The notes under the pieces: generated by a model
What the model was told of the DNA's origin: nothing
Databases searched by the model: none
The model's input: the letters and a program-made list of their open reading frames with translations, nothing else
Position numbers and translations under genes: made by a program
Source of the DNA: Burkholderiales bacterium
GTDB lineage: Bacteria > Pseudomonadota > Gammaproteobacteria > Burkholderiales > SG8-41
Direction: 5' to 3'
Assembly (NCBI GenBank): GCA_026125585.1
Contig: JAHCLD010000001.1
Span: forward strand, 1,433-65,432
Length of the DNA stretch: 64,000 bases
In this document: one piece after another, positions 1 through 64,000 of the stretch
How the letters are laid out: every line of letters begins with the position of its first letter
Numbering within the stretch: the stretch's first letter is position 1

Positions 1-1631
<1,631 letters not shown>

Positions 1632-1649
1632 ACGCCGGCTGACCGCGGC

Positions 1650-2396
1650 CTACAGCAGCAAATCGTTCTCCGCCGGCGCGGCCGCGGTTTCCCGCGGAAA
1701 GATGTCCTTGTAGCTCGCGTAGATCGAGCACACCAGCACCGGCAGCAGCACGATCAGGCCGAGCATCAGCGGTATCGACGCGAGCAGGATCAGCAGGAAC
1801 CCGAACGCGCCGTAGACCAGGAAGGGCAGCGTGTTGCGCCAGCAGGCGGAGAGCGAGGTCTGCATGGCCGCCAGCGGCGGCAGGTCGCGGAACACGATCA
1901 GCAGCGGGGCGAACCATACCGCCATCAGCACCGGCAGGAAGACCGCCATGCCGATGGCGACGCCGGTCAACAGGCCGCGCATCGCGGTGCGCATGGCCTC
2001 GATGTCGCCGGCGGACTTGCCGAGCAGCGCCTCCATCGCCGTGCCGCCGGCGACGCCGAGCATCACGGCGACGGCCACGATGTTGCCGACCAGGTAGACG
2101 CCGCCGACGGTGATCAGCGGGTTGGCGTGGGTTTTGAAGGCGGCGAAGAGCTGGCCGATTTCCGGCTCGTCGTCCCCGTCGGTGCTGCGGCAGGCCATCA
2201 TCAGTCCGGCGAAAAACACCGGCGACAGCAGGTTGATCGCCAGCGCGCCGATCAGCGGCACCATCACGGCGGCGAACCAGACGACCGCCATCACCACCAG
2301 CAGCGCGATCCAGGTCAGCGGCTGCTTGCGGAAAATCCGGAATCCTTCGGCGATCCACTCCCAGCCCCTGCCGGCGGCCACGGTGTTGATCTGCAT
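1650..2396 (-). CDS. multi-pass inner-membrane protein of unknown function (BPSS1780-like by recollection)
   Basis: ORF 1650..2540 trimmed to internal Met (MQINTVAAGRGWEWIAEGFRIF). Several hydrophobic helices. Family assignment is from memory only. Confidence 0.55.
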   Translation of the reverse strand: MQINTVAAGRGWEWIAEGFRIFRKQPLTWIALLVVMAVVWFAAVMVPLIGALAINLLSPVFFAGLMMACRSTDGDDEPEIGQLFAAFKTHANPLITVGGVYLVGNIVAVAVMLGVAGGTAMEALLGKSAGDIEAMRTAMRGLLTGVAIGMAVFLPVLMAVWFAPLLIVFRDLPPLAAMQTSLSACWRNTLPFLVYGAFGFLLILLASIPLMLGLIVLLPVLVCSIYASYKDIFPRETAAAPAENDLLL

Positions 2397-2457
2397 GTCG
2401 CTGGTCTGCACGTCGCGTTTCCTCACGGGGTGATTATAGACGCTGCCGGTGCGCGGC

Positions 2458-3414
2458 TCAGCCGGCCAGCCCCGGCAGCGCGTGTTCGTCGCGGATGCGC
2501 AGTTCGAGGATGCGCCGGAAATGCCCGGGATCCTTGGCATGGGTCAGCTCGCCCGGCCGCGGCAGGTGGAAATCGTACAGCCGCGACACCCAGAAGCGCA
2601 GGGCGCCGGCGCGCAGCATGACCGGCCAGGCGCCGCGCTCGATCGGCGTCCACGGGCGCACCGCGGCGTAGGCGTCGAGAAAGGCGCGGGTGCGCGCGGG
2701 GTCCAGCGTGCCGTCGGCGGCGATGCACCAGTCGTTGACGGCGATGGCCACATCGTAGAGCAGCGCATCGGTGCAAGCGAAATAGAAGTCGATGATGCCG
2801 GCGACGCGGTCGCCCGCGAACAGCGCGTTGTCGCGGAACAGGTCGGCGTGGATCGCGCCGCGCGGCAGGTCGGAAAAGCGGTACAGCGACTGGAAGCGGA
2901 TTTCTTCCCGCAGCAGCGCGGCTTCCTGCTGCGGCAGGAACGGCAGGATCTCGGGCAGCACGCCCTTCCACCATTTCGGACCGCGCGGGTTGTCCATCGT
3001 CGCCGGGTAGGACCGTCCGGCGAGATGCAGCCGGGCGAGCACGGCGCCGATCGCCGCACACTGGCTGACACCCGGTTCGGCCACGTCGGCGCCCTCGAGA
3101 CGCGCGACCAGCGCCGCGGGCTTGCCGTTGAGGGTGCCGAGGTAACTGCCGGTCCGGTTGGCCACGGGGTGCGCGCTGGGCACACCGCGCTCGGCGAGGT
3201 GGGCCATCAGGTTCAGGTAGAACGGCAGTTCCTGCGCGGTGAGCTTCTCGAACAGCGTCAGCACATAGCGGCCGCCGCTGGTGGTCACGAAATAGTTGGT
3301 GTTCTCGATGCCGGCGGAGATGCCCTGCAGGTCGGCGAGTTCGCCGACGTCGTAGTCCCGCAGCCAGCGGCGCAGTTCATCGGCGCCAACGGTGGTGTAA
3401 ACGGACATGGTCAT
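2458..3414 (-). CDS. thrB: homoserine kinase (ThrB type II, phosphotransferase fold)
   Basis: 318 aa. N-terminus MSVYTTVGADELRRWLRDYDVGELADLQGISAGIENTNYFV and IHADLFRDN catalytic loop are typical of the pseudomonad/betaproteobacterial ThrB. Confidence 0.85.
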   Translation of the reverse strand: MTMSVYTTVGADELRRWLRDYDVGELADLQGISAGIENTNYFVTTSGGRYVLTLFEKLTAQELPFYLNLMAHLAERGVPSAHPVANRTGSYLGTLNGKPAALVARLEGADVAEPGVSQCAAIGAVLARLHLAGRSYPATMDNPRGPKWWKGVLPEILPFLPQQEAALLREEIRFQSLYRFSDLPRGAIHADLFRDNALFAGDRVAGIIDFYFACTDALLYDVAIAVNDWCIAADGTLDPARTRAFLDAYAAVRPWTPIERGAWPVMLRAGALRFWVSRLYDFHLPRPGELTHAKDPGHFRRILELRIRDEHALPGLAG

Positions 3415-3461
3415 CCGCGCGCCGCGGCGCGCTCAACGCAGGGGTAATCGGCGGTGCCGGC

Positions 3462-3806
3462 TCAGAACTGGTGGATGATCCACATCGGCGGCCGGATGCC
3501 GCTGTCGTGGGCTTCCTGGCGCGCGAACTTGCCGTCGCCGCGCTCATCGATCATGTAATAGGGCCGGCCGCCGGGCGGCGTGACCTTGAGCATGTAGAGC
3601 TTGCCGCCGATGCGGTATTCCTCCACGGTGTCTTCGCCCTGCTTGCGGATGGTCACCTGCGGTTCCAGCGTCGGGTCGAGTTCGAAGCCGCGCGGGGGCG
3701 GCGGCGGCTCGGGGATCGGCTGGGCCTTCGATGGGTCCTGCGCGGCGGCCGGCAGCACGGCGGCCAGCGCGGCGGCGATCAGGAGGCGTTGCAGGATGTG
3801 TCGCAT
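3462..3806 (-). CDS. small periplasmic protein (DUF2782-like)
   Basis: ORF 3462..3995 trimmed to Met preceding a signal peptide (MRHILQRLLIAAALAAVLPAAAQ). Pro-rich linker. Conserved position divergent from polA. Confidence 0.65.
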   Translation of the reverse strand: MRHILQRLLIAAALAAVLPAAAQDPSKAQPIPEPPPPPRGFELDPTLEPQVTIRKQGEDTVEEYRIGGKLYMLKVTPPGGRPYYMIDERGDGKFARQEAHDSGIRPPMWIIHQF

Positions 3807-3993
3807 TATGGGGGCTCCGGTAGCGGCCATTATCCGGTTTTTGGCGCGCTTTTGAAAGGCGATCGCGGCGCGGCGGGCGGCAGCCGCCGCGTCAACTCTG
3901 CGATAATTCCGCCCAATCCGGCGCCGAACGGGCAATGTGTTCCGGCAGTGCGTTCCGCAACCGCCTTTTTCACCCACGCTGCATGGCCTCCGC

Positions 3994-6726
3994 ATGAAAA
4001 CCCTGCTACTCGTCGACGGTTCTTCCTATCTTTATCGCGCATTCCATGCGATACGCGAACTGAGCACCAGCCGCGGCGAGCCGACCAACGCCATCTACGG
4101 CGTGCTCAACATGCTGCGCCGGCTGCACAAGGACGTGCCGGCGGAGTACAGCGCCTGCGTGTTCGATGCCAAGGGCAAAACCTTCCGCGACGATCTTTAT
4201 CCCGAATACAAGGCCAACCGGCCGCCGATGCCCGACGAGCTGGCTTCGCAGATCGCGCCGCTGAAGGAGGCGATCGTCGCGATGGGCTGGCCGCTGCTCG
4301 AGGTCGAAGGCGTGGAGGCCGACGACGTGATCGGCACCCTGGCGCGCCAGGCCGAGCAGGCCGGCATGCGGGTGGTGATCTCCACCGGCGACAAGGACAT
4401 CACGCAACTGGTGACGCCGCAGGTGACGCTGGTCAACACCATGTCCAACGAAACGCTGGATGTGGCCGGCGTCGAAAAAAAATTCGGCGTACCGCCGGAA
4501 CGCATCATCGATTACCTGACACTGATCGGCGACAGTGTCGACAACGTGCCGGGCGTGCCGAAGGTCGGGCCGAAGACCGCGGTGAAATGGCTGGCGCAGT
4601 ACGGCACGCTGGACGACATCGTCAGGCACGCGCCCGACATCGGCGGCGCGGTCGGCCAGAACCTGCGCGATGCGCTGGACTGGCTGCCGCAGGCGCGGGA
4701 ACTGCTGACCATCCGCTGCGACGTGCCGCTGCCGGTGCGGCTGCAGGACCTGGCGCCGCAGCCGCAGGACCGGGAGAAACTCGCGACGCTGTTCGACCGT
4801 TTCGAATTCAGGACCTGGCGCCGCGAGCTCGACGGCGGCGAGGCCGCGGTGCCCGGGGCATCCGCCGCTACGCCGGCGGAAACGGCGCCGGTGCAGGCGG
4901 AGGCGCCCCAGCCTCGATCTCCGCGGCGTTATGAGACCGTGACCACGCCCGGGGCGCTGGCGCAATGGCTGGCGCGCATCGAAGCCGCGCCGCTGACCGC
5001 GGTGGATACCGAAACCACCAGCCTCGATGCGCTGGCGGCGGAACTGGTCGGCATTTCGCTGGCGGTGGAACCGGGGCAGGCTGCCTACATACCGGTGGGT
5101 CATGTCTATGCCGGCGCGCCGGAGCAGTTGCCGCGCGACCAGGTGCTGGCCGCGCTGAAACCCTGGCTGGAAAATCCGCAGCGCGCCAAGCTCGGCCAGC
5201 ACTTCAAGTACGACATGCACGTGTTCGCGAATTACGGCCTGCGGGTGGCCGGCGTGGCCCACGACACGCTGCTGGAGTCCTATGTCCTGGAAAGCCACCA
5301 GCGGCACGACATGGATTCCATGGCGCAAAGAATTTTATCAATAAAAACAATAACTTACGATGAAGTCACGGGCAAGGGTGCGAAACGCATCGGTTTCGAG
5401 CAGGTGGCCGTCGAGCACGCTGCCGAATATGCCGCCGAAGACGCGGACGTCACGCTGCAACTGCACCGCGCGCTGCAGCCGCGCGTCGCGGCGGACGCGA
5501 AACTGAACCATATCTACACCGACATCGAGATGCCGGCGATGCAGGTGCTGTACGCGATGGAATGCAACGGCGTGCTGCTCGACGAGAAACTGCTGGGCGA
5601 ACTGTCGGCGGAGTTCGGCGCCAAGATGCTCGACATCGAGAAGCGCGCGCACGAGCAGGCCGGCCAGCCGTTCAACCTCAGTTCGCCGAAACAGATCCAG
5701 GAAGTGCTGTTCGAAAAGCAGGGTCTGAAGCCGGTCAAGAAAACGCCTGGCGGGGCACCCTCCACCGACGAGGAATCGCTCGAAGAACTGGCGCTCGACC
5801 ACCCGCTGCCGAAGCTGATCCTCGACTACCGCGGGCTGGCGAAACTGAAGTCGACCTACACCGACAAGCTGCCCGGCATGGTCAACCGCAGGACCGGGCG
5901 CGTGCACACCAGCTACGGCCAGGCCACCGCGGTGACCGGGCGGCTGGCGAGCAGCGATCCCAACCTGCAGAACATCCCGATCCGCACCGCGGAAGGCCGG
6001 CGCATCCGCGAGGCCTTCGTCGCGCCGCCCGGCGCGCAGATCGTGTCGGCCGACTATTCGCAGATCGAGCTGCGCATCATGGCGCACATTTCGAAGGACG
6101 AAAGCCTGCTCGGGGCCTTCGCCGCCGGCGAGGACATCCACCGCGCGACCGCGGCGGAGATTTTCGGCGTCGACCTCGCCGCCGTCGACAGCGAGCAGCG
6201 GCGCTACGCCAAGGTCATCAACTTCGGCCTGATCTACGGCATGTCGGCCTTCGGGCTCGCCCGCCAGCTCGGCATCGAGCGCGCCGCCGCGCAGCAGTAC
6301 ATGGACCGCTATTTCCAGCGTTATCCGGGCGTCGCCGAATACATGCGCGTCACCCGCGAGCAGGCGCGCGAGCAGGGCTACGTCGAAACCGTGTTCGGCC
6401 GCCGGCTGTGGCTGCCGGAAATCCGCAGCAGCAACGCAGCGCGGCGCCAGGGCGCCGAACGCGCGGCGATCAACGCGCCGATGCAGGGCACCGCCGCCGA
6501 CCTGATCAAGCTGGCGATGATCGCCGTGCAGCGCTGGCTGACCGAAGAAGGGATGCAGTCGAAGCTGATCATGCAGGTGCACGACGAGCTGGTGCTGGAA
6601 GTGCCGGACGCGGAACTGGCTGCGGTCAAATCCGGACTGACGCGCCTGATGGGCGGCGTCGCCGAACTGGCGGTGCCGCTGCTGGTGGAAGTCGGCGCCG
6701 GTCCGGACTGGGACAAGGCGCACTGA
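3994..6726 (+). CDS. polA: DNA polymerase I
   Basis: ORF 3937..6726 trimmed to MKTLLLVDGSSYLYRAFHA (5' nuclease N-terminus). Has a 3'-5' exo region and polymerase motifs DYSQIELRIMAH, RRYAKVINFGLIYG, QVHDELVLE. Confidence 0.95.
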   Translation: MKTLLLVDGSSYLYRAFHAIRELSTSRGEPTNAIYGVLNMLRRLHKDVPAEYSACVFDAKGKTFRDDLYPEYKANRPPMPDELASQIAPLKEAIVAMGWPLLEVEGVEADDVIGTLARQAEQAGMRVVISTGDKDITQLVTPQVTLVNTMSNETLDVAGVEKKFGVPPERIIDYLTLIGDSVDNVPGVPKVGPKTAVKWLAQYGTLDDIVRHAPDIGGAVGQNLRDALDWLPQARELLTIRCDVPLPVRLQDLAPQPQDREKLATLFDRFEFRTWRRELDGGEAAVPGASAATPAETAPVQAEAPQPRSPRRYETVTTPGALAQWLARIEAAPLTAVDTETTSLDALAAELVGISLAVEPGQAAYIPVGHVYAGAPEQLPRDQVLAALKPWLENPQRAKLGQHFKYDMHVFANYGLRVAGVAHDTLLESYVLESHQRHDMDSMAQRILSIKTITYDEVTGKGAKRIGFEQVAVEHAAEYAAEDADVTLQLHRALQPRVAADAKLNHIYTDIEMPAMQVLYAMECNGVLLDEKLLGELSAEFGAKMLDIEKRAHEQAGQPFNLSSPKQIQEVLFEKQGLKPVKKTPGGAPSTDEESLEELALDHPLPKLILDYRGLAKLKSTYTDKLPGMVNRRTGRVHTSYGQATAVTGRLASSDPNLQNIPIRTAEGRRIREAFVAPPGAQIVSADYSQIELRIMAHISKDESLLGAFAAGEDIHRATAAEIFGVDLAAVDSEQRRYAKVINFGLIYGMSAFGLARQLGIERAAAQQYMDRYFQRYPGVAEYMRVTREQAREQGYVETVFGRRLWLPEIRSSNAARRQGAERAAINAPMQGTAADLIKLAMIAVQRWLTEEGMQSKLIMQVHDELVLEVPDAELAAVKSGLTRLMGGVAELAVPLLVEVGAGPDWDKAH
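5326..5364 (+). repeat. AT-rich box copy A, embedded in frame inside polA
   Basis: caa aga att tta tca ata aaa aca ata act tac gat gaa. Shares 22 identical nt (5336-5357) with copy D (42693-42714). Confidence 0.8.
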
Positions 6727-6755
6727 GGGCGCACTGAGGTCTTGCCGGGGCCGCC

Positions 6756-7577
6756 ATGACCGCGCAGTCCGACCACTGGAGCCAGCACGCGCGGCAATGG
6801 TCGCTGATCGGACCGCCGTTGCGTCCGGCGGCGGCGGACATCCGCTGGATTGAAACCAGGATTCGCGATTGGCAGCGCCAGGGCGGAGCGGTGATGCCAC
6901 GGGCGCTGCTGTGCGGCGTGACGCCGGAGATCGCGGGCATGCGCTGGCCGACCGGCACCCGGCTCGTCGCCGTCGACCACTCGCGGCCGATGATCGCCGG
7001 CGTGTGGCCCGCGGCTGCGGCGCCGGGCATTGCGGTATGCGGCGACTGGCTGTCGCTGCCGCTGGCGGACGCATCGCAGCAGTTGCTGGTCGGCGACGGC
7101 TGCCACAGCCTGCTGGTCGGCCGCGACCGCCATGCCGCGTTCACGCGGGAATTGCGCCGCGTCGCCGCGCCGGGGGCGCTGTTGCTGATGCGTCATTTCA
7201 CGCGCCCGGAGGCGGCGGAGCCGGTGGCCGCGGTCGTCGACGATCTGTGGCGCGGCCGCATCGGCAATTTTCACGTGTTCAAGTGGCGGCTGGCGATGGC
7301 GCTGCACGGCACGCCCGAGCAGGGCGTCCGGCTCGGCGACATCTGGAACGCCTGGCGCGAGGCGGTGCCCGATCCGGAGGTGCTGGCCGCGCAGCTCGGC
7401 TGGCGGACCGACGTCATCGCAACCATCGACAACTACCGCGATGTCGACACCCGCTACACTTTTCCGACGCGCGCCGAAGCGCGCGGCTTCGCCGCCGGTT
7501 TCGACGTCGTCGCCGAGCACCTGCCGGACTACGAACTCGGCGAGCGCTGTCCGACGCTGGCGATGCGCCCGCGATGA
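6756..7577 (+). CDS. putative SAM-dependent methyltransferase
   Basis: 273 aa. Weak class I methyltransferase-like core (ALLCGVTPEIAG ... LVAVDHS ... LLVGDGC). ATGA overlap with the next gene. Confidence 0.45.
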   Translation: MTAQSDHWSQHARQWSLIGPPLRPAAADIRWIETRIRDWQRQGGAVMPRALLCGVTPEIAGMRWPTGTRLVAVDHSRPMIAGVWPAAAAPGIAVCGDWLSLPLADASQQLLVGDGCHSLLVGRDRHAAFTRELRRVAAPGALLLMRHFTRPEAAEPVAAVVDDLWRGRIGNFHVFKWRLAMALHGTPEQGVRLGDIWNAWREAVPDPEVLAAQLGWRTDVIATIDNYRDVDTRYTFPTRAEARGFAAGFDVVAEHLPDYELGERCPTLAMRPR

Positions 7578-8950
7578 GCGCGCCGGGCACACTTGCCGGC
7601 GTGGCATGGCCGCGGATCGCGGGGCAGACCCGGCGGGAACAACTGCTCGCCTTGCTGCAGCAGTTCGCCGAGGCCGAACGCTGGCCCGCCGGGCTGCTGC
7701 AACAGCATCAGTTGCGGCAACTGGCGCTGACCGTCGCCCATGCCTGCCGCACCGTGCCGTTTTACCAGCAGCGGTTCGGGGCGGCCGGCTACCGCGCCGG
7801 CGATGCGCTGACGCCCGAGCGGTTGCGCGACCTGCCGCTGCTGACCCGGCGCGACATACAGGACGCCGGCGCGGCCTTACGCAGCAGCGCGATTCCGCCG
7901 CAGTTCGGCGCCGTGCACGAAAACCGCACTTCCGGCGCCACGGGCCAGCCGGTGCAGGTCACCCGCACGGCGCTCGACGCATTGATCTGGCAGGCGAACA
8001 CGCTGCGCGACCACCGATGGCACCGGCGCGATCCCTCGCTCAAACTGGCCGCGATCCGCGCCCTGCCGCCGGGAGACGCCGATCCGCCGCTCGGCGTGAC
8101 CGCGGCCGGCTGGGGCGCGGCATCGGAAGCGCTGGGGCCCACCGGCCCGGCGGCGCTATTGACCCTGAACGCCGACGTCGCGGTGCAGGCGGCATGGCTG
8201 CGCCGGCACGCGCCCGGTTACCTGCTGACCTATCCGAGCAACCTCGCCGCCCTGCTGGCGCATTTCGCCCGCGCCGGCGAGCGCCTGCCGGGATTGCGGG
8301 CGGTGCTGACGGTCGGCGAAACGGTATCCGCGGCGCTGCGCGCGGCCTGCGGCGAAACGCTGGGCGTCGGCATCGAGGATGTCTACAGCTCGCAGGAACT
8401 CGGTTATATCGCGCTGCAGTGCCCCGTCTCCGGGCAGTACCACGTGATGGCGGAAAGCGTGCTGGTCGAGGTGCTCGATGCGGAGGGCCGGCCTTGCGCG
8501 CCGGGCGAGACCGGACGGCTGGTCATCAGCAGCCTGCACAACCACGCGACGCCGCTGATCCGCTACGAATTGCGCGATCATGCCGAGGTCGGCGGGCCCT
8601 GCGCCTGCGGCCGCACGCTGCCGACGCTGGCGCGCATCGCCGGGCGCAGCCGCAACATGGTGCGGCTGCCCGACGGCAGCATGCACTGGCCGATGGTCGG
8701 GTTCCACCGGTTCCGCGAAATCGCGCCGGTCCGGCAATACCAGATGGTGCAGCGCGCGCCGGACGCGATCGAGGTACGGCTCGCCTGCGATCGCGCGCTT
8801 GGCGCCGTGGAGGAGGCTCAACTGGGCGAAGTGATCCGGAACGCCCTCGGCCATCCGTTCAGGCTGGATTTCGCCTATTTCGAAGGCGAACTGCCGCGCG
8901 CGCCCAACGGCAAGTTCGAGGAATTCGTCTGCGCGATTCCCGCCGATTGA
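7574..8950 (+). CDS. adenylate-forming enzyme, phenylacetate-CoA ligase / F390-synthetase-like family
   Basis: Start taken at the ATG overlapping the upstream stop (ATGA at 7574). Motifs NRTSGATGQPV (AMP-binding P-loop), YSSQELGYIA, GRSRNMVRLPDG. Confidence 0.7.
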   Translation: MSAPGTLAGVAWPRIAGQTRREQLLALLQQFAEAERWPAGLLQQHQLRQLALTVAHACRTVPFYQQRFGAAGYRAGDALTPERLRDLPLLTRRDIQDAGAALRSSAIPPQFGAVHENRTSGATGQPVQVTRTALDALIWQANTLRDHRWHRRDPSLKLAAIRALPPGDADPPLGVTAAGWGAASEALGPTGPAALLTLNADVAVQAAWLRRHAPGYLLTYPSNLAALLAHFARAGERLPGLRAVLTVGETVSAALRAACGETLGVGIEDVYSSQELGYIALQCPVSGQYHVMAESVLVEVLDAEGRPCAPGETGRLVISSLHNHATPLIRYELRDHAEVGGPCACGRTLPTLARIAGRSRNMVRLPDGSMHWPMVGFHRFREIAPVRQYQMVQRAPDAIEVRLACDRALGAVEEAQLGEVIRNALGHPFRLDFAYFEGELPRAPNGKFEEFVCAIPAD

Positions 8951-9628
8951 TCAGCGCAGCGCGCCGAACACTTTCTTGACGATGCTGCTCGCCGCGCCGA
9001 CCGGGTTCTGGCGGAACGACTTTTCCTGCTCGGCGATCATCAGGTAGAGGCCGTCGAGCGCCTTGCGCGTGACATAGGTTTCGATCGACGCGTCCTCGCC
9101 CTTGACCAGGCCCAGCTTCGCGCCCTGGCCGGCGAGGTTGTTGTACTGCTGGGCGAGGCCGACGCGGTCGGTGGCCTTTTTGACGATGGGCAGGAAGCGC
9201 TGCGTCAGCTGCGCCGAGGTGCTGCGCTTGAAATACTCGGTCGCCGCGGTGTCGCCGCCGGTCAGGATGCCTTTCGCGTCCTGCACCGACATCTTCTTGA
9301 CGGCATCGACCAGCAGCTGTTTCGCTTCCGGGGCGGCGGCCTCGGCCGCGCGATTCATCGACAGCACCAGTTCGTCGGCCTGCCGTTTCATGCCCATCAT
9401 GCGCATCGCGCCCTCGATTTTCTGCAGGCTGGGCGGCAGCGGGATCTTGACCTTGGCGTTGGCGAAATAGCCGTTTTCCGCGCCCAGCATTTTCACCGCG
9501 GCGGCGGAACCATCCGTCAATGCCTGCCTCAAACCGCTGACGGCATCGGCGTTGGAGATGTCGGCGATGCCCGCGCCCGCGGGCAGGCTGGTGACAAGGC
9601 ACAGCAGAAAACCGAAAATACGCATCAT
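8951..9628 (-). CDS. periplasmic protein, DUF4197-like
   Basis: ORF 8951..9643 trimmed to MMRIFGFLLCLV preceded by GGGGAG. Signal peptide, then helical repeats typical of DUF4197 as I recall it. Confidence 0.65.
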   Translation of the reverse strand: MMRIFGFLLCLVTSLPAGAGIADISNADAVSGLRQALTDGSAAAVKMLGAENGYFANAKVKIPLPPSLQKIEGAMRMMGMKRQADELVLSMNRAAEAAAPEAKQLLVDAVKKMSVQDAKGILTGGDTAATEYFKRSTSAQLTQRFLPIVKKATDRVGLAQQYNNLAGQGAKLGLVKGEDASIETYVTRKALDGLYLMIAEQEKSFRQNPVGAASSIVKKVFGALR

Positions 9629-9669
9629 GACCGGACTCCCCATTTTCGTTTGATTGGCGGCATGCAGAA

Positions 9670-10170
9670 ATGAAATCGCGAAACCTCATTCTAGCCGCAG
9701 TGGTCGCCGGCGCAATAGCCTTTGCCGCGTTTGCGATCTGGAACCCCGCGCCGGCGGCGCCGCAGGTGACTTTCGTGTCCCTCCAGGGCGAGAAAATCAC
9801 CACCGGAAGCCTGCGCGGCAAGGTCGTCCTGGTCAATTTCTGGGCCACGGACTGCGCGACCTGCATCAAGGAGATGCCGGACATCACCGCGACCTACAAC
9901 AAGTACCGCGCCCGGGGCTTCGAAACCATCGCGGTGGCGATGCGCCACGATCCGCCGAACTACGTGCTGAACTATGTCGAAAAGAACAAACTCCCCTTCA
10001 CGGTCGCGCTGGATCCGATGGGCGAGCTGGCGAAGGCTTTCGGCGAAGTGAAGCTGACGCCGACGACCTTCGTGATCGACAAGAACGGCAGGCTGGTCAC
10101 GCGCATCCTTGGCGAACCGGATTTCGCGAAGCTGCATGCGCTGCTGGAGGAAAAGCTTCAAGAGCTTTAG
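9670..10170 (+). CDS. TlpA-family thiol:disulfide oxidoreductase (thioredoxin fold)
   Basis: 166 aa. N-terminal membrane anchor and WATDCATC (CxxC) active site. Confidence 0.8.
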   Translation: MKSRNLILAAVVAGAIAFAAFAIWNPAPAAPQVTFVSLQGEKITTGSLRGKVVLVNFWATDCATCIKEMPDITATYNKYRARGFETIAVAMRHDPPNYVLNYVEKNKLPFTVALDPMGELAKAFGEVKLTPTTFVIDKNGRLVTRILGEPDFAKLHALLEEKLQEL

Positions 10171-10342
10171 CCACAGAGGACACAGAGTTCACAGAGGGTC
10201 CCCGAAAGCGTCGACCTGCGGTGCCAGGCAACTTTCACCTTGCACATACGAGCCGTTCCGAAGACCGTCTGTTTTGCCCTGCGTTTTGTTTTTCTCTGTG
10301 CTCTCTGTGCTCTCTGTGTCCTCTGTGCAAAGGGGTTCGCCG
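10171..10342. repeat. inverted-repeat element built from 9-bp-spaced CACAGAG heptamers (REP/MITE-like)
   Basis: Left arm has CACAGAG at 10172, 10181, 10190. Right arm has CTCTGTG at 10294, 10303, 10312, 10321. The arms are reverse complements (CACAGAGGACACAGAG shared). The element fills the whole gap between the convergent tlpA-like and lipA stops. Confidence 0.8.
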
Positions 10343-11281
10343 TCAAACCACCCCGGCCTCGTGCGCCTGCCGGTCGGCGTGGTACGAGGAACGCACCAGC
10401 GGTCCGCTGGCCGCGTGGTTGAAGCCCATGCGCTCCGCTTCCGCGGCATACATCTCGAAAATCTTCGGTTCGACGTAACGCAGCACCGGCAGGTGGTGGG
10501 CCGAGGGCTGCAGGTACTGGCCGATGGTCAGCATGTCGACGTCGTGGGCGCGCAGGTCGCGCATCACGGCGAGGATTTCCTCGTCGGTTTCGCCCAGCCC
10601 CACCATCAGCCCTGACTTGGTCGGGATCTGCGGAAACTTCGCCTTGAAATCCTTCAGCAGCTTCAGCGAATGCGCGTAGTCGGAGCCCGGGCGCGCCTGT
10701 TTGTAGAGCCGTGGCACGGTTTCGAGATTGTGGTTCATCACGTCGGGCGGTCCGGCCGACAGGATGTCGAGTGCGACGTCGAGGCGGCCGCGGAAATCCG
10801 GCACCAGGATTTCGATGCGCGTCTGCGGCGACTGCTCGCGTACGGCGCGGATGCAGTCCTTGAAATGCTGCGCGCCGCCGTCGCGCAGGTCGTCGCGGTC
10901 GACGCTGGTGATGACCACGTACTTGAGTTTCAGCGCGGCGATGGTTTCGGCGAGGTGGCGGGGCTCGTCCGGATCCGGCGGTTTCGGCCGGCCGTGCGCG
11001 ACGTCGCAGAACGGGCAGCGCCGCGTGCACAGGTCGCCGAGGATCATGAAGGTCGCGGTGCCCTTGCCGAAACATTCGCCGATGTTGGGGCAGGTCGCCT
11101 CCTCGCACACGGTGTGCAGCTTCTGCGCGCGCAGGATGTCCTTGATTTCCTGGAAGCGCGCGCTGTTGCCGAGGCGTACGCGGATCCAGTCAGGTTTTTT
11201 CAGCGGCGTCGCCGGCACCACCTTGATCGGTATGCGCGCGGTTTTCGCCCGGCCTTTCTGTTTTTCGCCGGTCGTGGTCAT
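10343..11281 (-). CDS. lipA: lipoyl synthase
   Basis: Radical-SAM and auxiliary cluster motifs [12 protein letters not shown] and CTRRCPFC. Confidence 0.95.
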
Positions 11282-11925
11282 TGCAGCAGTGTCCTGATGT
11301 GCCGGATCAGCCTTTCGCCGAGTTGCCGGCGGCTGTCGGTGATGCCGAGATCGCGGGTGCGGGTCACTTCCAGTCCCGGGTAGCCGCAGGGGTCGATCGC
11401 GCCGAAAGGTTCCAGCGCGACGTCCACGTTCAGCGCGAGGCCGTGGTAGCAGCAGCCGTTGCGGACGCGCAGTCCCAGCGCGGCGATCTTCGCCGTGCCG
11501 GTGTAGACGCCGGGCGCCTCGGCGCGGCCGTGGGCGGCGATGCCGTAATCGGCAAGCAGGTCGATCACGGCCTGTTCCATCCGCCGCACCAGCGGCCGCA
11601 CGCCGATGCCGCGGCGGCGCATGTCGAGCAGCAGGTAGGCGACCAGTTGTCCCGGTCCGTGGTAGGTGATCTGCCCGCCGCGGTCGACACGCACCACCGG
11701 AATGCCGTTATCGGTCCGCGGCCAGTGTTCGGGCCTGCCGGCGATGCCGGCGGTGTAGACCGGCGGATGCTCCAGCAGCCACAGTTCGTCCGGAGTGTCT
11801 GCGCCGCGGGTGGCGGTGAATTCGCGCATGCGCGCCCATGTCGGCACGTAAGGCACCAGTCCGAGCCGGCGCACGATCAGCGGAGCGGCGACGGATGGCT
11901 GCGGTGCTGCGGCAGGAAGGGACAC
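11278..11925 (-). CDS. lipB: lipoyl(octanoyl) transferase
   Basis: 215 aa. [15 protein letters not shown] motif. 4-nt overlap with lipA. Confidence 0.9.
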
Positions 11926-12019
11926 CGGAAGAACCCTGTGGAGATGGATGCGGGATCCGCGGGGACCCGTGCATTGATGGGATAATCAGGCCGCATTATA
12001 GGATGATCGGGAGAACACG

Positions 12020-12514
12020 GTGCGGATTCACACTCTGGCGGCAGGGGTTATTGGCATGATGCTCGGCGTTGCCGGCACGGCGCCGGCCGCCGAAGGCGGC
12101 AGCGATTACGGCACCGCGCTGAGCCGGATTTATTTTGCCCATCAGCGCCTGCTGGCCTTGCGCGAGGCCTGCGACCGGGTCTTTCCGGCGCAGGCCAAGA
12201 CCACTGAAAAGGCCTATGCCGCCTGGCAATCCCGGCACGGGGCGCTGCTCAACGAACTCGAGGCGCGGTTGACCCTGATGATCCGCGGGGCTTCGAAGGA
12301 CGAGCGCGAATACATGCGCAATGTCGGCAAGTACGAAGGCAGCATCCTCGAGTACCGCACCGGCCAGCGCGAGGAGATCCTCGCCCAGCCCCGCGACGGC
12401 ATGGAGCAGGGCTGCGCCGACTTCCGCAATTACCTGACCGGCTCGGGTTCGGACTTCCACAGGGAATATGCGGAAGAGCTGCGTGAGCTGCGCAAGCGTA
12501 AACTGCCGAAATAG
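12020..12514 (+). CDS. hypothetical secreted protein
   Basis: GTG start. Signal-like N-terminus MRIHTLAAGVIGMMLGVAGTAPAAE. No recognisable family. Confidence 0.5.
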   Translation: MRIHTLAAGVIGMMLGVAGTAPAAEGGSDYGTALSRIYFAHQRLLALREACDRVFPAQAKTTEKAYAAWQSRHGALLNELEARLTLMIRGASKDEREYMRNVGKYEGSILEYRTGQREEILAQPRDGMEQGCADFRNYLTGSGSDFHREYAEELRELRKRKLPK

Positions 12515-12542
12515 GTAATGTAGGTACTGAGGAGCCCCCGGC

Positions 12543-13169
12543 ATGTCCGCGACCGACCGCACGCTGCCGGCCGTCTGCGCGCTCTGGGCGGTGGCGCTGG
12601 CGGCCTCCGGCATCGCGCCGTACGACCGGCTGACCTGGTTCATGGAAGTGCTGCCGGTATTGATCGCGGCGCCGCTGCTGGTGGCGACCCGCAAACGCCT
12701 GCCGCTGACCACGCTGGTCTACGTGCTGATCGCCGCGCACGGGTTGATCCTGATCTATGGCGGGGCCTACACCTATGCGCGCACACCGCTGGGATTCTGG
12801 CTGCAGGACCTGCTGGGCTTCACGCGCAACCCCTACGACCGCATCGGGCATCTCGCCCAGGGTTTCGTGCCGGCGATGGTCGCGCGCGAACTGCTGCTGC
12901 GGGTGTTCCGCATCGAAGGCCGGAAAATCCTGTTTTTTCTGGTGCTGTGCATCGCGCTGGCGATCAGCGCCTTCTACGAGCTGATCGAGTGGTGGGCGGC
13001 GCTGCTGGTCGGCGCCGAGGCCGACGAGTTCCTGGCCACCCAGGGCGACGTCTGGGACACGCAGTGGGACATGTTCCTCGCGCTGATCGGGGCGTTCGCG
13101 GCGCAGCTGCTGCTCGCGCGCCGGCACGACCGCCAGCTGGCGCGGATCGGCGGGACTACAGCACCATGA
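12543..13169 (+). CDS. inner-membrane protein, DUF2238/YjdF-like
   Basis: 208 aa, multiple TM helices. YELIEWW and GDVWDTQWDM motifs recalled from the YjdF family. Confidence 0.6.
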   Translation: MSATDRTLPAVCALWAVALAASGIAPYDRLTWFMEVLPVLIAAPLLVATRKRLPLTTLVYVLIAAHGLILIYGGAYTYARTPLGFWLQDLLGFTRNPYDRIGHLAQGFVPAMVARELLLRVFRIEGRKILFFLVLCIALAISAFYELIEWWAALLVGAEADEFLATQGDVWDTQWDMFLALIGAFAAQLLLARRHDRQLARIGGTTAP

Positions 13170-13437
13170 CCACCATCGGGTGGTCGCACAGTTCCTGATA
13201 CAGCGCGTCGAGCTGTTCGCGCGAGGTCGCCCGGATCACGCAGGTCACGCTGAGGTACTTGCCCTTCTTGCTGGTCTTCATCGTCAGCGAGGCGTCGTCG
13301 AAGTCCGGCGCGTGTTTCTTGACCACGGCAAGGATCGCCTGGGCGAAGCCGGGCTGCGTGTGGCCGAGGATTTTCAGCGGAAAGTCGCTGGGGTATTCGA
13401 TCAGCGACGGTTCGGGCGTGCCCGGCGCGGCGGTCAC
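13156..13437 (-). CDS. YbeD/DUF493-family small protein
   Basis: C-terminal part of ORF 13156..14085. GTG start overlaps the dat stop (GTGA). Sequence IEYPSDFPLKILG...SKKGKYLSVT is typical of YbeD, and a location near lipB is usual. Confidence 0.7.
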   Translation of the reverse strand: MTAAPGTPEPSLIEYPSDFPLKILGHTQPGFAQAILAVVKKHAPDFDDASLTMKTSKKGKYLSVTCVIRATSREQLDALYQELCDHPMVVMVL

Positions 13438-14294
13438 GCCGCTTTTCTCATGTGATCCCGCTTGAACTGCTGGTACAGCGCGTGCATGCGCCGGAACAGC
13501 GGGCCGGGCCTGCCGTCGCCCACCGGTTTGCCGTCGAGCGTCGTCACCGCCAGCACTTCCTTGGTCGACGAGGTGACCCAGATTTCGTCGGCGCCGCGCA
13601 CTTCGGCTTCGGTCACGGCGCGCACCTCGACCTGGAATTCGCGGGCGCGGGCGATTTCGAGCACCACGTCGTAGGTGATGCCGGGCAGCACCAGGTTGTC
13701 CTTGGGGGGCGTCAGCAGCACGCCGTCGCGGACGATGAAGACGTTGCTGGCCGAGGCCTCGGTCAGCCTGCCGTCGCGGAACAGGATGGTTTCGGCGGCG
13801 CCGGCATCGACGGACAGCTGGCGCAGCAGGCAGTTGCCGAGCAGGGACACCGACTTGATGTCGCAGTTCAGCCAGCGGTAATCCTGCGCGGTGATGCAGG
13901 CGACGCCGGATTCGACCAGCGCCGGGGCGGGGGTCACCAGCGGGCTGCTCATCATGAACACGGTCGGCTGGACGTCCTTCGGAAACGCGTGGTCGCGCCT
14001 GGCGACGCCGCGGGTGACCTGCAGGTAGACCGACTGGTCCTCGCCGGCATTGCGCCGGATGATTTCGCCGATCAGCCGCGCCCACTCGGCGTCGCTGCAG
14101 GGGTTGTCGATGCGGATCTTGTCGAGGCTGTATTGCAGCCGCCGCAGGTGCTCGGCCAGCCGGAACGGATGCTTCGAATAGACCGGGATGACTTCGTACA
14201 CCCCGTCGCCGAAGATGAAGCCGCGGTCGAGCACCGGCACGTGGGCCTCCTCGACCGGCATGAATTTTCCGTTCAGATAGACGATATCGCTCAT
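13434..14294 (-). CDS. class IV aminotransferase (D-amino-acid / branched-chain type)
   Basis: ORF trimmed to MSDIVYLNGKFMPVEEAHVPVLDRGFIFGDGVYEVIP. Fold-type IV PLP enzyme signature. Confidence 0.8.
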   Translation of the reverse strand: MSDIVYLNGKFMPVEEAHVPVLDRGFIFGDGVYEVIPVYSKHPFRLAEHLRRLQYSLDKIRIDNPCSDAEWARLIGEIIRRNAGEDQSVYLQVTRGVARRDHAFPKDVQPTVFMMSSPLVTPAPALVESGVACITAQDYRWLNCDIKSVSLLGNCLLRQLSVDAGAAETILFRDGRLTEASASNVFIVRDGVLLTPPKDNLVLPGITYDVVLEIARAREFQVEVRAVTEAEVRGADEIWVTSSTKEVLAVTTLDGKPVGDGRPGPLFRRMHALYQQFKRDHMRKAA

Positions 14295-14347
14295 GGTTCT
14301 GGTTTTTTCCGTCCGGGGATGAGGGTGACAGTCTGCCTCGTGCCGGC

Positions 14348-15475
14348 CTATTTGAACAGCAGCTGCAGGCTGTCCCAGGCGCGGCCGAAAATGCCGGCGA
14401 CCGGCACGCTTTCGAGGGCCACCACCGGCAGCTCGGCGTGGGGTTTGCCGTCGATCTCGATTTTCAGCGTGCCCACGCGCTGGCCGGGATTCACCGGCGC
14501 CAGCAGCGGCTGCAGGCTCTCGACGACCGCCTTCACCTTGTCGCCCTGGCCCTTGGGCACGGCGACGTAGAGGTCGCCGGTGAAGCCCGCCTTCAGCGTG
14601 CTCGACGCGCCCTTCCACACCCGCAGGCTGGTGACCGGCTGGTTGGCGGCATAAAGCTTCACGCTGTCATAGAACTGGAAGCCCCAGTTCAGCAGTTTCT
14701 GGCTTTCGGTGGCCCTTGCCGATTCCGACGCGGTGCCGAGCACCACGGACACCAGCCGCCGCTCGCCGCGGCGCGCCGAGGTAACCAGGCAGTAGCCGGC
14801 GTTTTCGGTGTAGCCGGTCTTGACGCCGTCGACCGTCGGATCCAGCCACAGCAGCCGGTTGCGGTTGGCCTGGCTGATGTTGTTGTAGCGGTATTCCTTC
14901 TGCGAATACAGCGGATAGTGTTCCGGATAGTCGCGGATCAGCGCGACCACCAGCTTCGCGAGGTCTTCGGCCGAGGAATGGAGTTGCGGCGTGGTCAGCC
15001 CGGTGGAGTTGGTGAAATTCGTGTTGGCGAGGCCGAGCCGCTTCGCCTCGCGGTTCATCATCTGCGCGAACACTTCCTCGCTGCCGGCGACCGCTTCCGC
15101 GAGCGCGACGCTGGCGTCGTTGCCCGACTGGATGATCATGCCGCGCAGCAGCTCGTCGACGGTGACCGGTTTGTTCGGCTCGATGAACATGCGCGAGCCT
15201 TCGGCCTTCCAGGCGCGGGTCGACACGGGCACCACCTGTTCGGGCTTCAGCGATTTCTGCTTCAGCGCGCCGAACACGATGTAGGCAGTCATCAGCTTGG
15301 TCAGCGAGGCGGGCTCGAAGCGGTCGTTGGCGTTGCGGCTGGCAAGGACCTGTCCGCTGTTGACGTCGAACAGCAGCCAGGCACGGGCTTCGACGGCCGG
15401 CGCGGGCGGCTGGACCTGCGCCCATGATTGCAGTGTGAAGAGACCCAGCAGTGCGGCGAGGAATAAACGTTTCAT
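14348..15475 (-). CDS. dacC: D-alanyl-D-alanine carboxypeptidase (PBP5/6 class)
   Basis: Signal peptide MKRLFLAALLGLFTLQSWA. SxxK (ASLTKLMT), SGN (QSGNDA) and KTG (VKTGYT) motifs. Confidence 0.9.
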   Translation of the reverse strand: MKRLFLAALLGLFTLQSWAQVQPPAPAVEARAWLLFDVNSGQVLASRNANDRFEPASLTKLMTAYIVFGALKQKSLKPEQVVPVSTRAWKAEGSRMFIEPNKPVTVDELLRGMIIQSGNDASVALAEAVAGSEEVFAQMMNREAKRLGLANTNFTNSTGLTTPQLHSSAEDLAKLVVALIRDYPEHYPLYSQKEYRYNNISQANRNRLLWLDPTVDGVKTGYTENAGYCLVTSARRGERRLVSVVLGTASESARATESQKLLNWGFQFYDSVKLYAANQPVTSLRVWKGASSTLKAGFTGDLYVAVPKGQGDKVKAVVESLQPLLAPVNPGQRVGTLKIEIDGKPHAELPVVALESVPVAGIFGRAWDSLQLLFK

Positions 15476-15783
15476 GGGCGGAAAAAGCCTGATTATAAGT
15501 CGGGAGTCATCGGTCGGGAGTGCGGGCGCACCCGGAAGCAGACCCCGTTGCGACGACGGAAGTTCCTTGCTGCCGGGGCGGCCGGAATCGCGGCGGCGGA
15601 CTGTTGCGGGCGGACATGCGCGCGGCCGGTTCGCGCGCCGGCCGCGTTCGCGGATCATCGGGCGTGCATGCCGTCGCGCAGCGCCGGCCCGCCGCCGCAG
15701 CGCGCCGTGTTCTCGACGGCGGCAGGTAACCGCCCCGTGCTTCGATGCCTGCCGGCCTGGGCATGCGATCTCCCGCTAAAATT

Positions 15784-15820
15784 AAAAATATTGTTTAAAA
15801 ACAAATACTTATAATTCTCC
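15784..15820 (+). repeat. AT-rich box copy B
   Basis: aaaaatattgtttaaaaacaaatacttataattctcc, immediately upstream of the hsp20 sigma-32-type promoter. Confidence 0.8.
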
Positions 15821-15839
15821 TTTCGATGTGGCGCGCACT

Positions 15840-15868
15840 CTTGAAAACCATGCCGGGACACCCATATT
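15840..15868 (+). promoter_or_regulatory. sigma-32 (RpoH)-type heat-shock promoter
   Basis: CTTGAAA - 14 nt - CCCATATT matches the CTTGAAA-N13-15-CCCCATNT consensus. It lies 49 nt upstream of the hsp20 ATG. Confidence 0.65.
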
Positions 15869-15916
15869 CGAACCATCGGCGCAGCGTGCGCCGCAACGCA
15901 TTCAAGGAGATTGATC

Positions 15917-16345
15917 ATGGTCAATGTTACCCGTTTCACCCCGTTTGACGATTCGTTCGACGAGCTGCTGCGCGGTTTTTTCGTGCGCCCGATGGCTTTT
16001 GAAGGCGCGCCGCAGGCCGCGCAGGCGATCCGCGTCGATGTGCGCGAGAGCGAAAACGATTATGTCGTGCACGCCGAGATTCCCGGCGTGAAAAAGGAAG
16101 ACATCCACGTCACCATCGACGCCGAGCAGATCGCGATCAGCGCGGAGACGCGCAACGAACGCGAAATCAAGGAAGGCGAGCGCGTGCTGCGCGCCGAGCG
16201 CCACTACGGCAAGGTCTATCGCGCCTTCACGCTGGGCACCCCGGTGGATGAAGAGAAGGCGACCGCGAAATATTCGGACGGCGTGCTGGAGCTGACGCTG
16301 CCGAAAAAGGTGGCGGTCACCGCGAAACGCCTGTCCATCAACTGA
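15917..16345 (+). CDS. ibpA: small heat-shock protein (Hsp20/alpha-crystallin family)
   Basis: ATG at 15917 preceded by AAGGAG. Alpha-crystallin domain (DVRESENDYVVHAEIPGVKKEDI ... YSDGVLELTLPK). Confidence 0.9.
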   Translation: MVNVTRFTPFDDSFDELLRGFFVRPMAFEGAPQAAQAIRVDVRESENDYVVHAEIPGVKKEDIHVTIDAEQIAISAETRNEREIKEGERVLRAERHYGKVYRAFTLGTPVDEEKATAKYSDGVLELTLPKKVAVTAKRLSIN

Positions 16346-17404
<1,059 letters not shown>

Positions 17405-17417
17405 TGCCCCGGGCGGA

Positions 17418-18071
17418 ATGCCGGTCATGACTGCCGCGGTCGCGTGGATCTTCGATCTCGACAACACCCTGCACGATGCATCGCCGCACATCTTTCCGCA
17501 CATCAACCGGGCGATGAACGCGTACCTGCAGCAGCACCTGCAGCTTGACGAGGCATCGGCCGGCGAACTGCGGCGCAGTTACTGGCGGCGCTATGGCGCG
17601 ACGCTGCTCGGCCTGATGCGCCACCACGGCACCGATCCGCGGCACTTCCTCTGGCACACCCACCAGTTTCCGGACCTGGAACGCATGGTCGTGGGCGAGC
17701 CGCGGCTGCGCCACGCGCTGCGCCGGCTGCCGGGACGCAAGTTCGTGTTTTCCAATGCACCGGTGCATTACGCGCGGGCGGTGCTGCGCGTGCTGGGCAT
17801 CGGCAGCCTGTTCGACGCGGTGTTTTCGATCGAACGGGTTGGGTTCCGCCCGAAACCGGATGCCTACGGATTCCTGAAGCTGTGCCGCGCGCATCACCTG
17901 CGGCCGCGGCGCTGTATCATGGTCGAGGACTCGCTGGAAAACCTGCGCACCGCCAAGAGGCTGGGCATGAAAACCGTCTGGGTATCGCGCGCCGAGCGCG
18001 TGCCCGGGTACGTCGACGTGCGGGTGCAGGACATGGCCGCACTTTCCAGTCACGCAGCACACCTGTACTGA
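17418..18071 (+). CDS. HAD-superfamily pyrimidine 5'-nucleotidase-like hydrolase
   Basis: FDLDNTLH motif I and a C-terminal VEDS motif. Confidence 0.7.
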   Translation: MPVMTAAVAWIFDLDNTLHDASPHIFPHINRAMNAYLQQHLQLDEASAGELRRSYWRRYGATLLGLMRHHGTDPRHFLWHTHQFPDLERMVVGEPRLRHALRRLPGRKFVFSNAPVHYARAVLRVLGIGSLFDAVFSIERVGFRPKPDAYGFLKLCRAHHLRPRRCIMVEDSLENLRTAKRLGMKTVWVSRAERVPGYVDVRVQDMAALSSHAAHLY

Positions 18072-18078
18072 GGAGCAC

Positions 18079-18663
18079 ATGGCACGCAGCGGCGAACGCA
18101 AGACCCAGATACTGCAGACCCTCGCGCAGATGCTCGAGGGGCCTTCGGCGGAGCGCATCACCACGGCGGCGCTGGCCGCCCGCATCGAGGTGTCGGAAGC
18201 GGCCCTGTACCGCCATTTCCGCGGCAAGGCGGACATGTTCGCCGGGCTGATCGACTTCGTCGAGCAGACGCTGTTTTCGCTGATCAACCGCATCACCAGC
18301 GAGGAGCAGAGCGGCCTGCGCCAGACCGAGGCGATCGTCTCCATGCTGCTCGGCTTCGCGCAGAAGAACCGCGGCATGACCCGGGTGCTGATCGGCGACG
18401 CGCTGGTGACCGAGGACGAGGCGCTGCAGGCGCGCATCAACCAGATCCACGACCGCATCGAGGCGGCGCTGAAGCAGGCGCTGCGCTTCGCGGTGACGCA
18501 GAATGAAGTCGCCGCGGACGCCGACCTCACCGCGCAGGCCAACGCGCTGATGAGTTTCGTTGCCGGGCGCTGGCACCAGTACGCGAAGAGCGGCTTCCGC
18601 CGCGATCCGGCGGAATACTGGCAGCGGCAGTGGAAGCAGCTGATGGAAGGCGTGCTCGCCTGA
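18079..18663 (+). CDS. slmA: TetR-family nucleoid occlusion factor SlmA-like
   Basis: RKTQILQTLAQMLE...ITTAALAARIEVSEAALYRHF HTH. Position after argB is typical. Confidence 0.7.
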   Translation: MARSGERKTQILQTLAQMLEGPSAERITTAALAARIEVSEAALYRHFRGKADMFAGLIDFVEQTLFSLINRITSEEQSGLRQTEAIVSMLLGFAQKNRGMTRVLIGDALVTEDEALQARINQIHDRIEAALKQALRFAVTQNEVAADADLTAQANALMSFVAGRWHQYAKSGFRRDPAEYWQRQWKQLMEGVLA

Positions 18664-18691
18664 TCACCCCATTCGAGACGAGGAGGACATC

Positions 18692-19030
18692 ATGTCCAAC
18701 ATGAGCGTGGAGCAGGTCGCAGAACTGGTGCTGGGCATTGCCCGCAGCCAGCTGGCGGTGATCGATTCGATCGAGAACTTCAAGGCGGGCTACAAGGCCA
18801 CGCATGTCAGGCCGATACTGGAGAGCGCATCGCGCATCCGTTCCAACCATCCGGAAACGCTGGCCGACTTTCCGGCGCGGGTGCTGCTGCAGATGCTCGG
18901 CCGCAATCCGCCCGACCGCGAGCGCCTGGCGCGCGAGCTGGAGCAGCTGGTGACGACGCGGCCTGCCGGTTCCGATCAGGGGGGTGTTCCCGATCCGGAC
19001 TCGCTGGACATGACCGGAAGCGGCAGCTGA
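18692..19030 (+). CDS. hypothetical protein
   Basis: 112 aa ORF with a strong GAGGAGG Shine-Dalgarno 6 nt upstream of the ATG. No family recognised. Confidence 0.5.
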   Translation: MSNMSVEQVAELVLGIARSQLAVIDSIENFKAGYKATHVRPILESASRIRSNHPETLADFPARVLLQMLGRNPPDRERLARELEQLVTTRPAGSDQGGVPDPDSLDMTGSGS

Positions 19031-19045
19031 CGTTTCCGGCGGGCG

Positions 19046-19795
19046 TCAGCGCCCGGCGCACACCGCGCAGCCGGCGTCCCGCCCGAGGCCGACCGTGCGC
19101 AGATCCATCGTCAGGGCGTCCAGCAGCAGCAGGCGGCCGGTCAGCGGCTCGCCGGTGCCGGCCAGCAGTTTCAGCGCTTCGGCGGCCTGCATCGCGCCGA
19201 TGATGCCGACCAGTGGCGCAAAGACACCCATCACCGCGCAGCGCATCTCCTCCGTTTCCCCGTCCTCGGGAAAGAGGCAGGCATAACAGGGCGAATCCGC
19301 CCGGCGCAGATCGAATACCGCCAGTTGTCCGTCGAAGCGGATGCCGGCGCCGGAGACCAGCGGCTTGCGCGCCCGCACGCAGGCGCGGTTGACAGCGTGG
19401 CGGGTGGCGAAACTGTCGCTGCCGTCGAGCACCACGTCCGCGGCATCGACCAGTGCCTGCAGCCGTTCCCCGGATACCCGCTCGGCGACGGCATTGACGC
19501 GGATGCCGGGATTCAGTTCGAGCAGGGTGGTGCGCGCCGAGTCGACCTTTTTTTCGCCGACCGCGGCTTCGCGGTGGACGATCTGGCGCTGCAGGTTGGT
19601 CAGGTCGACGCTGTCACCGTCGCAGATCGTCAGCGTGCCGACGCCGGCCGAGGCGAGGTACAGCGCCGCCGGCGAGCCGAGTCCGCCGGCGCCGATCAGC
19701 AATGCATGCGCGTCCAGCAGCCGTTGCTGGCCCTCGATGCCGATTTCCGGCAGCAGGATATGCCGGCTGTAGCGCAGCAGTTGATGATCATCCAT
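19046..19795 (-). CDS. moeB: ThiF/MoeB-family adenylyltransferase (molybdopterin-synthase adenylyltransferase-like)
   Basis: GAGGLGSP nucleotide loop, two CxxC pairs (CYACLF, CAVC). Confidence 0.85.
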   Translation of the reverse strand: MDDHQLLRYSRHILLPEIGIEGQQRLLDAHALLIGAGGLGSPAALYLASAGVGTLTICDGDSVDLTNLQRQIVHREAAVGEKKVDSARTTLLELNPGIRVNAVAERVSGERLQALVDAADVVLDGSDSFATRHAVNRACVRARKPLVSGAGIRFDGQLAVFDLRRADSPCYACLFPEDGETEEMRCAVMGVFAPLVGIIGAMQAAEALKLLAGTGEPLTGRLLLLDALTMDLRTVGLGRDAGCAVCAGR

Positions 19796-19830
19796 GGCGT
19801 CAATCTATCGCTGGCGGCGTCCTGAAACAA

Positions 19831-19855
19831 CAACGCCCGGCGCGGCCGGGCGTTG
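19831..19855 (-). terminator. GC-rich hairpin downstream of ctp (possible terminator)
   Basis: caacgcccggc-gcg-gccgggcgttg perfect 11-bp stem. The A-rich tract on the plus strand gives only a broken, T-rich (not continuous) tract 3' of the stem on the minus strand. Confidence 0.4.
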
Positions 19856-19872
19856 CGGAGGCCGGCGCAGGC

Positions 19873-21297
19873 TCAGTTGGCCTTGGCGACCGAACGGCTT
19901 TTGAGGAAGGCGACCGCCTGGTTCAGCTCGTAGTCGTTGGGCGAGACCACCTGGCCGGGTTCCGGACGCAGCGTTTTTTCGTCCACGTCCTTCGGCCGCG
20001 GTTCGGGCGTGAAGCCGTATTTCTGCGCCGACTTCGCCGCGGCTTCGGCCTTGTCGGCCGGTTTTTCGGCGGCGCCCTCGGTCAGGTGCTTGGTCAGGTC
20101 GGCTTCGCGCAGCTTCAGCGCGGCACGGTCCGTGGCCATGTCGTCGAGCGGAATGTCCGGCACGATGCCGCGGGCCTGGATCGAGCGCCCCTTCGGCGTG
20201 TAGTAACGCGCCGTGGTCAGCTTGATCGCGGTGTTGTTGCCCAGCGGCAGGATGGTCTGCACCGAGCCCTTGCCGAAGGTCTGCTGGCCCATGACGACCG
20301 CGCGCTCGTGGTCCTGCAGCGCGCCGGCCACGATTTCCGAGGCCGAGGCGGAGCCGCCGTTGACCAGCACCACCATCGGCACGGTCTTGGCTTCCGCCGG
20401 CAGGCGCTTCAGGAAGTCTTCCTTGTTGCGGCCGCGCAGATAGTGCTCGGGGCTGGCGTTGAGTTTCATCCTGGCATCTTCGGTGCGGCCGTCGGTGTAG
20501 ACCACCAGCGCGTTCTTCGGCAGGAAAGCCGCGGACACCGCCACCGCGCCGTTGAGCAGGCCGCCCGGATCGTTGCGCAGATCGAGAACCAGCCCCTTCA
20601 TCGGTCCCTGGTTTTCTTTGAACAGGCGCTCGACCGCGCGCGCCAGGGTGTCGCCGGTATGTTCCTGGAACTGGCTGACGCGCACGTAGGCGTAGCCCGG
20701 TTCCAGCAGCGTCGACTTGACGCTCTGGATCTTGATCACCGCCCGGGTCAGCGTGACGACGATGGGTTTCGCCTCGCCCTTGCGCACGATGGTCAGCACG
20801 ATCTGGGTGTTGGGCTTGCCGCGCATGCGTTTGACCGCGTCGTTGAGCGTCATGCCCTTGACCGAGGTGTCGTCGAGCTTGACGATCAGGTCGCCGGCCT
20901 TGAGGCCCGCGCGCGAGGCCGGCGTATCGTCGATCGGCGAGACCACGCGCACGAAACCGTCTTCCATGCCGACTTCGATGCCGAGGCCGCCGAACTCGCC
21001 CTGGGTGCCGACCTGCATTTCCCGGAAAGCCTCCTGGTCGAGATAGGCCGAGTGCGGGTCCAGGCCCGTCAGCATGCCGTTGATGGCCTCGGTGATCAGC
21101 TTTTTGTCCTCCACCGGTTCGACGTAGTCGCTTTTGACGCGGCCGAAGACCTCGGTGAACGCGCGCAACTCCTCGATCGGCAGCGGCAGCGCCGACGGCG
21201 CGCTGCGCTGGGCGACCGCCGAATAATTGAGGCTGATCGCGACGCCGATCAGCACGCCACAGATGACCAGACCTAACTGACTGAATTTGCTGCGCAT
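19873..21297 (-). CDS. ctpA: carboxy-terminal processing protease (S41)
   Basis: ORF trimmed to MRSKFSQLGLVICGVLIG. PDZ region and S41 motifs GGSASASEI and TFGKGSVQT. Confidence 0.9.
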   Translation of the reverse strand: MRSKFSQLGLVICGVLIGVAISLNYSAVAQRSAPSALPLPIEELRAFTEVFGRVKSDYVEPVEDKKLITEAINGMLTGLDPHSAYLDQEAFREMQVGTQGEFGGLGIEVGMEDGFVRVVSPIDDTPASRAGLKAGDLIVKLDDTSVKGMTLNDAVKRMRGKPNTQIVLTIVRKGEAKPIVVTLTRAVIKIQSVKSTLLEPGYAYVRVSQFQEHTGDTLARAVERLFKENQGPMKGLVLDLRNDPGGLLNGAVAVSAAFLPKNALVVYTDGRTEDARMKLNASPEHYLRGRNKEDFLKRLPAEAKTVPMVVLVNGGSASASEIVAGALQDHERAVVMGQQTFGKGSVQTILPLGNNTAIKLTTARYYTPKGRSIQARGIVPDIPLDDMATDRAALKLREADLTKHLTEGAAEKPADKAEAAAKSAQKYGFTPEPRPKDVDEKTLRPEPGQVVSPNDYELNQAVAFLKSRSVAKAN

Positions 21298-21334
21298 TTG
21301 CTGCTCCTGCCGCGCTTTGCGGCTGCTGTGATCA

Positions 21335-22516
21335 CTACCGTAACCGGACCCACTGCAAGGGGTCGAAAGGACGTCCTTCGTGCCGCATTTCAAAGTATAA
21401 GCCCGATTCCGCGTTGCCGCCGCTGTTGCCCACGGTTGCCACCGGCTCGCCGCCGCGAATCATGTCGCCGACCTGCTTCAGCAGCGCTTCGGCGTTGGCG
21501 TACAGCGTCATGTAGCTGTCGCCATGGTCGATGATCAGCAGGTTGCCGAAGCCGCGCAGCCAGTCCGCATAGACCACCCTGCCGCCGGCCACCGCCCGCA
21601 CGTCTTCTCCGGTCCTGGCGGCGATGAACACGCCTTTCCAAGTCACGCCGCCGTCTGCGCGTGGACTGCCGAAACGGCTGCCGAGTTCCCCGCGCACCGG
21701 CAGCGCCAGCCGGCCGCGCAGGGCGGCGAAGGGGCTGCCGTCGCCCGTCCCGGACGGCAGCGCCTCGTTGCGCGGCCGCGGTTTTCCGGTCGCGGCCGGT
21801 TTTCTCACCAGCCGGGTGAGCTGGTCGACCAGCCGGGTCAGGCGGTTCTCGTTGGCCTGCATCGCGCGCATTTCGCGCTGCTGCTTCTGGATGTCCCGCG
21901 ACAGCCGGGACAACACGCCGGCACGGGCGCGTTTTTCCTGTTCGAGACGCGCGCGCTGGGCGGTCTGTTCGCGGGTGATGCGGGCAATGGCCGCCGCCTC
22001 GTCCGCGATTTCAGCCTGCAGGCGCTCGAGTTCCCGCAGGTTCGCGCGCAGGCCGTCGACCAGCCGTGCGCGCGCGCGCGCGACATGCGACAGGTAATGC
22101 AGCTGACGGGTGAGGGCGCTGGGGTCTTCGCGGCCCAGCACCAGGCGCAGCGCGTCGGGTTCGCCCTGGAAATACTGCTGCCGCAGCATGCGCCCGAGGA
22201 GTTCCTGCTGGCCGCGCAGCGCGGCGCCGGCGGCATCCGCGGATTTGCGCAATCCGGACATTTTGGCGTTCGATTCCCGGGATTGCGCGGCAAGCTCGCG
22301 CAGCTCGCGATTGGCTTCCGAGATCGCCTGTTCCGATTCGCGCAGGGCATCGGAGGCTTCGCTGCGGCTTTCCTCGGCGGCCGCCAGCTTTTTCTGCATG
22401 GCGGAGATGCGCGCGCGCAGTTCGCGCAGCTCCTGCTGCGTCTGCCCCGCGGTCGCGGCAAGGGCGGCGTGGGGCAGCGCCAGCCATGCGATGAGCAGGC
22501 CCGCGACCCGGTTCAC
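21335..22516 (-). CDS. envC: murein hydrolase activator, coiled-coil + M23/LytM domain (EnvC-like)
   Basis: GTG start overlaps the gpmI stop (GTGA). Long coiled coil, then LIIDHGDSYMTLYAN...GLYFEMRHEGRPFDP. Confidence 0.8.
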   Translation of the reverse strand: MNRVAGLLIAWLALPHAALAATAGQTQQELRELRARISAMQKKLAAAEESRSEASDALRESEQAISEANRELRELAAQSRESNAKMSGLRKSADAAGAALRGQQELLGRMLRQQYFQGEPDALRLVLGREDPSALTRQLHYLSHVARARARLVDGLRANLRELERLQAEIADEAAAIARITREQTAQRARLEQEKRARAGVLSRLSRDIQKQQREMRAMQANENRLTRLVDQLTRLVRKPAATGKPRPRNEALPSGTGDGSPFAALRGRLALPVRGELGSRFGSPRADGGVTWKGVFIAARTGEDVRAVAGGRVVYADWLRGFGNLLIIDHGDSYMTLYANAEALLKQVGDMIRGGEPVATVGNSGGNAESGLYFEMRHEGRPFDPLQWVRLR

Positions 22517-24048
22517 GCAAACTCGATCAGCGGGCGTCCCGTCATTTCGGCGGGTTGCGGCAATCCCATCACCGCCAGCAGCGTCGGCGCGACATCCTGC
22601 AGCGCGCCGCCGTCTGCAATGCGTGCCTTGCGCCCGATATAGAGCAGCGGCACCAGGTTCAGGGTGTGCGCCGTGTGCGGCTGCCGCGATTCCGGGTCGC
22701 GCATGGTTTCGGCATTGCCGTGGTCCGCGGTGATCAGCACCTCGCCGCCGATGCCCTGCATCGCCTCGACGACGCGGCCGATGCATTCGTCGAGCACCTC
22801 GATGGCGCGGGTCGCCGCGGCGAGGTTGCCGGTGTGCCCGACCATGTCGCCATTGGCGTAGTTGCAGACGATGGCGTCGTAACGGCGCGATTCGATGGCC
22901 TGCACCAGCTTGTCGGTGACCTCGCGCGCGCTCATTTCCGGCTGCAGGTCATAGGTGGCCACTTTCGGCGAGGGCACCAGCACGCGGTCCTCGCCGGGGT
23001 AGGGGGTTTCCACGCCGCCGTTGAAGAAATAGGTCACGTGGGCGTACTTCTCGGTCTCGGCGATGCGCAGCTGGTGCAGTCCCTTTTTCGACAGGTATTC
23101 ACCGAAACCGTCGCGGATCTGCTGGGGCCCGAACGCGGCCGGGATATGGCTGAAGTCCTCGCCGTAGCCGGTCAGCGTGCAGTAGTAGGCGAGTTTCGGC
23201 ATGCGTTTGCGCGCGAAACCCGCAAAAGCCTGGTCGGTGAGCGCCGCTGTCAGCTGGCGGGCGCGGTCGGAGCGGAAATTCATGAATACAACCGCGTCGC
23301 CGTCGTTGATGCGCACCGGCGTCGTGCCGGCCGGGACGATTGCCGTCGCTTTCACGAATTCGTCGGTTTCGCCGCGGGCATAGGCCGCCTTGAGGCCGGC
23401 CAGCGCATCGGCTGCGGTGAACGGTGCCGTTCCATCGACGATCAGGTCGTAGGCCGACTCGACCCGGTCCCAGCGCTGGTCGCGGTCCATCGCGAAGTAA
23501 CGACCGCAGATCGATGCGATGCGCGCATTGCCGAGGGCGCGGCATTTCCGCTCCAGTGCCGCCAGCGAGGCTTCCGCGTTTTGCGGCGGCGTGTCGCGGC
23601 CGTCGAGGAAGGCGTGCACGCAGACCTGTTTCGCGCCCTTCGCGGCGGCGAGATCGAGCAGAGCGTGAATCTGCGATTCGTGGCTGTGCACGCCGCCGGT
23701 GGAGAGCAGGCCGAGGACATGCAGCGTGCCGCTCCCGGCCTTGCGGACCGCGGCCTCGAGCACCGGGTTTTCGGCGAACTCCCCGGTTTCGATGGCATGT
23801 TCGATCTTGGTGTAGTCCTGGTACACCACCCGGCCGGCGCCGATGTTCATGTGGCCGACTTCGGAATTGCCCATCTGCAGCGCCGGCAATCCGACCCATT
23901 TTTCCGAGGCGTCGATGAGGGTGTGCGGGCAGGTTTCCCACAGGAAATTCCAGTGCGGTTTGCGCGCCTGGCAGATGGCGTTGTCGTCGCAGTCCTCGCG
24001 GTGGCCGAAACCGTCGAGAATGACCAGCAATACCGGTGTTATCTTCAT
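22513..24048 (-). CDS. gpmI: 2,3-bisphosphoglycerate-independent phosphoglycerate mutase
   Basis: 511 aa. PVLLVILDGFG, MGNSEVGHMNIGAGR and ITADHGNAE motifs. Confidence 0.95.
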   Translation of the reverse strand: MKITPVLLVILDGFGHREDCDDNAICQARKPHWNFLWETCPHTLIDASEKWVGLPALQMGNSEVGHMNIGAGRVVYQDYTKIEHAIETGEFAENPVLEAAVRKAGSGTLHVLGLLSTGGVHSHESQIHALLDLAAAKGAKQVCVHAFLDGRDTPPQNAEASLAALERKCRALGNARIASICGRYFAMDRDQRWDRVESAYDLIVDGTAPFTAADALAGLKAAYARGETDEFVKATAIVPAGTTPVRINDGDAVVFMNFRSDRARQLTAALTDQAFAGFARKRMPKLAYYCTLTGYGEDFSHIPAAFGPQQIRDGFGEYLSKKGLHQLRIAETEKYAHVTYFFNGGVETPYPGEDRVLVPSPKVATYDLQPEMSAREVTDKLVQAIESRRYDAIVCNYANGDMVGHTGNLAAATRAIEVLDECIGRVVEAMQGIGGEVLITADHGNAETMRDPESRQPHTAHTLNLVPLLYIGRKARIADGGALQDVAPTLLAVMGLPQPAEMTGRPLIEFA

Positions 24049-24130
24049 GATTTCAATGGATTTTTCAGAATATTGTGATGCAGTATAATTCTAAATCATT
24101 TCAACAGACTTGGGCGGTACCGGGAGATTC

Positions 24131-24457
24131 ATGACTGACGTGGTCGCAGTGCGTGAGCAGTTGCTGGAGAAAGAGGAGCATATCGAGCAGGCTTCGCGGG
24201 CGCTCAAGGCCATGGCGCATCCGCTGCGCCTGAAAATCCTCTGCGTGCTGGGCGACCAGGAAGTCAGCGTGCAGGACATCGTCGACTGCGTCGGCACCTC
24301 GCAGAGCAACATTTCCCAGCATCTGGCCATCCTCCGTGAAAAGGGCGTGCTGCGCACGCGCAAGGACGCCAACCGCGTCTATTACCGCATCGGCGACGAG
24401 CGCACGCTGACGCTGATCAGCATGATGCGGGAAGTGTTTTGCGGGCCGGGAAAATAA
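24131..24457 (+). CDS. ArsR/SmtB-family transcriptional regulator
   Basis: LKAMAHPLRLKILCVL ... QSNISQHLAILREKGVL winged HTH. Confidence 0.8.
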   Translation: MTDVVAVREQLLEKEEHIEQASRALKAMAHPLRLKILCVLGDQEVSVQDIVDCVGTSQSNISQHLAILREKGVLRTRKDANRVYYRIGDERTLTLISMMREVFCGPGK

Positions 24458-24497
24458 CGTTTCCGACAGACCGCCTCTTGCCTTGTCCGGGCATCGA

Positions 24498-26270
24498 ATG
24501 GATGCCGGACCGCGGATGAATCCCGTCGCTGTTCTGCCGGCGCGCATCGGCCTCGCCGCCGCGCTGCTGCTGTGCGTGCTGCCGTTCCTGCCGCCGCACC
24601 ACCGTTTTCCGCTGACCTCCTTTTATCCGGAGTGGCTGGCCTTCGCCTGCGGCCTGGGCGTGATGGTCGTGCTGCTCGATCGCCGTGCCTGGGTGAATGC
24701 CGCGGTGCCGTGGCTGGCGTTGCCCCCGTTTGCACTGGCCGGACTGGTTCTTTTCCACGGCCTTGCCGGCTGGTCTCCCTATTTCGGCCAGGCGCTGCTG
24801 GGGGCCCTTTACCTGGTCTGGGCCGGATTGCTGGTCATCGCGGCGCGCGCGCTGGTGCGCAATTGCGGTTTTGAAACCGTCTGCACCGCGGTCGCGGCAG
24901 GACTCGCCGCGGGCGCGCTGCTCAGCGCGGTCATCGGCGTGATCCAGCACTTCAACCTGGACACGCCGCTGAACCCCTTCATCACCCGCCTGCACAGCAC
25001 CGCGATCTTCGGCAACCTCGCGCAGCCCAATCATTTCGCGGCGCAGGTCGCGCTGGGACTGTTCAGTGTTGCCCACCTGCACAGCCGCGGCCGCCTGCCG
25101 CTCTTCGTCGCCGTGGTTGCCGCGTTGCCGCTGCTGTTCGTGCTTGGCCTGTCCGGTTCGCGCAGCGTCTGGCTTTACCTGCTCGCGGCCTTCGCCGCCG
25201 CGGTCCGGCTGCGCCTGGCCGGCGATGATCCGCGCGCGCGGCAACTGTTCGTCTGGACCGGCCTGTTCATCGTGCTGCATTACCTGCTGCAACTCGGCGC
25301 GGGCCTCGGCTGGTTCGCGCCATCGCAGCGCGAGACGGTGACCGCCGTGGAGCGCCTGTTCTCGGGCGCTGCCAGCGTCAGCGACCGCATCGGACTGTGG
25401 CAGGCGGCCTGGATGATCGCCGCGGAACACCCGTTCACGGGAGTCGGCTGGGGCGCATTCGCGGAACATTATTTCCGGTACCTGGCCGGTTCCGGGGACC
25501 TTGCCGCGCCGCCGGGCCTCTACAACAACCTCCACAACCTGCCCCTGCACCTGCTGATCGAAACCGGCATCGCGGGAGCGGCCCTGCTGCTGGTTCCCGC
25601 GGGCTGGGGACTGTGGCTCGCCTTGCGGGCGCGGCCGGACCCGGGCCACTGGTGGCTGTGGGCGACGCTGGGCGTCTTTGGAATCCACAGCCTGCTCGAA
25701 TATCCGCTGTGGTACGCCTATTTCCTCGGCATCGCGGCCCTGCTGCTGGGCCTGTGCCCGTCGCCGGCGCTGTTGCCGCGGCTGGCACGGTTCGGGCGCA
25801 TGGTCGCCGCCTCGGCGATGCTGGCGGGCGCCGCGAACCTGGTTTTCCTGTGGAACGACTACCGTGTTCTCGAGCGCGTGGTCCGTCCCACGATCGAGCA
25901 GCTGCGCAGCGCCGGTTTCGCCGACACGATCCTGCGCATCCATCGCAACACGCTGCTGACGCCCTATGTCGAATTGTCGATGGCGACGCCGCTGCCGGTG
26001 AGCCGGGAAGACCTGCAGCGCCGCCTTGCGCTGAGCGAAAGGGTGATCCGTTTCTCGCCGCAGCCCGTTCTGGTCTACCGCCAGGTCCTGCTGCTGGCGC
26101 TGGCCGGGCGCGGGGCGGAAGCGCAGTCGCTGCTGGCGGCCGCGCGGCGCGTCTATCCCGGCGCGCCCGCCGGTTTCGAACAGCGCCTCGCGCAACTGGC
26201 CGTCGAGGAACCGGTGCTTTTCCGGCCTCTGTTAGAATCCGCCCATTCCGGCCGCCGGCCCCAGCAATAA
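24498..26270 (+). CDS. O-antigen-ligase-domain membrane protein, PglL/PilO-type O-oligosaccharyltransferase-like
   Basis: About 12 TM helices. Wzy_C-like loop (LHNLPLHLLIETG) and HSLLEYPLWYAYFLG motif recalled from PglL-family enzymes. Start uncertain (24483/24498/24516). Confidence 0.65.
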   Translation: MDAGPRMNPVAVLPARIGLAAALLLCVLPFLPPHHRFPLTSFYPEWLAFACGLGVMVVLLDRRAWVNAAVPWLALPPFALAGLVLFHGLAGWSPYFGQALLGALYLVWAGLLVIAARALVRNCGFETVCTAVAAGLAAGALLSAVIGVIQHFNLDTPLNPFITRLHSTAIFGNLAQPNHFAAQVALGLFSVAHLHSRGRLPLFVAVVAALPLLFVLGLSGSRSVWLYLLAAFAAAVRLRLAGDDPRARQLFVWTGLFIVLHYLLQLGAGLGWFAPSQRETVTAVERLFSGAASVSDRIGLWQAAWMIAAEHPFTGVGWGAFAEHYFRYLAGSGDLAAPPGLYNNLHNLPLHLLIETGIAGAALLLVPAGWGLWLALRARPDPGHWWLWATLGVFGIHSLLEYPLWYAYFLGIAALLLGLCPSPALLPRLARFGRMVAASAMLAGAANLVFLWNDYRVLERVVRPTIEQLRSAGFADTILRIHRNTLLTPYVELSMATPLPVSREDLQRRLALSERVIRFSPQPVLVYRQVLLLALAGRGAEAQSLLAAARRVYPGAPAGFEQRLAQLAVEEPVLFRPLLESAHSGRRPQQ

Positions 26271-26280
26271 TCGTTTCCCC

Positions 26281-26715
26281 ATGGATGCCTTCATCGTTTT
26301 CCTGCAGAAAAGCCCGTTCAACATGATGCTGTTCGGCGCCGCGGTCGCCACCGGCGCGATGCTGCTGTGGCCGCTGCTGATGCGCCCTTTCCGCGCCGGC
26401 CGCGAAGTCAGCGCGCACGAAGCCGTGCAGCTGATCAACCGCAGGGATGCGCTGGTGGTCGATGTGCGCGATACCGGCGAGTTCGAGGCCGGGCATGTCG
26501 CCGGCGCGCGGCATGTGCCCGAGAAGCAGCTGGTCGAACGTCTCCGGGAACTGGAAAAATTCAAGACGCGGCCGATCATCGTGACCTGCCGCAGCGGCAC
26601 GCGTTCGGACGTCGCGGTGCAGGTGTTGCGCCGCAACGGCTTCGGCGAGGCCATGAACCTGCGCGGCGGCATCGGTGCCTGGGAGCAGGCCGGCATGCCG
26701 CTCGAAAAACGCTGA
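26281..26715 (+). CDS. membrane-anchored rhodanese-domain protein
   Basis: N-terminal TM helix. Rhodanese active-site loop CRSGTRS. Confidence 0.8.
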   Translation: MDAFIVFLQKSPFNMMLFGAAVATGAMLLWPLLMRPFRAGREVSAHEAVQLINRRDALVVDVRDTGEFEAGHVAGARHVPEKQLVERLRELEKFKTRPIIVTCRSGTRSDVAVQVLRRNGFGEAMNLRGGIGAWEQAGMPLEKR

Positions 26716-26732
26716 TCCGCGCGGGCCGCATC

Positions 26733-26990
26733 ATGGCGAAAGTCCGCATGTACACCACCGCAGTCTGTCCCTACTGCCAGATGGCCGAGCGCCTGCTGCG
26801 CGGCAAGGGCGTTGCCGACATCGACAAGGTCCGCGTCGATCTTGATCCCGCGCTGCGCGAGGACATGATGGCAAAAACCGGCCGGCGCACGGTGCCGCAG
26901 ATCTACATCGGCGACACCCACGTCGGCGGTTACGACGATCTGGCGGCGCTCGACCGCGCCGGCAGGCTGGACCCGCTGCTGGCGGCGTAA
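26733..26990 (+). CDS. grxC: glutaredoxin 3
   Basis: 85 aa. CPYC active site and TVPQIYIGDTHVGGYDDL. Confidence 0.9.
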   Translation: MAKVRMYTTAVCPYCQMAERLLRGKGVADIDKVRVDLDPALREDMMAKTGRRTVPQIYIGDTHVGGYDDLAALDRAGRLDPLLAA

Positions 26991-27024
26991 GCGCCGGCGC
27001 CCCCGTAATCCAAGGAACCCGAGC

Positions 27025-27612
27025 ATGAGCGAGCAACAACAGCAGGCGCAATTCGGCATCGAAAAAATCTACATCAAGGATCTGTCGCTGGAGATCCCCA
27101 ACGCGCCGCAGATCTTTCTCGAACGCGAGAACCCGCAGATCGAGATCAGCGTGCATAACGCCGCGACTCCGCTGGAGCAGGCCGGTCTTTTCGAAGGAGT
27201 GATGACGGTCACGGTGACTGCCAAGCTCGCGGAAAAAACCGTATTCCTGATCGAGGTCGCGCAGGCGGGCATTTTCCAGATCGTTGGCCTGCCGCCGCAG
27301 GAAACCGATGCCGTGCTCGGCATCATGTGCCCCAACACGCTGCTGCCCTACGCCCGTGAGGCGGTGGCCAGCCTGATGGCGCGCGCCGGATTCCCGCCCG
27401 TACTGCTGCAGCACATGAATTTCGAGGCGGCCCACGAGAGCGCCCGGCGCCGCTGCAGGAGGAGCAGGCGGCCAGGCGCGGCGCGGCGCCGAACTGACGC
27501 ATCCGGCGATGACGCGCGCGCTGATCATCGCAATGCTGGCCGGGCTGGTGCCGGCCGCCGCCTGCGCCGCGGATTTCCGTTCGGTGGCGGAGCCCGCGGC
27601 GGTGCTTTATGA
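27025..27612 (+). CDS. secB: protein-export chaperone SecB (3' end doubtful; alternative stop at 27497 after a -1 frame change)
   Basis: FGIEKIYIKDLSLEIPNAP ... CPNTLLPYAREAVASLMARAGFPP is canonical SecB. The last ~55 codons are an Arg-rich tail overlapping the next gene by 104 nt. Confidence 0.8.
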   Translation: MSEQQQQAQFGIEKIYIKDLSLEIPNAPQIFLERENPQIEISVHNAATPLEQAGLFEGVMTVTVTAKLAEKTVFLIEVAQAGIFQIVGLPPQETDAVLGIMCPNTLLPYAREAVASLMARAGFPPVLLQHMNFEAAHESARRRCRRSRRPGAARRRTDASGDDARADHRNAGRAGAGRRLRRGFPFGGGARGGAL

Positions 27613-27946
27613 CGCCCCGTCGGTCAAATCGGGCAAGCTGTTCATCGTCAATCGCGGCTACCCGCTGGAAGTGATGGTCCAGGTCGAGGGCTGGGTCAAG
27701 GTCCGCGACGCCGCCGGCACCCTGTCCTGGATCGAGAGCAAGTCGCTGGACAATGCGCGCAACGTGCTGCTCAAAACCGCGACCACCGTGCGCCAGAAGC
27801 CCGCCGCCGATGCGCCGGCAGCCTTCGAGGGACAGCGCGACCTGCTGCTCGAAGTGGTGGAGGGTGCCAGCGCCGGCTGGATCCACGTCCGTCACCGCGA
27901 CGGCACTGCCGGTTACGTCCGCGCCGCCGACGTCTGGGGCGGATGA
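27509..27946 (+). CDS. periplasmic SH3-domain protein
   Basis: Signal peptide [20 protein letters not shown]. Two SH3b-like repeats ([22 protein letters not shown]). Confidence 0.65.
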
Positions 27947-27971
27947 CCGGGGCCGCGGGCATTCTTCCGCG

Positions 27972-28979
27972 ATGAAAATCGCCGTCCTCGGCGCCGGCGC
28001 CTGGGGCACCGCGCTCGCCATCAACCTTTCCGGCCGGCATGACGTGTCCCTGTGGGCGCGCGATGCCGCGCAACTGCGCGGGATGGCCGCGGACCGGGTC
28101 AATGAACGCTATCTGCCGGGTTGCCGTTTTCCGGAACGGCTGTCGGTGGAGCCTGATCTGCCGCGCGCGCTGGCGGCCTGTGACTATGCGGTCCTTGCCG
28201 TCACCGTCTCCGGTCTGCGCATGACGCTGCGCCGCCTGCGCGAACTGCGCATCGCGGCGCCCGTGATCTGGCTGTGCAAGGGATTCGAGCGCCCGGATGC
28301 GCGCCTGCCGCACGAAGTGTATGCGGAGGAAATGGGCGGCAGCCCCGCGGGCGCGGTGCTCTCCGGTCCCAGCTTTGCGCAGGAGGTTGCGGCCGGCCTT
28401 CCCGCCGCGCTGACGCTGGCGGCGACGGATGCCGGATTTGCGGCCGCCGCCGCGCAGGCGCTGCACGGACCCGCGCTGCGGGCGTATTCGCATGACGACG
28501 TGATCGGCGTCGAGGTCGGCGGCGCGGTCAAGAACGTGATCGCGATTGCCGCCGGTGTCTGCGACGGGCTGGGCCTCGGGCTGAATGCCCGCGCGGCGCT
28601 GATCACCCGCGGGCTGGCGGAAATGACGCGCTTGGGCGTTGCCCTCGGCGGCCGCGCCGAAACCTTCACCGGACTGGCGGGCATCGGCGACCTGCTGTTG
28701 ACCTGCACCGGCGACCTTTCACGCAATCGCCGCGTCGGGCTGGCGCTGGCACGCGGCGAGGCTGTCGCTTCGGCGCAGGCCGGCCTCGGCCATGTCGCCG
28801 AGGGTGTGTTCACGGCGGAAGAGGTCAGCCGCCGGGCGGCCGCGCTCGGCGTGGAGATGCCGATCACCGATGCGGTGTGCCGCGTGCTGGCGCGGCCGGA
28901 AGACGCGGCCGTGGTCGTGCGCAACCTGCTGGGACGCGATCCCAAACCCGAGCATGCGGGGCAGCAGCCACCGCGCTGA
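27972..28979 (+). CDS. gpsA: NAD(P)H-dependent glycerol-3-phosphate dehydrogenase
   Basis: ORF trimmed to [16 protein letters not shown] Rossmann start. [12 protein letters not shown] and SRNRRVG motifs. Confidence 0.9.
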
Positions 28980-28983
28980 GTGT

Positions 28984-29445
28984 TCAGGCGCCGCCGCCGA
29001 AACCGTTCTGGCGCCAGGCTTCGTAGACGATCACCGCAACGGCGTTGGCAAGATTCAGGCTGCGGCTCTCGTGCATCGGCAGTCGCAGCCGCCGTTCCGC
29101 CGGCCAGGATTCCAGCAGGGTTGCGGGCAGGCCCCGGGTCTCCGGACCGAACACCAGCACATCATCCGCGGCATAGGCGATCCGGTCGTAACGCGTGCTG
29201 CCGCGGGTCGTGACGGCGAACATCCGTCTTCCGGAGAAATGGGCGCGGCAGCCCGGCCAGTCGTCGTGCAGCCTGAGTCCGGCGCGCGACCGGTAGTCGA
29301 GTCCGGCACGCGCCAGCGTGCGGTCGTTGAGGGTGAAGCCCAGCGGCCGCACGAGATGCAGCCGCGAGCCGGTGTTGGCCGCCAATCGCATCACGTTGCC
29401 GGTATTGGGCGCGATTTCGGGCTCGTAGAGCACGATGTCGAACAT
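28984..29445 (-). CDS. trmL: tRNA (cytidine/uridine-2'-O-)-methyltransferase TrmL (SpoU/TrmH family)
   Basis: 153 aa. EPEIAPNTGNVMRLAANTG and SLNLANAVAVIVYEAWRQ motifs. Confidence 0.85.
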   Translation of the reverse strand: MFDIVLYEPEIAPNTGNVMRLAANTGSRLHLVRPLGFTLNDRTLARAGLDYRSRAGLRLHDDWPGCRAHFSGRRMFAVTTRGSTRYDRIAYAADDVLVFGPETRGLPATLLESWPAERRLRLPMHESRSLNLANAVAVIVYEAWRQNGFGGGA

Positions 29446-29492
29446 CGGTCAGTTCCTGCGTTGCGCTGATCGGGTTGTCTTCGGCACCTTAA

Positions 29493-29530
29493 GCGGATAT
29501 CCTTAATTATCAATAACATGCGATATCCGC
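29493..29530. promoter_or_regulatory. 9-bp perfect inverted repeat GCGGATATC / GATATCCGC around a 20-nt AT-rich loop (weak AT-box copy G); a third CGGATAT half-site at 29531-29537
   Basis: Read directly from the sequence. Lies about 30 bp upstream of the mshE sigma-54 promoter, the position expected for an activator or IHF site. Confidence 0.5.
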
Positions 29531-29557
29531 CGGATATTCGCGGTGCAGGACGTGCGT

Positions 29558-29573
29558 TGGCACGCCGCTTGCA
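29558..29573 (+). promoter_or_regulatory. sigma-54 (RpoN) promoter upstream of mshE
   Basis: TGGCAC-GCCGC-TTGCA matches TGGCAC-N5-TTGCW exactly. 62 nt upstream of the ATG at 29635. Confidence 0.7.
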
Positions 29574-29634
29574 TTGTTAGCATTGCCTGCATTGTCTGTT
29601 TCACATCGTCTGCTTCATTTTGAGCGAAAACCGA

Positions 29635-31341
29635 ATGGGCCGTCCTGAAAAAATCCGTCTTGGCGAAATCCTGGTCCAGCAGAAATTGCTGACCGAGGAG
29701 CAATTGAAAAGCGCCCTCGAGGAGCAGAAAAAGACCGGGCGCCGCCTCGGCCACGTGTTCATCGAAAAGGGCTTCATCACCGAGGAGCAGATTTCGAAGG
29801 CGCTGGCGCGCCAGCTCGGCGCGGCCTACATCGACCTCAAGCATTACAACATCAAGCGCGACGTCATCGCCAGGCTGCCGGAAACCCAGGCGCGGCGTTT
29901 CCGCGCCATCGTGCTCGAGGACAGGGGCCATGCCTACATGGTCGGCATGGCCGATCCCACCGACCTGACTGCCTACGACGAGATCGCGCGCGTGCTGAAG
30001 CGCGACATCGACCTGGCGGTGGTCACCGAGACCGAACTGCTGCGGGTGATCGACCGCAGCTATCGCCGCACCGAGCAGATCGCCGGGCTGGCCCAGGAGC
30101 TCGAAGCCGACATCGGCGACTCCGGCGCCGTCGATTTCGGCGCCCTGGCGACGACGCCGGGCCTCGAGGAAGCGCCGGTCGTCAAGCTGCTGCAGACCGT
30201 GTTCGAGGACGCCACCCAGGCGCGGGCGTCCGACATCCACATCGAGCCGCAGGACAAGCGCCTGCAGATCCGTTTCCGCATCGACGGCGTGCTCCATCTG
30301 CAGACGGAGACCGATGGCAAGATCGCGTCTGCCGTGGTGCTGCGCCTGAAGCTGATGTCGGGCCTGGACATCGCCGAGAAGCGCATGCCGCAGGACGGCC
30401 GCTTCGCGATCAAGGTGCGCAACAGCGCGATCGACGTGCGGATTTCGACGATGCCCACGCAGTACGGCGAATCGGTGGTGATGCGCCTGCTGAACCAGGG
30501 CAGCGGCATCCTCGGCCTCGACAACATCGGCATTCCCGCGGACATGCTGGCCAAGGTGCGCGAGGTCATCCACCGCCACAGCGGGATGATCCTGGTGACC
30601 GGCCCCACCGGCAGCGGCAAGACCACCACGCTGTACGCGGCCCTTAACGAACTGAACACGCCGGAGCGCAAGATCATCACCGTCGAGGATCCGGTCGAAT
30701 ACCGCCTGCCCGGCATCAACCAGGTGCAGGTCAACGACAAGATCGAACTGACCTTCGACCGCGTGCTGCGCTCCGCGCTGCGCCAGGATCCGGACGTGGT
30801 GCTGGTCGGCGAGATGCGCGACGAGCAGACCGTGGAAACGGGCCTGCGCGCGGCGATGACCGGCCACATGGTGTTCTCCACGCTGCATACCAACGACGCG
30901 TCGAGCACGCCGATACGGCTGCTCGACATGGGCGCGCCGCGCTACATGGTCGCGCTGTCGCTGCAGCTGGTGATCGCCCAGCGCCTGGTGCGGGTGATCT
31001 GCGAAAGCTGCATCGAGGATTACGAACTGCTACCGAACGAGCACGAATTCCTCCGCAGCGAACTGGGGGACGAGGTCGACCGCCATGTCTACAAGCGCGG
31101 CCGCGGCTGTTCGCACTGCAACGGCACCGGCTTCAGCGGCCGTACCGGCGTTTATGAAATGCTGGAAATGTCCAAGCCCGTGGTCGAGGCGGCGAACCAG
31201 GAGGACATACAGAAGTTCATCCAGGTCGCGCGCCAGCAGCTCGCCGGGCGCACCCTGCGCCACCATGCCGCGCAGATCGTCGCCGCCGGCAGAACCACGC
31301 CGGACGAGGCGATGCGCGTCAGCAGCCAGCTCGCCGACTGA
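29635..31341 (+). CDS. mshE: MSHA-type pilus extension ATPase (GspE family with N-terminal MshEN-like domain)
   Basis: N-terminus RLGEILVQQKLLTEEQLKSALEEQKKTGRRLGHVFIEKGFITEEQISKALA. Walker A GPTGSGKTT. Tetracysteine CESC...CSHC. Confidence 0.9.
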   Translation: MGRPEKIRLGEILVQQKLLTEEQLKSALEEQKKTGRRLGHVFIEKGFITEEQISKALARQLGAAYIDLKHYNIKRDVIARLPETQARRFRAIVLEDRGHAYMVGMADPTDLTAYDEIARVLKRDIDLAVVTETELLRVIDRSYRRTEQIAGLAQELEADIGDSGAVDFGALATTPGLEEAPVVKLLQTVFEDATQARASDIHIEPQDKRLQIRFRIDGVLHLQTETDGKIASAVVLRLKLMSGLDIAEKRMPQDGRFAIKVRNSAIDVRISTMPTQYGESVVMRLLNQGSGILGLDNIGIPADMLAKVREVIHRHSGMILVTGPTGSGKTTTLYAALNELNTPERKIITVEDPVEYRLPGINQVQVNDKIELTFDRVLRSALRQDPDVVLVGEMRDEQTVETGLRAAMTGHMVFSTLHTNDASSTPIRLLDMGAPRYMVALSLQLVIAQRLVRVICESCIEDYELLPNEHEFLRSELGDEVDRHVYKRGRGCSHCNGTGFSGRTGVYEMLEMSKPVVEAANQEDIQKFIQVARQQLAGRTLRHHAAQIVAAGRTTPDEAMRVSSQLAD

Positions 31342-31346
31342 CGCCG

Positions 31347-32573
31347 ATGCCGTTTTTCGCCTACAAGGGACGCAACGGCCGCGGCGAGGCCGTGCAGGGC
31401 GTGCTCGAAGGCGCCGACAGTGGCGCCATCGCCGGGCAGTTGTTCGGCCTCGGCATCACGCCGCTGGAGATCAAGTCGTCGGCGCCGCCGAAATCCGGTG
31501 GCGGCCTGAAATTCGGCTTCGGCAGGAAAAAAGTCACCCACACCGAGGTGCTGCTGTTCAGCCGGCAGATGTACACGCTGCTCAAGGCCGGCGTGCCGAT
31601 CATGGGGGCACTGAAGGGCCTCGAAGAGTCCACGTCCAATCCGCAGTTCGCCGAAGTCGTGCGCGACCTGCGCGAGAGCCTGGACACCGGGCGCGAGCTG
31701 TCGGTGTCGCTGGCGCGGCATCCCGAAGTGTTCAACCAGTTCTACACCTCGATGGTCAGCGTCGGCGAGCAGACCGGCCGGCTGGAGGAGGTGTTCCTGC
31801 GCCTGTTCCACCACCTCGAATTCGAGAAGTTCATGCGCGAGCAGGTGAAGTCGGCGATCCGCTATCCCAGCTTCGTGGTGGCGACGATGGCGATCGCGAT
31901 CGTGATCATCAACATTTTCGTGATCCCGGCCTTCGCCAAGGTCTATGCCGGCTTCAAGGCCGAACTGCCGCTGATGACCAAGGTGCTGATCGGATTCTCG
32001 AATTTCATGGTCGAGTACTGGCCGTACCTGCTGGGTGGCCTCGTCGTCGCGTTTTTCGGCGCGCGGGCCTGGGTCAACACCGCCGCCGGACGCATGACCT
32101 GGGACCGGCTGAAACTGCGCATCCCCATCGCCGGCGCGATCATCCAGAAGGCGACGCTGGCGCGCTTCGCGCGCAGCTTCTCGCTGGCCTTCCGCAGTGG
32201 CGTGCCGGTGACCAGCGGCCTCGGCATGGTCGCCAACACCGTGGAGAACGTCTACATCAGCGAGCGCATCGTGCGCATGCGCGAGGGCGTGGAACGCGGC
32301 GAGTCGGTGCTGCGCACGGCGCGCGATGCCGGCGTGTTCACGCCGGTGGTGCTGCAGATGATCGCCGTCGGCGAGGAATCGGGCGCGCTGGACGACCTGA
32401 CCGGGGAAATCGCCGACCTCTACCAGCGTGAGGTCGAGTACGACCTCAAGCACCTCAGCTCGCAGATCGAGCCGATCCTGATCGTGCTGCTCGGCATCCT
32501 GGTGCTGATCCTCGCGCTGGGCGTGTTCCTGCCGATCTGGGACCTGGGCACGGCCGCGACCGCCAAAAAATGA
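31347..32573 (+). CDS. mshG: type II/IV secretion platform protein (GspF family)
   Basis: 408 aa. Two GspF repeats and three TM segments. Directly follows the ATPase. Confidence 0.9.
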   Translation: MPFFAYKGRNGRGEAVQGVLEGADSGAIAGQLFGLGITPLEIKSSAPPKSGGGLKFGFGRKKVTHTEVLLFSRQMYTLLKAGVPIMGALKGLEESTSNPQFAEVVRDLRESLDTGRELSVSLARHPEVFNQFYTSMVSVGEQTGRLEEVFLRLFHHLEFEKFMREQVKSAIRYPSFVVATMAIAIVIINIFVIPAFAKVYAGFKAELPLMTKVLIGFSNFMVEYWPYLLGGLVVAFFGARAWVNTAAGRMTWDRLKLRIPIAGAIIQKATLARFARSFSLAFRSGVPVTSGLGMVANTVENVYISERIVRMREGVERGESVLRTARDAGVFTPVVLQMIAVGEESGALDDLTGEIADLYQREVEYDLKHLSSQIEPILIVLLGILVLILALGVFLPIWDLGTAATAKK

Positions 32574-32577
32574 CGGC

Positions 32578-33093
32578 ATGAGCCGGAACGGGAGACAGCG
32601 GCAGCGCGGCTTTTCGTTGCTGGAACTGGCGGTGGTCGCGGTGGTGCTGTCGGTGCTGCTCGGCGTTTTCCTCGAACGGCTGACGTTCTATCAGGAAGCG
32701 GCGGAGCGCGCGCGCTTCGAGGCCACGCTGCAGATCTACAAGACCGCCCTGCAGATCCGCCTCGCGGAACTGATCCTCGAACGCAGGGAAGGCGAGGCCC
32801 GCGCGCTGGAAGTCGAGAATCCGACACGCTGGCTGTCGGAAAGGCCGACAGATTACGGCGGGAGCTACCCGGCGCGGCCGGAGCCGGGCACCTGGTATTT
32901 CGAGGAGGGCACGCGGGAACTGGTATATGTCGCCAACTCGGCGCGGCGGCTGGCGGTGGAGCCGCGTAACGGCATGAAACAACTGCGTTTTGCGGTGAAA
33001 GTGGTCTATCAGGATGTGATTGTCAGCGGCCGGCCGATCCACAGCGTTGCGGGCATCGGCCTGCAACCCGCGGTGGCCTACCGATGGCCATGA
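32578..33093 (+). CDS. mshF: MshF-like protein with prepilin-type N-terminus
   Basis: [17 protein letters not shown] class III signal. Position after mshG. Confidence 0.6.
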
Positions 33094-33111
33094 CTGGGGC
33101 CAAAATTACCC

Positions 33112-33127
33112 TGGCACTACTTTTGCT
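33112..33127 (+). promoter_or_regulatory. sigma-54 promoter upstream of first pilin gene
   Basis: TGGCAC-TACTT-TTGCT, 43 nt upstream of the ATG at 33170. Confidence 0.75.
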
Positions 33128-33169
33128 GTATTATCAACAAGATGCTTCGTAATTCGTGAGAAAAATCAC

Positions 33170-33649
33170 ATGAACAAACGCTACCAGAACGGTTTCACGC
33201 TGATCGAACTGATCGTGGTGATCATCATTCTGGCGATCCTGGCGGCGACCGCGCTGCCGCGGTTTGCCAACCTGCAGGTGCAGGCGCGCATCGCCAAGCT
33301 GAACGGCGCGCTGGGTGCCATGAAAGGCGCTTCCGCGCTGGCCCACGCGGCCTGCCTCGCGACCACGCCGCAATGTACGACGCCTCTGGTGATGGAAGGG
33401 GTCAATGTGACGATGATCCATACTTATCCGACGGCGGATGCCGGAGGCATTGTCACCGCCGCAGGCATCAACGCAGGCCCGAATTCTGATGACGGCTACA
33501 ACACGGAACTCGGCGGTCCGGCGGCCGGCGCGACCCTGCGCATGATGGTCATGGGCAATAACCCGCAGACCTGCAGTTTCACGTATACGGCGCCGACGGC
33601 GCCCAATACGTCGCCGACGTTCAGCCCCTTGGACACGTCGGGCTGCTGA
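33170..33649 (+). CDS. mshB: type IV pilin (MshB position)
   Basis: [32 protein letters not shown]. Cys pairs and a C-terminal Cys. Confidence 0.8.
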
Positions 33650-33663
33650 AGCGTACACCATGC

Positions 33664-33679
33664 TGGCATGAAGGTTGCA
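33664..33679 (+). promoter_or_regulatory. sigma-54 promoter upstream of second pilin gene
   Basis: TGGCAT-GAAGG-TTGCA, 64 nt upstream of the ATG at 33743. Confidence 0.75.
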
Positions 33680-33742
33680 ACACGTTTTTTTGCAGGATTT
33701 TCCAAACCCGGTTTTAACAGACAGAAAGAGAAGGAGAGGACC

Positions 33743-34141
33743 ATGAAACAGCAGCGCGGTTTTACACTGGTGGAACTGATTGTCGTGATTGCCATTCTGG
33801 GTATTTTGGCGGCGACGGCGCTTCCGCGATTCATCGATGTCAGCACTCAGGCGAAATCCGCGGCCGCTGACGGCTTGGTCGGCGCCATCAATGGCGCGGT
33901 CGCGCTTTGCCAGGCGCAATGGGTTGCTGCGGGCAGCCTTGCCGCAGGCGGGTGCACCATGGGCGGCGGTGCGGTGACGGGAGTCAGCGGCATTCCGACC
34001 GCAGATGCGGCGGGTATTGGCGCGGCGATCAATGTCAGCGGGTTCACCCAGGCGGGAGCCGTGTTCTCGCTGACTGCGGATACAGACTGCCAAGTCACTT
34101 ACGCCACTGCCGCGCCCCACGCGACCAAAGCGGGCTGCTGA
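33743..34141 (+). CDS. mshA: type IV pilin, probable major subunit (MshA position)
   Basis: [45 protein letters not shown]. Followed by a terminator. Confidence 0.8.
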
Positions 34142-34194
34142 TCGAACCGGAGCCGGACAGGCGGATTCGTCTGTCCCGGCCCGGCTGTAAAACG

Positions 34195-34231
34195 GGGGGG
34201 CGTAGCGCCTTGCTACGCGCCCCGTTTTTTT
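34195..34231 (+). terminator. rho-independent terminator/attenuator after mshA
   Basis: gggg-g-gcgtagc / gcctt / gctacgc-g-cccc stem followed by T7. Sits inside the operon before the minor pilin genes. Confidence 0.65.
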
Positions 34232-34241
34232 GGGAGACGGC

Positions 34242-34691
34242 ATGGCCATGAAGACGGGGGGTTTCACGCTGGTGGAACTGGTGGTCACGATCGGGATACT
34301 CGCAATCGTTGCCGCAGTGGCTGCCCCTCGCTTTTTCCAGGCCAGTACTTTCCAGTCCCGCGGTTTTTACGACAAGTCGGCTGCGGTAATCCGGCTGGCC
34401 CAGAAAACCGCGATTGCCTGGCGGCGTCCGGTTTTCGTCTGCGTCACGGCGGCGCAGGTCAGTGCCGGCACCGCATCGGGCTGTGGCGTGACGCTGACCT
34501 ATCCGGTGAATGGCGCGGCGGCCGCGGAAAATTCGCCGCCGGGGGTCACGCTGAATGCGGTCGAATTCAGCTTTGACGGGCTGGGCCGTCCCAGTGCGGG
34601 CGCGAACATTGTGTTTACCAGCACCATTGCCGGCGATCCCGCCCGGCAGATCACGGTTGCCGCCGAAACCGGTTATGTCCTGGCCAACTGA
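34242..34691 (+). CDS. mshC: minor pilin (MshC position)
   Basis: MAMKTGG/FTLVELVVTIGILAIVAAVAAPRF. Confidence 0.7.
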   Translation: MAMKTGGFTLVELVVTIGILAIVAAVAAPRFFQASTFQSRGFYDKSAAVIRLAQKTAIAWRRPVFVCVTAAQVSAGTASGCGVTLTYPVNGAAAAENSPPGVTLNAVEFSFDGLGRPSAGANIVFTSTIAGDPARQITVAAETGYVLAN

Positions 34692-35280
34692 AACAGCGGC
34701 CTCCGGTCATGGCTTTGCCGCAGGCACCGGCAGGCGCATGCACGGTTTTTCGTTGGTGGAACTGGTGGTGTTCATTGCCATCATCAGTGTTGGCCTGGCC
34801 GGCATCCTCGGCGTGATGAATTTCACCACCCGCGCCAGCGCTGATCCGCTGGCACAGAAGCAGGCGCTGGCGATTGCCGAGGCCTATCTCGAGGAAGTGC
34901 TCGCGATGCCTTTTACCTATTGCGATCCGGACGACGCCAATGCGGCGACGGCGCAGAGTGTGTCGGGTTGTGCGACTCTGGTCGAGGGGCTCGGTCCGGA
35001 ATCTGGCGAGTTGCGTGGCAGCGGAACCAATCCGTACGACAACGTCAACGATTACAACGGCCTCGCCGGCGTGCCGGCGAACATCGACGGCACGGCCATC
35101 GGCGGGCTGGGCGCTTATCAGGTCGCCGTGGCCGTTGCGCCGGCGAACCTCGTGGCGAACACCGCGACGGTGCCCGCCGGCACCAGTCTGCGGGTGACGG
35201 TCACGGTCACCGGGCCGAACGGCGTGACCGCGGTCCTCGACGGCTATCGCACCCGTTATGCACCCAACGCGCTGCCCTGA
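34675..35280 (+). CDS. mshD: minor pilin (MshD position)
   Basis: Prepilin cleavage motif RRMHG/FSLVELVVFIAIISVG. Start ambiguous (34675 with a 24-aa leader, or 34738). Confidence 0.6.
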   Translation: MSWPTETAASGHGFAAGTGRRMHGFSLVELVVFIAIISVGLAGILGVMNFTTRASADPLAQKQALAIAEAYLEEVLAMPFTYCDPDDANAATAQSVSGCATLVEGLGPESGELRGSGTNPYDNVNDYNGLAGVPANIDGTAIGGLGAYQVAVAVAPANLVANTATVPAGTSLRVTVTVTGPNGVTAVLDGYRTRYAPNALP

Positions 35281-35286
35281 CCGCCG

Positions 35287-36090
35287 ATGAACGCGATGCG
35301 CAAAACCGGAGGCGTCACCCTGGTCGAACTGATCGTGGTGATCGCCATCACCTCGATCATCGCCGCGGTGGTCGCGGTGTTCATCCGCCGTCCGGTGGAG
35401 GGCTATGCCGACGCCGCGCGCCGCGCCGCGTTGACCGACGAGGCGGACACCGCGTTGCGGCGCATGACGCGCGATCTGCGGCTGGCGCTGCCGAACAGCG
35501 TGCGCGTGAATGGTGGCTTCGTCGAATACATCGAGACGACCGGCGGCGGGCGTTATCGCGCCGAGCCCAATGACCTGGGTGGTGGCAACGTCCTGGATTT
35601 CAGCGCGGCGGACACCGCATTCGACGTCATCGGTCCGGTGCCGCCGCTCGCCGCGGGCAACCATATCGTGGTGTACAACCTGTACAGCGGGGGCACGGTG
35701 TCGAATGCCTATTCCGGAGACAACCGGGCGGCGTTTACCAGTCTGGCCGGTTCCACTGTCAACATCGCATCGACGCTGTTTCCGGAACCGTCTCCGGCGA
35801 AACGCTTTCATGTCGTCAGCGGCCCGGTGACCTACGGCTGCGTTGGCGGGCAGCTCCTGCGTTACTGGGGCTACGCCTATAACGTTGCGCAGATCGCGCC
35901 GCCCACGGGCGGCAGCAGCGCAGTGCTGGCCGGCAATGTCGGCGAATGCCAGTTTGTCTACACGCCCGGCGCGCTGACCGAGCGCATCGCGACGGTATCC
36001 ATCATCCTGCAGATCGACAGCACGCCGGCGGCTGGCGGTCTCGAACGGATACGCATGTTCCAGCAGGCCCAGGTGGACAACGCGCCATGA
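35287..36090 (+). CDS. mshO: minor pilin-like protein (MshO position)
   Basis: [28 protein letters not shown]. Confidence 0.7.
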   Translation: MNAMRKTGGVTLVELIVVIAITSIIAAVVAVFIRRPVEGYADAARRAALTDEADTALRRMTRDLRLALPNSVRVNGGFVEYIETTGGGRYRAEPNDLGGGNVLDFSAADTAFDVIGPVPPLAAGNHIVVYNLYSGGTVSNAYSGDNRAAFTSLAGSTVNIASTLFPEPSPAKRFHVVSGPVTYGCVGGQLLRYWGYAYNVAQIAPPTGGSSAVLAGNVGECQFVYTPGALTERIATVSIILQIDSTPAAGGLERIRMFQQAQVDNAP

Positions 36091-36584
36091 AAATCAGGTC
36101 ACTCATCTCTGTCGCGCGCATGCGCGGTTTCAGCCTGGTGACCGGGATCTTCCTGCTGGTCGTGCTGTCGGCGCTGGGCGCGTTCATGGTGATGTTCACC
36201 GGCCTGCAGCAGAACACGGTCCAGGTCGATATCCTCGGCGTGCGCGCCTATTACGCGGCCCGTGCCGGACTGAACTGGGCGATGTACCGGGCGCTCGATC
36301 CCGATAATCCCAGCGCGACTGCGGCCGCCTGCCCCGTCGGCACGATCGCGCAGGGTGCCCTCGCCGGTTCGCTGGCGCCATTTTCGGTGACCGTGGAATG
36401 CGAGCCCTTCGATGCCACCGAAGCGAACCGGAACATCCGCGTGTACCGGATCACCGCAACCGCCTGCAATCAGGCGGTATGCCCCGGCACACCCGGCAAC
36501 GCCTACGTGGAGCGCCGCGTCGTCTCGACGCTGGCGAAGTGCAAGGATCCCTCGGCGCCATCGCCTTTCGAGTGTGGATTGTGA
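36087..36584 (+). CDS. mshP: pilin-like protein lacking Glu5 (MshP position)
   Basis: ATGA overlap with mshO. ARMRG/FSLVTGIFLLVVLSALGAFMV. Confidence 0.6.
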   Translation: MKIRSLISVARMRGFSLVTGIFLLVVLSALGAFMVMFTGLQQNTVQVDILGVRAYYAARAGLNWAMYRALDPDNPSATAAACPVGTIAQGALAGSLAPFSVTVECEPFDATEANRNIRVYRITATACNQAVCPGTPGNAYVERRVVSTLAKCKDPSAPSPFECGL

Positions 36585-36621
36585 AAATATTAAATAAAAA
36601 CAAATATTTATATAAATCTCC
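36583..36621 (+). repeat. AT-rich box copy C
   Basis: gaaaatattaaataaaaacaaatatttatataaatctcc. Begins inside the mshP stop codon. Confidence 0.8.
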
Positions 36622-36769
36622 TGGACGGTGTGGACCGCACCCGATCCTGCGACCCGGGAGAACGCTGATCGATGCTCGCGGATTGATCGCGGCCGGATGA
36701 ACCCTTGGCGACCTGCGATGGATGGGCATGGCAGGTCACCCGGACAGCAGACGGATTTCGACACATGCC

Positions 36770-37867
36770 ATGTTGAATCACCGAAAAATACCGCATTCTG
36801 GATATAAGCCGGATTGCCTTGAGCAGGTGGCCGGCATTTTCCGTGCTGGCATCCGGCTCGTATTGCCGTTTCTGGTGTGGGCGCTGTGTTCCACGCCGGC
36901 CTGGGCGCAGTGCACCAACTGCACGACGACCACGGTGGGCGGCGACACAGTCCACACGTTCATCGCGAACGGCACGTTCACGCCGCCGCCCGGTATCACC
37001 GCCGTGCGATATCTGGTGGTCGGTGGTGGCGGCGGCGGCGGCGGCGTCTTTAACGATACGAATGTTGGTGGTGCCGGTGGTGGCGGCGCGGGCGGCTACC
37101 AAGCTGGTACTGGGTTCACGGTCACTCCTGGGACGCCTTATGCCATTACCGTTGGTACCGGCGGGACCGCTGGCGTCGGCAACACGAGCCAAGGCGGGAG
37201 CGGCGGTTCTTCGATTTTCTCGACGATTACGGCGCAAGGCGGTGGTGGCGGCGGATCGGCCGGTGTCAGCAACAACGGTGTCAACGGCGCATCCGGTGGC
37301 GGCGGGCGTGTTGGCATTGCGGGTGGGACTGGGGTTGCCGGGCAGGGCAATAGCGGCGGTAGCGGCTATGCTTCGGGTGGCGCGGGCGGCGGCGGCGGCG
37401 CGGGTGGTGGCGGCGCCAACAGCGGCGGCACTGCGGGCGGCGGCGGCGGTAACGGTACCGCCAACGACATTACGGGTACGAACCTGACCTATGCAGGTGG
37501 CGGCGGTGGTGGTGGCTACGGGGCGACGGGTGGCGCGGGCGGTGGCGGCGTTGGTGGCGCGGGTGCCGGCACGCCGCGGGCTGCCGGTTCGCCGGGAATG
37601 GCAGGCCGCGGCATGCGGCGGCGTCGGGCAGTGCCGCCGAGCGGCGCGGCGCAGTGGTGTGGCGACTCGGGCGTGTCGTCGTGCGGTGAGCGCCTGTCGG
37701 GCGCTTTGCGGTTGCCACGGGTAACTGGAATGCGACCAGTACTTGGAGCGCTACCGGTTGCGGCGGTGCGGCCGGCGCGTCGGTGCCTGCGGCAGGAAGC
37801 GATGTCACGATTTGCAACACGCGCACGGTTACGCTTAACGCGAATACTACGAGCCTTGCCAGCCTGA
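36770..37867 (+). CDS. secreted poly-glycine-domain protein (3' part after about 37570 looks out of frame; possibly the N-terminal module of the following MshQ-like gene)
   Basis: Signal peptide ...LVLPFLVWALCSTPAWA/QC. GTFTPPPGITAVRYLVVGGGGGGGG followed by ~180 aa of G-rich repeats. The tail becomes Arg-rich (RGMRRRRAVPP...). Confidence 0.5.
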   Translation: MLNHRKIPHSGYKPDCLEQVAGIFRAGIRLVLPFLVWALCSTPAWAQCTNCTTTTVGGDTVHTFIANGTFTPPPGITAVRYLVVGGGGGGGGVFNDTNVGGAGGGGAGGYQAGTGFTVTPGTPYAITVGTGGTAGVGNTSQGGSGGSSIFSTITAQGGGGGGSAGVSNNGVNGASGGGGRVGIAGGTGVAGQGNSGGSGYASGGAGGGGGAGGGGANSGGTAGGGGGNGTANDITGTNLTYAGGGGGGGYGATGGAGGGGVGGAGAGTPRAAGSPGMAGRGMRRRRAVPPSGAAQWCGDSGVSSCGERLSGALRLPRVTGMRPVLGALPVAAVRPARRCLRQEAMSRFATRARLRLTRILRALPA

Positions 37868-40800
37868 CGATTCAGAACGGCGGCACGCTCAGCGTCGGCA
37901 ACAACAACACCGCCCGCACGATGACGATCACGGGCGATATCACCAACGCCGGTACCTTTCAGGTTGCCACCTCTTCCAATACCACGCATACGCTTAACGT
38001 TGGTGGTGACGTCGCCAACAGCGGCACGTTCAATCTGGCGACCGACGGCAACAGTCTGATGACTACCACCTGGACCGGGGGCGGTACGCACAACATTACC
38101 GGCACCGGGGCGATGACGTTCCACAATGTCACGGCGAACAATAACCTCGTCGTCAATAAGAGCGCGGGCACGATTACCCAGTCGGGGACGCTGACAGTCA
38201 ACGGCAATCTTACCGTCCAGGCAGGCACGCTGAACTTGGCCAACACCACGAGCGTGACGGGGGCGACCAGCATCAGCGGAACCCTGGGTCATACGACGAC
38301 GACAGGAACGCGGACGTTTACCGGCGCGGTGACGATCAACAATGGGGGCACCTGGGACAACACCGCCAACGAAGCGGTAACGATGGCGGACGATCTCATC
38401 AACAATGGCACCTTCAATTCCGGGACCGCCGCTTATACGTTTTCGGGGGCGGGTCAATGGGGCGGCAGCCAGCCGATTTCCTTCGGCGGCGCGGTCAACG
38501 TGACCGCCGGCGCGCGTGTGAACAACACGACGGTGACGGTGGCCGGTGCGCTGGCGTTGTCCGCCAACGTGACGCTGACCAATAACTCGACGGTCAGCGT
38601 GACCGGCGCCATCACCGGCGCCAACGCAACTACTTCAGTCTGGACAAACACCGCGAACTCCACGCTGAATGCCGGAGGGGCGCTGCTGACCACCGGCACG
38701 CTCAATGCCTCGGCCGGCGGCAACACGGTGCATTACAACGGTGCGGGCAACGTGGCCGTAAAGCTGCCTTCCGGCGGGAACTACTTCCATCTGACCCTCT
38801 CGACCGGTGGCACGAAGACGCCTGCGGCCGGTACCTACAACATCGGCGGCAACCTGACGATCAACGCCGGCCCGACTTTCAACGTGAACACGAGCGACCC
38901 GACGATCAATGTCGCGGGCAACGTCACGATCGCCGGGACTTATACCGCGAGCAACATCGCCGGCAGCCCGCTGACCATTGGCGGCGACATGACCATCAGC
39001 GGAACTTATACCGGCAACACGGCGCCGGTGAACCTGGCCGGGAATTTCACCGGTTCTGGAACCTTCACATCCGGCGCGGGCTTGTTCACGCTGAACGGGA
39101 CGGGCGCGCAGGTCATCGGCGGAACCGTTTCCCCGACGTTCACCAACCTCGCCGTCAACTCCGCCGGGGTCGCCCTGTCCGGCGTCAACGTCACCGTCGG
39201 CACGCTGCTGACGCTGACCAGCGGCGTCGTGACCACCGGCGCCAATGTCGTGGCCGTGACCGCTAACTGTCCGGGCAGCGTGTCGCGCGCGGCGGGTCAC
39301 ATCGCCGGTTTTCTGCGCCTGCGCATCCCGACCGGATCGCCGACCTGCCTGTTCCCCGTCGGCGATGCCGCCGGCTATCGGCCGGTCACGATCGCCTTCA
39401 CCACCGTGACCAACACCGGAACCCGCGACGTCACCGCCTCCGTCACGCAGGCCGCGGGCGAACATCCGAACATCGGCACTTCCACCATCGAGCCGATGCT
39501 CAACGTCAACCGCTATTGGACGCTGGCCAACAACACGACCTCGTTCACGTCCGCCGTGGCCACGTTCGCCTACGTTGCCGGCGACGCCGACACCGGGACC
39601 GACCAGACGCTGTTCATCGCCGGGCGCCATGCCTCGGGCACGTGGACCTATCCGTCGAGCAGCGCCAGCGCCGGCAGCGTGCAGGTTTCCGGGCTGGCCA
39701 CCGCCACGTTGGCGGGGGATTACGTGCTCGGCGAAACCGTGCCGGTGCTGTTCTCCCACTGGCGCATGGATCAGCCCGGCGGCTGGAACGGCGCGGCGAA
39801 CGAAGTGACTGACAGCGGCAGCGGCGGCTTCCACGGTGTCGCCGCCGGCCTGACCACGCGGCCGACGACCTCGGCCGCGAGTCCGGCGATCGCGGGTGAT
39901 CCCGGCACCTGCCAGTACGGCGTGTTCAACCGCTCGAACAAGGATTACGTCGCATTGCCTGCCGGATATCCCAATCTGATGTCGACGGCGGGCGGTTTCA
40001 CCGTGACGGCCTGGATCAACACGACCAACAGCGCATTGCCGGGGCAGCGCATATTCATCGACGACCAGAACAATACATCGCCCGGTGGCTGGGGATTCAG
40101 CGTGGGTGAAACAGACCGCGCCGGTGCCGGCGGGCTGCGCTTCTATTATCGGCAACCGACGGTGGTAACCGTTGATACTGTGGCGATTCCCAGCAACCAG
40201 TGGCTGTTTGTCGCCTTGACCGTGAACGTGGCTGCGGGCGCGAATGCAAGCCGCGCCACGCTGTATGCCTACAACACGGCCGGCGCGCTGGTGACGACGT
40301 ACACCCAGACTTTTACCTGGACGGCGGGTTCGGACGCCGGCCCCCCGTCGATCGGCGGCGAAACCAATGCCGCAGGCGAAAATACCGATGCCTTCGGTTT
40401 CAGCGGCAGCATCGACGAAGTGCGCGTCTACCAGCAGGCGCTGAGCCAGGGCCGCATCGAGCTGATCCGCCAGGATGCGCGCCCCTGCAATTTCCTGAAT
40501 CACATCCGCATCGAGCACGACGGGCTGGGGCTGACCTGCGCGCCGGAAACGGTGACCGTGAAGGCCTGCACCGACGCGCTCTGCACTAGCACCTACACCG
40601 GCAGCGTCACCACCACGCTGTCGCCGACCGGCTGGGTGGGCGGCAACACCATCACCTTCACCGGAACGGCCAATGTCGACTTGCGCCGGACCGCGCCGGG
40701 AATCGTCACGCTGGGCGCCGGCACCACATCGCCGCCGCCGACCTCGATCACGCGCTGTTTCAACGGCCTGCTCGAAACCTGCGACCTCGATTTCAGGAAC

Positions 40801-42570
40801 ACCGGTTTCCTGTTCAGCGCGATTCCTTCGCAGATCGCCGGCACCGTTTCGGCGACCCACACCGTGCAGGCGGTGCGCACCGACAACAACACCGGCGTGT
40901 GCACCGGCGTGTTCACCGGCAACGTGCCGAACATCGAACTGGCTTCTGAGTGTGTGAATCCGGGCGCCTGCCAGGCCGGGCAGCAGGTCACCTTCAACAA
41001 CAACGGGTCCGGCACCATCGCGGCGAACAACAGCGCCGCGGTGAACACCTGGACCACGCGCACGCTGACCTTCGGCGCCAACTCGACCGCCAGCTTCACC
41101 TTTGCCTATCCCGACGTCGGCGCGATCCGGTTGCACGCGCGCCACAACATCAACGGCTCGGGCGATTACATGACCGGCGCGTCCTCGAACGTGGTGGTCA
41201 GGCCCGCCGGCTTCACGGTCGGCAACATCCGCCGGGCTTCCGACAACGTCGCCAATCCCGGCGCGGCCAATGCCGGCGGCGCCGTGTTCATGAAGGCCGG
41301 CGAGAACATCGCGCTGACGGTGACCGCGGTGAACTCGCTGGGCGCCGCGACGCCCAATTTCGGCAAGGAAACGCCCGCGGAAGGCGCGCTGCTCGATTCG
41401 GCCCTGGTCGGCGGTCTCGGGCTGACCGCCAATCCCGGTCTCGGCAACAACCTGATCGCCGGCAGCGCGTTCACGGCGGGGGCCGCTGCGGTAAGCAACG
41501 TGACCTGGGGCGAGGTCGGCATCATCACCATCACGCCACGCCTCGGCGATGGCGATTACCTGGGGGCCGGCGACGTCATCGGCACGACGAGCGGCAACGT
41601 CGGCCGCTTCACGCCGCACAATTTCGCGGTGAGCGGCAACGCGCCGTCGTTCGTTCCGGCCTGTTCCGCCGGCGGATTCACCTACATCGGCCAGCCGTTC
41701 GCCTACGGCGTGGCGCCGGTGCTGACGGTCACCGCGCGCAACCTTGCCGGCGGAACGACCCAGAACTACAAGGGCCCGTTTTTCAAGATCACCAATGCCA
41801 GCCTCACCGGCAAGGCCTACACGGCGGCGACCGGAACGCTGGACGTCAGCGGCATCACGGGCGCCGATCCGGCGATCGCCGACAACAGCGACGGCACGGC
41901 GACCCTGACCTTCAATTCGGGCACCGGTCTCCTGTTCACGCGCTCGACGCCGGTTACGCCCTTCGATGCCGACATCTCGCTGGCGATCAACGTGATCGAT
42001 ACCGACAGTGTTGTCTACACCGCCAATCCGGCGCGTTTCGGACAGGCTGCCGCGGGCGACGGCATTGCATTCACCGGCGGCAAGGCCATGCGCTTCGGCC
42101 GGCTTCGTCTCGGCGGCGCCAGCGGCTCGCAACTCCTGCCGCTGCGCGTGCCGTTCGAAGCGCAGTACTGGTCGGGCGCGTTTTTCGAGACCAATACCGC
42201 GGATACCTGCTCCACGTTCGCGCCCGGCAATGTCGGCCTGGGCAACTTCATCGGCAACCTCAACGCCGGCGAGACCACGGTGACCGCGATCACCAGTCCG
42301 TTGCAGGGCGGACGCGGTTCGATCAGGCTCAGCGCGCCCGGCGCGGCGAACAATGGCAGCGTGGATGTCTCGCTGAACCTCGGCACCGGCGCCGCGGCCG
42401 ATGCCTGCCCGGCGTTCGCGCCGGCGGCAACGGCCGGCAACAGGGCCTATCTGCGGGGAAACTGGTGCGCGCCGCCCGGCGCGCATACCAGGGATCCCGC
42501 GGCCCGGGCGCGTTTCGGCATCCTGCGCGGCAGCGAGGAGACGATCTATATCCGCGAGACGGTGAACTGA
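37783..42570 (+). CDS. mshQ: giant MshQ-like pilus-associated protein 1 (beta-helix-like repeats, LamG domain about 39745-40488, MshQ-type C-terminal region)
   Basis: 1595 aa from the first in-frame start (GTG). The frame is already open and homologous from 37690. LamG hallmark SIDEVRVYQQALS. The C-terminal ~450 aa are closely paralogous to the next gene. Confidence 0.8.
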   Translation: MPAAGSDVTICNTRTVTLNANTTSLASLTIQNGGTLSVGNNNTARTMTITGDITNAGTFQVATSSNTTHTLNVGGDVANSGTFNLATDGNSLMTTTWTGGGTHNITGTGAMTFHNVTANNNLVVNKSAGTITQSGTLTVNGNLTVQAGTLNLANTTSVTGATSISGTLGHTTTTGTRTFTGAVTINNGGTWDNTANEAVTMADDLINNGTFNSGTAAYTFSGAGQWGGSQPISFGGAVNVTAGARVNNTTVTVAGALALSANVTLTNNSTVSVTGAITGANATTSVWTNTANSTLNAGGALLTTGTLNASAGGNTVHYNGAGNVAVKLPSGGNYFHLTLSTGGTKTPAAGTYNIGGNLTINAGPTFNVNTSDPTINVAGNVTIAGTYTASNIAGSPLTIGGDMTISGTYTGNTAPVNLAGNFTGSGTFTSGAGLFTLNGTGAQVIGGTVSPTFTNLAVNSAGVALSGVNVTVGTLLTLTSGVVTTGANVVAVTANCPGSVSRAAGHIAGFLRLRIPTGSPTCLFPVGDAAGYRPVTIAFTTVTNTGTRDVTASVTQAAGEHPNIGTSTIEPMLNVNRYWTLANNTTSFTSAVATFAYVAGDADTGTDQTLFIAGRHASGTWTYPSSSASAGSVQVSGLATATLAGDYVLGETVPVLFSHWRMDQPGGWNGAANEVTDSGSGGFHGVAAGLTTRPTTSAASPAIAGDPGTCQYGVFNRSNKDYVALPAGYPNLMSTAGGFTVTAWINTTNSALPGQRIFIDDQNNTSPGGWGFSVGETDRAGAGGLRFYYRQPTVVTVDTVAIPSNQWLFVALTVNVAAGANASRATLYAYNTAGALVTTYTQTFTWTAGSDAGPPSIGGETNAAGENTDAFGFSGSIDEVRVYQQALSQGRIELIRQDARPCNFLNHIRIEHDGLGLTCAPETVTVKACTDALCTSTYTGSVTTTLSPTGWVGGNTITFTGTANVDLRRTAPGIVTLGAGTTSPPPTSITRCFNGLLETCDLDFRNTGFLFSAIPSQIAGTVSATHTVQAVRTDNNTGVCTGVFTGNVPNIELASECVNPGACQAGQQVTFNNNGSGTIAANNSAAVNTWTTRTLTFGANSTASFTFAYPDVGAIRLHARHNINGSGDYMTGASSNVVVRPAGFTVGNIRRASDNVANPGAANAGGAVFMKAGENIALTVTAVNSLGAATPNFGKETPAEGALLDSALVGGLGLTANPGLGNNLIAGSAFTAGAAAVSNVTWGEVGIITITPRLGDGDYLGAGDVIGTTSGNVGRFTPHNFAVSGNAPSFVPACSAGGFTYIGQPFAYGVAPVLTVTARNLAGGTTQNYKGPFFKITNASLTGKAYTAATGTLDVSGITGADPAIADNSDGTATLTFNSGTGLLFTRSTPVTPFDADISLAINVIDTDSVVYTANPARFGQAAAGDGIAFTGGKAMRFGRLRLGGASGSQLLPLRVPFEAQYWSGAFFETNTADTCSTFAPGNVGLGNFIGNLNAGETTVTAITSPLQGGRGSIRLSAPGAANNGSVDVSLNLGTGAAADACPAFAPAATAGNRAYLRGNWCAPPGAHTRDPAARARFGILRGSEETIYIRETVN

Positions 42571-42680
42571 ACATGGCGAGAACGATCCCGGCGCGCGGTG
42601 TTCTGATTGCGGGGCCGTCCGATGGCGGCGGCCCGCGATGGCGGAATGCAAGGATCCAGCGGCTGCGTATTGTCACTGAC

Positions 42681-42723
42681 GATATAAAAAAATATCAATA
42701 AAAACAATAACTTAATTTGATAC
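42681..42723 (+). repeat. AT-rich box copy D
   Basis: gatataaaaaaatatcaataaaaacaataacttaatttgatac. Ends 1 nt before the ATG at 42724. Confidence 0.8.
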
Positions 42724-45700
42724 ATGGTATCTGCAGCTCAAAGCTGCCCAAGCTTTATGAACATGAAAATGCTTGCTGCTCGGAATGATTCGGAAGGCCG
42801 GACCGGCGAACGCGGCTTGGCTGCGTGCTTTCTGTTTCTGTTGTTCGCGGCGATGCTGGTCTTCGGCTTGGCCGGAGCGAACGACGTGCGGGCGGCGGCG
42901 CCGACGTTTCAGGCGGCGGGCACGCAGCAGAGCGGCACGGGCAATGTCACCGTGCCGTGGCCTGCGCACGTGGCGGGTGATGTCGCGCTGCTCTTCATCG
43001 AGAGCACGGGAGGACAGGCGGCCAATCTCGGGACCGCCAATGGATTCGTTGCGGTTGCCAACAGTCCCCAGAATACGGGCACCGGCACAAACGGGACGCG
43101 ACTGACCGTGTACTGGGCGCGTGCCACGTCGGCTGCCATGGCTTCTCCGGTGGTGACCGATCCGGGCAATCACGTCTATGCCCGCATCCTGACCTATCGT
43201 GGCGTCATCGGTGCTGGCAATCCGTGGGACGTGACCGGTGGTGGCGTCAAGGCCACAGCCAGCACTTCAGTCACGGTGACGGGTGTGACGACAACGGTGC
43301 CGGATACGCTGATTGTGCAGGCCGTGGCGCGCGACAACGATTCGGCAGCGGCGGCATTCGGTACCCCGACCAATGCCAATCTGACAGGAATCACCGAACG
43401 CTCTGATGCGGGCACGACCTCGGGCAATGGCGGCGGTATCGGCATCTGGGATGGCGTCAAAGCAACTGCGGGTGCGACCGGAAACACGACTGCCACGGTA
43501 ACCAGCTCCATCAACGCATTCCTGACCATCGCGCTCAGGCCGCCACCGCCGAACTATTACAGCCGCAACGGCGGCGGCAACTGGTCGGCGACCGCGACCT
43601 GGAGCAACACGGCGTGTAACGGCGCGGCAGGCGCGACGATCCCGCATGCCGACGCGACGGTCACCATCTGCAACAACGACACGGTCACGCTGAACCAGAA
43701 TGCGACCATTGCCGAGTTGATCGTGGGCAGCGGGAACAACAATTCCACACTGACGCATACGGGGAGCAATGCGCTGACGACCGGCGGTGTCACGTTCAAC
43801 CGGGGCACCGGCGGCACCAAGGCCTGGAACGTCAACGCCGGCAGTGCAACGGTCAACGGCAACGTGGTGATGGGCAGTTGGACCAACGGCATTGCGCGGA
43901 TCCAGTTGACCAGCGGCACGCTGGACATCAACGGCGACCTGGGTTTCTTCAACAACACGCTGGGGCAGGCCGTCATCGATGCCAGTGGCGGCGCGGCAAA
44001 CATCTTCCTGTCCGGCGCGATGACCGATCTCGGCAATGCCCAGATCCTGCCGGGCACGGCCAGCACCTTCACCTACGACGGTGGCAACCAGAGCGTGTGG
44101 CTGGGCGTCGGCGGCATCAGTTACTACAACCTGACGCTCGCCGGCAGCGGCACCAAGCAGCAGCAGTACGGCGGCGCGGCCACGGTCGGCGGCGCGACGA
44201 CTGTCAATGCCGGCGTGACGTTCACCAACTCCGGGGCCGTCACTTTTTCCGGGGCCTTCGTCAACAACGGCACGACCAACGCCAGCCAGACCAACGATTA
44301 CCAGGGCAGCTTCACCAACGCCGGTACCTATACCAGCAGCGCCGGCGGCGGGCAGAACTACCGCGGCAATTTCAGCAACAGCGGCACGTTCAATGCGGGC
44401 AGCGCGCAGCACCGCTTCAACGGCAGCGCGCTGCAGACGCTGACGGGCGCGACCACCTTCCAGAACCTGGAAGTGAACAACAGCGCGGGGCTGGTCATCA
44501 ACAGCAACGTGACGGTGACGACGCAGGCGACACTGACCGGCGGCGTGGTCACGACCGGCGCCAACGTGTTCATCGTGCAGCAGACGACCTGGAGCGGGGT
44601 GAGCCGCGGCAGCGGCTATATCAACGGCAATCTGCGCCTGCGCATGCCGACCGGCGGCACGTCGCGCGTGTTCGACGTCGGCGGCGCGAACGGCTATCGT
44701 CCGGTGACGGTGGCGTTCGCCAATATCACCACGCAGGGCGATCTGACCGTTTCGGTCAGCGACCCCGGCGGCGATCATCCGGATATCGGTGCCTCCTCGA
44801 TCGATCCGGCAAAAAGCGTCAATCGCTGGTGGACGCTGACCAACGGCGGCATCGCGTTCAGCGGCAATTACAGCGTCGTCTTCAATTACCTGGCGGGCGA
44901 TATCGACGGCGGTGCCAATCCCGCGCAGTTCAACATCCAGCGTTTCAGCGGCGGGACTTGGAACGATGTCACGACCGGCAACCGCACCGGCACCAGCATC
45001 GAGGGCACGGGGCTGAGCGCCTTCGGCGCGTTCGCCATCGGGCAGCGCCTGATCCTGACCACCTGTCCCGCCGGCGGAGAGCTGATTCCCGGACTGTTCG
45101 GCTCGTACTACAACGTCACCGGCGGCTTCCCGCCGGCGCGCCCCTCGGGATTGCCGAACGGCACGCGCGCCGACGGCCCGGTGGACTTCAACTGGGCCGC
45201 CGCCGCGCCCGGCGTGAGCGGCATCGGTGCCAACCAGTTTTCGGTACGCTGGGACGGCTACATCTATGTCACGGTCAGCGGCAACTACCAGTTCCAGACC
45301 GAGTCGGACGACGGCGTGCGGCTGTGGGTCAACGACATGACGACGCCGGTGATCGACAACTGGACCGACCATTCCGCGGCTACGGACACCAGCGCCAACG
45401 TGGCATTGACGGCGGGACAGTTCTACCCGATCCGGCTGGAGTTCTACGAGAACGGCGGCGACGCGGTCATCCGCCTGCGCTGGCGCTTGCCCAGCAGCGG
45501 TTCCTATGTCGCGATTCCCGCGGGCCCGGTGCCGACGCCGGGGGCGGGGCTGTACCACTGCAGCGAGCAGCAGGTCCCGGGCCTGCTGGCGCATTACGCC
45601 ATGGACGAAGCCGCGTGGAACGGCACGACCGGCGAAGTCAAGGATGCGAGCGGCAACAACCGCCACGGCACCGCGCTCGCGCCCAACGGGCCGGCCACGG

Positions 45701-48351
45701 CCAACACGGCGCCCGCGCGCCCGGGCAATCCCGGCACCTGCGGCTATGGCGTGTTCGACGGCAGCAACGATTACGTCACCGTGCCGAATCTGCAGACGAT
45801 CCTCGGCGGCACGGCGAGCCTCGCGTTCTGGATCCGGACGACGCAGGGCGGCAACAACACGGCCTGGGAGGCGCCGGGCGTGACCGGCGTGGAGGAGAGC
45901 GGCGGCGGCAACGACGTGTTCTGGGGATTCCTGCGCGGCAACGGCCGCATCGCGATCCAGAAGGGGAACGGCGCTTACGCGGAATCGGCGGCGGCGGTCA
46001 ACAACGGCAACTGGCAGCACGTGGTGCTGACACGCAATGCCACGAGCGGCGCGGTGCAGGTGTATCTGAACGGCAGCCTGTCCGGCTCCGCGACCGGCGA
46101 GACGGGCACGGTGACCACGGCGTTCTCGAGCATCGGGCGGATCGAGGACACCGGCGGCACGCCCATGTACTTCAACGGCCAGATCGACGAGATGCGTGTT
46201 TACGACCGTGTGCTGACCACCGCCGAGGTTGCCGTCGTTTACGATCTCAAGCGTCCCTGCGACGTGGAGGCCCTCGACCATATCCGCATCACACACGGCA
46301 GCGGCAGCGGCCTGACCTGCAATCCGTCGACGCTGACGATCCGCGCCTGCGCGAATGCCGATTGCACGATCGAATACACGGGCGGCGTGGCCGGATCGCT
46401 GACCGCGACCGGCGCGACGACGAACTTTGCGGGCGGCGCTGGTTTTGCGATTGCCTCGGGTTTGGGGGCCGTCACCAAGGACATCCAGGTGACGGCGACG
46501 CCCAGCGCGATGATCGGCGCGACCAGCATCAGTCCAGCACCGGTCAACCCGGTGGCCTGCAATTTTGGCACGCCCGCCTGCACCTTCACGGCGGCGGATT
46601 CGGGTTTCGTGTTCGACGTGCCGGATCATGTGTCGGACACGATCCAGAGTTCCATTACCATCTCCGCCGTGCGCAAGGACGATACGAGCCAGCGCTGCGT
46701 GCCGGCATTCCAGAGCACGACCAAGACGGTCGGTTTCTGGTCGAACTACCTGAATCCGGCCACCGGTTCGCTCGCGGTCAGCGTCAATGGCAACAACATT
46801 TCCGGAACCAGTCCCGGAACCGGCATGAATCTGAACTTCAACGCCTCCGGCGAGGCGACGATACAGGTGCGGTATCTCGACGTCGGCCGGATGCGGCTGC
46901 ACGCGCGCCACGACGGTTCGGGTATCGCCGGGGGGCTGGTGATGCTGGGGCAGGATGAATTCGTCAGCAAACCCGCAGGCTTCGTGATTTCGGGCATACA
47001 GAGAACCGCCGACAGTTTCGCCAATCCGGCGGCGGCCAATGCCGCCGGCGCGGTGTTCATCCGCGCCGGCGAAAACATCACGCTGACCGTGACTGCGCGC
47101 AATGCCAGCAACAACGCGACGCCCAACTTCGGCAGGGAGTCGCCCGCGGAAGGCGTGCAACTGACATCCGCGCTGGTCGGCGGGCTCGGGCTCAGCGCCA
47201 ATCCCGCGCTTGGCAATGGCCTGATCGCGGGCGCCGCGTTTACCGCCGGATCGGCTACGGCGACCAACGTGACCTGGGGCGAGGTCGGCATCATCACCCT
47301 CACGCCGCACCTCGGCGACGGCGATTACCTCGGTACCGGCGACGTCATCGGCACGGCGAGCGGCAATGTCGGGCGTTTCATCCCGCACAATTTCGCGGTT
47401 GCGTTCAACGATCCGGCGTTCGCGACGGCCTGCACCGCGGGCGGATTCACCTATGTCGGACAGCCTTTCGTTTACGCCACGGGGATGTCGCCGGTGCTGA
47501 CGGCCACCGCGCGCAATCTTGCCGGGGGGACGACGCTGAATTACCGGGGCACTTCGCCGGCGTCCCAGGCGTTTTTCAAGATCACCAACGGCTCGCTGAC
47601 CGGCAAGGCATATTCCGCGGCCAGCGGCACGCTCGATGTCAGCGGAATCACCGGGACGGACCCCGTCATCGTGGACAACGGCAACGGCACGGCGACCCTG
47701 ACGTTCAACTCCGGCAGCGGGCTGGCGTTCACGCGCGGCAATCCCGTGTCGCCGTTCGATGCCGAAATTTCGCTGGCCATCAACGTGCTCGATACCGACG
47801 GTGTCGCGTATTCGTCGAATCCGGCGAGATTCGGACAGGCCAGCGCCGGCAACGGCATCGATTTTCCGGACGGAAAGGCCATGCGTTACGGCCGTGTGCG
47901 GCTGACGGGCGCCAGCGGATCGCAGGTGTTGCCGCTCCGGGTGCCTTTCGAGGCCCAGTACTGGACAGGCACGTTCTTTGCAACGAACACCCTCGATACC
48001 TGTACAACACTGAGCGCAGGCAACGTGGGCATGGGCAATTACATCGGCAACCTGAACGCAGGCGAAACCACCGTGACATCGATCACGGCGCTATCCGCGG
48101 GACGCGGCACCATCGTCCTGGGAGCGCCCGGAGCGGGCAACAACGGCAGCGTCGATCTTGCCTTCAACCTCGGCGATGGCACAGTTGCTGCGGCCTGCCC
48201 GTCTTTTGCGCCGAATGCCGGCGCGGGCAACCTGCCGTGGCTGCGCGGCCAGTGGTGTGGCGCCGCCCATGACCGGGATCCGTCGGCCAGAGCGCGCTTC
48301 GGCATACGCGGCGGCGGCGACGAGCGGATTTATATACGTGAAAATTATTAA
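42724..48351 (+). CDS. mshQ: giant MshQ-like pilus-associated protein 2 (novel N-terminal module, beta-helix-like repeats, PA14 domain about 45091-45525, LamG about 45583-46250, MshQ-type C-terminal region)
   Basis: 1875 aa. PA14-like GLFGSYYNV...FSVRWDGYIYV...YQFQTESDDGVRLWVND...YPIRLEFYENGG. LamG hallmark QIDEMRVYDRVLT. Start could also be 42757/42763. Confidence 0.8.
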   Translation: MVSAAQSCPSFMNMKMLAARNDSEGRTGERGLAACFLFLLFAAMLVFGLAGANDVRAAAPTFQAAGTQQSGTGNVTVPWPAHVAGDVALLFIESTGGQAANLGTANGFVAVANSPQNTGTGTNGTRLTVYWARATSAAMASPVVTDPGNHVYARILTYRGVIGAGNPWDVTGGGVKATASTSVTVTGVTTTVPDTLIVQAVARDNDSAAAAFGTPTNANLTGITERSDAGTTSGNGGGIGIWDGVKATAGATGNTTATVTSSINAFLTIALRPPPPNYYSRNGGGNWSATATWSNTACNGAAGATIPHADATVTICNNDTVTLNQNATIAELIVGSGNNNSTLTHTGSNALTTGGVTFNRGTGGTKAWNVNAGSATVNGNVVMGSWTNGIARIQLTSGTLDINGDLGFFNNTLGQAVIDASGGAANIFLSGAMTDLGNAQILPGTASTFTYDGGNQSVWLGVGGISYYNLTLAGSGTKQQQYGGAATVGGATTVNAGVTFTNSGAVTFSGAFVNNGTTNASQTNDYQGSFTNAGTYTSSAGGGQNYRGNFSNSGTFNAGSAQHRFNGSALQTLTGATTFQNLEVNNSAGLVINSNVTVTTQATLTGGVVTTGANVFIVQQTTWSGVSRGSGYINGNLRLRMPTGGTSRVFDVGGANGYRPVTVAFANITTQGDLTVSVSDPGGDHPDIGASSIDPAKSVNRWWTLTNGGIAFSGNYSVVFNYLAGDIDGGANPAQFNIQRFSGGTWNDVTTGNRTGTSIEGTGLSAFGAFAIGQRLILTTCPAGGELIPGLFGSYYNVTGGFPPARPSGLPNGTRADGPVDFNWAAAAPGVSGIGANQFSVRWDGYIYVTVSGNYQFQTESDDGVRLWVNDMTTPVIDNWTDHSAATDTSANVALTAGQFYPIRLEFYENGGDAVIRLRWRLPSSGSYVAIPAGPVPTPGAGLYHCSEQQVPGLLAHYAMDEAAWNGTTGEVKDASGNNRHGTALAPNGPATANTAPARPGNPGTCGYGVFDGSNDYVTVPNLQTILGGTASLAFWIRTTQGGNNTAWEAPGVTGVEESGGGNDVFWGFLRGNGRIAIQKGNGAYAESAAAVNNGNWQHVVLTRNATSGAVQVYLNGSLSGSATGETGTVTTAFSSIGRIEDTGGTPMYFNGQIDEMRVYDRVLTTAEVAVVYDLKRPCDVEALDHIRITHGSGSGLTCNPSTLTIRACANADCTIEYTGGVAGSLTATGATTNFAGGAGFAIASGLGAVTKDIQVTATPSAMIGATSISPAPVNPVACNFGTPACTFTAADSGFVFDVPDHVSDTIQSSITISAVRKDDTSQRCVPAFQSTTKTVGFWSNYLNPATGSLAVSVNGNNISGTSPGTGMNLNFNASGEATIQVRYLDVGRMRLHARHDGSGIAGGLVMLGQDEFVSKPAGFVISGIQRTADSFANPAAANAAGAVFIRAGENITLTVTARNASNNATPNFGRESPAEGVQLTSALVGGLGLSANPALGNGLIAGAAFTAGSATATNVTWGEVGIITLTPHLGDGDYLGTGDVIGTASGNVGRFIPHNFAVAFNDPAFATACTAGGFTYVGQPFVYATGMSPVLTATARNLAGGTTLNYRGTSPASQAFFKITNGSLTGKAYSAASGTLDVSGITGTDPVIVDNGNGTATLTFNSGSGLAFTRGNPVSPFDAEISLAINVLDTDGVAYSSNPARFGQASAGNGIDFPDGKAMRYGRVRLTGASGSQVLPLRVPFEAQYWTGTFFATNTLDTCTTLSAGNVGMGNYIGNLNAGETTVTSITALSAGRGTIVLGAPGAGNNGSVDLAFNLGDGTVAAACPSFAPNAGAGNLPWLRGQWCGAAHDRDPSARARFGIRGGGDERIYIRENY

Positions 48352-48374
48352 TCAAAACAATGGATTAACTTTCC
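48340..48374 (+). repeat. AT-rich box copy E (degenerate)
   Basis: gaaaattattaatcaaaacaatggattaactttcc. Its 5' part encodes the last codons and the stop of MshQ-like 2. Confidence 0.6.
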
Positions 48375-48410
48375 CGATCGTGCGGCGTCGTGCAAATACG
48401 CCGTAAGTCT

Positions 48411-48438
48411 TTGACAACATTGGAAAATATGTTAGTTT
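48411..48438 (+). promoter_or_regulatory. sigma-70-like promoter for the mshI-N assembly operon
   Basis: TTGACA - 16 nt - TAGTTT, 41 nt upstream of the ATG at 48479. Confidence 0.45.
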
Positions 48439-48478
48439 GGGAAAATTTTGTGACTTTGCGCACAGCGATCAGACGAAG

Positions 48479-49408
48479 ATGAGCTTTTTTGGTAAAAAAC
48501 AGCGACCGGGATGGTTGTGCCTCAATCTCCATGCGGATCGCATCGATCTGTCCCATGTGCTGGTCGAAGGCAAGCCGCGTCCCGAAATCCTGCTTTGCGA
48601 ATCGTTTCGCAAGGAGGGCAGCGACTTCGATACGTTGAGACGTTTGCGCAAGGAATTGAGTCTCGACCGTTACCAGTGCGCCACGCTGCTGAAGACGAAC
48701 GAATACCAGTTGCTGACCGTGGATGCGCCGAACGTGCCGGCGGCTGAAGCGAAGAACGCGTTGCGCTGGTCGATCAAGGACATGGTCGATTATCCGGTCG
48801 AGACCGCGGTGGTGGACGGGGTCCGCGTGCCGGGCGCCGAAAACGCGGGCCGTCCCGCCCAGATGCTGGCGGTCGCGACGCGCAACGAGGTGATTGCCGC
48901 CGCGGTGAAACCCTTCAACGACGCCGACATCGACCTCGAAGTGGTCGACGTGCCGGAGCTTGCCCAGCGCAATCTGGCCGCCCTGTTCGAGCAGGACGGG
49001 CGCGGACTGGCGATGCTCTGTTTCGGTGACAACGGCGCGCTGCTGACTTTCACCAGCGGCGGCGAGCTTTACCAGGCCCGCCGCATCGATGTGTCCCTTC
49101 GCGACTTTGTGCCGGGCGCGGACGAAGCCGAGCGCTACGACCGCATTGCGCTGGAACTGCAGCGTTCGCTGGACCATTTCGACCGCCAGTTCCGCAGCGT
49201 CTCGGTGTCGCGCCTGGTGATTTCGCCGGTGCCGGACGGCGCCCGCCTGGCGGAGTACCTGGGCGCGAACCTGACGGTGCCGGTGACCCTGCTCGACCTC
49301 GGGCAGGTCATGGATTTCCCGGGGGTGCCGGAGTTGCGCGATCCGCTGCGGCAGTCGCAATGCCTGCAGATGATCGGCGCATCGCTGCGGGAAGGAGCGG
49401 CCGTCTGA
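48479..49408 (+). CDS. mshI: MshI-like (PilM-like) pilus assembly protein
   Basis: ORF trimmed to MSFFGKKQRPGW. First gene of the assembly block. Family call rests on position plus recalled MshI N-terminal similarity. Confidence 0.7.
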   Translation: MSFFGKKQRPGWLCLNLHADRIDLSHVLVEGKPRPEILLCESFRKEGSDFDTLRRLRKELSLDRYQCATLLKTNEYQLLTVDAPNVPAAEAKNALRWSIKDMVDYPVETAVVDGVRVPGAENAGRPAQMLAVATRNEVIAAAVKPFNDADIDLEVVDVPELAQRNLAALFEQDGRGLAMLCFGDNGALLTFTSGGELYQARRIDVSLRDFVPGADEAERYDRIALELQRSLDHFDRQFRSVSVSRLVISPVPDGARLAEYLGANLTVPVTLLDLGQVMDFPGVPELRDPLRQSQCLQMIGASLREGAAV

Positions 49409-50067
49409 TGCGCCAGTACGTCAACCTGCTCGGCCCCGAATTTCGCAGGCAGCGGCAGTTCCTGACGCTGGGCCGCGCGCTGGCGCTGGTCGCCGTCGTC
49501 GCGGCGGTCATGGCCATGCTGCAGTTTCATGATGATCACCGGCTCGCCGGCCTGCGCGAGGAACTCGCTTCGGCGCAGACGCTGCTGAAGGCGCAGACGG
49601 CCTACACCGCGGGCCTGAAGGGCGAGGGCGCGGCGAAGCCGGGCAACACCGGACTCGATGCCGAAGTGCAGCGTCTGGAAGTGGAATTGAAGACGGCCCG
49701 CGAGAGCATGGCCGTGCTCGAGGGCGGCGGTCTCGGCAACCGTAACGGTTTCGCCGGTTACTTCCAGGCTTTTTCGCGGCAGGCGCTCGACGGTCTCTGG
49801 CTGACCGGATTCACGGTCGGCGGCGCCGGCGAGGTCGCGATACAGGGGCGGGTGATGGCGCCCGACCTGGTGCCGGCGTACATCCAGAAACTCAACAAGG
49901 AGCCGGTGTTGCAGGGACGCGAGTTTTCGGCGCTGGAAATGCGCCGGCCCGAGGCCGCGCCGGCCAAGGACGCCGGCGGCAAGGCCGAAGTGCCGCGGTA
50001 TATCGAGTTCGTGCTGGCGACCGTGAACGCCGCCGAGAAAACCGAAGCGGGCGGAGCGAAGAAATGA
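49408..50067 (+). CDS. PilN-like bitopic assembly protein (MshI2)
   Basis: MRQYVNLLGPEFRRQ followed by a single TM helix, the usual PilN-family start. TGATG junction. Confidence 0.65.
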   Translation: MRQYVNLLGPEFRRQRQFLTLGRALALVAVVAAVMAMLQFHDDHRLAGLREELASAQTLLKAQTAYTAGLKGEGAAKPGNTGLDAEVQRLEVELKTARESMAVLEGGGLGNRNGFAGYFQAFSRQALDGLWLTGFTVGGAGEVAIQGRVMAPDLVPAYIQKLNKEPVLQGREFSALEMRRPEAAPAKDAGGKAEVPRYIEFVLATVNAAEKTEAGGAKK

Positions 50068-50750
50068 TGCCCCAACTCCTCGAACACTGGCGTCAATGGA
50101 GCGCGCTGTTCAACGCGCGGTCGCTGCGCGAGCGGGCGCTGATGACGGGCCTGGGCGTGGCCGCCGTGGTATTGCTGTTCGATACGTTCTCCCTGTCGCC
50201 GATGGCGGTCCAGCACAAGCGCCTGTCCGGTCAGTTGACCGAAGTACGGGCGGCGATACGCGCCGGGGAAATGGCCTTGGCGGCCAATCGCGGTCAGGAA
50301 AATCCGGACGACGTGAAGCGGCGCTACCGCGACGAATTGCGCCGGCAGATCGCCCAGATCGATGAACGCCTGCAGGGATTGCAGAAGCAGTTGGTGCCGC
50401 CGGACCAGGTGTCCAGGCTGCTCGAGGGCGTCCTGGGCAAGGAGCGCGGACTGGTGCTGGTCAGCCTGCACAAGCTGCCGGTGCAGCGTTACCAGACCAA
50501 CGGTGCCGCCAAGGCGGCCGATCCCAAGACGCAGGAGGCGGACACCGGCCGCGGCATCTTCCAGCACAGTTTCGAGCTCCGGGTCGAGGGTTCGTACGCG
50601 GAGCTGCATGCCTATCTGAAGCGGCTGGAAGCCCTGCAGTGGCAGCTGTTCTGGGGCAAGGCCGAGCTGGATGCGACCGGCCATCCGCGGCTGCGCCTGA
50701 CGTTAACATTGCATACCCTCAGCCTGAACAAGGCATGGCTGGTGGTATGA
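50064..50750 (+). CDS. mshJ: PilO-like assembly protein (MshJ position)
   Basis: ATGA overlap. N-terminal TM helix then coiled coil. Confidence 0.65.
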   Translation: MMPQLLEHWRQWSALFNARSLRERALMTGLGVAAVVLLFDTFSLSPMAVQHKRLSGQLTEVRAAIRAGEMALAANRGQENPDDVKRRYRDELRRQIAQIDERLQGLQKQLVPPDQVSRLLEGVLGKERGLVLVSLHKLPVQRYQTNGAAKAADPKTQEADTGRGIFQHSFELRVEGSYAELHAYLKRLEALQWQLFWGKAELDATGHPRLRLTLTLHTLSLNKAWLVV

Positions 50751-51130
50751 GCGCGGCGATGATGAAACAGGGGCTGGCACTGGCGGGCATGCTGTTTGCC
50801 GCGGCGGCAGCGGCGCAGGGACTCGCGGATCCGACGCGGCCGCCGGCGGCGCTTGCGTCAGCGGGCAGCGGCGCGGCAGCGGGCGGTCCGGTGTTGCAGT
50901 CGGTGATGCTGTCGCCGGGACGTAAGGTGGCGATGATCAGCGGCGAAATGGTGGTATTGGGGGAACGCTACGGATCGGCGCGCCTGGTGCGGCTGACCGA
51001 AAGCGAGGCCGAGCTGAAGGATGGAACGGAAACCATCGTGCTCAGCCTTTATCCACAAGTGCGGAAACTTCCTGCGGGCAGGGTGCAGCGCGCCGAAACC
51101 AGGACCGGTACGGGTAAAACGAAAAAATGA
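50747..51130 (+). CDS. mshK: small periplasmic protein (MshK position)
   Basis: ATGA overlap. Signal peptide MSAAMMKQGLALAGMLFAAAAAAQG. Confidence 0.55.
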   Translation: MSAAMMKQGLALAGMLFAAAAAAQGLADPTRPPAALASAGSGAAAGGPVLQSVMLSPGRKVAMISGEMVVLGERYGSARLVRLTESEAELKDGTETIVLSLYPQVRKLPAGRVQRAETRTGTGKTKK

Positions 51131-52902
51131 ACATGACGAACAGGCGCAATGACATGCAACGATGGATGACCATCGCGATGATCGTGCTCTTCGCGGGCTG
51201 CGCGGATCTGCCGCAACGCCCCAACGCGGCGCAGGATACGATCCACAGGGAACTCGACCAGGCCGCGCGCGAGCGCAAGCCGGTGACACCGGAGGCGGTC
51301 AGCCAGGCCCTGCTGCCACCGCTGGTGGTGGAAATGCCGCGGGCCGACATCCAGAAACCCGAAACGCGCTTCGACCTGTCGGTGAATAACGCGCCGGCGG
51401 GCCAGGTGTTCATGGCCATCGTCTCGGGCACCCGTTACAGCATGGTGCTGCATCCCGACGTGAAGGGCGAGCTGTCGGTCAACCTGAAGGACGTCACGGT
51501 GACCGAGGCGCTGGACACCCTGCGCGATCTCTACGGTTTCGACTACAACCTGCAGGGCAGCCGCATCATCGTGCTGCCGGCGACGCTGCAGACGCGCATT
51601 TTCCAGGTCAATTACCTGCAGGCGCAGCGCCGCGGCCAGACCCAGACCCGGGTCAGCTCGGGTTCGATCACCGATGCGCCGTCGAGCCCGGGCACCCCGA
51701 CCGCGGGCAGCGTTCCGATACCGACGACCGGCCCGACCGGCGCCGGCAACACGCGGACGGCCGAAAGCACGCGGGTCACCACCAGTTCCGATTCGGATTT
51801 CTGGAGGGACATCCAGAAATCGCTGAGCGCCATTCTCGGCGGCGGCGAAGGCCGCAGCGTGGTGGTCAATGCGCAGTCGGGCGTGATCGTGGTCCGCGCG
51901 ATGCCGACCGAACTGCGCGGCGTCGAGCAGTTCCTCCGGTCGATGGAGGCGATCGTCGCGCGCCAGGTGGTGCTGGAAGCGAAGATCATCGAGGTCACGC
52001 TGCGCGACGGCTACCAGGCGGGCATCAACTGGGCGGGATTCCGCGACGGCAGCACCCGTATTGGCGCCGGTGTTCTTGCGCCGGGCGCGGTGCTCGATCG
52101 CAGCGGGGTCATCAGCGCGCCGACGGCGCGCTCCGCGGATGGCACGGTGTTGAGCAACTCGGCGCTGATCGGCGGGTCGGCCGGCGCCGTGGCCGGCGCC
52201 ATGGCATTGGGCACGGGCGCGGCGGGCGGTGTTTTCGGCCTGGCGCTGCAGACCAAGAATTTCGCGGCCCTGCTGTCCTTCCTCGAGACGCAGGGCGACG
52301 TGCAGATCCTCTCCAGCCCGCGCGTGGCGACGCTGAACAACCAGAAGGCGGTGCTCAAGGTCGGCACCGACGAGTACTTCGTCACCAACGTCAGCACGAC
52401 CTCGAGCACCAGCGGCACTAACACCGTTACGACGCCGACGATCACCGTCGCGCCGTTCTTCTCGGGCATCGCACTGGACGTGACGCCGCAGATCGACGGC
52501 AGCAACAACATCATCCTGCACATCCATCCGTCGGTGAGCAACGTGGTGGAGCGGCAGAAAATAATCAATCTGGGTACGTCCCTGGGCACGTTCACGCTGC
52601 CGCTGGCTTCCAGCGACGTCAACGAGACCGACACCATCGTGCGCGTGCAGGATGGCAACATCGTCGCCATCGGCGGGCTGATGCGACAGCAGTCGGTCAG
52701 CAACCGCAGCCAGGTGCCGGGCGTCGGCGATGCGCCGGGCATCGGCAATTTGTTCCGGCAGCGCGATTCCGGCAATGTGAAGAGCGAGCTGGTGATCCTG
52801 CTCAAGCCGACCATCATCCACAGCGACCGCAACTGGCAGGAAGACCTGGTGCAGACGCGGGACCGCATCCGTGCCATGGGCGCGCCGGAGCCGCAACGGT
52901 GA
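51127..52902 (+). CDS. mshL: pilus secretin lipoprotein (MshL)
   Basis: Lipobox LFAG/C. Secretin C-domain VPGVGDAPGIGNLFRQRDSGNVKSELVILLKPTII. Confidence 0.9.
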   Translation: MNMTNRRNDMQRWMTIAMIVLFAGCADLPQRPNAAQDTIHRELDQAARERKPVTPEAVSQALLPPLVVEMPRADIQKPETRFDLSVNNAPAGQVFMAIVSGTRYSMVLHPDVKGELSVNLKDVTVTEALDTLRDLYGFDYNLQGSRIIVLPATLQTRIFQVNYLQAQRRGQTQTRVSSGSITDAPSSPGTPTAGSVPIPTTGPTGAGNTRTAESTRVTTSSDSDFWRDIQKSLSAILGGGEGRSVVVNAQSGVIVVRAMPTELRGVEQFLRSMEAIVARQVVLEAKIIEVTLRDGYQAGINWAGFRDGSTRIGAGVLAPGAVLDRSGVISAPTARSADGTVLSNSALIGGSAGAVAGAMALGTGAAGGVFGLALQTKNFAALLSFLETQGDVQILSSPRVATLNNQKAVLKVGTDEYFVTNVSTTSSTSGTNTVTTPTITVAPFFSGIALDVTPQIDGSNNIILHIHPSVSNVVERQKIINLGTSLGTFTLPLASSDVNETDTIVRVQDGNIVAIGGLMRQQSVSNRSQVPGVGDAPGIGNLFRQRDSGNVKSELVILLKPTIIHSDRNWQEDLVQTRDRIRAMGAPEPQR

Positions 52903-52914
52903 CAGGCCCGCGCC

Positions 52915-53808
52915 ATGTACGAAGCGCATTTCGGGCTGCGTGAGCCGCCGTTCGGCATTACGCCGGACACCAGCTTCGCCTATGCCTGCAATTCCCACCA
53001 GGAAGCGCTGAACACGCTGCTCGTCGCGCTGCGCAACGGCGAAGGGTTTATGAAGATGACCGGCGAGGTCGGCACCGGCAAGACGCTGCTGTGCCGCCGT
53101 TTCCTGGGCGCGCTGGATCCGGCGCGTTTCGTTTCCGCCTACATCCCCAATCCCTACCTCGAGCCGCAGACGCTGATGTTTGCGCTGGCCGACGAGCTGG
53201 GCGTGAAGCTCGACCGCGGCGCCGACCAGCATCACCTGTTGCGGGAGCTCAACCACGCGCTGCTCGATTTCGCGCGCGCGGGCAAGACGGTGGTGGCCTG
53301 CATGGACGAGGCGCAGGCGATGCCGCAGGAGACGCTCGAAGCGCTGCGCCTGCTGACCAATCTCGAAACCGAGAAACGCAAGCTGCTGCAGGTCGTGCTG
53401 TTCGGCCAGCCCGAACTGGACCAGCGCCTCGCGCAGGAATCGGTCCGGCAGCTGCGCCAGCGCATCACCTTCCAGTACCGGCTCACGGCGCTGACCGTCG
53501 CCGAGGTAGAGCAATACCTGGCCCATCGCCTGCGGGTCGCGGGCTACCGCGGCAGCCGCCTGTTCATGCCGGCCGCGGTGCGCCGGCTGCACCGGGTAAG
53601 CCGGGGCGTGCCGCGGCTGGTCAACATCGTCGCCCACAAGTCCCTGCTGCTGGCCTTCGGCGAGGGCGTGCAGCAGGTGCAGCCACACCATGTGCGCAGC
53701 GCCGCCGCCGATACGCCGGCCGCGGCCTCGATGCCGCACCGCTGGTGGTTCGCCGCGGCCGCCGTCGTGCTGGCGGCGGGCGGCATCACGCTGGCCTGGA
53801 TGCGATGA
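52915..53808 (+). CDS. mshM: ExeA-like AAA+ ATPase (MshM)
   Basis: Walker A GEVGTGKT and Walker B VVACMDEAQ. Confidence 0.85.
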   Translation: MYEAHFGLREPPFGITPDTSFAYACNSHQEALNTLLVALRNGEGFMKMTGEVGTGKTLLCRRFLGALDPARFVSAYIPNPYLEPQTLMFALADELGVKLDRGADQHHLLRELNHALLDFARAGKTVVACMDEAQAMPQETLEALRLLTNLETEKRKLLQVVLFGQPELDQRLAQESVRQLRQRITFQYRLTALTVAEVEQYLAHRLRVAGYRGSRLFMPAAVRRLHRVSRGVPRLVNIVAHKSLLLAFGEGVQQVQPHHVRSAAADTPAAASMPHRWWFAAAAVVLAAGGITLAWMR

Positions 53809-54914
53809 GCGTCATCAACCAGATGCTGGCCGAACTCGAGCGGCGCCACGCTTCGGGCGCGGAGCGCGACCGCATTCCCGATCACGTGCGCGCGCTGCCC
53901 GGCGATGCGCAGTCGCGGCGCCTGCCGCTGACCGGCATTGCCGCGGTGCTGGCGGGCGTCGCGCTGCTGGCGGCGGGGGCCTGGTGGTGGATTTGGCAGG
54001 GTGCCGCCCTGCGGCCCGTTCCGGTGGCCGCGGGCCCGGCGCTGCAGGAAATGGTGCCGCAGGAGATGGCGCCGCGGCCGGAAGAGTGGATCGCGCGCCG
54101 CCTTACCCTCGATCTGCCACGGGAACCGGAGGCGGCCGCGGAAACGTCGATGCCGATCGCGACCGCGTCCATCGTGGCATCGCATGCCGCGGGTCCGGCA
54201 GTCATGCAGAAGCCGGCGGAATCCGCGCCCGCGCCCCGTCCGCCACAGAAGCCGCCCGTTGTCGAACGGGTAGCGCTGGAGAAAGTTTCGCCACCGGCGG
54301 CAAAGGCGGCGCAGCCGCCTGCCGAAATCGAAAAGCAGGTCCGCGAACCAACGCCCCGGCAACGCGCCGAAGCCGAATATGCACGCGGGACGGCGGCGCT
54401 GCACCGGGGACAATTCGCCGAGGCGCGCGACGCCTTCGAGGCGGCGCTGCAGATCGACGCAACGCATCACGCGGCGCGCCAGGCGCTGGTCGGCGTCCTG
54501 CTCGACGGCCGCCGCCAGGCGGATGCGGCGCGGGTGCTGCAGGAAGGCCTGCAACTGGCGCCCGCGCAGCACGGCTTCGCGATGACGCTGGCGCGGCTGC
54601 AGGTGGAGGCCGGGGAACTCGATGCCGGCGCGCAGACGCTGGCGCGCAGCCTCGAATATCCCGGCGCCAGCCCGGACCATGTCGCTTTTTACGCCGGACT
54701 GCTGCAGCGCCAGCAGAAGCATGCCGAGGCCGTCGTGCAGTTCCAGCAGGCGCTGGGCCGGCGCGGCGGCGTTGGCGTGTGGCTGCTCGGGCTGGGCGTT
54801 TCGCTGGAAGCGCTGGGGCGGATGGACGATGCACAGGAGGCTTATCGCGGCGCCAGGGCGAGCGGCAACCTGTCCGCCGACCTGCAGGCTTTTGCCGAGC
54901 AGCGCCTGCGCTGA
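53805..54914 (+). CDS. mshN: TPR-repeat assembly protein (MshN position)
   Basis: ATGA overlap. One TM helix, Pro/Ala-rich linker, C-terminal TPR repeats. Confidence 0.7.
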   Translation: MSVINQMLAELERRHASGAERDRIPDHVRALPGDAQSRRLPLTGIAAVLAGVALLAAGAWWWIWQGAALRPVPVAAGPALQEMVPQEMAPRPEEWIARRLTLDLPREPEAAAETSMPIATASIVASHAAGPAVMQKPAESAPAPRPPQKPPVVERVALEKVSPPAAKAAQPPAEIEKQVREPTPRQRAEAEYARGTAALHRGQFAEARDAFEAALQIDATHHAARQALVGVLLDGRRQADAARVLQEGLQLAPAQHGFAMTLARLQVEAGELDAGAQTLARSLEYPGASPDHVAFYAGLLQRQQKHAEAVVQFQQALGRRGGVGVWLLGLGVSLEALGRMDDAQEAYRGARASGNLSADLQAFAEQRLR

Positions 54915-54929
54915 ACGCCGCCGCGGCGG

Positions 54930-55637
54930 TCAGCCGCCGGCGGTACGCGCGATCACGTAACCCGTCACGCTGGAGGCGCCCGCGCGTTTCAGGTTGCGCG
55001 CGACCTCGCCGAGCGTCGCGCCGGTGGTGAGCACGTCGTCGACGACGGCGACGTGGCGGCCGTCGAGGCTGCCGAGCACGACAAAGGCGCCGCGGATGTT
55101 CTTGCGCCGCGTTTTCCAGGGCAGGCGGGTTTGCGGTGCCGTGTCGCGGGTCTTGATGCACAGCCCCGGGTCCACCGGGACATTCAGTTTTCTGCCGATG
55201 ATCCGCGCCAGTTCGAGCGCCTGGTTGAAGCCTCGTTCGCGCAGGCGCTGCGCGGTGAGTGGGACCGGCAGGATCAGGTCGGGGCGCGTCCGGATGCGCG
55301 GCAGGAGCAGCGCGGCCAGCGCCGGGCCGGTGGCGAGACGCCCGCCGTACTTGTAGGCCTGGATCAACCCGTCCAGCGGGAAGGCGTAACGGCAGGCGGT
55401 GACGATGCGGTCGTAATGCGGGGGTTCGGCGATGCAGCGGCCGCAGATGCCCGGGTCCGACAGCGGATGGGCGCAGATGCGGCAGGCCGCCGCATCCAGC
55501 CATGGCAGATCGCCGAGGCAGACTTCGCACAGGTTGCGACGGCCGGCGGGAGCGGCGCAGAGCAGGCAGCGGCTCGCCAGCATGCGCGCCAGTCTTGCCC
55601 CCAACTTGTCAAACAGATGATTTGCGCTATTTGACAA
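54930..55637 (-). CDS. comF: ComF-family phosphoribosyltransferase-domain protein
   Basis: N-terminal Cys clusters (CLLC, CEVC, CRIC, CGRC). PRTase loop [17 protein letters not shown] start (ATG alternative at 55583). Confidence 0.8.
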
Positions 55638-55659
55638 GAATAAGGTCTTCCGCGATAAT

Positions 55660-55698
55660 GGATATATATAAGTATTTGTTTTTATTGATATTTTTAAG
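55660..55698 (-). repeat. AT-rich box copy F (inverted orientation)
   Basis: Minus strand reads cttaaaaatatcaataaaaacaaatacttatatatatcc. Lies in the comF/bioB divergent intergenic region. Confidence 0.8.
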
Positions 55699-55711
55699 AA
55701 AGCAGCCCGTC

Positions 55712-56716
55712 ATGGACACTGTCGTGGACATCCCCACCCTCAACGAAGCCGGCAACGTTTCCGCCGACACGCCCCGCTGGAGCGTGCCAGCCATCGAAGC
55801 GCTGTTCGCGCTGCCTTTCAACGATCTGCTGTTTCGCGCGCAGCAGGTGCACCGCGAACACTTCGATCCGAATGCGGTTCAGTTGTCGACGCTGCTGTCG
55901 ATCAAGACCGGGGGATGTTCCGAGGACTGCGGTTACTGTCCGCAGGCGGCGCGTTACCACACGGGTGTCGAGAACCAGGAAACCCTGTCCGTCGACGAGG
56001 TGCTTGCCGCGGCGAAACTGGCGCGGGAGAAAGGCGCAACCCGTTTCTGCATGGGCGCAGCCTGGCGCGGCCCGAAGCAGCGCGACCTCGACAAGGTCGT
56101 CGCGATGGTGAAGGCGGTCCGGGGCCTCGGCATGGAGACCTGCGCCACGCTGGGCATGCTGAAACCCGGCCAGGCCGAGCAACTGCGCGACGCGGGCCTC
56201 AATTACTACAACCACAACATCGACACCGCCGCCGACAACTACGCCAACATCATCACCACCCGCGAATATGACGACCGCATCGGCACCCTGGAACAGGTGC
56301 GCGAGGCGGGATTGCACGTCTGCTGCGGCGGCATCGTCGGCATGGGTGAAACGCGCACCGCGCGGGCGACGCTGATCGCACAACTCGCCAACATGAATCC
56401 CTATCCGGAGTCGGTGCCGATCAACAACCTGGTGCAGGTGCCGGGCACGCCGCTGTACGGCACGGAAGCCCTCGATCCGCTGGAGTTCGTGCGCACCGTC
56501 GCCTGCGCGCGCATCACCATGCCGAAGGCGGTGGTGCGCCTGTCCGCCGGCCGCCAGGAAATGGGCGACGCGATCCAGGCGCTGTGTTTCCTGGCCGGCG
56601 CGAATTCGATTTTCTACGGCGAGAAGCTGCTGACTACCGGCAATCCGGATGCCGACAACGACCAGGCGCTGTTTGCCCGGCTCGGCCTGCGGCCGATGAA
56701 TCCCGCGCTGTCCTGA
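55712..56716 (+). CDS. bioB: biotin synthase
   Basis: Radical-SAM [17 protein letters not shown] motif. Confidence 0.95.
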
Positions 56717-56734
56717 GCCGCGCGGTTCCGGTTC

Positions 56735-57889
56735 GTGACGCTGCATGCCGAACTGGCCGCGGAGCTGGCGGATCGTGATGCCCGGGGCCTGCGGCGCCGG
56801 CGCCGGCTGCTGGCTTCGCCGCAGCGGGCGCATGTCGCCGTCGACGGCCGCGATTACCTCGCGTTCTGTTCCAACGATTATCTCGGGCTTGCGGCCGATC
56901 CGCGGCTGATCGCGGCGGCCCGGGCCGGCGCGGACCTTTACGGCGTCGGCGCCGGCGCGTCCCATCTGGTCCTCGGGCATGGCACGGCGCACCACCGGCT
57001 CGAGGAGGCGCTGGCCGGCTTCGTCGGACTGCCGCGGGCGCTGCTGTTCTCGACCGGCTACATGGCGAACATGGGCGTGATCAGTGCCCTTGCCGGGCGC
57101 GGCGACGCGCTGTTCGCCGACCGCCTGAACCATGCGTCCCTCAACGATGCGGCGCTGCTGTCGCGGGCAGCCTTCCGGCGCTATCCGCATAACGACCTGG
57201 CCGCGCTGGAACGCCTGCTCGCGGCCACCCCGGCGCGCCGCCGGCTGGTGATCGTCGATGCGGTTTTCAGCATGGACGGCGACATCGCGGCGGTGCCGGC
57301 GCTGCTCGACCTCTGCGCGCGCCATGATGCGTACCTGCTGATCGACGATGCCCACGGTTTCGGCGTGCTCGGCGCGCAGGGGCGCGGCACGCCGGCCCAC
57401 TTCGGCCTGGCTTCGGAGCGGCTGATCTACATGGCCACGCTGGGCAAGGCCGCCGGCGTTTCCGGCGCCTTCGTCGCCGGCAGCGAGACGCTGATCGAAA
57501 GCCTGCTGCAGAACGCCCGCACCTACATCTACACCACGGCCACGCCGCCCCTGCTGGCGCATGCGTTGCTCACCAGCCTGCAGATCATCCAGCAGGAGGA
57601 ATGGCGGCGCGAACGCCTGCGCGAACTGATCCGGCGGCTGAAGCAGGGGTTGCAGGATGCCCCCTGGCGTCTGCTGCCGTCGGACACGCCGATACAGCCG
57701 CTGCTGGTCGGCGGCAATGCCGAGGCGCTGGCGCTGTCGGCGCGGCTGGCCGCGCAGGGCCTGCTGGTGCCGGCGATCCGGCCGCCGACCGTGCCGCAGG
57801 GCACCGCGCGCCTGCGCATTTCGCTGTCGGCCGATCATGCGATGGAAGATGTGGACCGTCTGGTCGCCGCATTGCGGGAGCCGGCATGA
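56735..57889 (+). CDS. bioF: 8-amino-7-oxononanoate synthase
   Basis: 384 aa alpha-oxoamine synthase. PLP-Lys region [12 protein letters not shown]. Confidence 0.9.
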
Positions 57890-58608
57890 GCGCGGCGGCC
57901 ACGCTGGTACTGCTGCATGGCTGGGGCGCGCATGGCGGCGTCTGGGCGGAAGTGTCGGCCCGGCTCGGCGGCCGGATCGCCGTGCAGGCGCCGGACATCG
58001 ACGGTGGCGGCAGCATGGACGATGCGGTGGACCGCCTGGCGGCCCGGTCGCCGGCCCGCTGCGTGGTGGCGGGCTGGTCGCTCGGCGGGCAACTGGCCTT
58101 GTCCTGGGCGCACCGCCACGCCGCGCAGGTGGCGGGACTGATCTTGCTGGCGGCGACGCCCCGGTTCGTTGCGGCGCCGGACTGGGAGCATGGCATGCCG
58201 GTGGAGGCATTCGAGGAATTTTCCGCCACGGCGGAGGTCGATGCCGCGGCTGCTCTGCGGAGATTCCGGCTGCTGGAAACCCGGGGCGACGCGCGCGCGC
58301 GCGCCGTGATCCGCGAGCTGGACCGGCTGCTGGATGTGCGGGCAGCGGCCGGCGCCGTGGCGCTTGCGCGCATGCTGGACTGGCTGCGGCGCACCGATCT
58401 GCGCAACCTGCTGCCGGCGGTCGGGCAGCCGGCGCTGGTCATCCACGGCGACCGTGACGGTGTGGTTGCGCCGGCCGCCGCGGATTTCATGGCCGGCCGG
58501 TTGTCTCGTGCCCGCATCGAACGCATTGCCGGCGCGGCCCACGTGCCCTTCGTTTCCGCGACCGATCGCGTGTGCGAACTGATGGCCGGGTTCTGCGATG
58601 GACACTGA
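57886..58608 (+). CDS. bioH: pimeloyl-ACP methyl ester carboxylesterase
   Basis: ATGA overlap. LVLLHGWG and the nucleophile elbow GWSLGG. Confidence 0.8.
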
Positions 58609-59470
58609 ATTCTCCATCGACAAGCGCGCGGTGCGCCGCGCTTTTGACCGCGCGGCATCGACCTACGACGCGGCTGCGGTGTTGCAGCACGAGGTGTGCA
58701 GGCGCAATCTGGAGCGCCTCGATTTCATCCGCCATGCGCCTGGGCGTATCCTCGACGCCGGCAGCGGCACCGGCAATGCCTGGCCGGGGCTCGCGCGGCG
58801 TTATCCGCGCGCGCAAATCGTTGCGCTGGACCTTGCGCCCGGCATGCTCCGTCATGCGCGCGGAAGCCAGCCCTGGCACCGGCGCCTGCTCGGCCGGATC
58901 CCGGCGGCCGTCTGCGGCGATCTCGAGCAGTTGCCGCTGGCCGGTGCGAGTATCGACCTCGCCTGGAGCAATCTCGCGCTGCAGTGGGTCAACGCGCTGC
59001 CGCGGGCCTTTTCCGAGATGCGCCGCGTGCTGGCGCCGGGCGGATTGTTCATGTTCGCCACCTTCGGTCCCGATACGCTGAAGGAGTTGCGCGAGGCGCA
59101 GCCGGATGCCGGCGAGGCCCGCATCAGCCGTTTCATCGACATGCACGACATCGGCGACATGCTGGTCAAGGCGGGTTTCGCCGATCCGGTGATCGACATG
59201 GAGATGTTCACGCTGACCTACGACAGCGTGCGCGAAGTGATGCGCGACCTGCAGGCCATCGGCGCGAACAATGCCAATGCCGGCCGCTCCCGCGCATTGT
59301 CGGGCAGGGCCTGGCTTGCGGCGGTCGAACGCGGCTACGAGGCGCGCCGCCGCGACGGCAAGCTGCCCGCGACCTTCGAGGTGATTTACGGCCATGCGTG
59401 GCGGCCGCTGCCGCGCACCGGACCCGGCGGCCGTCCGGTGATCGACATCAGGGCGGCCGGTGGCGGCTGA
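58598..59470 (+). CDS. bioC: malonyl-ACP O-methyltransferase
   Basis: SAM motif ILDAGSGTGN. Position within the bio operon. Confidence 0.85.
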   Translation: MDTEFSIDKRAVRRAFDRAASTYDAAAVLQHEVCRRNLERLDFIRHAPGRILDAGSGTGNAWPGLARRYPRAQIVALDLAPGMLRHARGSQPWHRRLLGRIPAAVCGDLEQLPLAGASIDLAWSNLALQWVNALPRAFSEMRRVLAPGGLFMFATFGPDTLKELREAQPDAGEARISRFIDMHDIGDMLVKAGFADPVIDMEMFTLTYDSVREVMRDLQAIGANNANAGRSRALSGRAWLAAVERGYEARRRDGKLPATFEVIYGHAWRPLPRTGPGGRPVIDIRAAGGG

Positions 59471-60170
59471 GCGGCGCCCGGCCGCGGCGCGCGGCGTGTT
59501 CGTCGCCGGCACCGACACCGGCGTCGGCAAGACGCTGGCGGCCTGCGCGCTGCTGCACGGTTTTGCGGCGCTGGGCCTGCGGGCGGTGGGCATGAAGCCG
59601 GTGGCCGCGGGCGCGGTGCGCCGCAACGGCGCGTGGCACAACGACGATGTAGCGCAGCTGCGTGCCGCCTCCAGCGTCGAAGCCGGGCTGTCTTCGGTCA
59701 ATCCGTACTGTTTCGCGCCCGCGGTTGCGCCGCACGTCGCGGCCGCCGAGGCGGGCGTGGTGATCCGCACGACGACGATCGCCGCGCATTACGCGAGGCT
59801 GGCGCGTGTCGCGGACGTGGTCGTTGTCGAGGGCGTGGGCGGGCTGCTGGTGCCGCTGGGCCGCCGCAGTTGCGCCTCGGAAATCCCGCTCCGGCTGGGG
59901 ATTCCGGTGGTGCTGGTCGTGGGATTGCGCCTGGGCTGCCTCAACCACGCCCTGCTGACGGTGGACGCGCTGCGGATGCACGGTCTGCGGCTCGCCGGCT
60001 GGATCGCCAACCAGATCGATCCGCGGATGTCGCGGAAGTCGCAGAATCTCGACACCCTGCGCCAGCGGATCGGAGCGCCGCTGCTCGGTCTTCTTCCGCA
60101 TGCCCGCAATCCGCGGCCCGACAGGCTGTTCCGCAGGCTCGACATAAACGCTTTGAATACACGTGTTTGA
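59460..60170 (+). CDS. bioD: dethiobiotin synthetase
   Basis: GTG start. P-loop GTDTGVGKT. Confidence 0.85.
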   Translation: MAAERRPAAARGVFVAGTDTGVGKTLAACALLHGFAALGLRAVGMKPVAAGAVRRNGAWHNDDVAQLRAASSVEAGLSSVNPYCFAPAVAPHVAAAEAGVVIRTTTIAAHYARLARVADVVVVEGVGGLLVPLGRRSCASEIPLRLGIPVVLVVGLRLGCLNHALLTVDALRMHGLRLAGWIANQIDPRMSRKSQNLDTLRQRIGAPLLGLLPHARNPRPDRLFRRLDINALNTRV

Positions 60171-60264
60171 GTGAGCATTTGAGAGGGAAAACCGACTGTT
60201 TCCAAGGGGTATTTCGATTGCGACCACCCCCTCCGGTGTGCTACAGTCCGCGCGATTGAAAGGA

Positions 60265-60759
60265 ATGGTCGGTACGGTGATTGCACATCCCGTTTTCGGG
60301 CCGATTCTGGAACAGGAAGGCGCCGGATTCACGTATTTCAGACGCCATGCCGGTTCATTCGAATTGCGCACGTTTACCCTGGTCTTCGGTTCGCTGGCCC
60401 TGCTGTCGCTGGTGATCGCCGGCGGGTTCGCTGCAGCGGGTGCTTGGCTCATCGTTCCTTTTGCCGGACTGGAAATCGCCGCCTTGCTGACTGCCGCGGC
60501 GGTTTTCCTGCGCAGAGCCGGGGATTTCGAGCGGGTGGCGGTGCTCGGCGACCGCGTCGTGGTCGAGTTCCGGGAGCGGGGTTTGGCGGAGAAGTTTGAA
60601 TTTCACCGTGGCTGGGCGCGGGTGGTGACCGGGAAATCCGGAATGCCCGCGTTGCGCTCCCACGGCAGGACAGTGGAAATAGGACGGTACTGCGGTGATG
60701 AAGGGCGCCAGATGCTGGCGCGTGCGCTGCACAGCCGGCTTGGCGGCCACCGGACTTGA
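60265..60759 (+). CDS. two-TM membrane protein upstream of cox genes (DUF2244-like)
   Basis: Two adjacent TM helices then a soluble tail. Conserved position before coxB. Start uncertain. Confidence 0.55.
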   Translation: MVGTVIAHPVFGPILEQEGAGFTYFRRHAGSFELRTFTLVFGSLALLSLVIAGGFAAAGAWLIVPFAGLEIAALLTAAAVFLRRAGDFERVAVLGDRVVVEFRERGLAEKFEFHRGWARVVTGKSGMPALRSHGRTVEIGRYCGDEGRQMLARALHSRLGGHRT

Positions 60760-60791
60760 CGGATCAATCGGGCTTTAGGAGCGGGGGAAGA

Positions 60792-61928
60792 ATGGGCATC
60801 AAGGGGATCAAGGGTTTTGGCGCGGCGCTTGCGCTGTTTTTCTGGTCGGCTGCCGCCTGGGCCGAGTACAAGCTCAATCTGCAGACGCCGCATACGCGGC
60901 TCGGCGAAGAGATCTACAACCTGCACACCATCATCACGGTCATCTGTTTCGTCATTTTCATCGGCGTGTTCGGCTTCATGTTCTACGCCGTGTTCAAGCA
61001 CCGCAAGTCGGTCGGACACAAGGCGGCGCAGTTCCATGAAAACACCGCCGTCGAGGTGACTTGGACGCTGATCCCGTTCGTGATCCTGATCGCCCTCGCG
61101 GTGCCCGCGACCGGCACGCTGATCGCGATGCGCGACACCACGGAGCCGGACATGACCATCAAGGCCACCGGTTACCAGTGGAAGTGGGGTTATGACTACC
61201 TCAAGGGCGAGGGCGAAGGCATCAGCTTCTACAGCACCCTGTCCACGCCCCGCGCGCAGATCGACGGCAGCGACGTGGCCGGCCGCAAGGCCAATCCCAA
61301 CTACCTGCTCGAAACCGACACCCATGTCGTGGTGCCGGTCGGCAAGAAAATCCGCGTCCTGGTCACCGCGGCCGACGTGATCCACGCCTGGTACGTGCCG
61401 TCCCTGGCGGTCAAGCAGGACGCGGTGCCGGGTTTCATCCGCGACGCCTGGTTCAGGGCCGAGAAGACCGGGATCTTCCGCGGCCAGTGCGCGGAACTGT
61501 GCGGCAAGGACCACGGTTTCATGCCTATCGTCGTCGAGGTGGTGGAACCCGCGCAGTACACCGCTTGGGTGAATTCGCAGCAGAAGAAGGCCGCCGCGGA
61601 GAAGGTCGATCCGGACAAGGCCTGGACCATGGAAGACCTGAAGGCGCACGGCGAAAAAATCTATGCCCAGAACTGCGTGGCCTGCCACCAGGCGACCGGC
61701 ATGGGCGTGCCCGGCGCGTTTCCCGCGCTGTCCGGCTCGAAGATGGCGACGGGCCCGAAAGAGGATCAGGTCAAACTGGTGCTGAACGGCAAGCAGGGCA
61801 CCGCGATGAACGCGTTCAAGCATCTGTCGGACGTTGACCTGGCCGCGGTGGTGACCTACACCCGCAACAGCTGGAACAACAAGACCGGCGACATGGTCGC
61901 TCCCGCCGACGTCAAGGCGCTGCGCTAA
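60792..61928 (+). CDS. coxB: cytochrome c oxidase subunit II with C-terminal cytochrome c domain
   Basis: CuA site HAWYVP...CAELCGKDHGFM. Heme-binding CVACH. AGGAG RBS. Confidence 0.9.
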   Translation: MGIKGIKGFGAALALFFWSAAAWAEYKLNLQTPHTRLGEEIYNLHTIITVICFVIFIGVFGFMFYAVFKHRKSVGHKAAQFHENTAVEVTWTLIPFVILIALAVPATGTLIAMRDTTEPDMTIKATGYQWKWGYDYLKGEGEGISFYSTLSTPRAQIDGSDVAGRKANPNYLLETDTHVVVPVGKKIRVLVTAADVIHAWYVPSLAVKQDAVPGFIRDAWFRAEKTGIFRGQCAELCGKDHGFMPIVVEVVEPAQYTAWVNSQQKKAAAEKVDPDKAWTMEDLKAHGEKIYAQNCVACHQATGMGVPGAFPALSGSKMATGPKEDQVKLVLNGKQGTAMNAFKHLSDVDLAAVVTYTRNSWNNKTGDMVAPADVKALR

Positions 61929-61980
61929 CGCGGCAGGCAACGAAGGCAGGCAACGAATACAGGCTCCAGGAGACTCCCAA

Positions 61981-63576
61981 ATGGAAGCAGCACACGCACA
62001 CCACGGTCACCAAGGTCACGACGATCACGCCCACGGCCATCCCACCGGGATCATGCGCTGGATCAAGTCGACCAACCACAAGGACATCGGCACGATGTAC
62101 CTGTGGTTCAGCTTCACGATGTTCATCGTCGGCGGCATCATGGCGCTGATCATCCGTTCGGAACTGTTCCAGCCGGGCCTGCAGATCGTGCAGCCGGACT
62201 TCTTCAATTCGATGATCACCTACCACGGCCTGATCATGGTGTTTGGCGCGATCATGCCGGCCTTCGTCGGCTTCGCGAACTGGCTGATCCCGATGCAGAT
62301 CGGCGCGCCGGACATGGCCTTCCCGCGGATGAACAACCTGTCGTTCTGGCTGCTCCCTCCCGCCGCTTTGTTGTTGATCGGCGCCCAGTTCATGCCGGGC
62401 GGCGGCGCCGGCGTCGGCTGGACGATGTACGCCCCGCTGTCGACGCAGGCCGGCCCGGCGATGGACCTGACGATCTTCGCCATACACATCCTCGGCATCT
62501 CGTCGATCATGGGCTCGATCAACATCATCACCACCGTCCTGAACATGCGCGCCCCCGGAATGACGCTGATGAAGATGCCGCTGTTCTGCTGGACCTGGCT
62601 GATCACCGCCTACCTGCTGGTCGCGGTGATGCCGGTGCTCGCCGGCGCGGTGACGATGACGCTGACCGACCGCCACTTCGGCACCCATTTCTTCAACGCC
62701 GCGGGCGGCGGCGATCCGGTGCTCTACCAGCACATTTTCTGGTTCTTCGGCCATCCCGAGGTCTACATCATCGCGATTCCCGCCTTCGGCGTCGTGTCGC
62801 AGGTGATCCCGGCGTTCTCGCGCAAGCCGCTGTTCGGCTATGCCTCGATGGTCTACGCCACGGCGTCGATCGCGATCCTGTCGTTCATGGTCTGGGCGCA
62901 CCACATGTACACCGCCGGCATGCCGGTCGAGGCGCAGCTGTATTTCATGTACGCGACGGCGCTGATCGCCGTGCCGACAGGCGTCAAGGTGTTCAACTGG
63001 GTGGCGACGATGTGGAGGGGCTCGCTGACCTTCGAGACGCCGATGCTGTTTGCGCTGGGCTTCCTGTTCCTGTTCACGCTCGGCGGCTTCACCGGGCTGG
63101 TGCTGGCAATCGTGCCGGTGGACGTGCAGCTGCATGACACCTATTACGTGGTGGCCCATTTCCACTACGTGATGGTGGCCGGTGCGCTGTTCTCGGCTTT
63201 CGCCGGCATCTATTTCTGGCTGCCGAAGTGGACCGGCAGGATGTACAACGAGACGCTGGGCAAGCTGCATTTCTGGCTGTCGCTGATCTTCTTCAACGTC
63301 GCGTTCTTCGTGCAGCATTTCCTCGGCCTGGCCGGCATGCCGCGGCGCATTCCCGACTACGCGCTGCAGTTCGCGGAGTTCAACGCGATTTCGACGATCG
63401 GCGCCTGGGGATTCGGCCTGTCGCAGCTGCTGTTCCTCTACATCGTGATCCAGTGCATCCGCGGCGGCGAGAAGGCCCCGGAAAAACCCTGGGAAGGCGC
63501 GGACAGCCTGGAGTGGACCCACCTGCCGACGCCGGCACCGTGGCACAGCTTCGAAACGCCGCCGGTGCTGAAATAA
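61981..63576 (+). CDS. ctaD: cytochrome c oxidase subunit I
   Basis: 531 aa. WFFGHPEVYI and HHMYT motifs. Confidence 0.95.
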   Translation: MEAAHAHHGHQGHDDHAHGHPTGIMRWIKSTNHKDIGTMYLWFSFTMFIVGGIMALIIRSELFQPGLQIVQPDFFNSMITYHGLIMVFGAIMPAFVGFANWLIPMQIGAPDMAFPRMNNLSFWLLPPAALLLIGAQFMPGGGAGVGWTMYAPLSTQAGPAMDLTIFAIHILGISSIMGSINIITTVLNMRAPGMTLMKMPLFCWTWLITAYLLVAVMPVLAGAVTMTLTDRHFGTHFFNAAGGGDPVLYQHIFWFFGHPEVYIIAIPAFGVVSQVIPAFSRKPLFGYASMVYATASIAILSFMVWAHHMYTAGMPVEAQLYFMYATALIAVPTGVKVFNWVATMWRGSLTFETPMLFALGFLFLFTLGGFTGLVLAIVPVDVQLHDTYYVVAHFHYVMVAGALFSAFAGIYFWLPKWTGRMYNETLGKLHFWLSLIFFNVAFFVQHFLGLAGMPRRIPDYALQFAEFNAISTIGAWGFGLSQLLFLYIVIQCIRGGEKAPEKPWEGADSLEWTHLPTPAPWHSFETPPVLK

Positions 63577-63580
63577 GCCG

Positions 63581-63694
63581 ATGGTGCCCGCCGAGACCAG
63601 GCGCAACAACCGCCGTACGGCCGCCGTGCTGTGGCTGATTGTCGCCGGTTTCTTTTTCGGCGTGATGCTCAAGTACTACCTGCTTGCCCGATGA
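63581..63694 (+). CDS. 37-aa single-TM protein between ctaD and ctaG (cytochrome oxidase small assembly protein-like)
   Basis: Own translation: MVPAETRRNNRRTAAVLWLIVAGFFFGVMLKYYLLAR. Starts 5 nt after the ctaD stop. Its stop overlaps the ctaG ATG (ATGA). Not in the ORF track, presumably because it is short. Confidence 0.5.
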   Translation: MVPAETRRNNRRTAAVLWLIVAGFFFGVMLKYYLLAR

Positions 63695-64000
63695 AAAAAG
63701 AGCGCGCAAACAAGAGGCTGCTGGTCCGTTTGTCGGTCTTTGCGGTGGCGATGTTCGGTTTCGGCTTCCTGCTGGTGCCGTTCTACGAGAAGATCTGCGA
63801 GGTCACCGGCATCAACAACCTGATCAAGCCGGCGGCCACCGTCGAGAACACCCAGATCGACAAGTCGCGCTGGGTGACGCTGGAATTCGATTCCAATGCG
63901 CACCGGCTGGACTGGGACTTCCGCCCGGTGCAGCGCAGCGTGCGCGTGCATCCCGGCGAAATGATCCAGATCGAATATGAGGTGCGCAACAACGGCGACA
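63691..64000 (+). CDS. ctaG: cytochrome c oxidase assembly protein CtaG/Cox11, 3' end cut by window edge
   Basis: Own translation: MKKERANKRLLVRLSVFAVAMFGFGFLLVPFYEKICEVTGINN...WDFRPVQRSVRVHPGEMIQIEYEVRNNGD. Absent from the ORF track because no stop lies inside the window. Confidence 0.85.
   Translation, partial: MKKERANKRLLVRLSVFAVAMFGFGFLLVPFYEKICEVTGINNLIKPAATVENTQIDKSRWVTLEFDSNAHRLDWDFRPVQRSVRVHPGEMIQIEYEVRNNGD

Follow-up and report, generated by a model that had tools for sequence, protein, structure and literature searches.

What are the short A+T-rich boxes that recur along this G+C-rich stretch of a Burkholderiales genome, and what keeps them there? The window (the whole stretch analysed, 64 kb, 66% G+C) had been described in an initial annotation as holding seven copies of one unrecognised box, A to G, and all seven quoted strings are present at the positions given for them. 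With a 30-bp sliding window, only boxes A–F form islands with ≥25/30 A+T; at ≥23/30, G (29497–29526) and two further islands (24044–24111 and 48419–48453) also appear. Searching for AATAAAAACAAWWAYTTA with up to three mismatches recovers A, B, C and D on the plus strand and F on the minus strand, against 0 expected from shuffled sequences, and the recurring box is real. On a position weight matrix (PWM) built with copies from relatives, the scores are 48–62 for A, B, C, D and F and 23.6 for E, and G has no score. The relaxed core WAWCAANNNNTTR of integration host factor (IHF, a heterodimer that puts a bend of about 160 degrees into DNA) matches A–F exclusively in the window (0.32 matches expected). 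Because this core picks out exactly A–F, E is a degenerate yet genuine copy, in which the IHF consensus positions are kept and the N positions have drifted, and G, listed earlier as a weak copy, is not a member of the family. The GC-richer 3' tail attributed to B, C and E is not kept in orthologous copies of B and is probably a coincidence. Searching Rfam with the box returned no family and a literature search for its sequence returned no match, in line with the earlier view that it is no catalogued repeat.

Five of the six boxes lie in spacers or at gene ends. Box B (15782–15821, plus strand; core AAACAAATACTTA at 15799–15811) lies between two divergent genes, that of a PBP5-type carboxypeptidase (minus strand) and hsp20 (plus strand; Hsp20 assigned by Pfam), and its end is 28 bp from a downstream sigma-32-like promoter (CTTGAAA...CCCATAT, about 15840–15868). 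An orthologous copy of this box is found in 6 species, in a surrounding spacer that has diverged. Box C (36581–36620, plus strand; core AAACAAATATTTA at 36598–36610) overlaps the stop codon of a pilus-cluster gene (36120–36584). Box D (42685–42724, plus strand; core AAACAATAACTTA at 42702–42714) separates two tandem MshQ-like genes (37783–42570 and 42724/42757–48351), both with the Pfam domains DUF6701 and Laminin_G_3, and has a start codon directly downstream. The A-tract of the degenerate box E (48338–48377, plus strand; core AAACAATGGATTA at 48355–48367) overlaps the end of the second of these genes, namely its final codons and stop; here the family-specific N positions are the ones that were lost. 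Box F (55659–55698, minus strand; core AAACAAATACTTA at 55669–55681, minus strand) lies in the divergent spacer between comF and bioB (ComF-type and BioB proteins assigned by Pfam), where, on the plus strand, it falls between a sigma-70-like promoter (55631–55659) and the probable bioB start codon. Of the six window copies, two therefore sit in divergent spacers and one in coding sequence.

The coding copy is box A (5328–5367, plus strand; IHF-type core AAACAATAACTTA at 5345–5357), which lies inside the polA frame (3994–6726), a point missed in the initial annotation. It is translated as R-I-L-S-I-K-T-I-T-Y-D and uses very rare codons (TTA 0.5%, TCA 1%, AGA 1.1%). The box is kept at synonymous sites in 9 polA orthologues (76–100% identity): across its 11 codons, 94% of cells have A/T at the third position as compared to 21% gene-wide, and the box stretch is the top polA window for third-position A/T. 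The polA copy also mirrors each genome's own dialect (ACT becomes AGT where other boxes read TAGTTA), and the box region shows no indel relative to the E. coli Klenow fragment. Judging from these alignments, box A arose in place through codon choice and not by insertion. On the reading favoured here, selection at the DNA level keeps the copies, even in polA, whose conserved peptide KTIT(Y)D happens to be one that the core can encode.

The element is an asymmetric A+T island of ~38 bp with consensus aTAAAAATATCAATAAAAACAAATACTTAt, conserved from -11 to +26; in an unbiased position matrix, the positions outside this range show no conservation, and no conserved -10-like hexamer is seen downstream. 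Among the checks proposed earlier, a scan of relatives finds the family at ~1 per 10 kb in the window and about 400 kb of related loci, conservation at orthologous sites is seen for the polA and hsp20 boxes (9 orthologues and 6 species, as above), and there is no strand bias with respect to replication (26:20 relative to GC skew) or to gene strand (33:33). The family recurs in many uncultured Burkholderiales/Betaproteobacteria MAGs, to which the exact 18-mer is almost limited among G+C-rich matches. Boxes occupy tandem, convergent and divergent spacers in both orientations, and often the whole spacer is box; out of about 34 independent copies, 9 are in convergent spacers and about one is in a divergent spacer, and many in this sample abut or supply stop codons. 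They are also found in coding DNA on either strand (polA KTITY, the lipoprotein N-terminus MKKSIKTNTY, and antisense in signal peptides). Lineage dialects exist (e.g. AAAATCAA, in 5/66 boxes), copies can be present or absent at orthologous sites (e.g. after uvrD), and copies lie in or beside polA, uvrD, mfd, fpg, radC, comEC and comF. We note that in mfd a single in-frame insertion joins a box and a G+C-rich palindrome. Inverted repeats of ≥8 bp flank 12% of boxes and 11% of control positions, i.e., there is no excess. The information content is about 38–46 bits, where a site occurring once per 10 kb would need about 13; the 38–46 bits are an inflated figure because the copies were pre-selected at a matrix score ≥38.

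Three ideas had been put forward for the box: a nucleoid-protein site such as that of IHF, an UP-element-type promoter module and a DNA-uptake tag. Of these, the first has the strongest support, with a correction: the register had been set on the left-hand TATCAA and the TTR part taken as absent, whereas the actual core, AA(A/T)CAA-N4-TTA, lies 9 nt downstream, fits WATCAANNNNTTR and includes the TTR. In one fixed register, 63/66 boxes match WATCAANNNNTTR with at most one mismatch. The WATCAR hexamer reads AAACAA in most copies (5/6; A for T at position 3) and AATCAA, a perfect hexamer, in the AAAATCAA dialect, which supplies the 5/66 perfect matches; TTA is found at core positions 15–17 in 6/6 window boxes. 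A canonical IHF site is 34–35 bp long and combines WATCAA and TTR with two AA steps spaced by 9 bp and, in some sites such as lambda H', a tract of 4–6 A in the 5' half (PMC1874591, bioRxiv 10.1101/382655), the AA (or TT) steps being where the prolines of IHF intercalate (PMC1874591). The conserved island of ~38 bp fits an asymmetric site of this extent (about 34–35 bp); the matrix has A at -9 to -6, corresponding to W-14 to W-11, i.e., an A-tract 8 bp upstream of W, with ≥4 consecutive A in half of the boxes, and AA steps occur at core positions 0–1 and 9–10, 9 bp apart (TT at 0–1 in box B). All four canonical elements are correctly spaced in 33/66 boxes, as compared to an any-register rate of 0.24% in composition-matched shuffles. 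The 13-bp core match is weak on its own because 15% of shuffled A+T-rich 40-mers reach at most one mismatch to the consensus somewhere; by this reckoning, significance resides solely in the combined geometry.

With this geometry, the boxes are likely to be a dispersed family of strong predicted IHF sites, RIB-like but without REPs. That these sequences form a family, how they are built, how far they are conserved and where they lie can all be read from the DNA itself; IHF as the binder, and the role of the sites, are what we infer. HU/IHF-type genes did not turn up in the partial sequences retrieved; ihfA and ihfB are usual in Proteobacteria and are presumed present in the box-bearing genomes. 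Each box would be a complete, strong predicted site which, read 5' to 3' on the A-rich strand, has a tract of 4–6 A, an 8-bp spacer with the first AA kink step, AA(A/T)CAA, whose own AA step is 9 bp from the first, four looser bases and TTA. Most of the sites lie in short spacers between genes, probably often at the 3' ends of genes, and their proposed function is architectural. At hsp20, the msh pilus operon and comF/bioB, a bend about 75–95 bp upstream of the promoter, or just downstream of it, could modulate the activity of that promoter; where genes converge, the sites may resemble the IHF sites of E. coli RIB/BIME-1 and act as organisers of the nucleoid or of topological domains.

Against IHF, the third position of WATCAA is A in most copies, not the consensus T, and the uniformity of the family far exceeds the known recognition needs of IHF. 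Because this uniformity is excessive and the boxes show strong conservation (TCAATAA, ATAC) at positions that are 'N' in the E. coli consensus, we read the sequences as showing that some factor beyond E. coli-type IHF readout is at work, be it a clade-specific IHF with stricter demands, a further binding protein or the copying of boxes to new places. A bolder version, which we regard as rather unlikely, is that several hundred near-identical architectural sites are hard-wired across the lineage, with a recognition code stricter than that of any IHF so far described, and are held either by strong selection on the organisation of the chromosome or by something akin to drive (biased DNA uptake, gene conversion). 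If so, the maintaining force would override codon usage in the essential polA, across PolA proteins only 76% identical.

Similar sequences are also found in phages. The 20-mer TCAATAAAAACAAWWASTTA is present in 91 IMG/VR contigs, and a tyrosine integrase gene lies 60–570 nt from it in five distinct families (an association that rests on these five families, with a rough chance estimate). One of the five has a lambda-type integrase with Arm-DNA-bind_1, and one has a P4-type integrase adjoining a tRNA/tmRNA-like 3' end. The top GenBank phage match lies at attR, adjoining the integrase of Moraxella phage Mcat8. The phages that bear the 20-mer differ widely in G+C content.

These phage copies bear on two other readings. 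If the boxes were sites of some other lineage-specific, sequence-specific protein (nucleoid-associated or architectural, or IHF with a partner), with a partial or coincidental likeness to IHF sites, then the conservation of positions outside the readout of E. coli IHF, the surplus information content, the A at the third core position and the near restriction of the 18-mer to Burkholderiales/Betaproteobacteria MAGs would all fit; this reading, however, leaves unexplained the four-element geometry (shuffle frequency 0.0024), the near-identity of the core with lambda H1 and the integrase-adjacent copies, and we find it unlikely. The uptake idea, that the competence machinery prefers the box and that biased uptake with recombination accumulates it at any site that tolerates it, compatible coding sequence among them, fits the indifference to orientation, the dialects, the coding copies where the peptide permits and an information content well above the need for the box frequency. 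The copies in or beside polA, uvrD, mfd, fpg, radC, comEC and comF recall Neisseria, whose uptake sequences are reportedly biased toward genome-maintenance genes (Davidsen et al. 2004), but repair and competence genes make up only ~4/70 flanking genes, with no clear excess over background. Uptake sequences have a density of about 1 per kb and a core of 9–12 bp; the box is about 10-fold sparser (~1 per 10 kb), has a core of at least 18 bp, about twice the known length, and shows the full IHF geometry, and a clade-specific tag would not be expected beside integrases in unrelated phages of differing G+C. We consider the uptake tag improbable, and less likely than the IHF reading.

The remaining two readings fare worse than either. 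A MITE-like or REP-like interspersed repeat, selfish or neutral and spread by transposition without host function, would be compatible with the near-identical copies with sharp boundaries, their variable presence (as after uvrD) and the box-plus-palindrome insertion in mfd; against it, the boxes have no terminal inverted repeats and no more flanking palindromes than background, the polA copy did not arise by insertion and is kept across PolA sequences only 76% identical, and the hsp20 copy is kept in 6 species despite diverged flanks. Such a repeat thus seems very improbable. We give equally little credence to a promoter module (an UP element or A+T-rich promoter) or a signal at the RNA level in transcripts, even with promoter-like sequences near B, E and F and the start codon just downstream of D. 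The definition of an UP element applied here was an A+T-rich block at -40 to -60, co-oriented with the promoter and directly upstream of the -35; where a promoter is visible, boxes instead end 28–44 bp upstream of the -35, 9 of about 34 copies are in convergent spacers, orientation relative to neighbouring genes is random (33:33), antisense boxes occur within coding regions, and neither a conserved -10-like hexamer downstream nor an Rfam family was found. These observations do not support the UP-element proposal.

As predicted IHF sites, the boxes can be set beside several known systems. Like the DUS of Neisseriaceae and the USS of Pasteurellaceae, they are orientation-neutral and over-represented, have dialects and enter coding DNA where the peptide allows; they are, however, ~10 times sparser, much longer and wholly A+T-rich with IHF geometry, and their motif is also found in unrelated phages. 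Correia repeat-enclosed elements of Neisseria, which are mobile MITE-like units of 70–157 bp with terminal inverted repeats and promoter-forming ends (PMC2649163), are likewise dispersed repeats of Betaproteobacteria that contain an IHF site (a predicted one in the box) and can adjoin promoters, whereas the box is a bare ~38-bp site with neither inverted repeats nor an insertion footprint (as in polA, with no indel relative to Klenow). The lambda attP sites (H', H1, H2) resemble the boxes in the form of the 13-bp core, in AA/TT steps 9 bp apart and in extent (about 34–38 bp). H' reads AAAAAA-N8-TATCAATTTGTTG, with the same A-tract spacing as the box (8 bp upstream of W) and TT at the first step, as in box B; H1, AATCAACTACTTA, is identical to the box dialect AATCAAATACTTA at 12/13 positions and to the main form (AAACAAATACTTA) at 11/13; and the box-like copies that adjoin integrase genes in phage contigs extend the parallel. 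Unlike attP sites, the boxes are predicted sites on the chromosome, in hundreds of near-identical copies, mostly with A at core position 3 and with conserved 'N' positions. In the E. coli RIB/RIP elements, whose IHF site is part of the L linker of BIME-1 (see Boccard & Prentki 1993, as cited in PMC3333891), two inverted REP palindromes flank RIB, whereas the boxes have neither flanking palindromes nor conserved flanks and also occur inside coding sequence. RIB/RIP are frequent at the 3' ends of transcription units; the placement of the boxes is mixed in this respect, with 9 convergent copies against about one divergent in the independent sample but two of six in divergent spacers in the window. 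Like the boxes, RIB/RIP are reiterated chromosomal IHF-type sites of well-conserved sequence and extragenic, and with tens to hundreds of copies in a genome they are about as numerous, in order of magnitude, as the boxes at about one per 10 kb.

The window contains six copies of an A+T-rich box: A (5328..5367), B (15782..15821), C (36581..36620), D (42685..42724) and E (48338..48377) on the forward strand, and F (55659..55698) on the reverse strand. The recurrence reported in the initial annotation is confirmed for A–F, since a scan for A+T islands (at least 25 of 30 bases) returned exactly these six places in a window of 66% G+C. A search with AATAAAAACAAWWAYTTA, allowing up to three mismatches, matched A, B, C and D on the forward strand and F on the reverse strand (shuffles expect 0), and the relaxed core WAWCAANNNNTTR matched the six boxes and nothing else in the window (0.32 matches expected). 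The degenerate box E is a member: its A-tract, its AA steps and every consensus position are retained, and its N positions have changed. The strings originally quoted for seven boxes are all present where they were placed; the seventh, the weak copy G, is not a member and appears, together with two other spots, only at a laxer A+T threshold. The GC-rich 3' tail described for B, C and E is not kept in orthologues. The sole other sizeable A+T-rich gap in the window (at least 23 of 30 bases), a divergent spacer at 24044-24111, contains no box and no IHF-type core and is probably an ordinary promoter region.

We consider it reasonably probable that these scattered boxes form one family of strong IHF sites with the full geometry, to which IHF would bind. 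The initial annotation had raised IHF, reading TATCAA as the first half of the consensus with the TTR part absent; the core is indeed present, but 9 bases downstream of TATCAA, as AA(A/T)CAA-NNNN-TTA, so that the register was wrong and TTR is not missing. A canonical IHF site of 34–35 bp combines WATCAA, TTR and two AA steps nine bp apart, at which prolines intercalate, and some sites have a tract of 4–6 A in the other half (PMC1874591; bioRxiv 10.1101/382655). In the boxes, the AA steps are at positions 0-1 and 9-10, and a conserved A run is found at -9 to -6, i.e. 14 to 11 nt upstream of W. Among 66 aligned boxes, 63 fit WATCAANNNNTTR in one fixed register with no more than one mismatch, and five match it perfectly, via the AAAATCAA dialect (a lineage-specific variant). 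Because the 13-mer alone matches about 15% of composition-matched shuffles, the evidence rests mainly on the geometry and not on the core by itself: all four elements at the right distances are found in 33 of the 66 boxes, as compared to 0.24% of composition-matched shuffles (any register, either strand). No IHF genes were seen in the locus-scale DNA examined.

Using an 18-mer from the box, we identified at least 118 loci (one genome per species). About 40 of those listed are G+C-rich (56–69%), nearly all from MAGs of uncultured Burkholderiales/Betaproteobacteria; the remaining listed loci, in A+T-rich genomes, are chance matches. A matrix scan of about 310 kb of related loci added about 24 non-ascertained copies, with 2–3 copies in each syntenic 20-kb locus, and the density in related loci and window combined is about 1 per 10 kb. 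Aligning 46 G+C-rich copies gave the consensus aTAAAAATATCAATAAAAACAAATACTTAt and a sharply bounded island (from about -11 to +26, counted from the 18-mer), outside which no conserved positions were found. An Rfam scan of the window found no family matching the box, a literature search with box sequence strings gave no match, and nothing specific to Betaproteobacteria was found on IHF sites or uptake sequences.

Judged by crude gene calls in the related loci (from a purpose-written simple codon-bias gene finder), tandem genes flank about 20 independent copies (in either relative orientation), convergent genes 9 and divergent genes about one, and copies are occasionally intragenic. Very often the whole spacer is the box, which may even provide the stop codon. 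Box orientation is unbiased with respect to the coding strand (33:33) and to GC skew (26:20 in independent loci). In related loci, boxes overlap coding DNA on both strands, including an in-frame stretch of mfd, a lipoprotein N-terminus (MKKSIKTNTY, in a frame identical to polA SIKTITY) and, from the antisense strand, a signal peptide (KLLFLLIF). Orientation, context and coding overlaps point to a DNA-level signal and exclude promoters, UP-elements (a module proposed initially) and RNA-level signals as the general function; the 33:33 ratio and the convergent contexts also led us to reject a transcript-sense signal. A replication-oriented signal of the KOPS, Chi or Ter type was rejected from the 26:20 ratio and the lack of a GC-skew switch within the window, and none of the DnaA box, Fis, H-NS, LytTR, ArcA or PmrA-type repeats fitted when compared by eye.

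Inverted repeats flank 12% of boxes and 11% of controls, which is not above background, and therefore the box is not a REP/BIME or MITE-type unit. Copies are gained and lost, as seen from a box 3' of the uvrD stop codon that is present in three relatives and missing in the window and two others. Following the uvrD box, two related loci (L121, 7534-7640; L123, about 7437-7500) carry a long hairpin of high G+C content (GCCGATGAACGCAGA…TCTGCGTTCATCGGC), bordered on either side by A/T runs and probably a bidirectional terminator of the convergent gene pair. The in-frame Mfd stretch (…DKNNNKNNYLEETPSPTLGRERVGVRVG…; related locus L001, about 3500-3620, reverse strand) is non-conserved and made up of a box and, after it, a G+C-rich palindrome (CCCTCTCC…GGGAGAGGG); the whole resembles a composite insertion that a linker has tolerated. 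Another locus (L008, about 3473-3510) has a short tandem repeat, gacgcagattaac in about 3 copies, immediately after the box.

Box A is a real A+T island, as initially described, but it is not intergenic: it sits in frame within polA (3994-6726), reads ...AQ-RILSIKTITYDE-VTGKG... and aligns without gaps to the E. coli Klenow fragment (RWLKHKTITFEE). The window PolA matches, at 100% identity, a protein from a MAG labelled 'Burkholderiales bacterium', and its close homologues are all from uncultured Burkholderiales/Betaproteobacteria. Conservation at orthologous sites was borne out here, with the box kept in nine polA orthologues (76–100% protein identity, genome G+C 51–67%). Across these nine, the 11 box codons have 94% A/T at third positions, as compared to 21% gene-wide, and form the most extreme third-position A/T window in polA. 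Several are rare by window usage (TTA 0.5% of Leu codons, TCA 1%, AGA 1.1%, ATA 3.8%, ACA 3.2%). The coding copy also tracks the local dialect, as polA reads AGT (Ser) and not ACT (Thr) in genomes whose other boxes have ...TAGTTA and not ...TACTTA. A programmed frameshift or rare-codon pause limited to polA was rejected, the identical 22-mer being intergenic at box D.

Phage sequences lend the IHF reading independent support. The 20-mer TCAATAAAAACAAWWASTTA was found in 91 IMG/VR contigs of widely differing G+C content. Contigs of 40–50% G+C contribute about 15 distinct families, as compared to about one hit expected from what is a rough composition estimate. In five distinct phage families, a tyrosine integrase gene lies 60–570 nt from the 20-mer; they include a lambda-type integrase with an Arm DNA-binding domain and a P4-type integrase adjoining a tRNA/tmRNA-like 3' end, an arrangement like that of an attachment site. 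A tRNA scan near the phage copies found no complete tRNA, and BLAST with two of the integrases returned their own families only; for other families, ORF inspection and Pfam established the adjacency. The top GenBank phage match is located at the annotated attR of Moraxella phage Mcat8, adjoining the integrase. Attachment-site arms are the classical location of IHF sites (bioRxiv 10.1101/382655).

These phage and integrase copies argue for a general host factor over a clade tag, and so weigh against biased DNA uptake or a similar drive-like process, which we regard as unlikely. In its favor, copies are found in or beside polA, uvrD, mfd, fpg, radC, comEC and comF; however, such genes account for only about 4 of the 70 genes flanking boxes in an unbiased sample, and the box density is ten-fold too low for uptake. 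Plain copying of the sequence is more improbable still. Three features do not fit a plain E. coli-type IHF site and leave room for alternatives: most copies carry A in place of T as the third core base, positions to which the E. coli protein is blind are strongly conserved, and the family has an information content of about 38–46 bits (a figure inflated because copies were pre-selected at a matrix score of at least 38), where about 13 would suffice for the box frequency. A readout peculiar to the lineage and stricter, or else a co-binder, is also improbable, though less so than biased uptake. Because conservation extends past the known IHF consensus, indirect readout or a co-binder becomes a concrete question open to testing.

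Some boxes occupy positions that suggest local roles. The center of box B is at about -80 of the hsp20 heat-shock promoter, where it may act locally. The hsp20 box is present in six species, with the remaining spacer diverged, and ends 28–30 bp (four species) or 41–43 bp (two species) upstream of the sigma-32-like promoter CTTGAAA-N-CCCATAT. This sigma-32-type promoter (15840-15868) is itself conserved in six species (including L119, L120, L123, L124 and L125, loci from uncultured relatives). Several relatives, but not the window or L119, have an ECF sigma/anti-sigma pair between the carboxypeptidase gene and hsp20.

Boxes C and D lie on either side of the first giant MshQ-like gene, a placement consistent with a local role. 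Within an MSHA-like type IV pilus cluster, two tandem giant paralogues (37783-48351; 1595 and about 1865 aa) have Laminin_G_3 and a C-terminal DUF6701, the second additionally PA14/GLEYA, and the two share the ending ...IYIRE...; an upstream ORF rich in glycine (36722-37867), missed by the gene finder, may be part of the first. Box E, likewise a candidate for a local role, precedes by 44 bp a TTGACA hexamer that lies ahead of mshI. A small palindrome, AACATTGGAAAATATGTT, comes after this hexamer, directly upstream of the mshI-like gene (48411-48440), and the two may form a promoter with an operator.

Box F would be placed to act locally: it separates the -10 hexamer from the bioB start codon and, on the opposite strand, precedes comF. 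The strong sigma-70-like promoter just before bioB is TTGACA-17-GATAAT (11/12; TTGACA 55631-36, GATAAT 55654-59). An inverted repeat, TTGTCAAA-N16-TTTGACAA (55606-55637), overlaps it, and together (55606-55659) they resemble a biotin operator of the BirA type with its promoter.

Should binding by IHF be confirmed, the boxes would be a clean natural family of reiterated stand-alone IHF sites without REP/MITE scaffolding, standing out sharply against a G+C-rich lineage background. They would give an unusually sharp picture of a fully specified IHF site and ready markers of nucleoid or topological-domain organization in uncultured bacteria. polA would then be a clear dual-coding case, its DNA doubling as a protein-binding site and eleven codons of an essential enzyme (AGA, TTA, TCA, ATA, ACA, ACT) being fixed at about 0.5–4% usage.

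The nearest known systems are the lambda-type IHF sites, the E. coli BIME-1/RIB IHF site and the Neisseria Correia IHF site (PMC2649163), all of which share their site architecture with the boxes. Lambda attP H' (AAAAAA-gcattgct-TATCAATTTGTTG) has the same 8-bp A-tract spacing and a TT step at the corresponding place, and attP H1 (AATCAACTACTTA) is identical at 12/13 positions to the box dialect and at 11/13 to the main form. In relatives, boxes located where convergent genes end are placed much like E. coli RIB elements (PMC3333891). In contrast to the lambda-type, BIME-1/RIB and Correia sites, the boxes are bare, without REPs or inverted repeats, and far more uniform, and one of them lies within an essential gene.

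Follow-up and report, generated by a model that had tools for sequence, protein, structure and literature searches.

The run of AT-rich codons within polA, the gene for DNA polymerase I, belongs, in frame, to a family of AT-rich duplex-DNA motifs (about 40 bp; referred to here as the box) that is specific to one clade of uncultured Burkholderiales. This patch arose once, at the base of the clade, through point substitutions at a pre-adapted site. Since then it has been preserved at the nucleotide level in about 20 species in spite of their codon bias. Because it is retained base for base despite rare codons and three amino-acid changes, we infer that the DNA sequence itself is read by something. 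The reader has not been identified. The positions of the patch and of the related copies in the 64-kb window, i.e., the whole stretch of 64,000 nucleotides that was analyzed, are given in Table 1.

Table 1. Coordinates of polA, its in-frame box and the intergenic box copies in the 64-kb window
Feature	Position	Strand	Basis
polA (DNA polymerase I), host gene of the in-frame box	3994..6726	+	ORF 3937..6726, likely ATG 3994; Pfam 5_3_exonuc_N, 5_3_exonuc, DNA_pol_A_exo1, DNA_pol_A; gap-free vs E. coli Klenow
In-frame AT-box under DNA-level constraint (aga att tta tca ata aaa aca ata act tac gat)	5329..5361	+	clade GC3 and codon-window count
15-nt box core AAAAACAATAACTTA, encoding KTIT(Y)	5343..5357	+	perfect core match; synonymous spelling possible from ancestral KTITYD
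22 nt identical to intergenic copy D (42693-42714)	5336..5357	+	exact-match search
Box copy B, between dacC-like (-) and hsp20 (+), 28 nt upstream of a sigma32-type -35 element	15776..15822	+	PWM and core matches
Box copy C, before Gly_rich_2 / first MshQ-like gene of the MSHA-type pilus cluster	36575..36621	+	PWM and core matches; Pfam neighbors
Box copy D, between two giant DUF6701 (MshQ-like) genes	42679..42725	+	PWM, core and exact match; Pfam neighbors
Probable degenerate box copy E (core tcaaaacaatggatta), upstream of the sigma70-like promoter (48411-48438) of a PilM/MshI-like gene	48332..48378	+	by eye, in PWM training set
Box copy F, between comF-like (-) and bioB (+)	55658..55704	-	PWM and core matches

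The in-frame patch in polA

The patch under constraint is 33 bases long. The segment proposed in the initial annotation (5326-5364) is one codon wider on each side, with caa in front and gaa behind, in the polA frame. Its count of 12 A/T-ending codons out of 13 is borne out by the sequence and the coordinates, and no other 13-codon window among the 18,813 in the 54 genes of the 64-kb window reaches 12 (per-window P 1.5e-9; 3e-5 expected over all 18,813). Given the peptide, this codon string has a probability of about 1.7e-15 under local codon usage. AGA, TTA, TCA, ATA, ACA and ACT are indeed rare, with shares of 1.7%, 0.6%, 1.8%, 4.6%, 3.8% and 4.0% of their synonymous sets, respectively. To speak of 13 consecutive rare codons is an overstatement, however, since TAC, GAA, GAT and AAA are common. 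The identity of 22 nt with intergenic copy D is exact, as had been claimed. In the gap-free Klenow alignment, KTITFEE of E. coli Pol I does lie opposite KTITYDE, but not at the exonuclease/polymerase junction where it had been placed. Both the Pfam matches and the Klenow alignment put the patch within the 3'-5' exonuclease domain, ahead of the YAAEDADVTLQLH (Exo III) motif.

The patch is kept in 21 related polA genes, which form one monophyletic clade, and its GC3 there is 0.10. In 60 outgroup polA genes, ERHLGVKTITYDE is encoded with ordinary codons (GC3 0.78). Codon by codon, GC3 in the clade is 0.00-0.05 at 5329-5355 and 0.19-0.33 at 5356-5364, compared with 0.40-0.92 in the 60 outgroups, and the next-lowest 13-codon window in polA has a GC3 of 0.55. 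The patch codons AGA, AAA, ACA and A[CG]T are 100% conserved in the clade; the identity of flanking synonymous codons is 0.3-0.5. The comparison of third positions across relatives, which had been proposed as a check, thus finds them near-invariant in 21 genomes whose other synonymous sites have diverged. Relatives that encode the same peptide with ordinary GC-rich codons and lack the motif, which would have refuted the claim, do exist, but only among distant relatives. The motif is clade-specific.

In alignments with E. coli and 80 relatives there are no indels at the patch, and to this extent the idea that the motif was written by codon choice rather than inserted holds. The change was not purely synonymous, however. 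The motif core (18 nt) is spelled within the core peptide KTITYD without amino-acid change, but the left half carries three amino-acid replacements, acquired stepwise along the tree (RHLGV to RHLSI to RILSI). E. coli has RWLKH opposite this half in the Klenow alignment, and the replaced residues are thus variable. At the DNA level the left half reads AGAATTTTATCAAT in polA, compared with AAAAATATCAAT in the intergenic consensus. The core claim, that a DNA motif has been written into polA and is held by selection at the nucleic-acid level, is supported both by the invariance of third positions and by membership of the motif family. Where DNA or RNA had been left as alternatives for this selection, the answer is duplex DNA rather than RNA, since intergenic copies are found in both orientations with respect to transcription and no RNA structure is present.

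Distribution and context of the box family

The motif has the consensus AAAATAT-N4-6-AAAAACAAWWAYTTA in an AT island of about 42 nt. More fully, it consists of AAAATAT, 4-6 variable bases, AAAAACAA-WW-A-Y-TTA and then an AT tail. It is asymmetric, about 40 bp long, and made up of two blocks with flexible spacing. The GC content of the AT island is 4-10%, in a 57-66% GC genome. Perfect occurrences of the 15-nt core AAAAACAAWWAYTTA number five in the 64-kb window, where 0.03 would be expected. The membership of copy E is uncertain because it has no core match within 2 mismatches, yet it is in the PWM training set. Each of the five intergenic copies in the window precedes a gene of the same orientation; hsp20, comF and genes of the MSHA pilus are among these genes. 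Three of the boxes cluster within the pilus gene cluster.

In 421 kb of clade DNA we found 35 cores, whereas the 981 kb from outgroups contain none. High-GC metagenome contigs (52-66% GC) add about 50 copies; by a composition-based estimate, the chance expectation over the whole metagenome scan is well below 1. Overall, one box is found about every 25-30 kb; the richest source has one per 9 kb and the others one per 70 kb, an eight-fold difference in density. No complete genome is included in these figures. Nearly all boxes are intergenic, with a coding share of about 5-20%. The coding copies other than that in polA lie on either strand, in leuS and in the genes for a TPP-dependent enzyme, a CoxM-like flavoprotein and MgsA/RarA, and such copies are commoner in the box-richest lineage. 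Relative to Pfam matches, those in the TPP enzyme and MgsA fall between domains, that in leuS at the end of the editing domain, and that in the CoxM-like protein inside a domain.

Retention differs by site, from 21/21 at polA and 9/9 at hsp20 to 8/19 at uvrD-3', where box turnover, decay and presence/absence polymorphism are seen. Box B is at the orthologous position in every clade genome with hsp20 in range and is absent from outgroups. Its distance to the hsp20 sigma32 promoter takes two values, one helical turn apart, between two genome groups, which hints at a cis role at that site. The sequence downstream of box B is not conserved. A ComF homologue at one metagenome locus (L160) is likewise preceded by a box, at a distance of 18 nt.

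Across the copies, the gene context is tandem in 29 cases, divergent in 14 and convergent in 8, and the ratio of box strand to gene strand is 13:16. GC skew is positive at 12 of 28 loci, i.e., there is no polarity, and a replication-oriented signal of the Chi/KOPS/Ter type was rejected on this basis. In one convergent case (L153) the stop codon of a PTPase gene lies inside the box and a TctC gene ends 11 nt beyond it; in another (L181) the box is located 3 nt after prfA. Boxes also occupy gaps of 40 nt within housekeeping operons (e.g., asd-leuB) and sites between convergent stop codons. Their placement tracks intergenic length and not promoters, terminators or strand. No functional theme emerged among the neighbors, with 147 Pfam families in 114 neighboring proteins, and no cognate or reader gene could be found by adjacency, as only housekeeping genes surround the clustered boxes. 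The suggested link to genome-maintenance genes was therefore not upheld, either by the genes with coding copies listed above or by these intergenic neighbors. Each copy seen is single, with no inverted box pairs, and the metagenome copies show no symmetry or conserved sequence beyond the AT island. There is no box hairpin (RNA fold z = -1.0), and the 64-kb window gave 0 Rfam matches at the gathering score. An RNA element was rejected on these two grounds, together with the occurrence on either strand relative to transcription and the lack of conservation downstream of box B. A literature search found no description of the motif string or of AT-rich uptake signals in Betaproteobacteria.

Possible readers of the box

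An analogy with DNA uptake signals had been offered cautiously in the initial annotation. By genomic behavior, a box that works like an uptake signal is the best available fit. There are no uptake or transformation data, and we favor this analogy only tentatively, as unproven. The independence from context, seen in orientation, convergent gaps, unrelated neighbors and coding copies, implies a tag that is recognized as duplex DNA regardless of the local gene, strand and promoter. By analogy with USS and DUS, we suggest that the transformation machinery may include a DNA receptor, at the surface or in the periplasm, with a preference for box-bearing DNA. Better-matching alleles would then be taken up and recombined more often, and this drive would create boxes and preserve them at any site that tolerates them; most such sites would be in intergenic gaps, and coding DNA would qualify only if the encoded peptide permits. 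The polA copy would have no role in polA expression, and polA would be one of the few genes able to accommodate the tag.

Several properties of uptake signals are found in the box, i.e., lineage-specific over-representation, occurrence in both orientations, and coding copies formed through codon choice at tolerant residues whatever the gene function. The type IV pilus system and ComF encoded in the 64-kb window also speak for an uptake signal. Other properties are missing, namely a frequency of about 1 copy per kb (hundreds to thousands per genome) and the inverted terminator pairs of many USS and DUS; the density is 10-70 times below that in Haemophilus and Neisseria. The pilus cluster in the window is of the MSHA type, which also counts against this reading. 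MSHA-type pili are usually adhesins. Further points against it are the spacing pattern at hsp20, the three boxes in the pilus cluster, the unequal retention between sites, and the polA box itself, with its very rare codons and three replaced residues. It is doubtful, though possible, that the box is the uptake or self-recognition signal of a third independent system of DNA-uptake specificity, after the USS of Pasteurellaceae and the DUS of Neisseriaceae. This signal would be long and purely AT-rich, in a GC-rich lineage of uncultured Burkholderiales, and biased uptake with recombination would have had the strength to impose three amino-acid changes and twelve A/T-ending codons on Pol I and to maintain them in about 20 species.

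Nearly as likely as an uptake signal, and likewise no more than a possibility, is a site bound by a chromosomal protein specific to the clade (nucleoid-associated, architectural, insulator or occlusion-type, for example). About 100-500 high-affinity sites per genome would be maintained by ordinary selection for a cis role or for chromosome structure, and the polA copy would be a site that could evolve where the peptide allowed. The copy number that follows from the density fits factors of this kind, for which such numbers are typical. The asymmetric motif with its two flexibly spaced blocks is also consistent with a chromosomal protein, as are the long-term positional conservation at polA and hsp20, the shift by one helical turn in front of hsp20, and the three boxes in one gene cluster. 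However, no cognate gene is near the boxes, and their placement follows intergenic length and is blind to promoters, terminators and strand. A cis role is hard to imagine in the 40-nt gaps of housekeeping operons or between convergent stops. With a near-invariant core of 15 nt and a second block, the motif carries far more information than a few hundred sites would need, and selected sites in assorted coding regions on both strands would be unusual. Compared by eye with consensus motifs, the box fits none of IHF (no TTR element), Fis, FNR/CRP, Fur, LexA, PhoP, ArcA, NarL, Ter, hix or dif.

A promoter, or an operator of a pilus/competence regulon, was our initial hypothesis because all five intergenic copies in the window are upstream and co-oriented, including those at the MSHA pilus genes and comF. 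The polA copy would then drive a 3' transcript, a shorter Pol I isoform or the modulation of polA. Many copies end in a TAnnnT hexamer (TATAAT, TATGAT or TACGAT), and GAT is preferred as the last codon of the patch. We now consider this unlikely and have dropped it, since the orientation of some 50 independent copies is random, eight are in convergent contexts and their neighbors have no theme. Only 12 of 45 metagenome copies (about a quarter, counted by eye) retain the T at the end of the hexamer, there is no -35 element, and a consensus scan gave no promoter at 5000-5700. The hsp20, mshI and mshE genes have sigma32, sigma70 and sigma54 promoters of their own, downstream of or apart from the boxes. 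An internal Pol I isoform was rejected because the sequence after the patch offers no start codon with a Shine-Dalgarno sequence that is specific to the clade.

Mobile or copied DNA, whether inserted as a MITE/REP-like element, copied from an intergenic box by a short gene conversion or acquired from an AT-rich donor, is very unlikely, although the motif has high information content and near-identical dispersed copies, including the 22 nt shared with copy D, and is polymorphic in presence at uvrD-3'. The length of polA is unchanged relative to 60 outgroups and E. coli. There are no terminal inverted repeats or hairpins, no target-site duplication at the uvrD-3' site, and no transposase was noted among the box neighbors. 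A single copy event predicts neither the difference of the polA left half from the intergenic consensus nor its stepwise assembly. A phage or plasmid origin was rejected as well: the box is not enriched in viral contigs, where only 2 of 58 matches are in high-GC DNA, and plasmid matches are chance hits in AT-rich taxa.

The least credible alternative is a translational device, in which the run of AGA, TTA, ATA (twice), TCA and ACA slows ribosomes for the co-translational folding of Pol I or creates a rare-tRNA dependence as in bldA/TTA. These codons are among the rarest in the 64-kb window and the run is conserved in 21 genomes, but what is conserved is the exact nucleotide string, common to non-coding copies (22/22 with copy D), and not rarity itself. 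The alternative rare codons CTA and TCT occur just once each in the 21 genes (L011 and L020), and the positions that vary (ATA/ATT and ACT/AGT) are the motif's own degenerate positions. In addition, the patch is inside a domain and not at a domain boundary, and other coding copies are antisense to their gene.

Whatever its reader, the patch is a clean natural case of a DNA-level signal that overrides codon bias and protein conservation in a core replication/repair gene, and its ancestral, intermediate and finished states are all visible in living lineages. Because the phylogenetic boundary is sharp, with the box in one clade and not in its sister group, phylogenetic profiling is a feasible way to search for the reader protein. 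Should this prove to be a DNA-uptake receptor, uptake specificity would reach beyond the two families studied for decades, to uncultured bacteria of the environment. Should it be a chromosomal protein, this would be a rare case of binding sites selected within coding sequence. Either way, genome annotators should not automatically take AT islands here as promoters or foreign DNA.

Comparison with known systems

REP/BIME, ERIC and MITE sequences are, like the box, short dispersed intergenic elements that are frequent at gene ends and in convergent gaps. They are palindromic or have terminal inverted repeats, are mobilized by a transposase (RAYT), form RNA or DNA hairpins and do not lie in frame within genes. 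The box differs from them in that it is unstructured and asymmetric and arose in polA by substitutions. The high-affinity sites of IHF, Noc (NBS) and SlmA (SBS) are likewise well defined, number tens to hundreds on a chromosome and bear no relation to gene function. Those of IHF are AT-rich and asymmetric, with a length of about 35 bp; NBS and SBS are palindromes. Some box copies contain WATCAA, but the TTR element of the IHF consensus is missing from the box. To our knowledge, none of the IHF, NBS or SBS sites is conserved in frame at a cost in codon usage.

NTS/SRM repeats share with the box that both are dispersed motifs. They are read by Ssn GIY-YIG single-strand nucleases and modulate transformation from hundreds of dispersed copies, with a paired cognate gene (PMC11893778). 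They are GC-rich hairpins of about 30 bp clustered around particular genes and ssnA, whereas the box has no hairpin or associated gene and its AT island is 4-10% GC, and we rejected them as an explanation. The GIY-YIG family is also absent from the top-25 Pfam list of the 114 neighbors and from the 10 proteins around clustered boxes.

USS and DUS are non-palindromic, are present in similar numbers in both orientations, are under-represented in coding DNA and are only weakly related to gene function (PMC2817400). Coding regions accommodate USS through the choice of codons and through amino-acid changes that the protein tolerates, with a preference for residues of low conservation, and the copies per genome number 1,471 in Haemophilus and 1,892 in Neisseria (PMC2817400). 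Like the Pasteurellaceae USS (9-bp core with AT-rich flanks, about 30 bp), the box is non-palindromic, dispersed, present in both orientations, lineage-specific, similar in length and found in coding DNA. It differs in being entirely AT-rich in a GC-rich genome, with a longer core (15 nt), and 10-70 times sparser. In H. influenzae, 65% of the USS are coding, far more than for the box, which also lacks the inverted terminator pairs. Moreover, the box is from uncultured Burkholderiales with no known competence.

A bias of DUS toward genome-maintenance genes has been reported and disputed (PMC2817400, PMC3630211); no such enrichment is seen for the box. The DUS of Neisseriaceae also differ from it in being short and GC-containing, at about 2,000 per genome and often in terminator pairs. 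The receptor for DUS is the minor pilin ComP. The box resembles these signals (10-12 nt, with lineage 'dialects') in being clade-specific in Betaproteobacteria, in its lineage-variable copy number and in its conservation in core genes.

The polA patch and its history

The GC content of the window is 66.5%, and it falls to 13% in one 30-nt window at an AT-rich patch inside polA. Twelve of the 13 codons of this patch end in A or T, which is unique among the 18,813 13-codon windows in the 54 genes of the window; the next-ranking ones come from ORF calls over-extended into upstream regions. The codons AGA, TTA, TCA, ATA, ACA and ACT each account for 0.6-4.6% of their own synonymous set, and the probability of the codon string given the peptide is ~1.7e-15. 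This confirms the observation in the initial annotation, and the 22 nt that it found in common with intergenic copy D are exact. In counting thirteen rare codons it slightly overstated the case, since TAC, GAA, GAT and AAA are in common use. The E. coli Klenow fragment and the patch region align without gaps (AERWLKHKTITFEEIAGKG vs AQRILSIKTITYDEVTGKG), so nothing was inserted here. The central inference of the initial annotation, a DNA-level signal kept in frame, was correct. The patch had been placed at the exo/polymerase junction; it lies instead within the 3'-5' exonuclease domain, ahead of the YAAEDADVTLQLH motif. A consensus promoter scan called none at the patch, and no clade-specific start codon with a Shine-Dalgarno sequence was found 3' of it.

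We built a codon alignment of 80 polA loci, one per species, with 65-94% protein identity. The motif is found in 21 sequences (the window and the related loci L001-L017, L020, L028 and L030), which read aga att tta tca ata aaa aca at[at] a[cg]t ta[tc] ga[tc]. The remaining 60 have ERHLGVKTITYDE in ordinary codons, e.g. cgc cac ctc ggc gtg aag acc atc acc tac gac gag. Patch GC3 is 0.10 in the box-bearing clade vs 0.78 in these outgroups. Along polA in the clade, 13-codon windows have a mean GC3 of 0.77 (sd 0.10), the lowest after the patch being 0.55. AGA, AAA, ACA and A[CG]T do not vary in the patch, and the codons just outside have a pairwise synonymous identity of only 0.3-0.5. Thus, the proposal that third positions are conserved here beyond those of neighbouring codons holds. 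Relatives using ordinary GC-rich codons, which would have spoken against it, are the 60 outgroups only; 20 relatives keep the motif.

The box-bearing genomes are monophyletic in a neighbour-joining tree of PolA. On the deepest branches the core is complete and the left half is not: it reads aga cat tta tca ata in L015 and L017 and aga ctt ttg tct ata in L020. In the crown group it is aga att tta tca ata. The ancestral KTITYD (AAR ACN ATH ACN TAY GAY) allows the core AAAACAATAACTTATGAT to be spelled with synonymous changes only, and the left half needed RHLGV to become RILSI. Synonymous choice alone, as first supposed, therefore accounts for the core and not for the left half. Since E. coli has WLKH opposite the left half, these positions vary across bacteria. 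The polA copy is therefore of single origin, by substitutions at a pre-adapted site; it was improved stepwise and has been retained at the DNA level ever since.

Positions of the polA patch and of other features
Feature	Position	Strand	Detail
polA	3937/3994..6726	+	usual 5'-3' exonuclease, 3'-5' exonuclease and polymerase domains
polA patch codons	5326-5364	+	caa aga att tta tca ata aaa aca ata act tac gat gaa
22 nt shared with patch (copy D)	42693-42714		intergenic
sigma32-type promoter	15840-15867		CTTGAAA-N14-CCCATAT
hsp20	15917..16345
AT-rich non-box island	24035-24114		divergent promoter region at ~24.1 kb
MSHA-type cluster	29.6-55 kb		type IV pilus
Repeats	29495-29545		upstream of sigma54 promoter
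sigma54 promoter	29558-29573		-24/-12
MshE-like ATPase gene	29620..31341
AT-rich non-box island	33101-33179		upstream of pilin gene; contains ATCAACAA
ORF call	33020..33649		wrongly takes in the pilin-upstream island
leuS box			end of editing domain; KNSNKYNNL
TPP-dependent enzyme box	L139 3163-3177	antisense	between central and C-terminal domains; SQVFVFK
MgsA/RarA box		antisense	after AAA+ core; CKYLFLNNIFD
CoxM-like flavoprotein box	L116 8728-8742	antisense	SQVFVFK

A dispersed motif family

A common consensus unites six AT islands of the window; in one register it reads AAAATAT, 4-6 variable bases, (T)AAAAACAA-WW-A-Y-TTA and an AT tail. The 15-nt core has 5 perfect matches in the window vs 0.03 expected, and none with 1-2 mismatches. 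A weight matrix applied to the window and the 80 loci gave 32 matches, every one in the 21 box-bearing genomes, and the core pattern (≤1 mismatch) occurs 35 times in the 421 kb of clade DNA vs 0 times in the 981 kb from outgroups. We also scanned metagenomes, using a pattern built to leave out the polA version, and obtained at least 120 loci. Among the matches listed, their GC is bimodal (~50 in contigs of 52-66% GC, the others in AT-rich DNA), and each copy is a discrete ~42-nt island with nothing conserved beyond. By our own base-composition estimate, the chance expectation in high-GC DNA is far below one; of 58 viral matches, only 2 lie in such DNA.

We show that the polA patch belongs to a dispersed, clade-specific family of motifs independent of strand and local context, and that it is maintained at the level of duplex DNA. 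The initial annotation had allowed for selection on DNA or RNA; an RNA element is rejected, with no Rfam match, no RNA structure (z = -1.0) and random orientation relative to transcription. We infer that the box is recognised wherever it is located, and that the copy in polA does not serve polA itself. After ascertainment correction, box density is ~1 per 25-30 kb overall, with 1 per 9 kb in Ga0193752 contigs (~57% GC; metagenome loci L098, L109, L116, L139, L141, L148 and L151) vs 1 per 70 kb elsewhere. Box density seems to be specific to the lineage and may rise as genomic GC falls. A literature search turned up neither the motif string nor a description of this family.

The window also contains a complete MSHA-type cluster (MshE, MshG, pilins, MshI through MshL, MshM), with two giant DUF6701 (MshQ-like) proteins (1,595 and 1,875 aa; LamG and PA14 domains) and a Gly_rich_2 protein. 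Three AT-boxes lie within it, denser than the average. A textbook sigma54 promoter, TGGCACGccgcTTGCA, is found ~50 nt upstream of the gene for the MshE-like ATPase, which has an MshE-type c-di-GMP-binding domain. The adjacent GGATATCC / GCGATATCC / GGATATTC repeats could be enhancer-binding-protein sites.

Copies over time and inside other genes

Nine clade genomes have hsp20 in range, and every one of them carries box B at the orthologous site ahead of this gene. The flanks of the box are fully diverged between them, and outgroups have unrelated sequence there. Its spacing to the -35 element of the hsp20 promoter is 28-31 or 39-42 nt in the nine genomes, one helical turn apart, which hints at a cis role at this site; the two spacings could reflect regulatory phasing or a single indel event. 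The promoter itself is conserved in clade and outgroups. In the outgroup locus L043, an AT island (aaatttcaataaatcagcatgttaatt) with faint box likeness, ~130-160 nt upstream of hsp20 at the box B position, may represent a precursor or a distant dialect, or may be coincidental. Copy F has a counterpart in metagenome locus L160, 18 nt upstream of a ComF homologue. The uvrD-3' site shows turnover of boxes. In eight genomes the uvrD stop codon is formed by the first bases of a box, which is visibly decaying in L016 and L004; in eleven others, among them the window, a short, GC-rich gap takes its place. A second, unrelated family, a GC-rich palindromic REP/MITE-like element (CCGCCGATGAACGC ... GCGTTCATCGGCGG), adjoins the AT-box in the uvrD/BPSS1780 convergent gap, ~60-200 nt past the uvrD stop, in L003, L013, L014 and L016; L018 and L031 have related repeats.

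Beyond polA, boxes lie in four genes, with high-GC3 coding sequence on either side, and three of the four come from the box-richest source. The box reverse complement encodes the same SQVFVFK in two unrelated enzymes; this suggests that coding copies favour one antisense frame. Clustered boxes have housekeeping genes between them (asd, leuB, an MFS transporter, a lytic transglycosylase), and no candidate reader gene flanked by boxes was found among the genes around them. Among the matches listed, 114 box-neighbour proteins have 147 Pfam families and no theme, with only TctC frequent, a family heavily expanded in some Burkholderiales. With neighbours lacking a theme and the other coding copies in assorted genes, the suggested link to genome-maintenance genes is not supported.

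What may read the box

The box may be an uptake tag (USS/DUS-like); we propose this tentatively, by analogy and without uptake data. Box density is 10-70 times below that of Haemophilus or Neisseria, paired terminator copies were not seen, no competence is known in these organisms, and the box B spacings point to a cis role. Published uptake sequences tend toward preferred codons with little protein constraint (PMC2817400), and the polA patch is unlike them in both respects. Because this evidence is substantial, a site for a clade-specific chromosomal DNA-binding protein, itself doubtful, is almost as likely.

Each of the five intergenic copies of the window precedes a gene and has the same orientation as that gene (hsp20; a Gly-rich protein gene with an MshQ-like gene; a second MshQ-like gene; a PilM/MshI-like gene; comF), and many box copies end in TATAAT, TATGAT or TACGAT. 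The box was therefore first taken for a promoter or a pilus/competence operator. The larger sample of copies contradicts this, and we now consider it improbable. Among the matches listed, 29 intergenic copies are tandem, 14 divergent and 8 convergent, apparently in rough proportion to the intergenic DNA per class (set against typical bacterial values, not computed here). In the listed tandem contexts, 13 boxes are on the gene strand and 16 on the opposite strand, and the last T of the '-10-like' hexamer is retained in about a quarter of listed copies (12/45, by eye). The hsp20, mshI and mshE genes have their own sigma32, sigma70 and sigma54 promoters, respectively. Inspection bore out the convergent placements. 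In metagenome locus L153 a phosphotyrosine phosphatase gene located downstream of uvrB has its stop codon within the box, and the end of a convergent TctC gene is 11 nt further on; in L181 the box lies 3 nt past the end of prfA.

That the patch is copied or mobile DNA is very unlikely: a MITE or REP element is rejected by the absence of inverted repeats, target-site duplications and indels, and plasmid matches are due to chance. The NTS/SRM repeats on which Ssn nucleases act are GC-rich hairpins (PMC11893778) and are ruled out. A Chi, KOPS or Ter-like role is rejected for lack of GC-skew polarity (12/28 positive among the matches listed). A translational device built on the rare codons of the patch is hardly credible for a motif also found between genes. 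The remaining probability belongs to explanations not yet considered.

Of known classes, the DNA uptake sequence best matches the genomic behaviour of the box. Uptake sequences are non-palindromic, equal in both orientations, lineage-specific and under-represented in coding DNA; in genes they are placed at poorly conserved residues with a weak relation to gene function, and they are upheld by biased uptake and recombination, not per-site benefit (PMC2817400). Such a drive could have put a box in polA rather than in nearby intergenic DNA, since the peptide already fitted 12/18 core bases. It would also push amino-acid replacements through, fill arbitrary gaps with boxes and produce density differences between lineages. 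With its reader and function still to be shown, the box family behaves like a new variant of the uptake-sequence-type genomic tags.

Follow-up and report, generated by a model that had tools for sequence, protein, structure and literature searches.

A short deletion-rich patch, probably an assembly or consensus error, splits one of two tandem MshQ-like genes in a Burkholderiales bacterium

The locus described here raises a question with two parts: whether a glycine-rich reading frame and the MshQ-like reading frame that overlaps it are two genes or one, and, if they are one, what has broken it. The window, by which we mean the whole stretch of 64,000 nt analysed (GCA_026125585.1, contig JAHCLD010000001.1, positions 1,433 to 65,432), belongs to a Burkholderiales MAG and has a G+C content of 66%. 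In frame A (position mod 3 = 2), mechanical ORF calling gives a poly-Gly ORF of 381 aa at 36722-37867 on the plus strand, and frame B (position mod 3 = 1) is open from 37690, right behind a TGA at 37687-37689, and ends at 42570, the two frames overlapping up to 37867. The first possible start codon in frame B is GTG 37783, and this is also the annotated start of the public protein MCW5574493.1 (P0121, 1,595 aa), which in a protein search was 100% identical to the frame-B product. Ahead of this GTG, frame B encodes 31 residues at 37690-37782, APVGRFAVATGNWNATSTWSATGCGGAAGAS, i.e., 93 nt of conserved coding sequence that contain no start codon. An alignment showed this stretch to be homologous to the same motif across many homologues, including YYSRNGGGNWSATATWSNTACNGAAGAT, which begins at residue 278 of the paralogue encoded directly downstream (MshQ-like 2). 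A preliminary description of this DNA had noticed the open frame behind the TGA, the conserved coding sequence upstream of any start and its counterpart inside MshQ-like 2, and all of these observations were confirmed in the sequence. It had gone on to propose a single gene of about 1930 aa carrying one frameshift or possibly more, and this proposal is borne out by the comparisons below.

The first part of the question is answered by a sister MAG. The second member of the 90% cluster of P0121 is P0240 (MBX3665093.1, KF834_05365, a hypothetical protein of 1,919 aa) from the Burkholderiales MAG GCA_019635025.1, and it reads without interruption from MAGIFRAGIRLVLPFLVWALCSTPAWAQCTNCTTTTVGG... through the Gly-rich domain and ...SPGMAGRGGGGGGASGSAAASGAFNGGVGGSGIVVVRYTTPVGRFAVATGNWNATSTWSATGCGG... 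to the same C-terminus as that of the frame-B product. Its gene lies at 4584-10343 of contig JAHCAH010000018.1 (L003), which shares 96.7% nucleotide identity with window positions 32244-52569 over 20.3 kb. The two genes have the same locus, neighbours, start codon, signal peptide and domain order; they differ in that P0240 is encoded by one ORF, whereas in the window the 95-nt stretch for residues 263-294 is 16 nt short and differs by 10 substitutions. When only this patch was swapped to the L003 bases, a 5,760-nt ORF was obtained from GTG 36827 to 42570, encoding 1,919 aa, of which 1895 (98.7%) are identical to P0240. Outside the patch, the 5.7-kb gene contains no further stop and no unbalanced indel. 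The real start of the gene is GTG 36827 (MAGIFRAG...), which replaces ATG 36722 of the mechanical ORF and maps to the L003 gene start at 4584, the codon being GTG in both. From there, frame A is genuine coding sequence up to 37612, as its final residues ...GTPRAAGSPGMAGRG are identical in the intact orthologue. Orthologues in the form of two separate genes, which the preliminary description had named as contrary to its reading, were looked for, and the orthologue proved to be one gene. These results support the view that one gene occupies window positions 36827-42570, that it encodes a secreted member of the MshQ family of about 1,919 aa, and that it is interrupted in the deposited sequence. 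Its parts in the window are as follows.

36827..37612, plus strand: intact 5' part in frame A, from the GTG start through a putative signal peptide (MAGIFRAGIRLVLPFLVWALCSTPAWA/QCTNC) and Gly_rich_2 up to ...SPGMAGRG; 262 codons without an internal stop
37613..37691, plus strand: damaged patch of 79 nt, aligned at the DNA level to 95 nt in L003 (5370-5464)
37687..37689, plus strand: TGA stop in frame B, at the conserved Tyr codon of GIVVVRY
37613..37867, plus strand: read-through tail of the poly-Gly ORF (MRRRRAVPP...RILRALPA), out of frame and aligning with none of the homologues
37692..42570, plus strand: intact 3' part in frame B, with the GRFAVATGNWNATSTWS junction motif, the G8-like beta-helix, Laminin_G_3, DUF6701 and the stop, assigned from Pfam and motif conservation

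The domain order of the 1,919-aa sister gene is signal peptide, Gly_rich_2, the "GRFAVATGNWNATSTW" junction, G8-like beta-helix, LamG and DUF6701 (MshQ), and the two window products divide this order between them. In the frame-A product, Pfam finds Gly_rich_2 (PF21722) at residues 84-296 (profile 4-220 of 226, 55 bits, E = 1e-14), and in intact P0240 the same domain spans residues 47-292 (profile 2-225 of 226, 69 bits), ending at Tyr292 of GIVVVRY, with G8 beginning at residue 322. Gly_rich_2 is therefore present in the window but truncated as deposited, its terminal G-S-G-(I/V)-V-V-(I/V)-R-Y strand being lost in the patch. The frame-B product carries G8, DUF5649, Laminin_G_3 and a full-length DUF6701 (PF20419; E = 2.5e-123, profile 2-577 of 577), which is full-length in P0240 as well, and it ends in a short C-terminal segment, ...IYIRETVN. 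The n-, h- and c-regions and the AxA site of the signal peptide MAGIFRAGIRLVLPFLVWALCSTPAWA/QC were judged by eye, and this peptide belongs to the MshQ-like product only when both frames are joined. The 1,595-aa product annotated from GTG 37783 has no signal peptide and omits conserved residues; as far as its sequence tells, a model of this kind, which lacks a signal peptide, could not be the functional product. The tail of the poly-Gly ORF at 37613-37867 is out-of-frame nonsense that corresponds to no real protein.

The interruption is confined to the patch. All of the 11 gap events in it are deletions in the window (1, 1, 5, 2, 1, 1, 1, 1, 1, 1 and 1 nt; 16 nt in total), and they are accompanied by 10 substitutions, so that deletions account for about 17% of the bases and substitutions for about 10%, with no insertion. 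The flanks match L003 without a single difference over 86 bases to the left and 105 to the right. At the rate seen in the remainder of the 20-kb alignment, 79 nt should contain 0.12 gap events as against the 11 observed (Poisson P ~3e-18), and the fact that all 11 run in one direction gives P = 0.001 in a sign test. The whole 20-kb alignment contains 43 gap events. Those outside the patch cancel locally, in the manner of ordinary alignment noise where coding stretches have diverged, with the exception of 2 nt inserted between genes at 42686 and 3 nt deleted in frame at 43505. The patch also lies within the most GC-rich 200 nt of the sampled region 37000-38000 (G+C 0.79-0.81).

At the protein level, the patch covers residues 263-294 in the intact orthologue (GGGGGASGSAAASGAFNGGVGGSGIVVVRYTT), at the C-terminus of Gly_rich_2, and on these boundaries it removes the last ~30 residues of that domain and no linker. 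Following the cumulative deletions, the correct frame along the patch runs A, B, C, B, A, B, C, A, B, C, A, B. Because the running frame changes in this way, fragments of the true protein occur in all three frames (ASGSAA in B, SGAAQWCGDSGV in A, VVVR in B), and for the same reason frame A reads MRRRR where another frame is Gly-rich. The preliminary description had suspected that more than one shift may be needed, and the 11 small deletions indeed switch the frame 11 times. It had also seen the poly-Gly ORF turn Arg-rich and overlap the MshQ frame up to 37867, which holds, but it placed the turn at about 37570, and the break starts some 40 nt further on, at 37613. At the TGA, the sister sequence CGG TAT ACG ACG CCT stands against CGG TGA GCG CCT in the window. 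A donor for the patch, as would be expected from ectopic gene conversion, was sought within the window, and no match longer than 17 nt was found. A foreign origin was rejected, the patch being collinear with the sister sequence.

What these observations mean for the gene depends on which of several explanations they fit. The deposited frames could be taken at face value, as a small secreted Gly-rich protein followed by an MshQ-like protein from GTG 37783, and the NCBI annotation, which calls the 1,595-aa protein from this codon, agrees with such a division. However, it leaves 93 nt of conserved coding sequence without a start codon upstream of GTG 37783, it gives the MshQ-like product no signal peptide where its relatives have one, or have an N-terminal module with one, and it counts as protein a tail of the 381-aa ORF that reads as out-of-frame nonsense. 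Two separate genes are refuted by the single-gene orthologue P0240 in L003, and we give this division practically no chance of being right. The break could also be a regulated on/off switch, either slipped-strand phase variation in a simple repeat or programmed ribosomal frameshifting that joins both frames. Surface and pilus adhesins are often phase-variable, and short GGC repeats do occur in the region. Nevertheless, the repeat periods found by TRF in 36700-38000 are 3, 9, 12 and 18, all of which preserve the frame, and the weak arrays of period 8, 10 and 16 (2-3 copies) fail to explain the differences between the alleles, which consist of 11 scattered deletions and 10 substitutions and not of gained or lost repeat units. 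One ribosomal slip cannot bridge 11 frame changes and an in-frame TGA, and the local DNA structure is ordinary, no unusual fold being found in the intact 141-nt region (z = 0.21). The switch is effectively refuted by the alignment and is very improbable.

Two explanations then have to be weighed in earnest, an error in the sequence and a real lesion. The finding itself is right but ordinary: the gene is broken by a local garbled patch, which we consider most likely to stem from an assembly or consensus error. A possible route would begin with a drop-out of short-read coverage in the GC-rich, low-complexity tract; the gap would then have been bridged with low-quality or raw long-read sequence, leaving a deletion-rich, unpolished consensus. 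If the patch is an error, the organism itself would encode the intact protein of about 1,919 aa and have no biological lesion. A deletion-only burst between perfect flanks resembles an unpolished or low-quality consensus segment, and the patch has what such an artefact would show: it is short, its flanks are identical, its indels run in one direction and the sequence is hard to assemble. An independent assembly of the same strain (L108; GCA_026125425.1, JAHCLC010000231.1) agrees with the window over 4,465 nt with 1 mismatch and no gaps, and its contig stops at window position 36915, just past the part that encodes the signal peptide and 113 nt before the first poly-Gly run; this contig break, together with the G+C of 0.79-0.81, marks the tract as difficult to assemble. 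The assembly is otherwise sound, since 12 of the 13 genes common to the window and L003 are intact at 98.8-100% amino acid identity, ten other window ORFs give full-length Pfam domains and L108 agrees. Outside the patch, dN/dS against L003 is low, about 0.09 (0.13 in the 5' part and 0.085 in the 3' part of the gene), which gives no sign of relaxed selection and indicates that the gene has been selected for up to the very recent past at least. On the other side, the deposited sequence may simply be correct. Against both L108 and L003 the window shows no further error-like indels, which gives a long-read origin no independent support. The transition:transversion ratio inside the patch (7:3) is like that of real divergence and does not discriminate, and the intact MshQ-like 2 in tandem could make loss of the gene tolerable.

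If the sequence is correct, the gene would be a very recent pseudogene, one of two tandem MshQ-like genes inactivated by a single complex mutational event, with the strain relying on MshQ-like 2; error-prone repair synthesis over the GC-rich tract, for example, could scatter deletions and substitutions over ~80 nt. Several observations agree with this. The lesion exists in the deposited sequence, the frame is unrecoverable after 11 changes and a TGA, and a redundant intact paralogue lies directly downstream. Moreover, N-terminal modules turn over fast among relatives, as shown by the cassette replaced relative to L002 (a syntenic locus described below) and by the hypervariable N-terminus of MshQ-like 2 relative to L003, and the low dN/dS elsewhere in the gene fits a very recent event. 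However, gradual decay does not produce 11 micro-deletions of the same direction within 79 nt while leaving the flanks perfect and the rest of the 5.7 kb free of lesions, and real divergence elsewhere at the locus preserves the frame. To our knowledge, a shower made up of deletions only is not the product of any common mutational process in bacteria. A decaying pseudogene was rejected on the dN/dS values and on the lesions not being spread along the gene, which leaves only a very recent inactivation, and we regard this as possible, if unlikely. It is likewise rather doubtful that the 79-nt patch records a real, localized burst of deletions and substitutions at the GC-rich end of Gly_rich_2, by which this strain would only lately have lost the use of one of its two tandem, modular MshQ tip-adhesin paralogues, with the gene being kept in the sister strain. 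Among the three causes that the preliminary description had offered, an assembly error is thus the best supported and recent pseudogenisation a possible one, and slippage-based on/off switching falls away for want of repeat-unit differences.

The architecture of the joined gene recurs among more distant proteins. Single-ORF fusions of Gly_rich_2 to MshQ were found in metagenomes (P0132, 2,070 aa; P0136, 2,073 aa; P0138, 2,146 aa; P0135, 2,276 aa; P0181, 1,874 aa), and P0132 is named "MSHA biogenesis protein MshQ" by JGI. Their order is signal peptide, (A/S)(Q/E)CT..C(T/A)TT(T/V)V(G/S), Gly_rich_2, junction, beta-helix and DUF6701, and they share with the window gene the junction ...GGSG(I/V)V(V/I)(V/I)RY-x(3-7)-R(F/Y)A(I/V)A.GNWNATSTWS.... 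They are not orthologues, however, as they have 32-49% identity to the query in the best local BLASTP alignment and have additional domains in the middle (PA14/GLEYA, DUF2341). In the shorter relatives P0001-P0005, too, Gly_rich_2 is joined to an MshQ C-terminal region. The closest syntenic relative from another metagenome, P0122 (locus L002), has the same operon order as the window, with 84% nucleotide identity over the pilus operon and 81% amino acid identity over the beta-helix, LamG and DUF6701. Unlike the window gene, it has no Gly_rich_2, and its signal peptide runs straight into PRFARTTNTWAATTWS. The DNA homology of L002 to the window stops at 36615 and resumes at 38118, and therefore the 5' cassette has been exchanged. 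A near-identical Gly-rich N-terminus was sought in a separate protein-database cluster and none was found, the only one being that of P0240 inside the P0121 cluster. Exact-product look-ups of three large window ORFs and of P0121 returned no record, and exact DNA-pattern scans for the junction with either patch length gave 0 matches in JGI metagenome contigs and GTDB species-representative genomes. Protein-guided locus searches of the JGI metagenome and GTDB collections returned distant relatives only (27-78% identity), none of them informative on the junction; they come mostly from Bacteroidota and other phyla and have the GNWNATSTW/beta-helix start in common. The strain of the window was detected in the run SRR12908354 (Logan). 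Searches of the literature with the assembly, locus-tag, protein and run accessions gave nothing relevant.

The gene sits in a msh-type type IV pilus cluster, and the window aligns collinearly to both L002 and L003 there. According to the syntenic L002 and L003 gene tables, a T2SSE/MshEN ATPase gene and a T2SSF gene lie upstream of the pilin genes, and a secretin gene lies further downstream. The nearest neighbours of the interrupted gene are the following.

32578..36584, plus strand: seven genes of the msh-type type IV pilus cluster for pilin- or minor-pilin-like proteins, all intact, mapping one-to-one to L003 with no internal stops and 98.8-100% amino acid identity
42724..48351, plus strand: MshQ-like 2, the intact tandem paralogue of 1,875 aa, with PA14, LamG and DUF6701; in frame in both MAGs

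MshQ-like 2 has a different N-terminal module, followed by the same junction motif, beta-helix, PA14, LamG and DUF6701. Its N-terminal module shows up to 34 differences per 100 nt against L003 with the frame kept. Membership of the interrupted gene in the MshQ family is indicated by its full-length C-terminal DUF6701 and by its position directly 3' of minor-pilin genes in an MshE/T2SSF/secretin cluster. By analogy with MshQ of Vibrio, its product is probably a PilY1/PilC-like pilus-tip adhesin. The conserved DUF6701 C-terminus would then anchor the putative adhesin on the minor-pilin tip complex, and the variable N-terminal modules (Gly_rich_2, beta-helix and LamG) may contact substrates.

The practical consequence concerns mostly annotation quality. 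In the public record, a 1,595-aa "hypothetical protein" without a signal peptide stands in the place of a gene of about 1,919 aa, which ought to be annotated as intact or else marked as frameshifted. Public databases already contain both the intact orthologue and the fusion of Gly_rich_2 to MshQ, and a frameshifted or mis-assembled MAG copy is ordinary. If the lesion is real, it would be a modest case of a strain losing one of its two pilus-tip adhesin paralogues, and a real patch would point to natural presence/absence variation of pilus-tip adhesin modules, brought about by clustered mutation of an unusual kind. The setting is mildly interesting in itself, as close relatives differ in the N-terminal modules of the tandem MshQ-like genes, which are swapped or hypervariable.

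Two known systems invite comparison. Neisseria pilC is phase-variable and has a poly-G tract in its signal-peptide region. As in pilC, the frameshift in the window lies near the 5' end of a gene for a putative pilus-tip adhesin and cuts the signal peptide off from the main part of the protein; unlike pilC, the window gene has no homopolymer or out-of-frame repeat tract that would explain the alleles. The other system is MshQ of Vibrio, which has been proposed, from synteny and AlphaFold models, to be a functional homologue of the PilC/PilY1 tip adhesins, and to dock by its extreme C-terminus on the PilK-like minor pilin MshP through beta-strand complementation (PMC12918778). As with MshQ of the MSHA type IVa pilus of Vibrio cholerae, a large protein is encoded here directly after minor-pilin genes (mshDOP-like), in a cluster with an MshEN-domain ATPase. 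The likeness is one of domain and synteny: Vibrio MshQ has ~1,200 residues, whereas the two paralogues in tandem at this locus reach 1,919 and 1,875 aa and have further modules at their N-termini.

When the 5' end of the mshQ-like gene (window 36827-42570) was compared at the DNA level with L002, its closest syntenic relative, which comes from another metagenome (window 36587-38118 against L002 8001-8507), homology was found to end at 36615 and to restart only at 38118, standing at 84% upstream of the intervening cassette and at ~81% downstream of it. The L002 gene carries the RFA..TW..TWS motif directly after the signal peptide, and the Gly-rich module is absent. Relative to L002, the 5' end of the mshQ-like gene is a cassette that has been replaced. 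Part of the ancestral start region persists as an AT-rich remnant, aaATATTAAATAAAAACAAATATTTATATAAAT in the window versus aaATGAATAAAAACAAACACTTATGTAAC in L002. Compared with the sister MAG, the Gly-rich 5' part of the gene (36827-37612) has a synonymous divergence (dS) of 0.113, twice the 0.056 of the rest (37692-42570).

The publicly annotated version of this gene in the window's MAG is MCW5574493.1 (1,595 aa), which starts at GTG 37783, within conserved coding sequence, and lacks a signal peptide. No matching protein was found in the protein database for the upstream Gly-rich ORF, so the annotation probably either omitted this ORF or marked it as a pseudogene. The same strain is also present in other data: L108 (GCA_026125425.1, JAHCLC010000231.1) corresponds to window 32451-36915 with 1 mismatch in 4,465 nt. 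This short contig was assembled independently and ends at window 36915, 113 nt ahead of the first poly-Gly run. SRA run SRR12908354 contains the window strain as well (L109, Logan).

The mshQ-like gene and the neighbouring MshQ-like 2 (window 42724-48351) are tandem paralogues that have diverged from each other and have the DUF6701 end in common. Their C-terminal 1.3 kb (window 41251-42551 against 47009-48324) show ~76% DNA identity, as read from cross-matches to L003, the sister MAG locus. In L003, MshQ-like 2 occupies 10495-16125; its stored gene call begins at 10909 and gives 1,738 aa. An open frame homologous to the window protein runs from ATG 10495 and gives 1,876 aa, and the stored start was probably called too late.

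When the two sister MAGs are compared, the N-terminal module of MshQ-like 2 (window 42920-43520) proves hypervariable, with 21-34 differences per 100 nt; its indels are balanced and the reading frame is preserved. The locus is otherwise 97-100% identical between them, a pattern that suggests recombination or diversifying selection acting on this N-terminal module of the second paralogue. Pfam gives no match for the module (APTFQAAG...), which is also found in the proteins P0125, P0008, and P0010.
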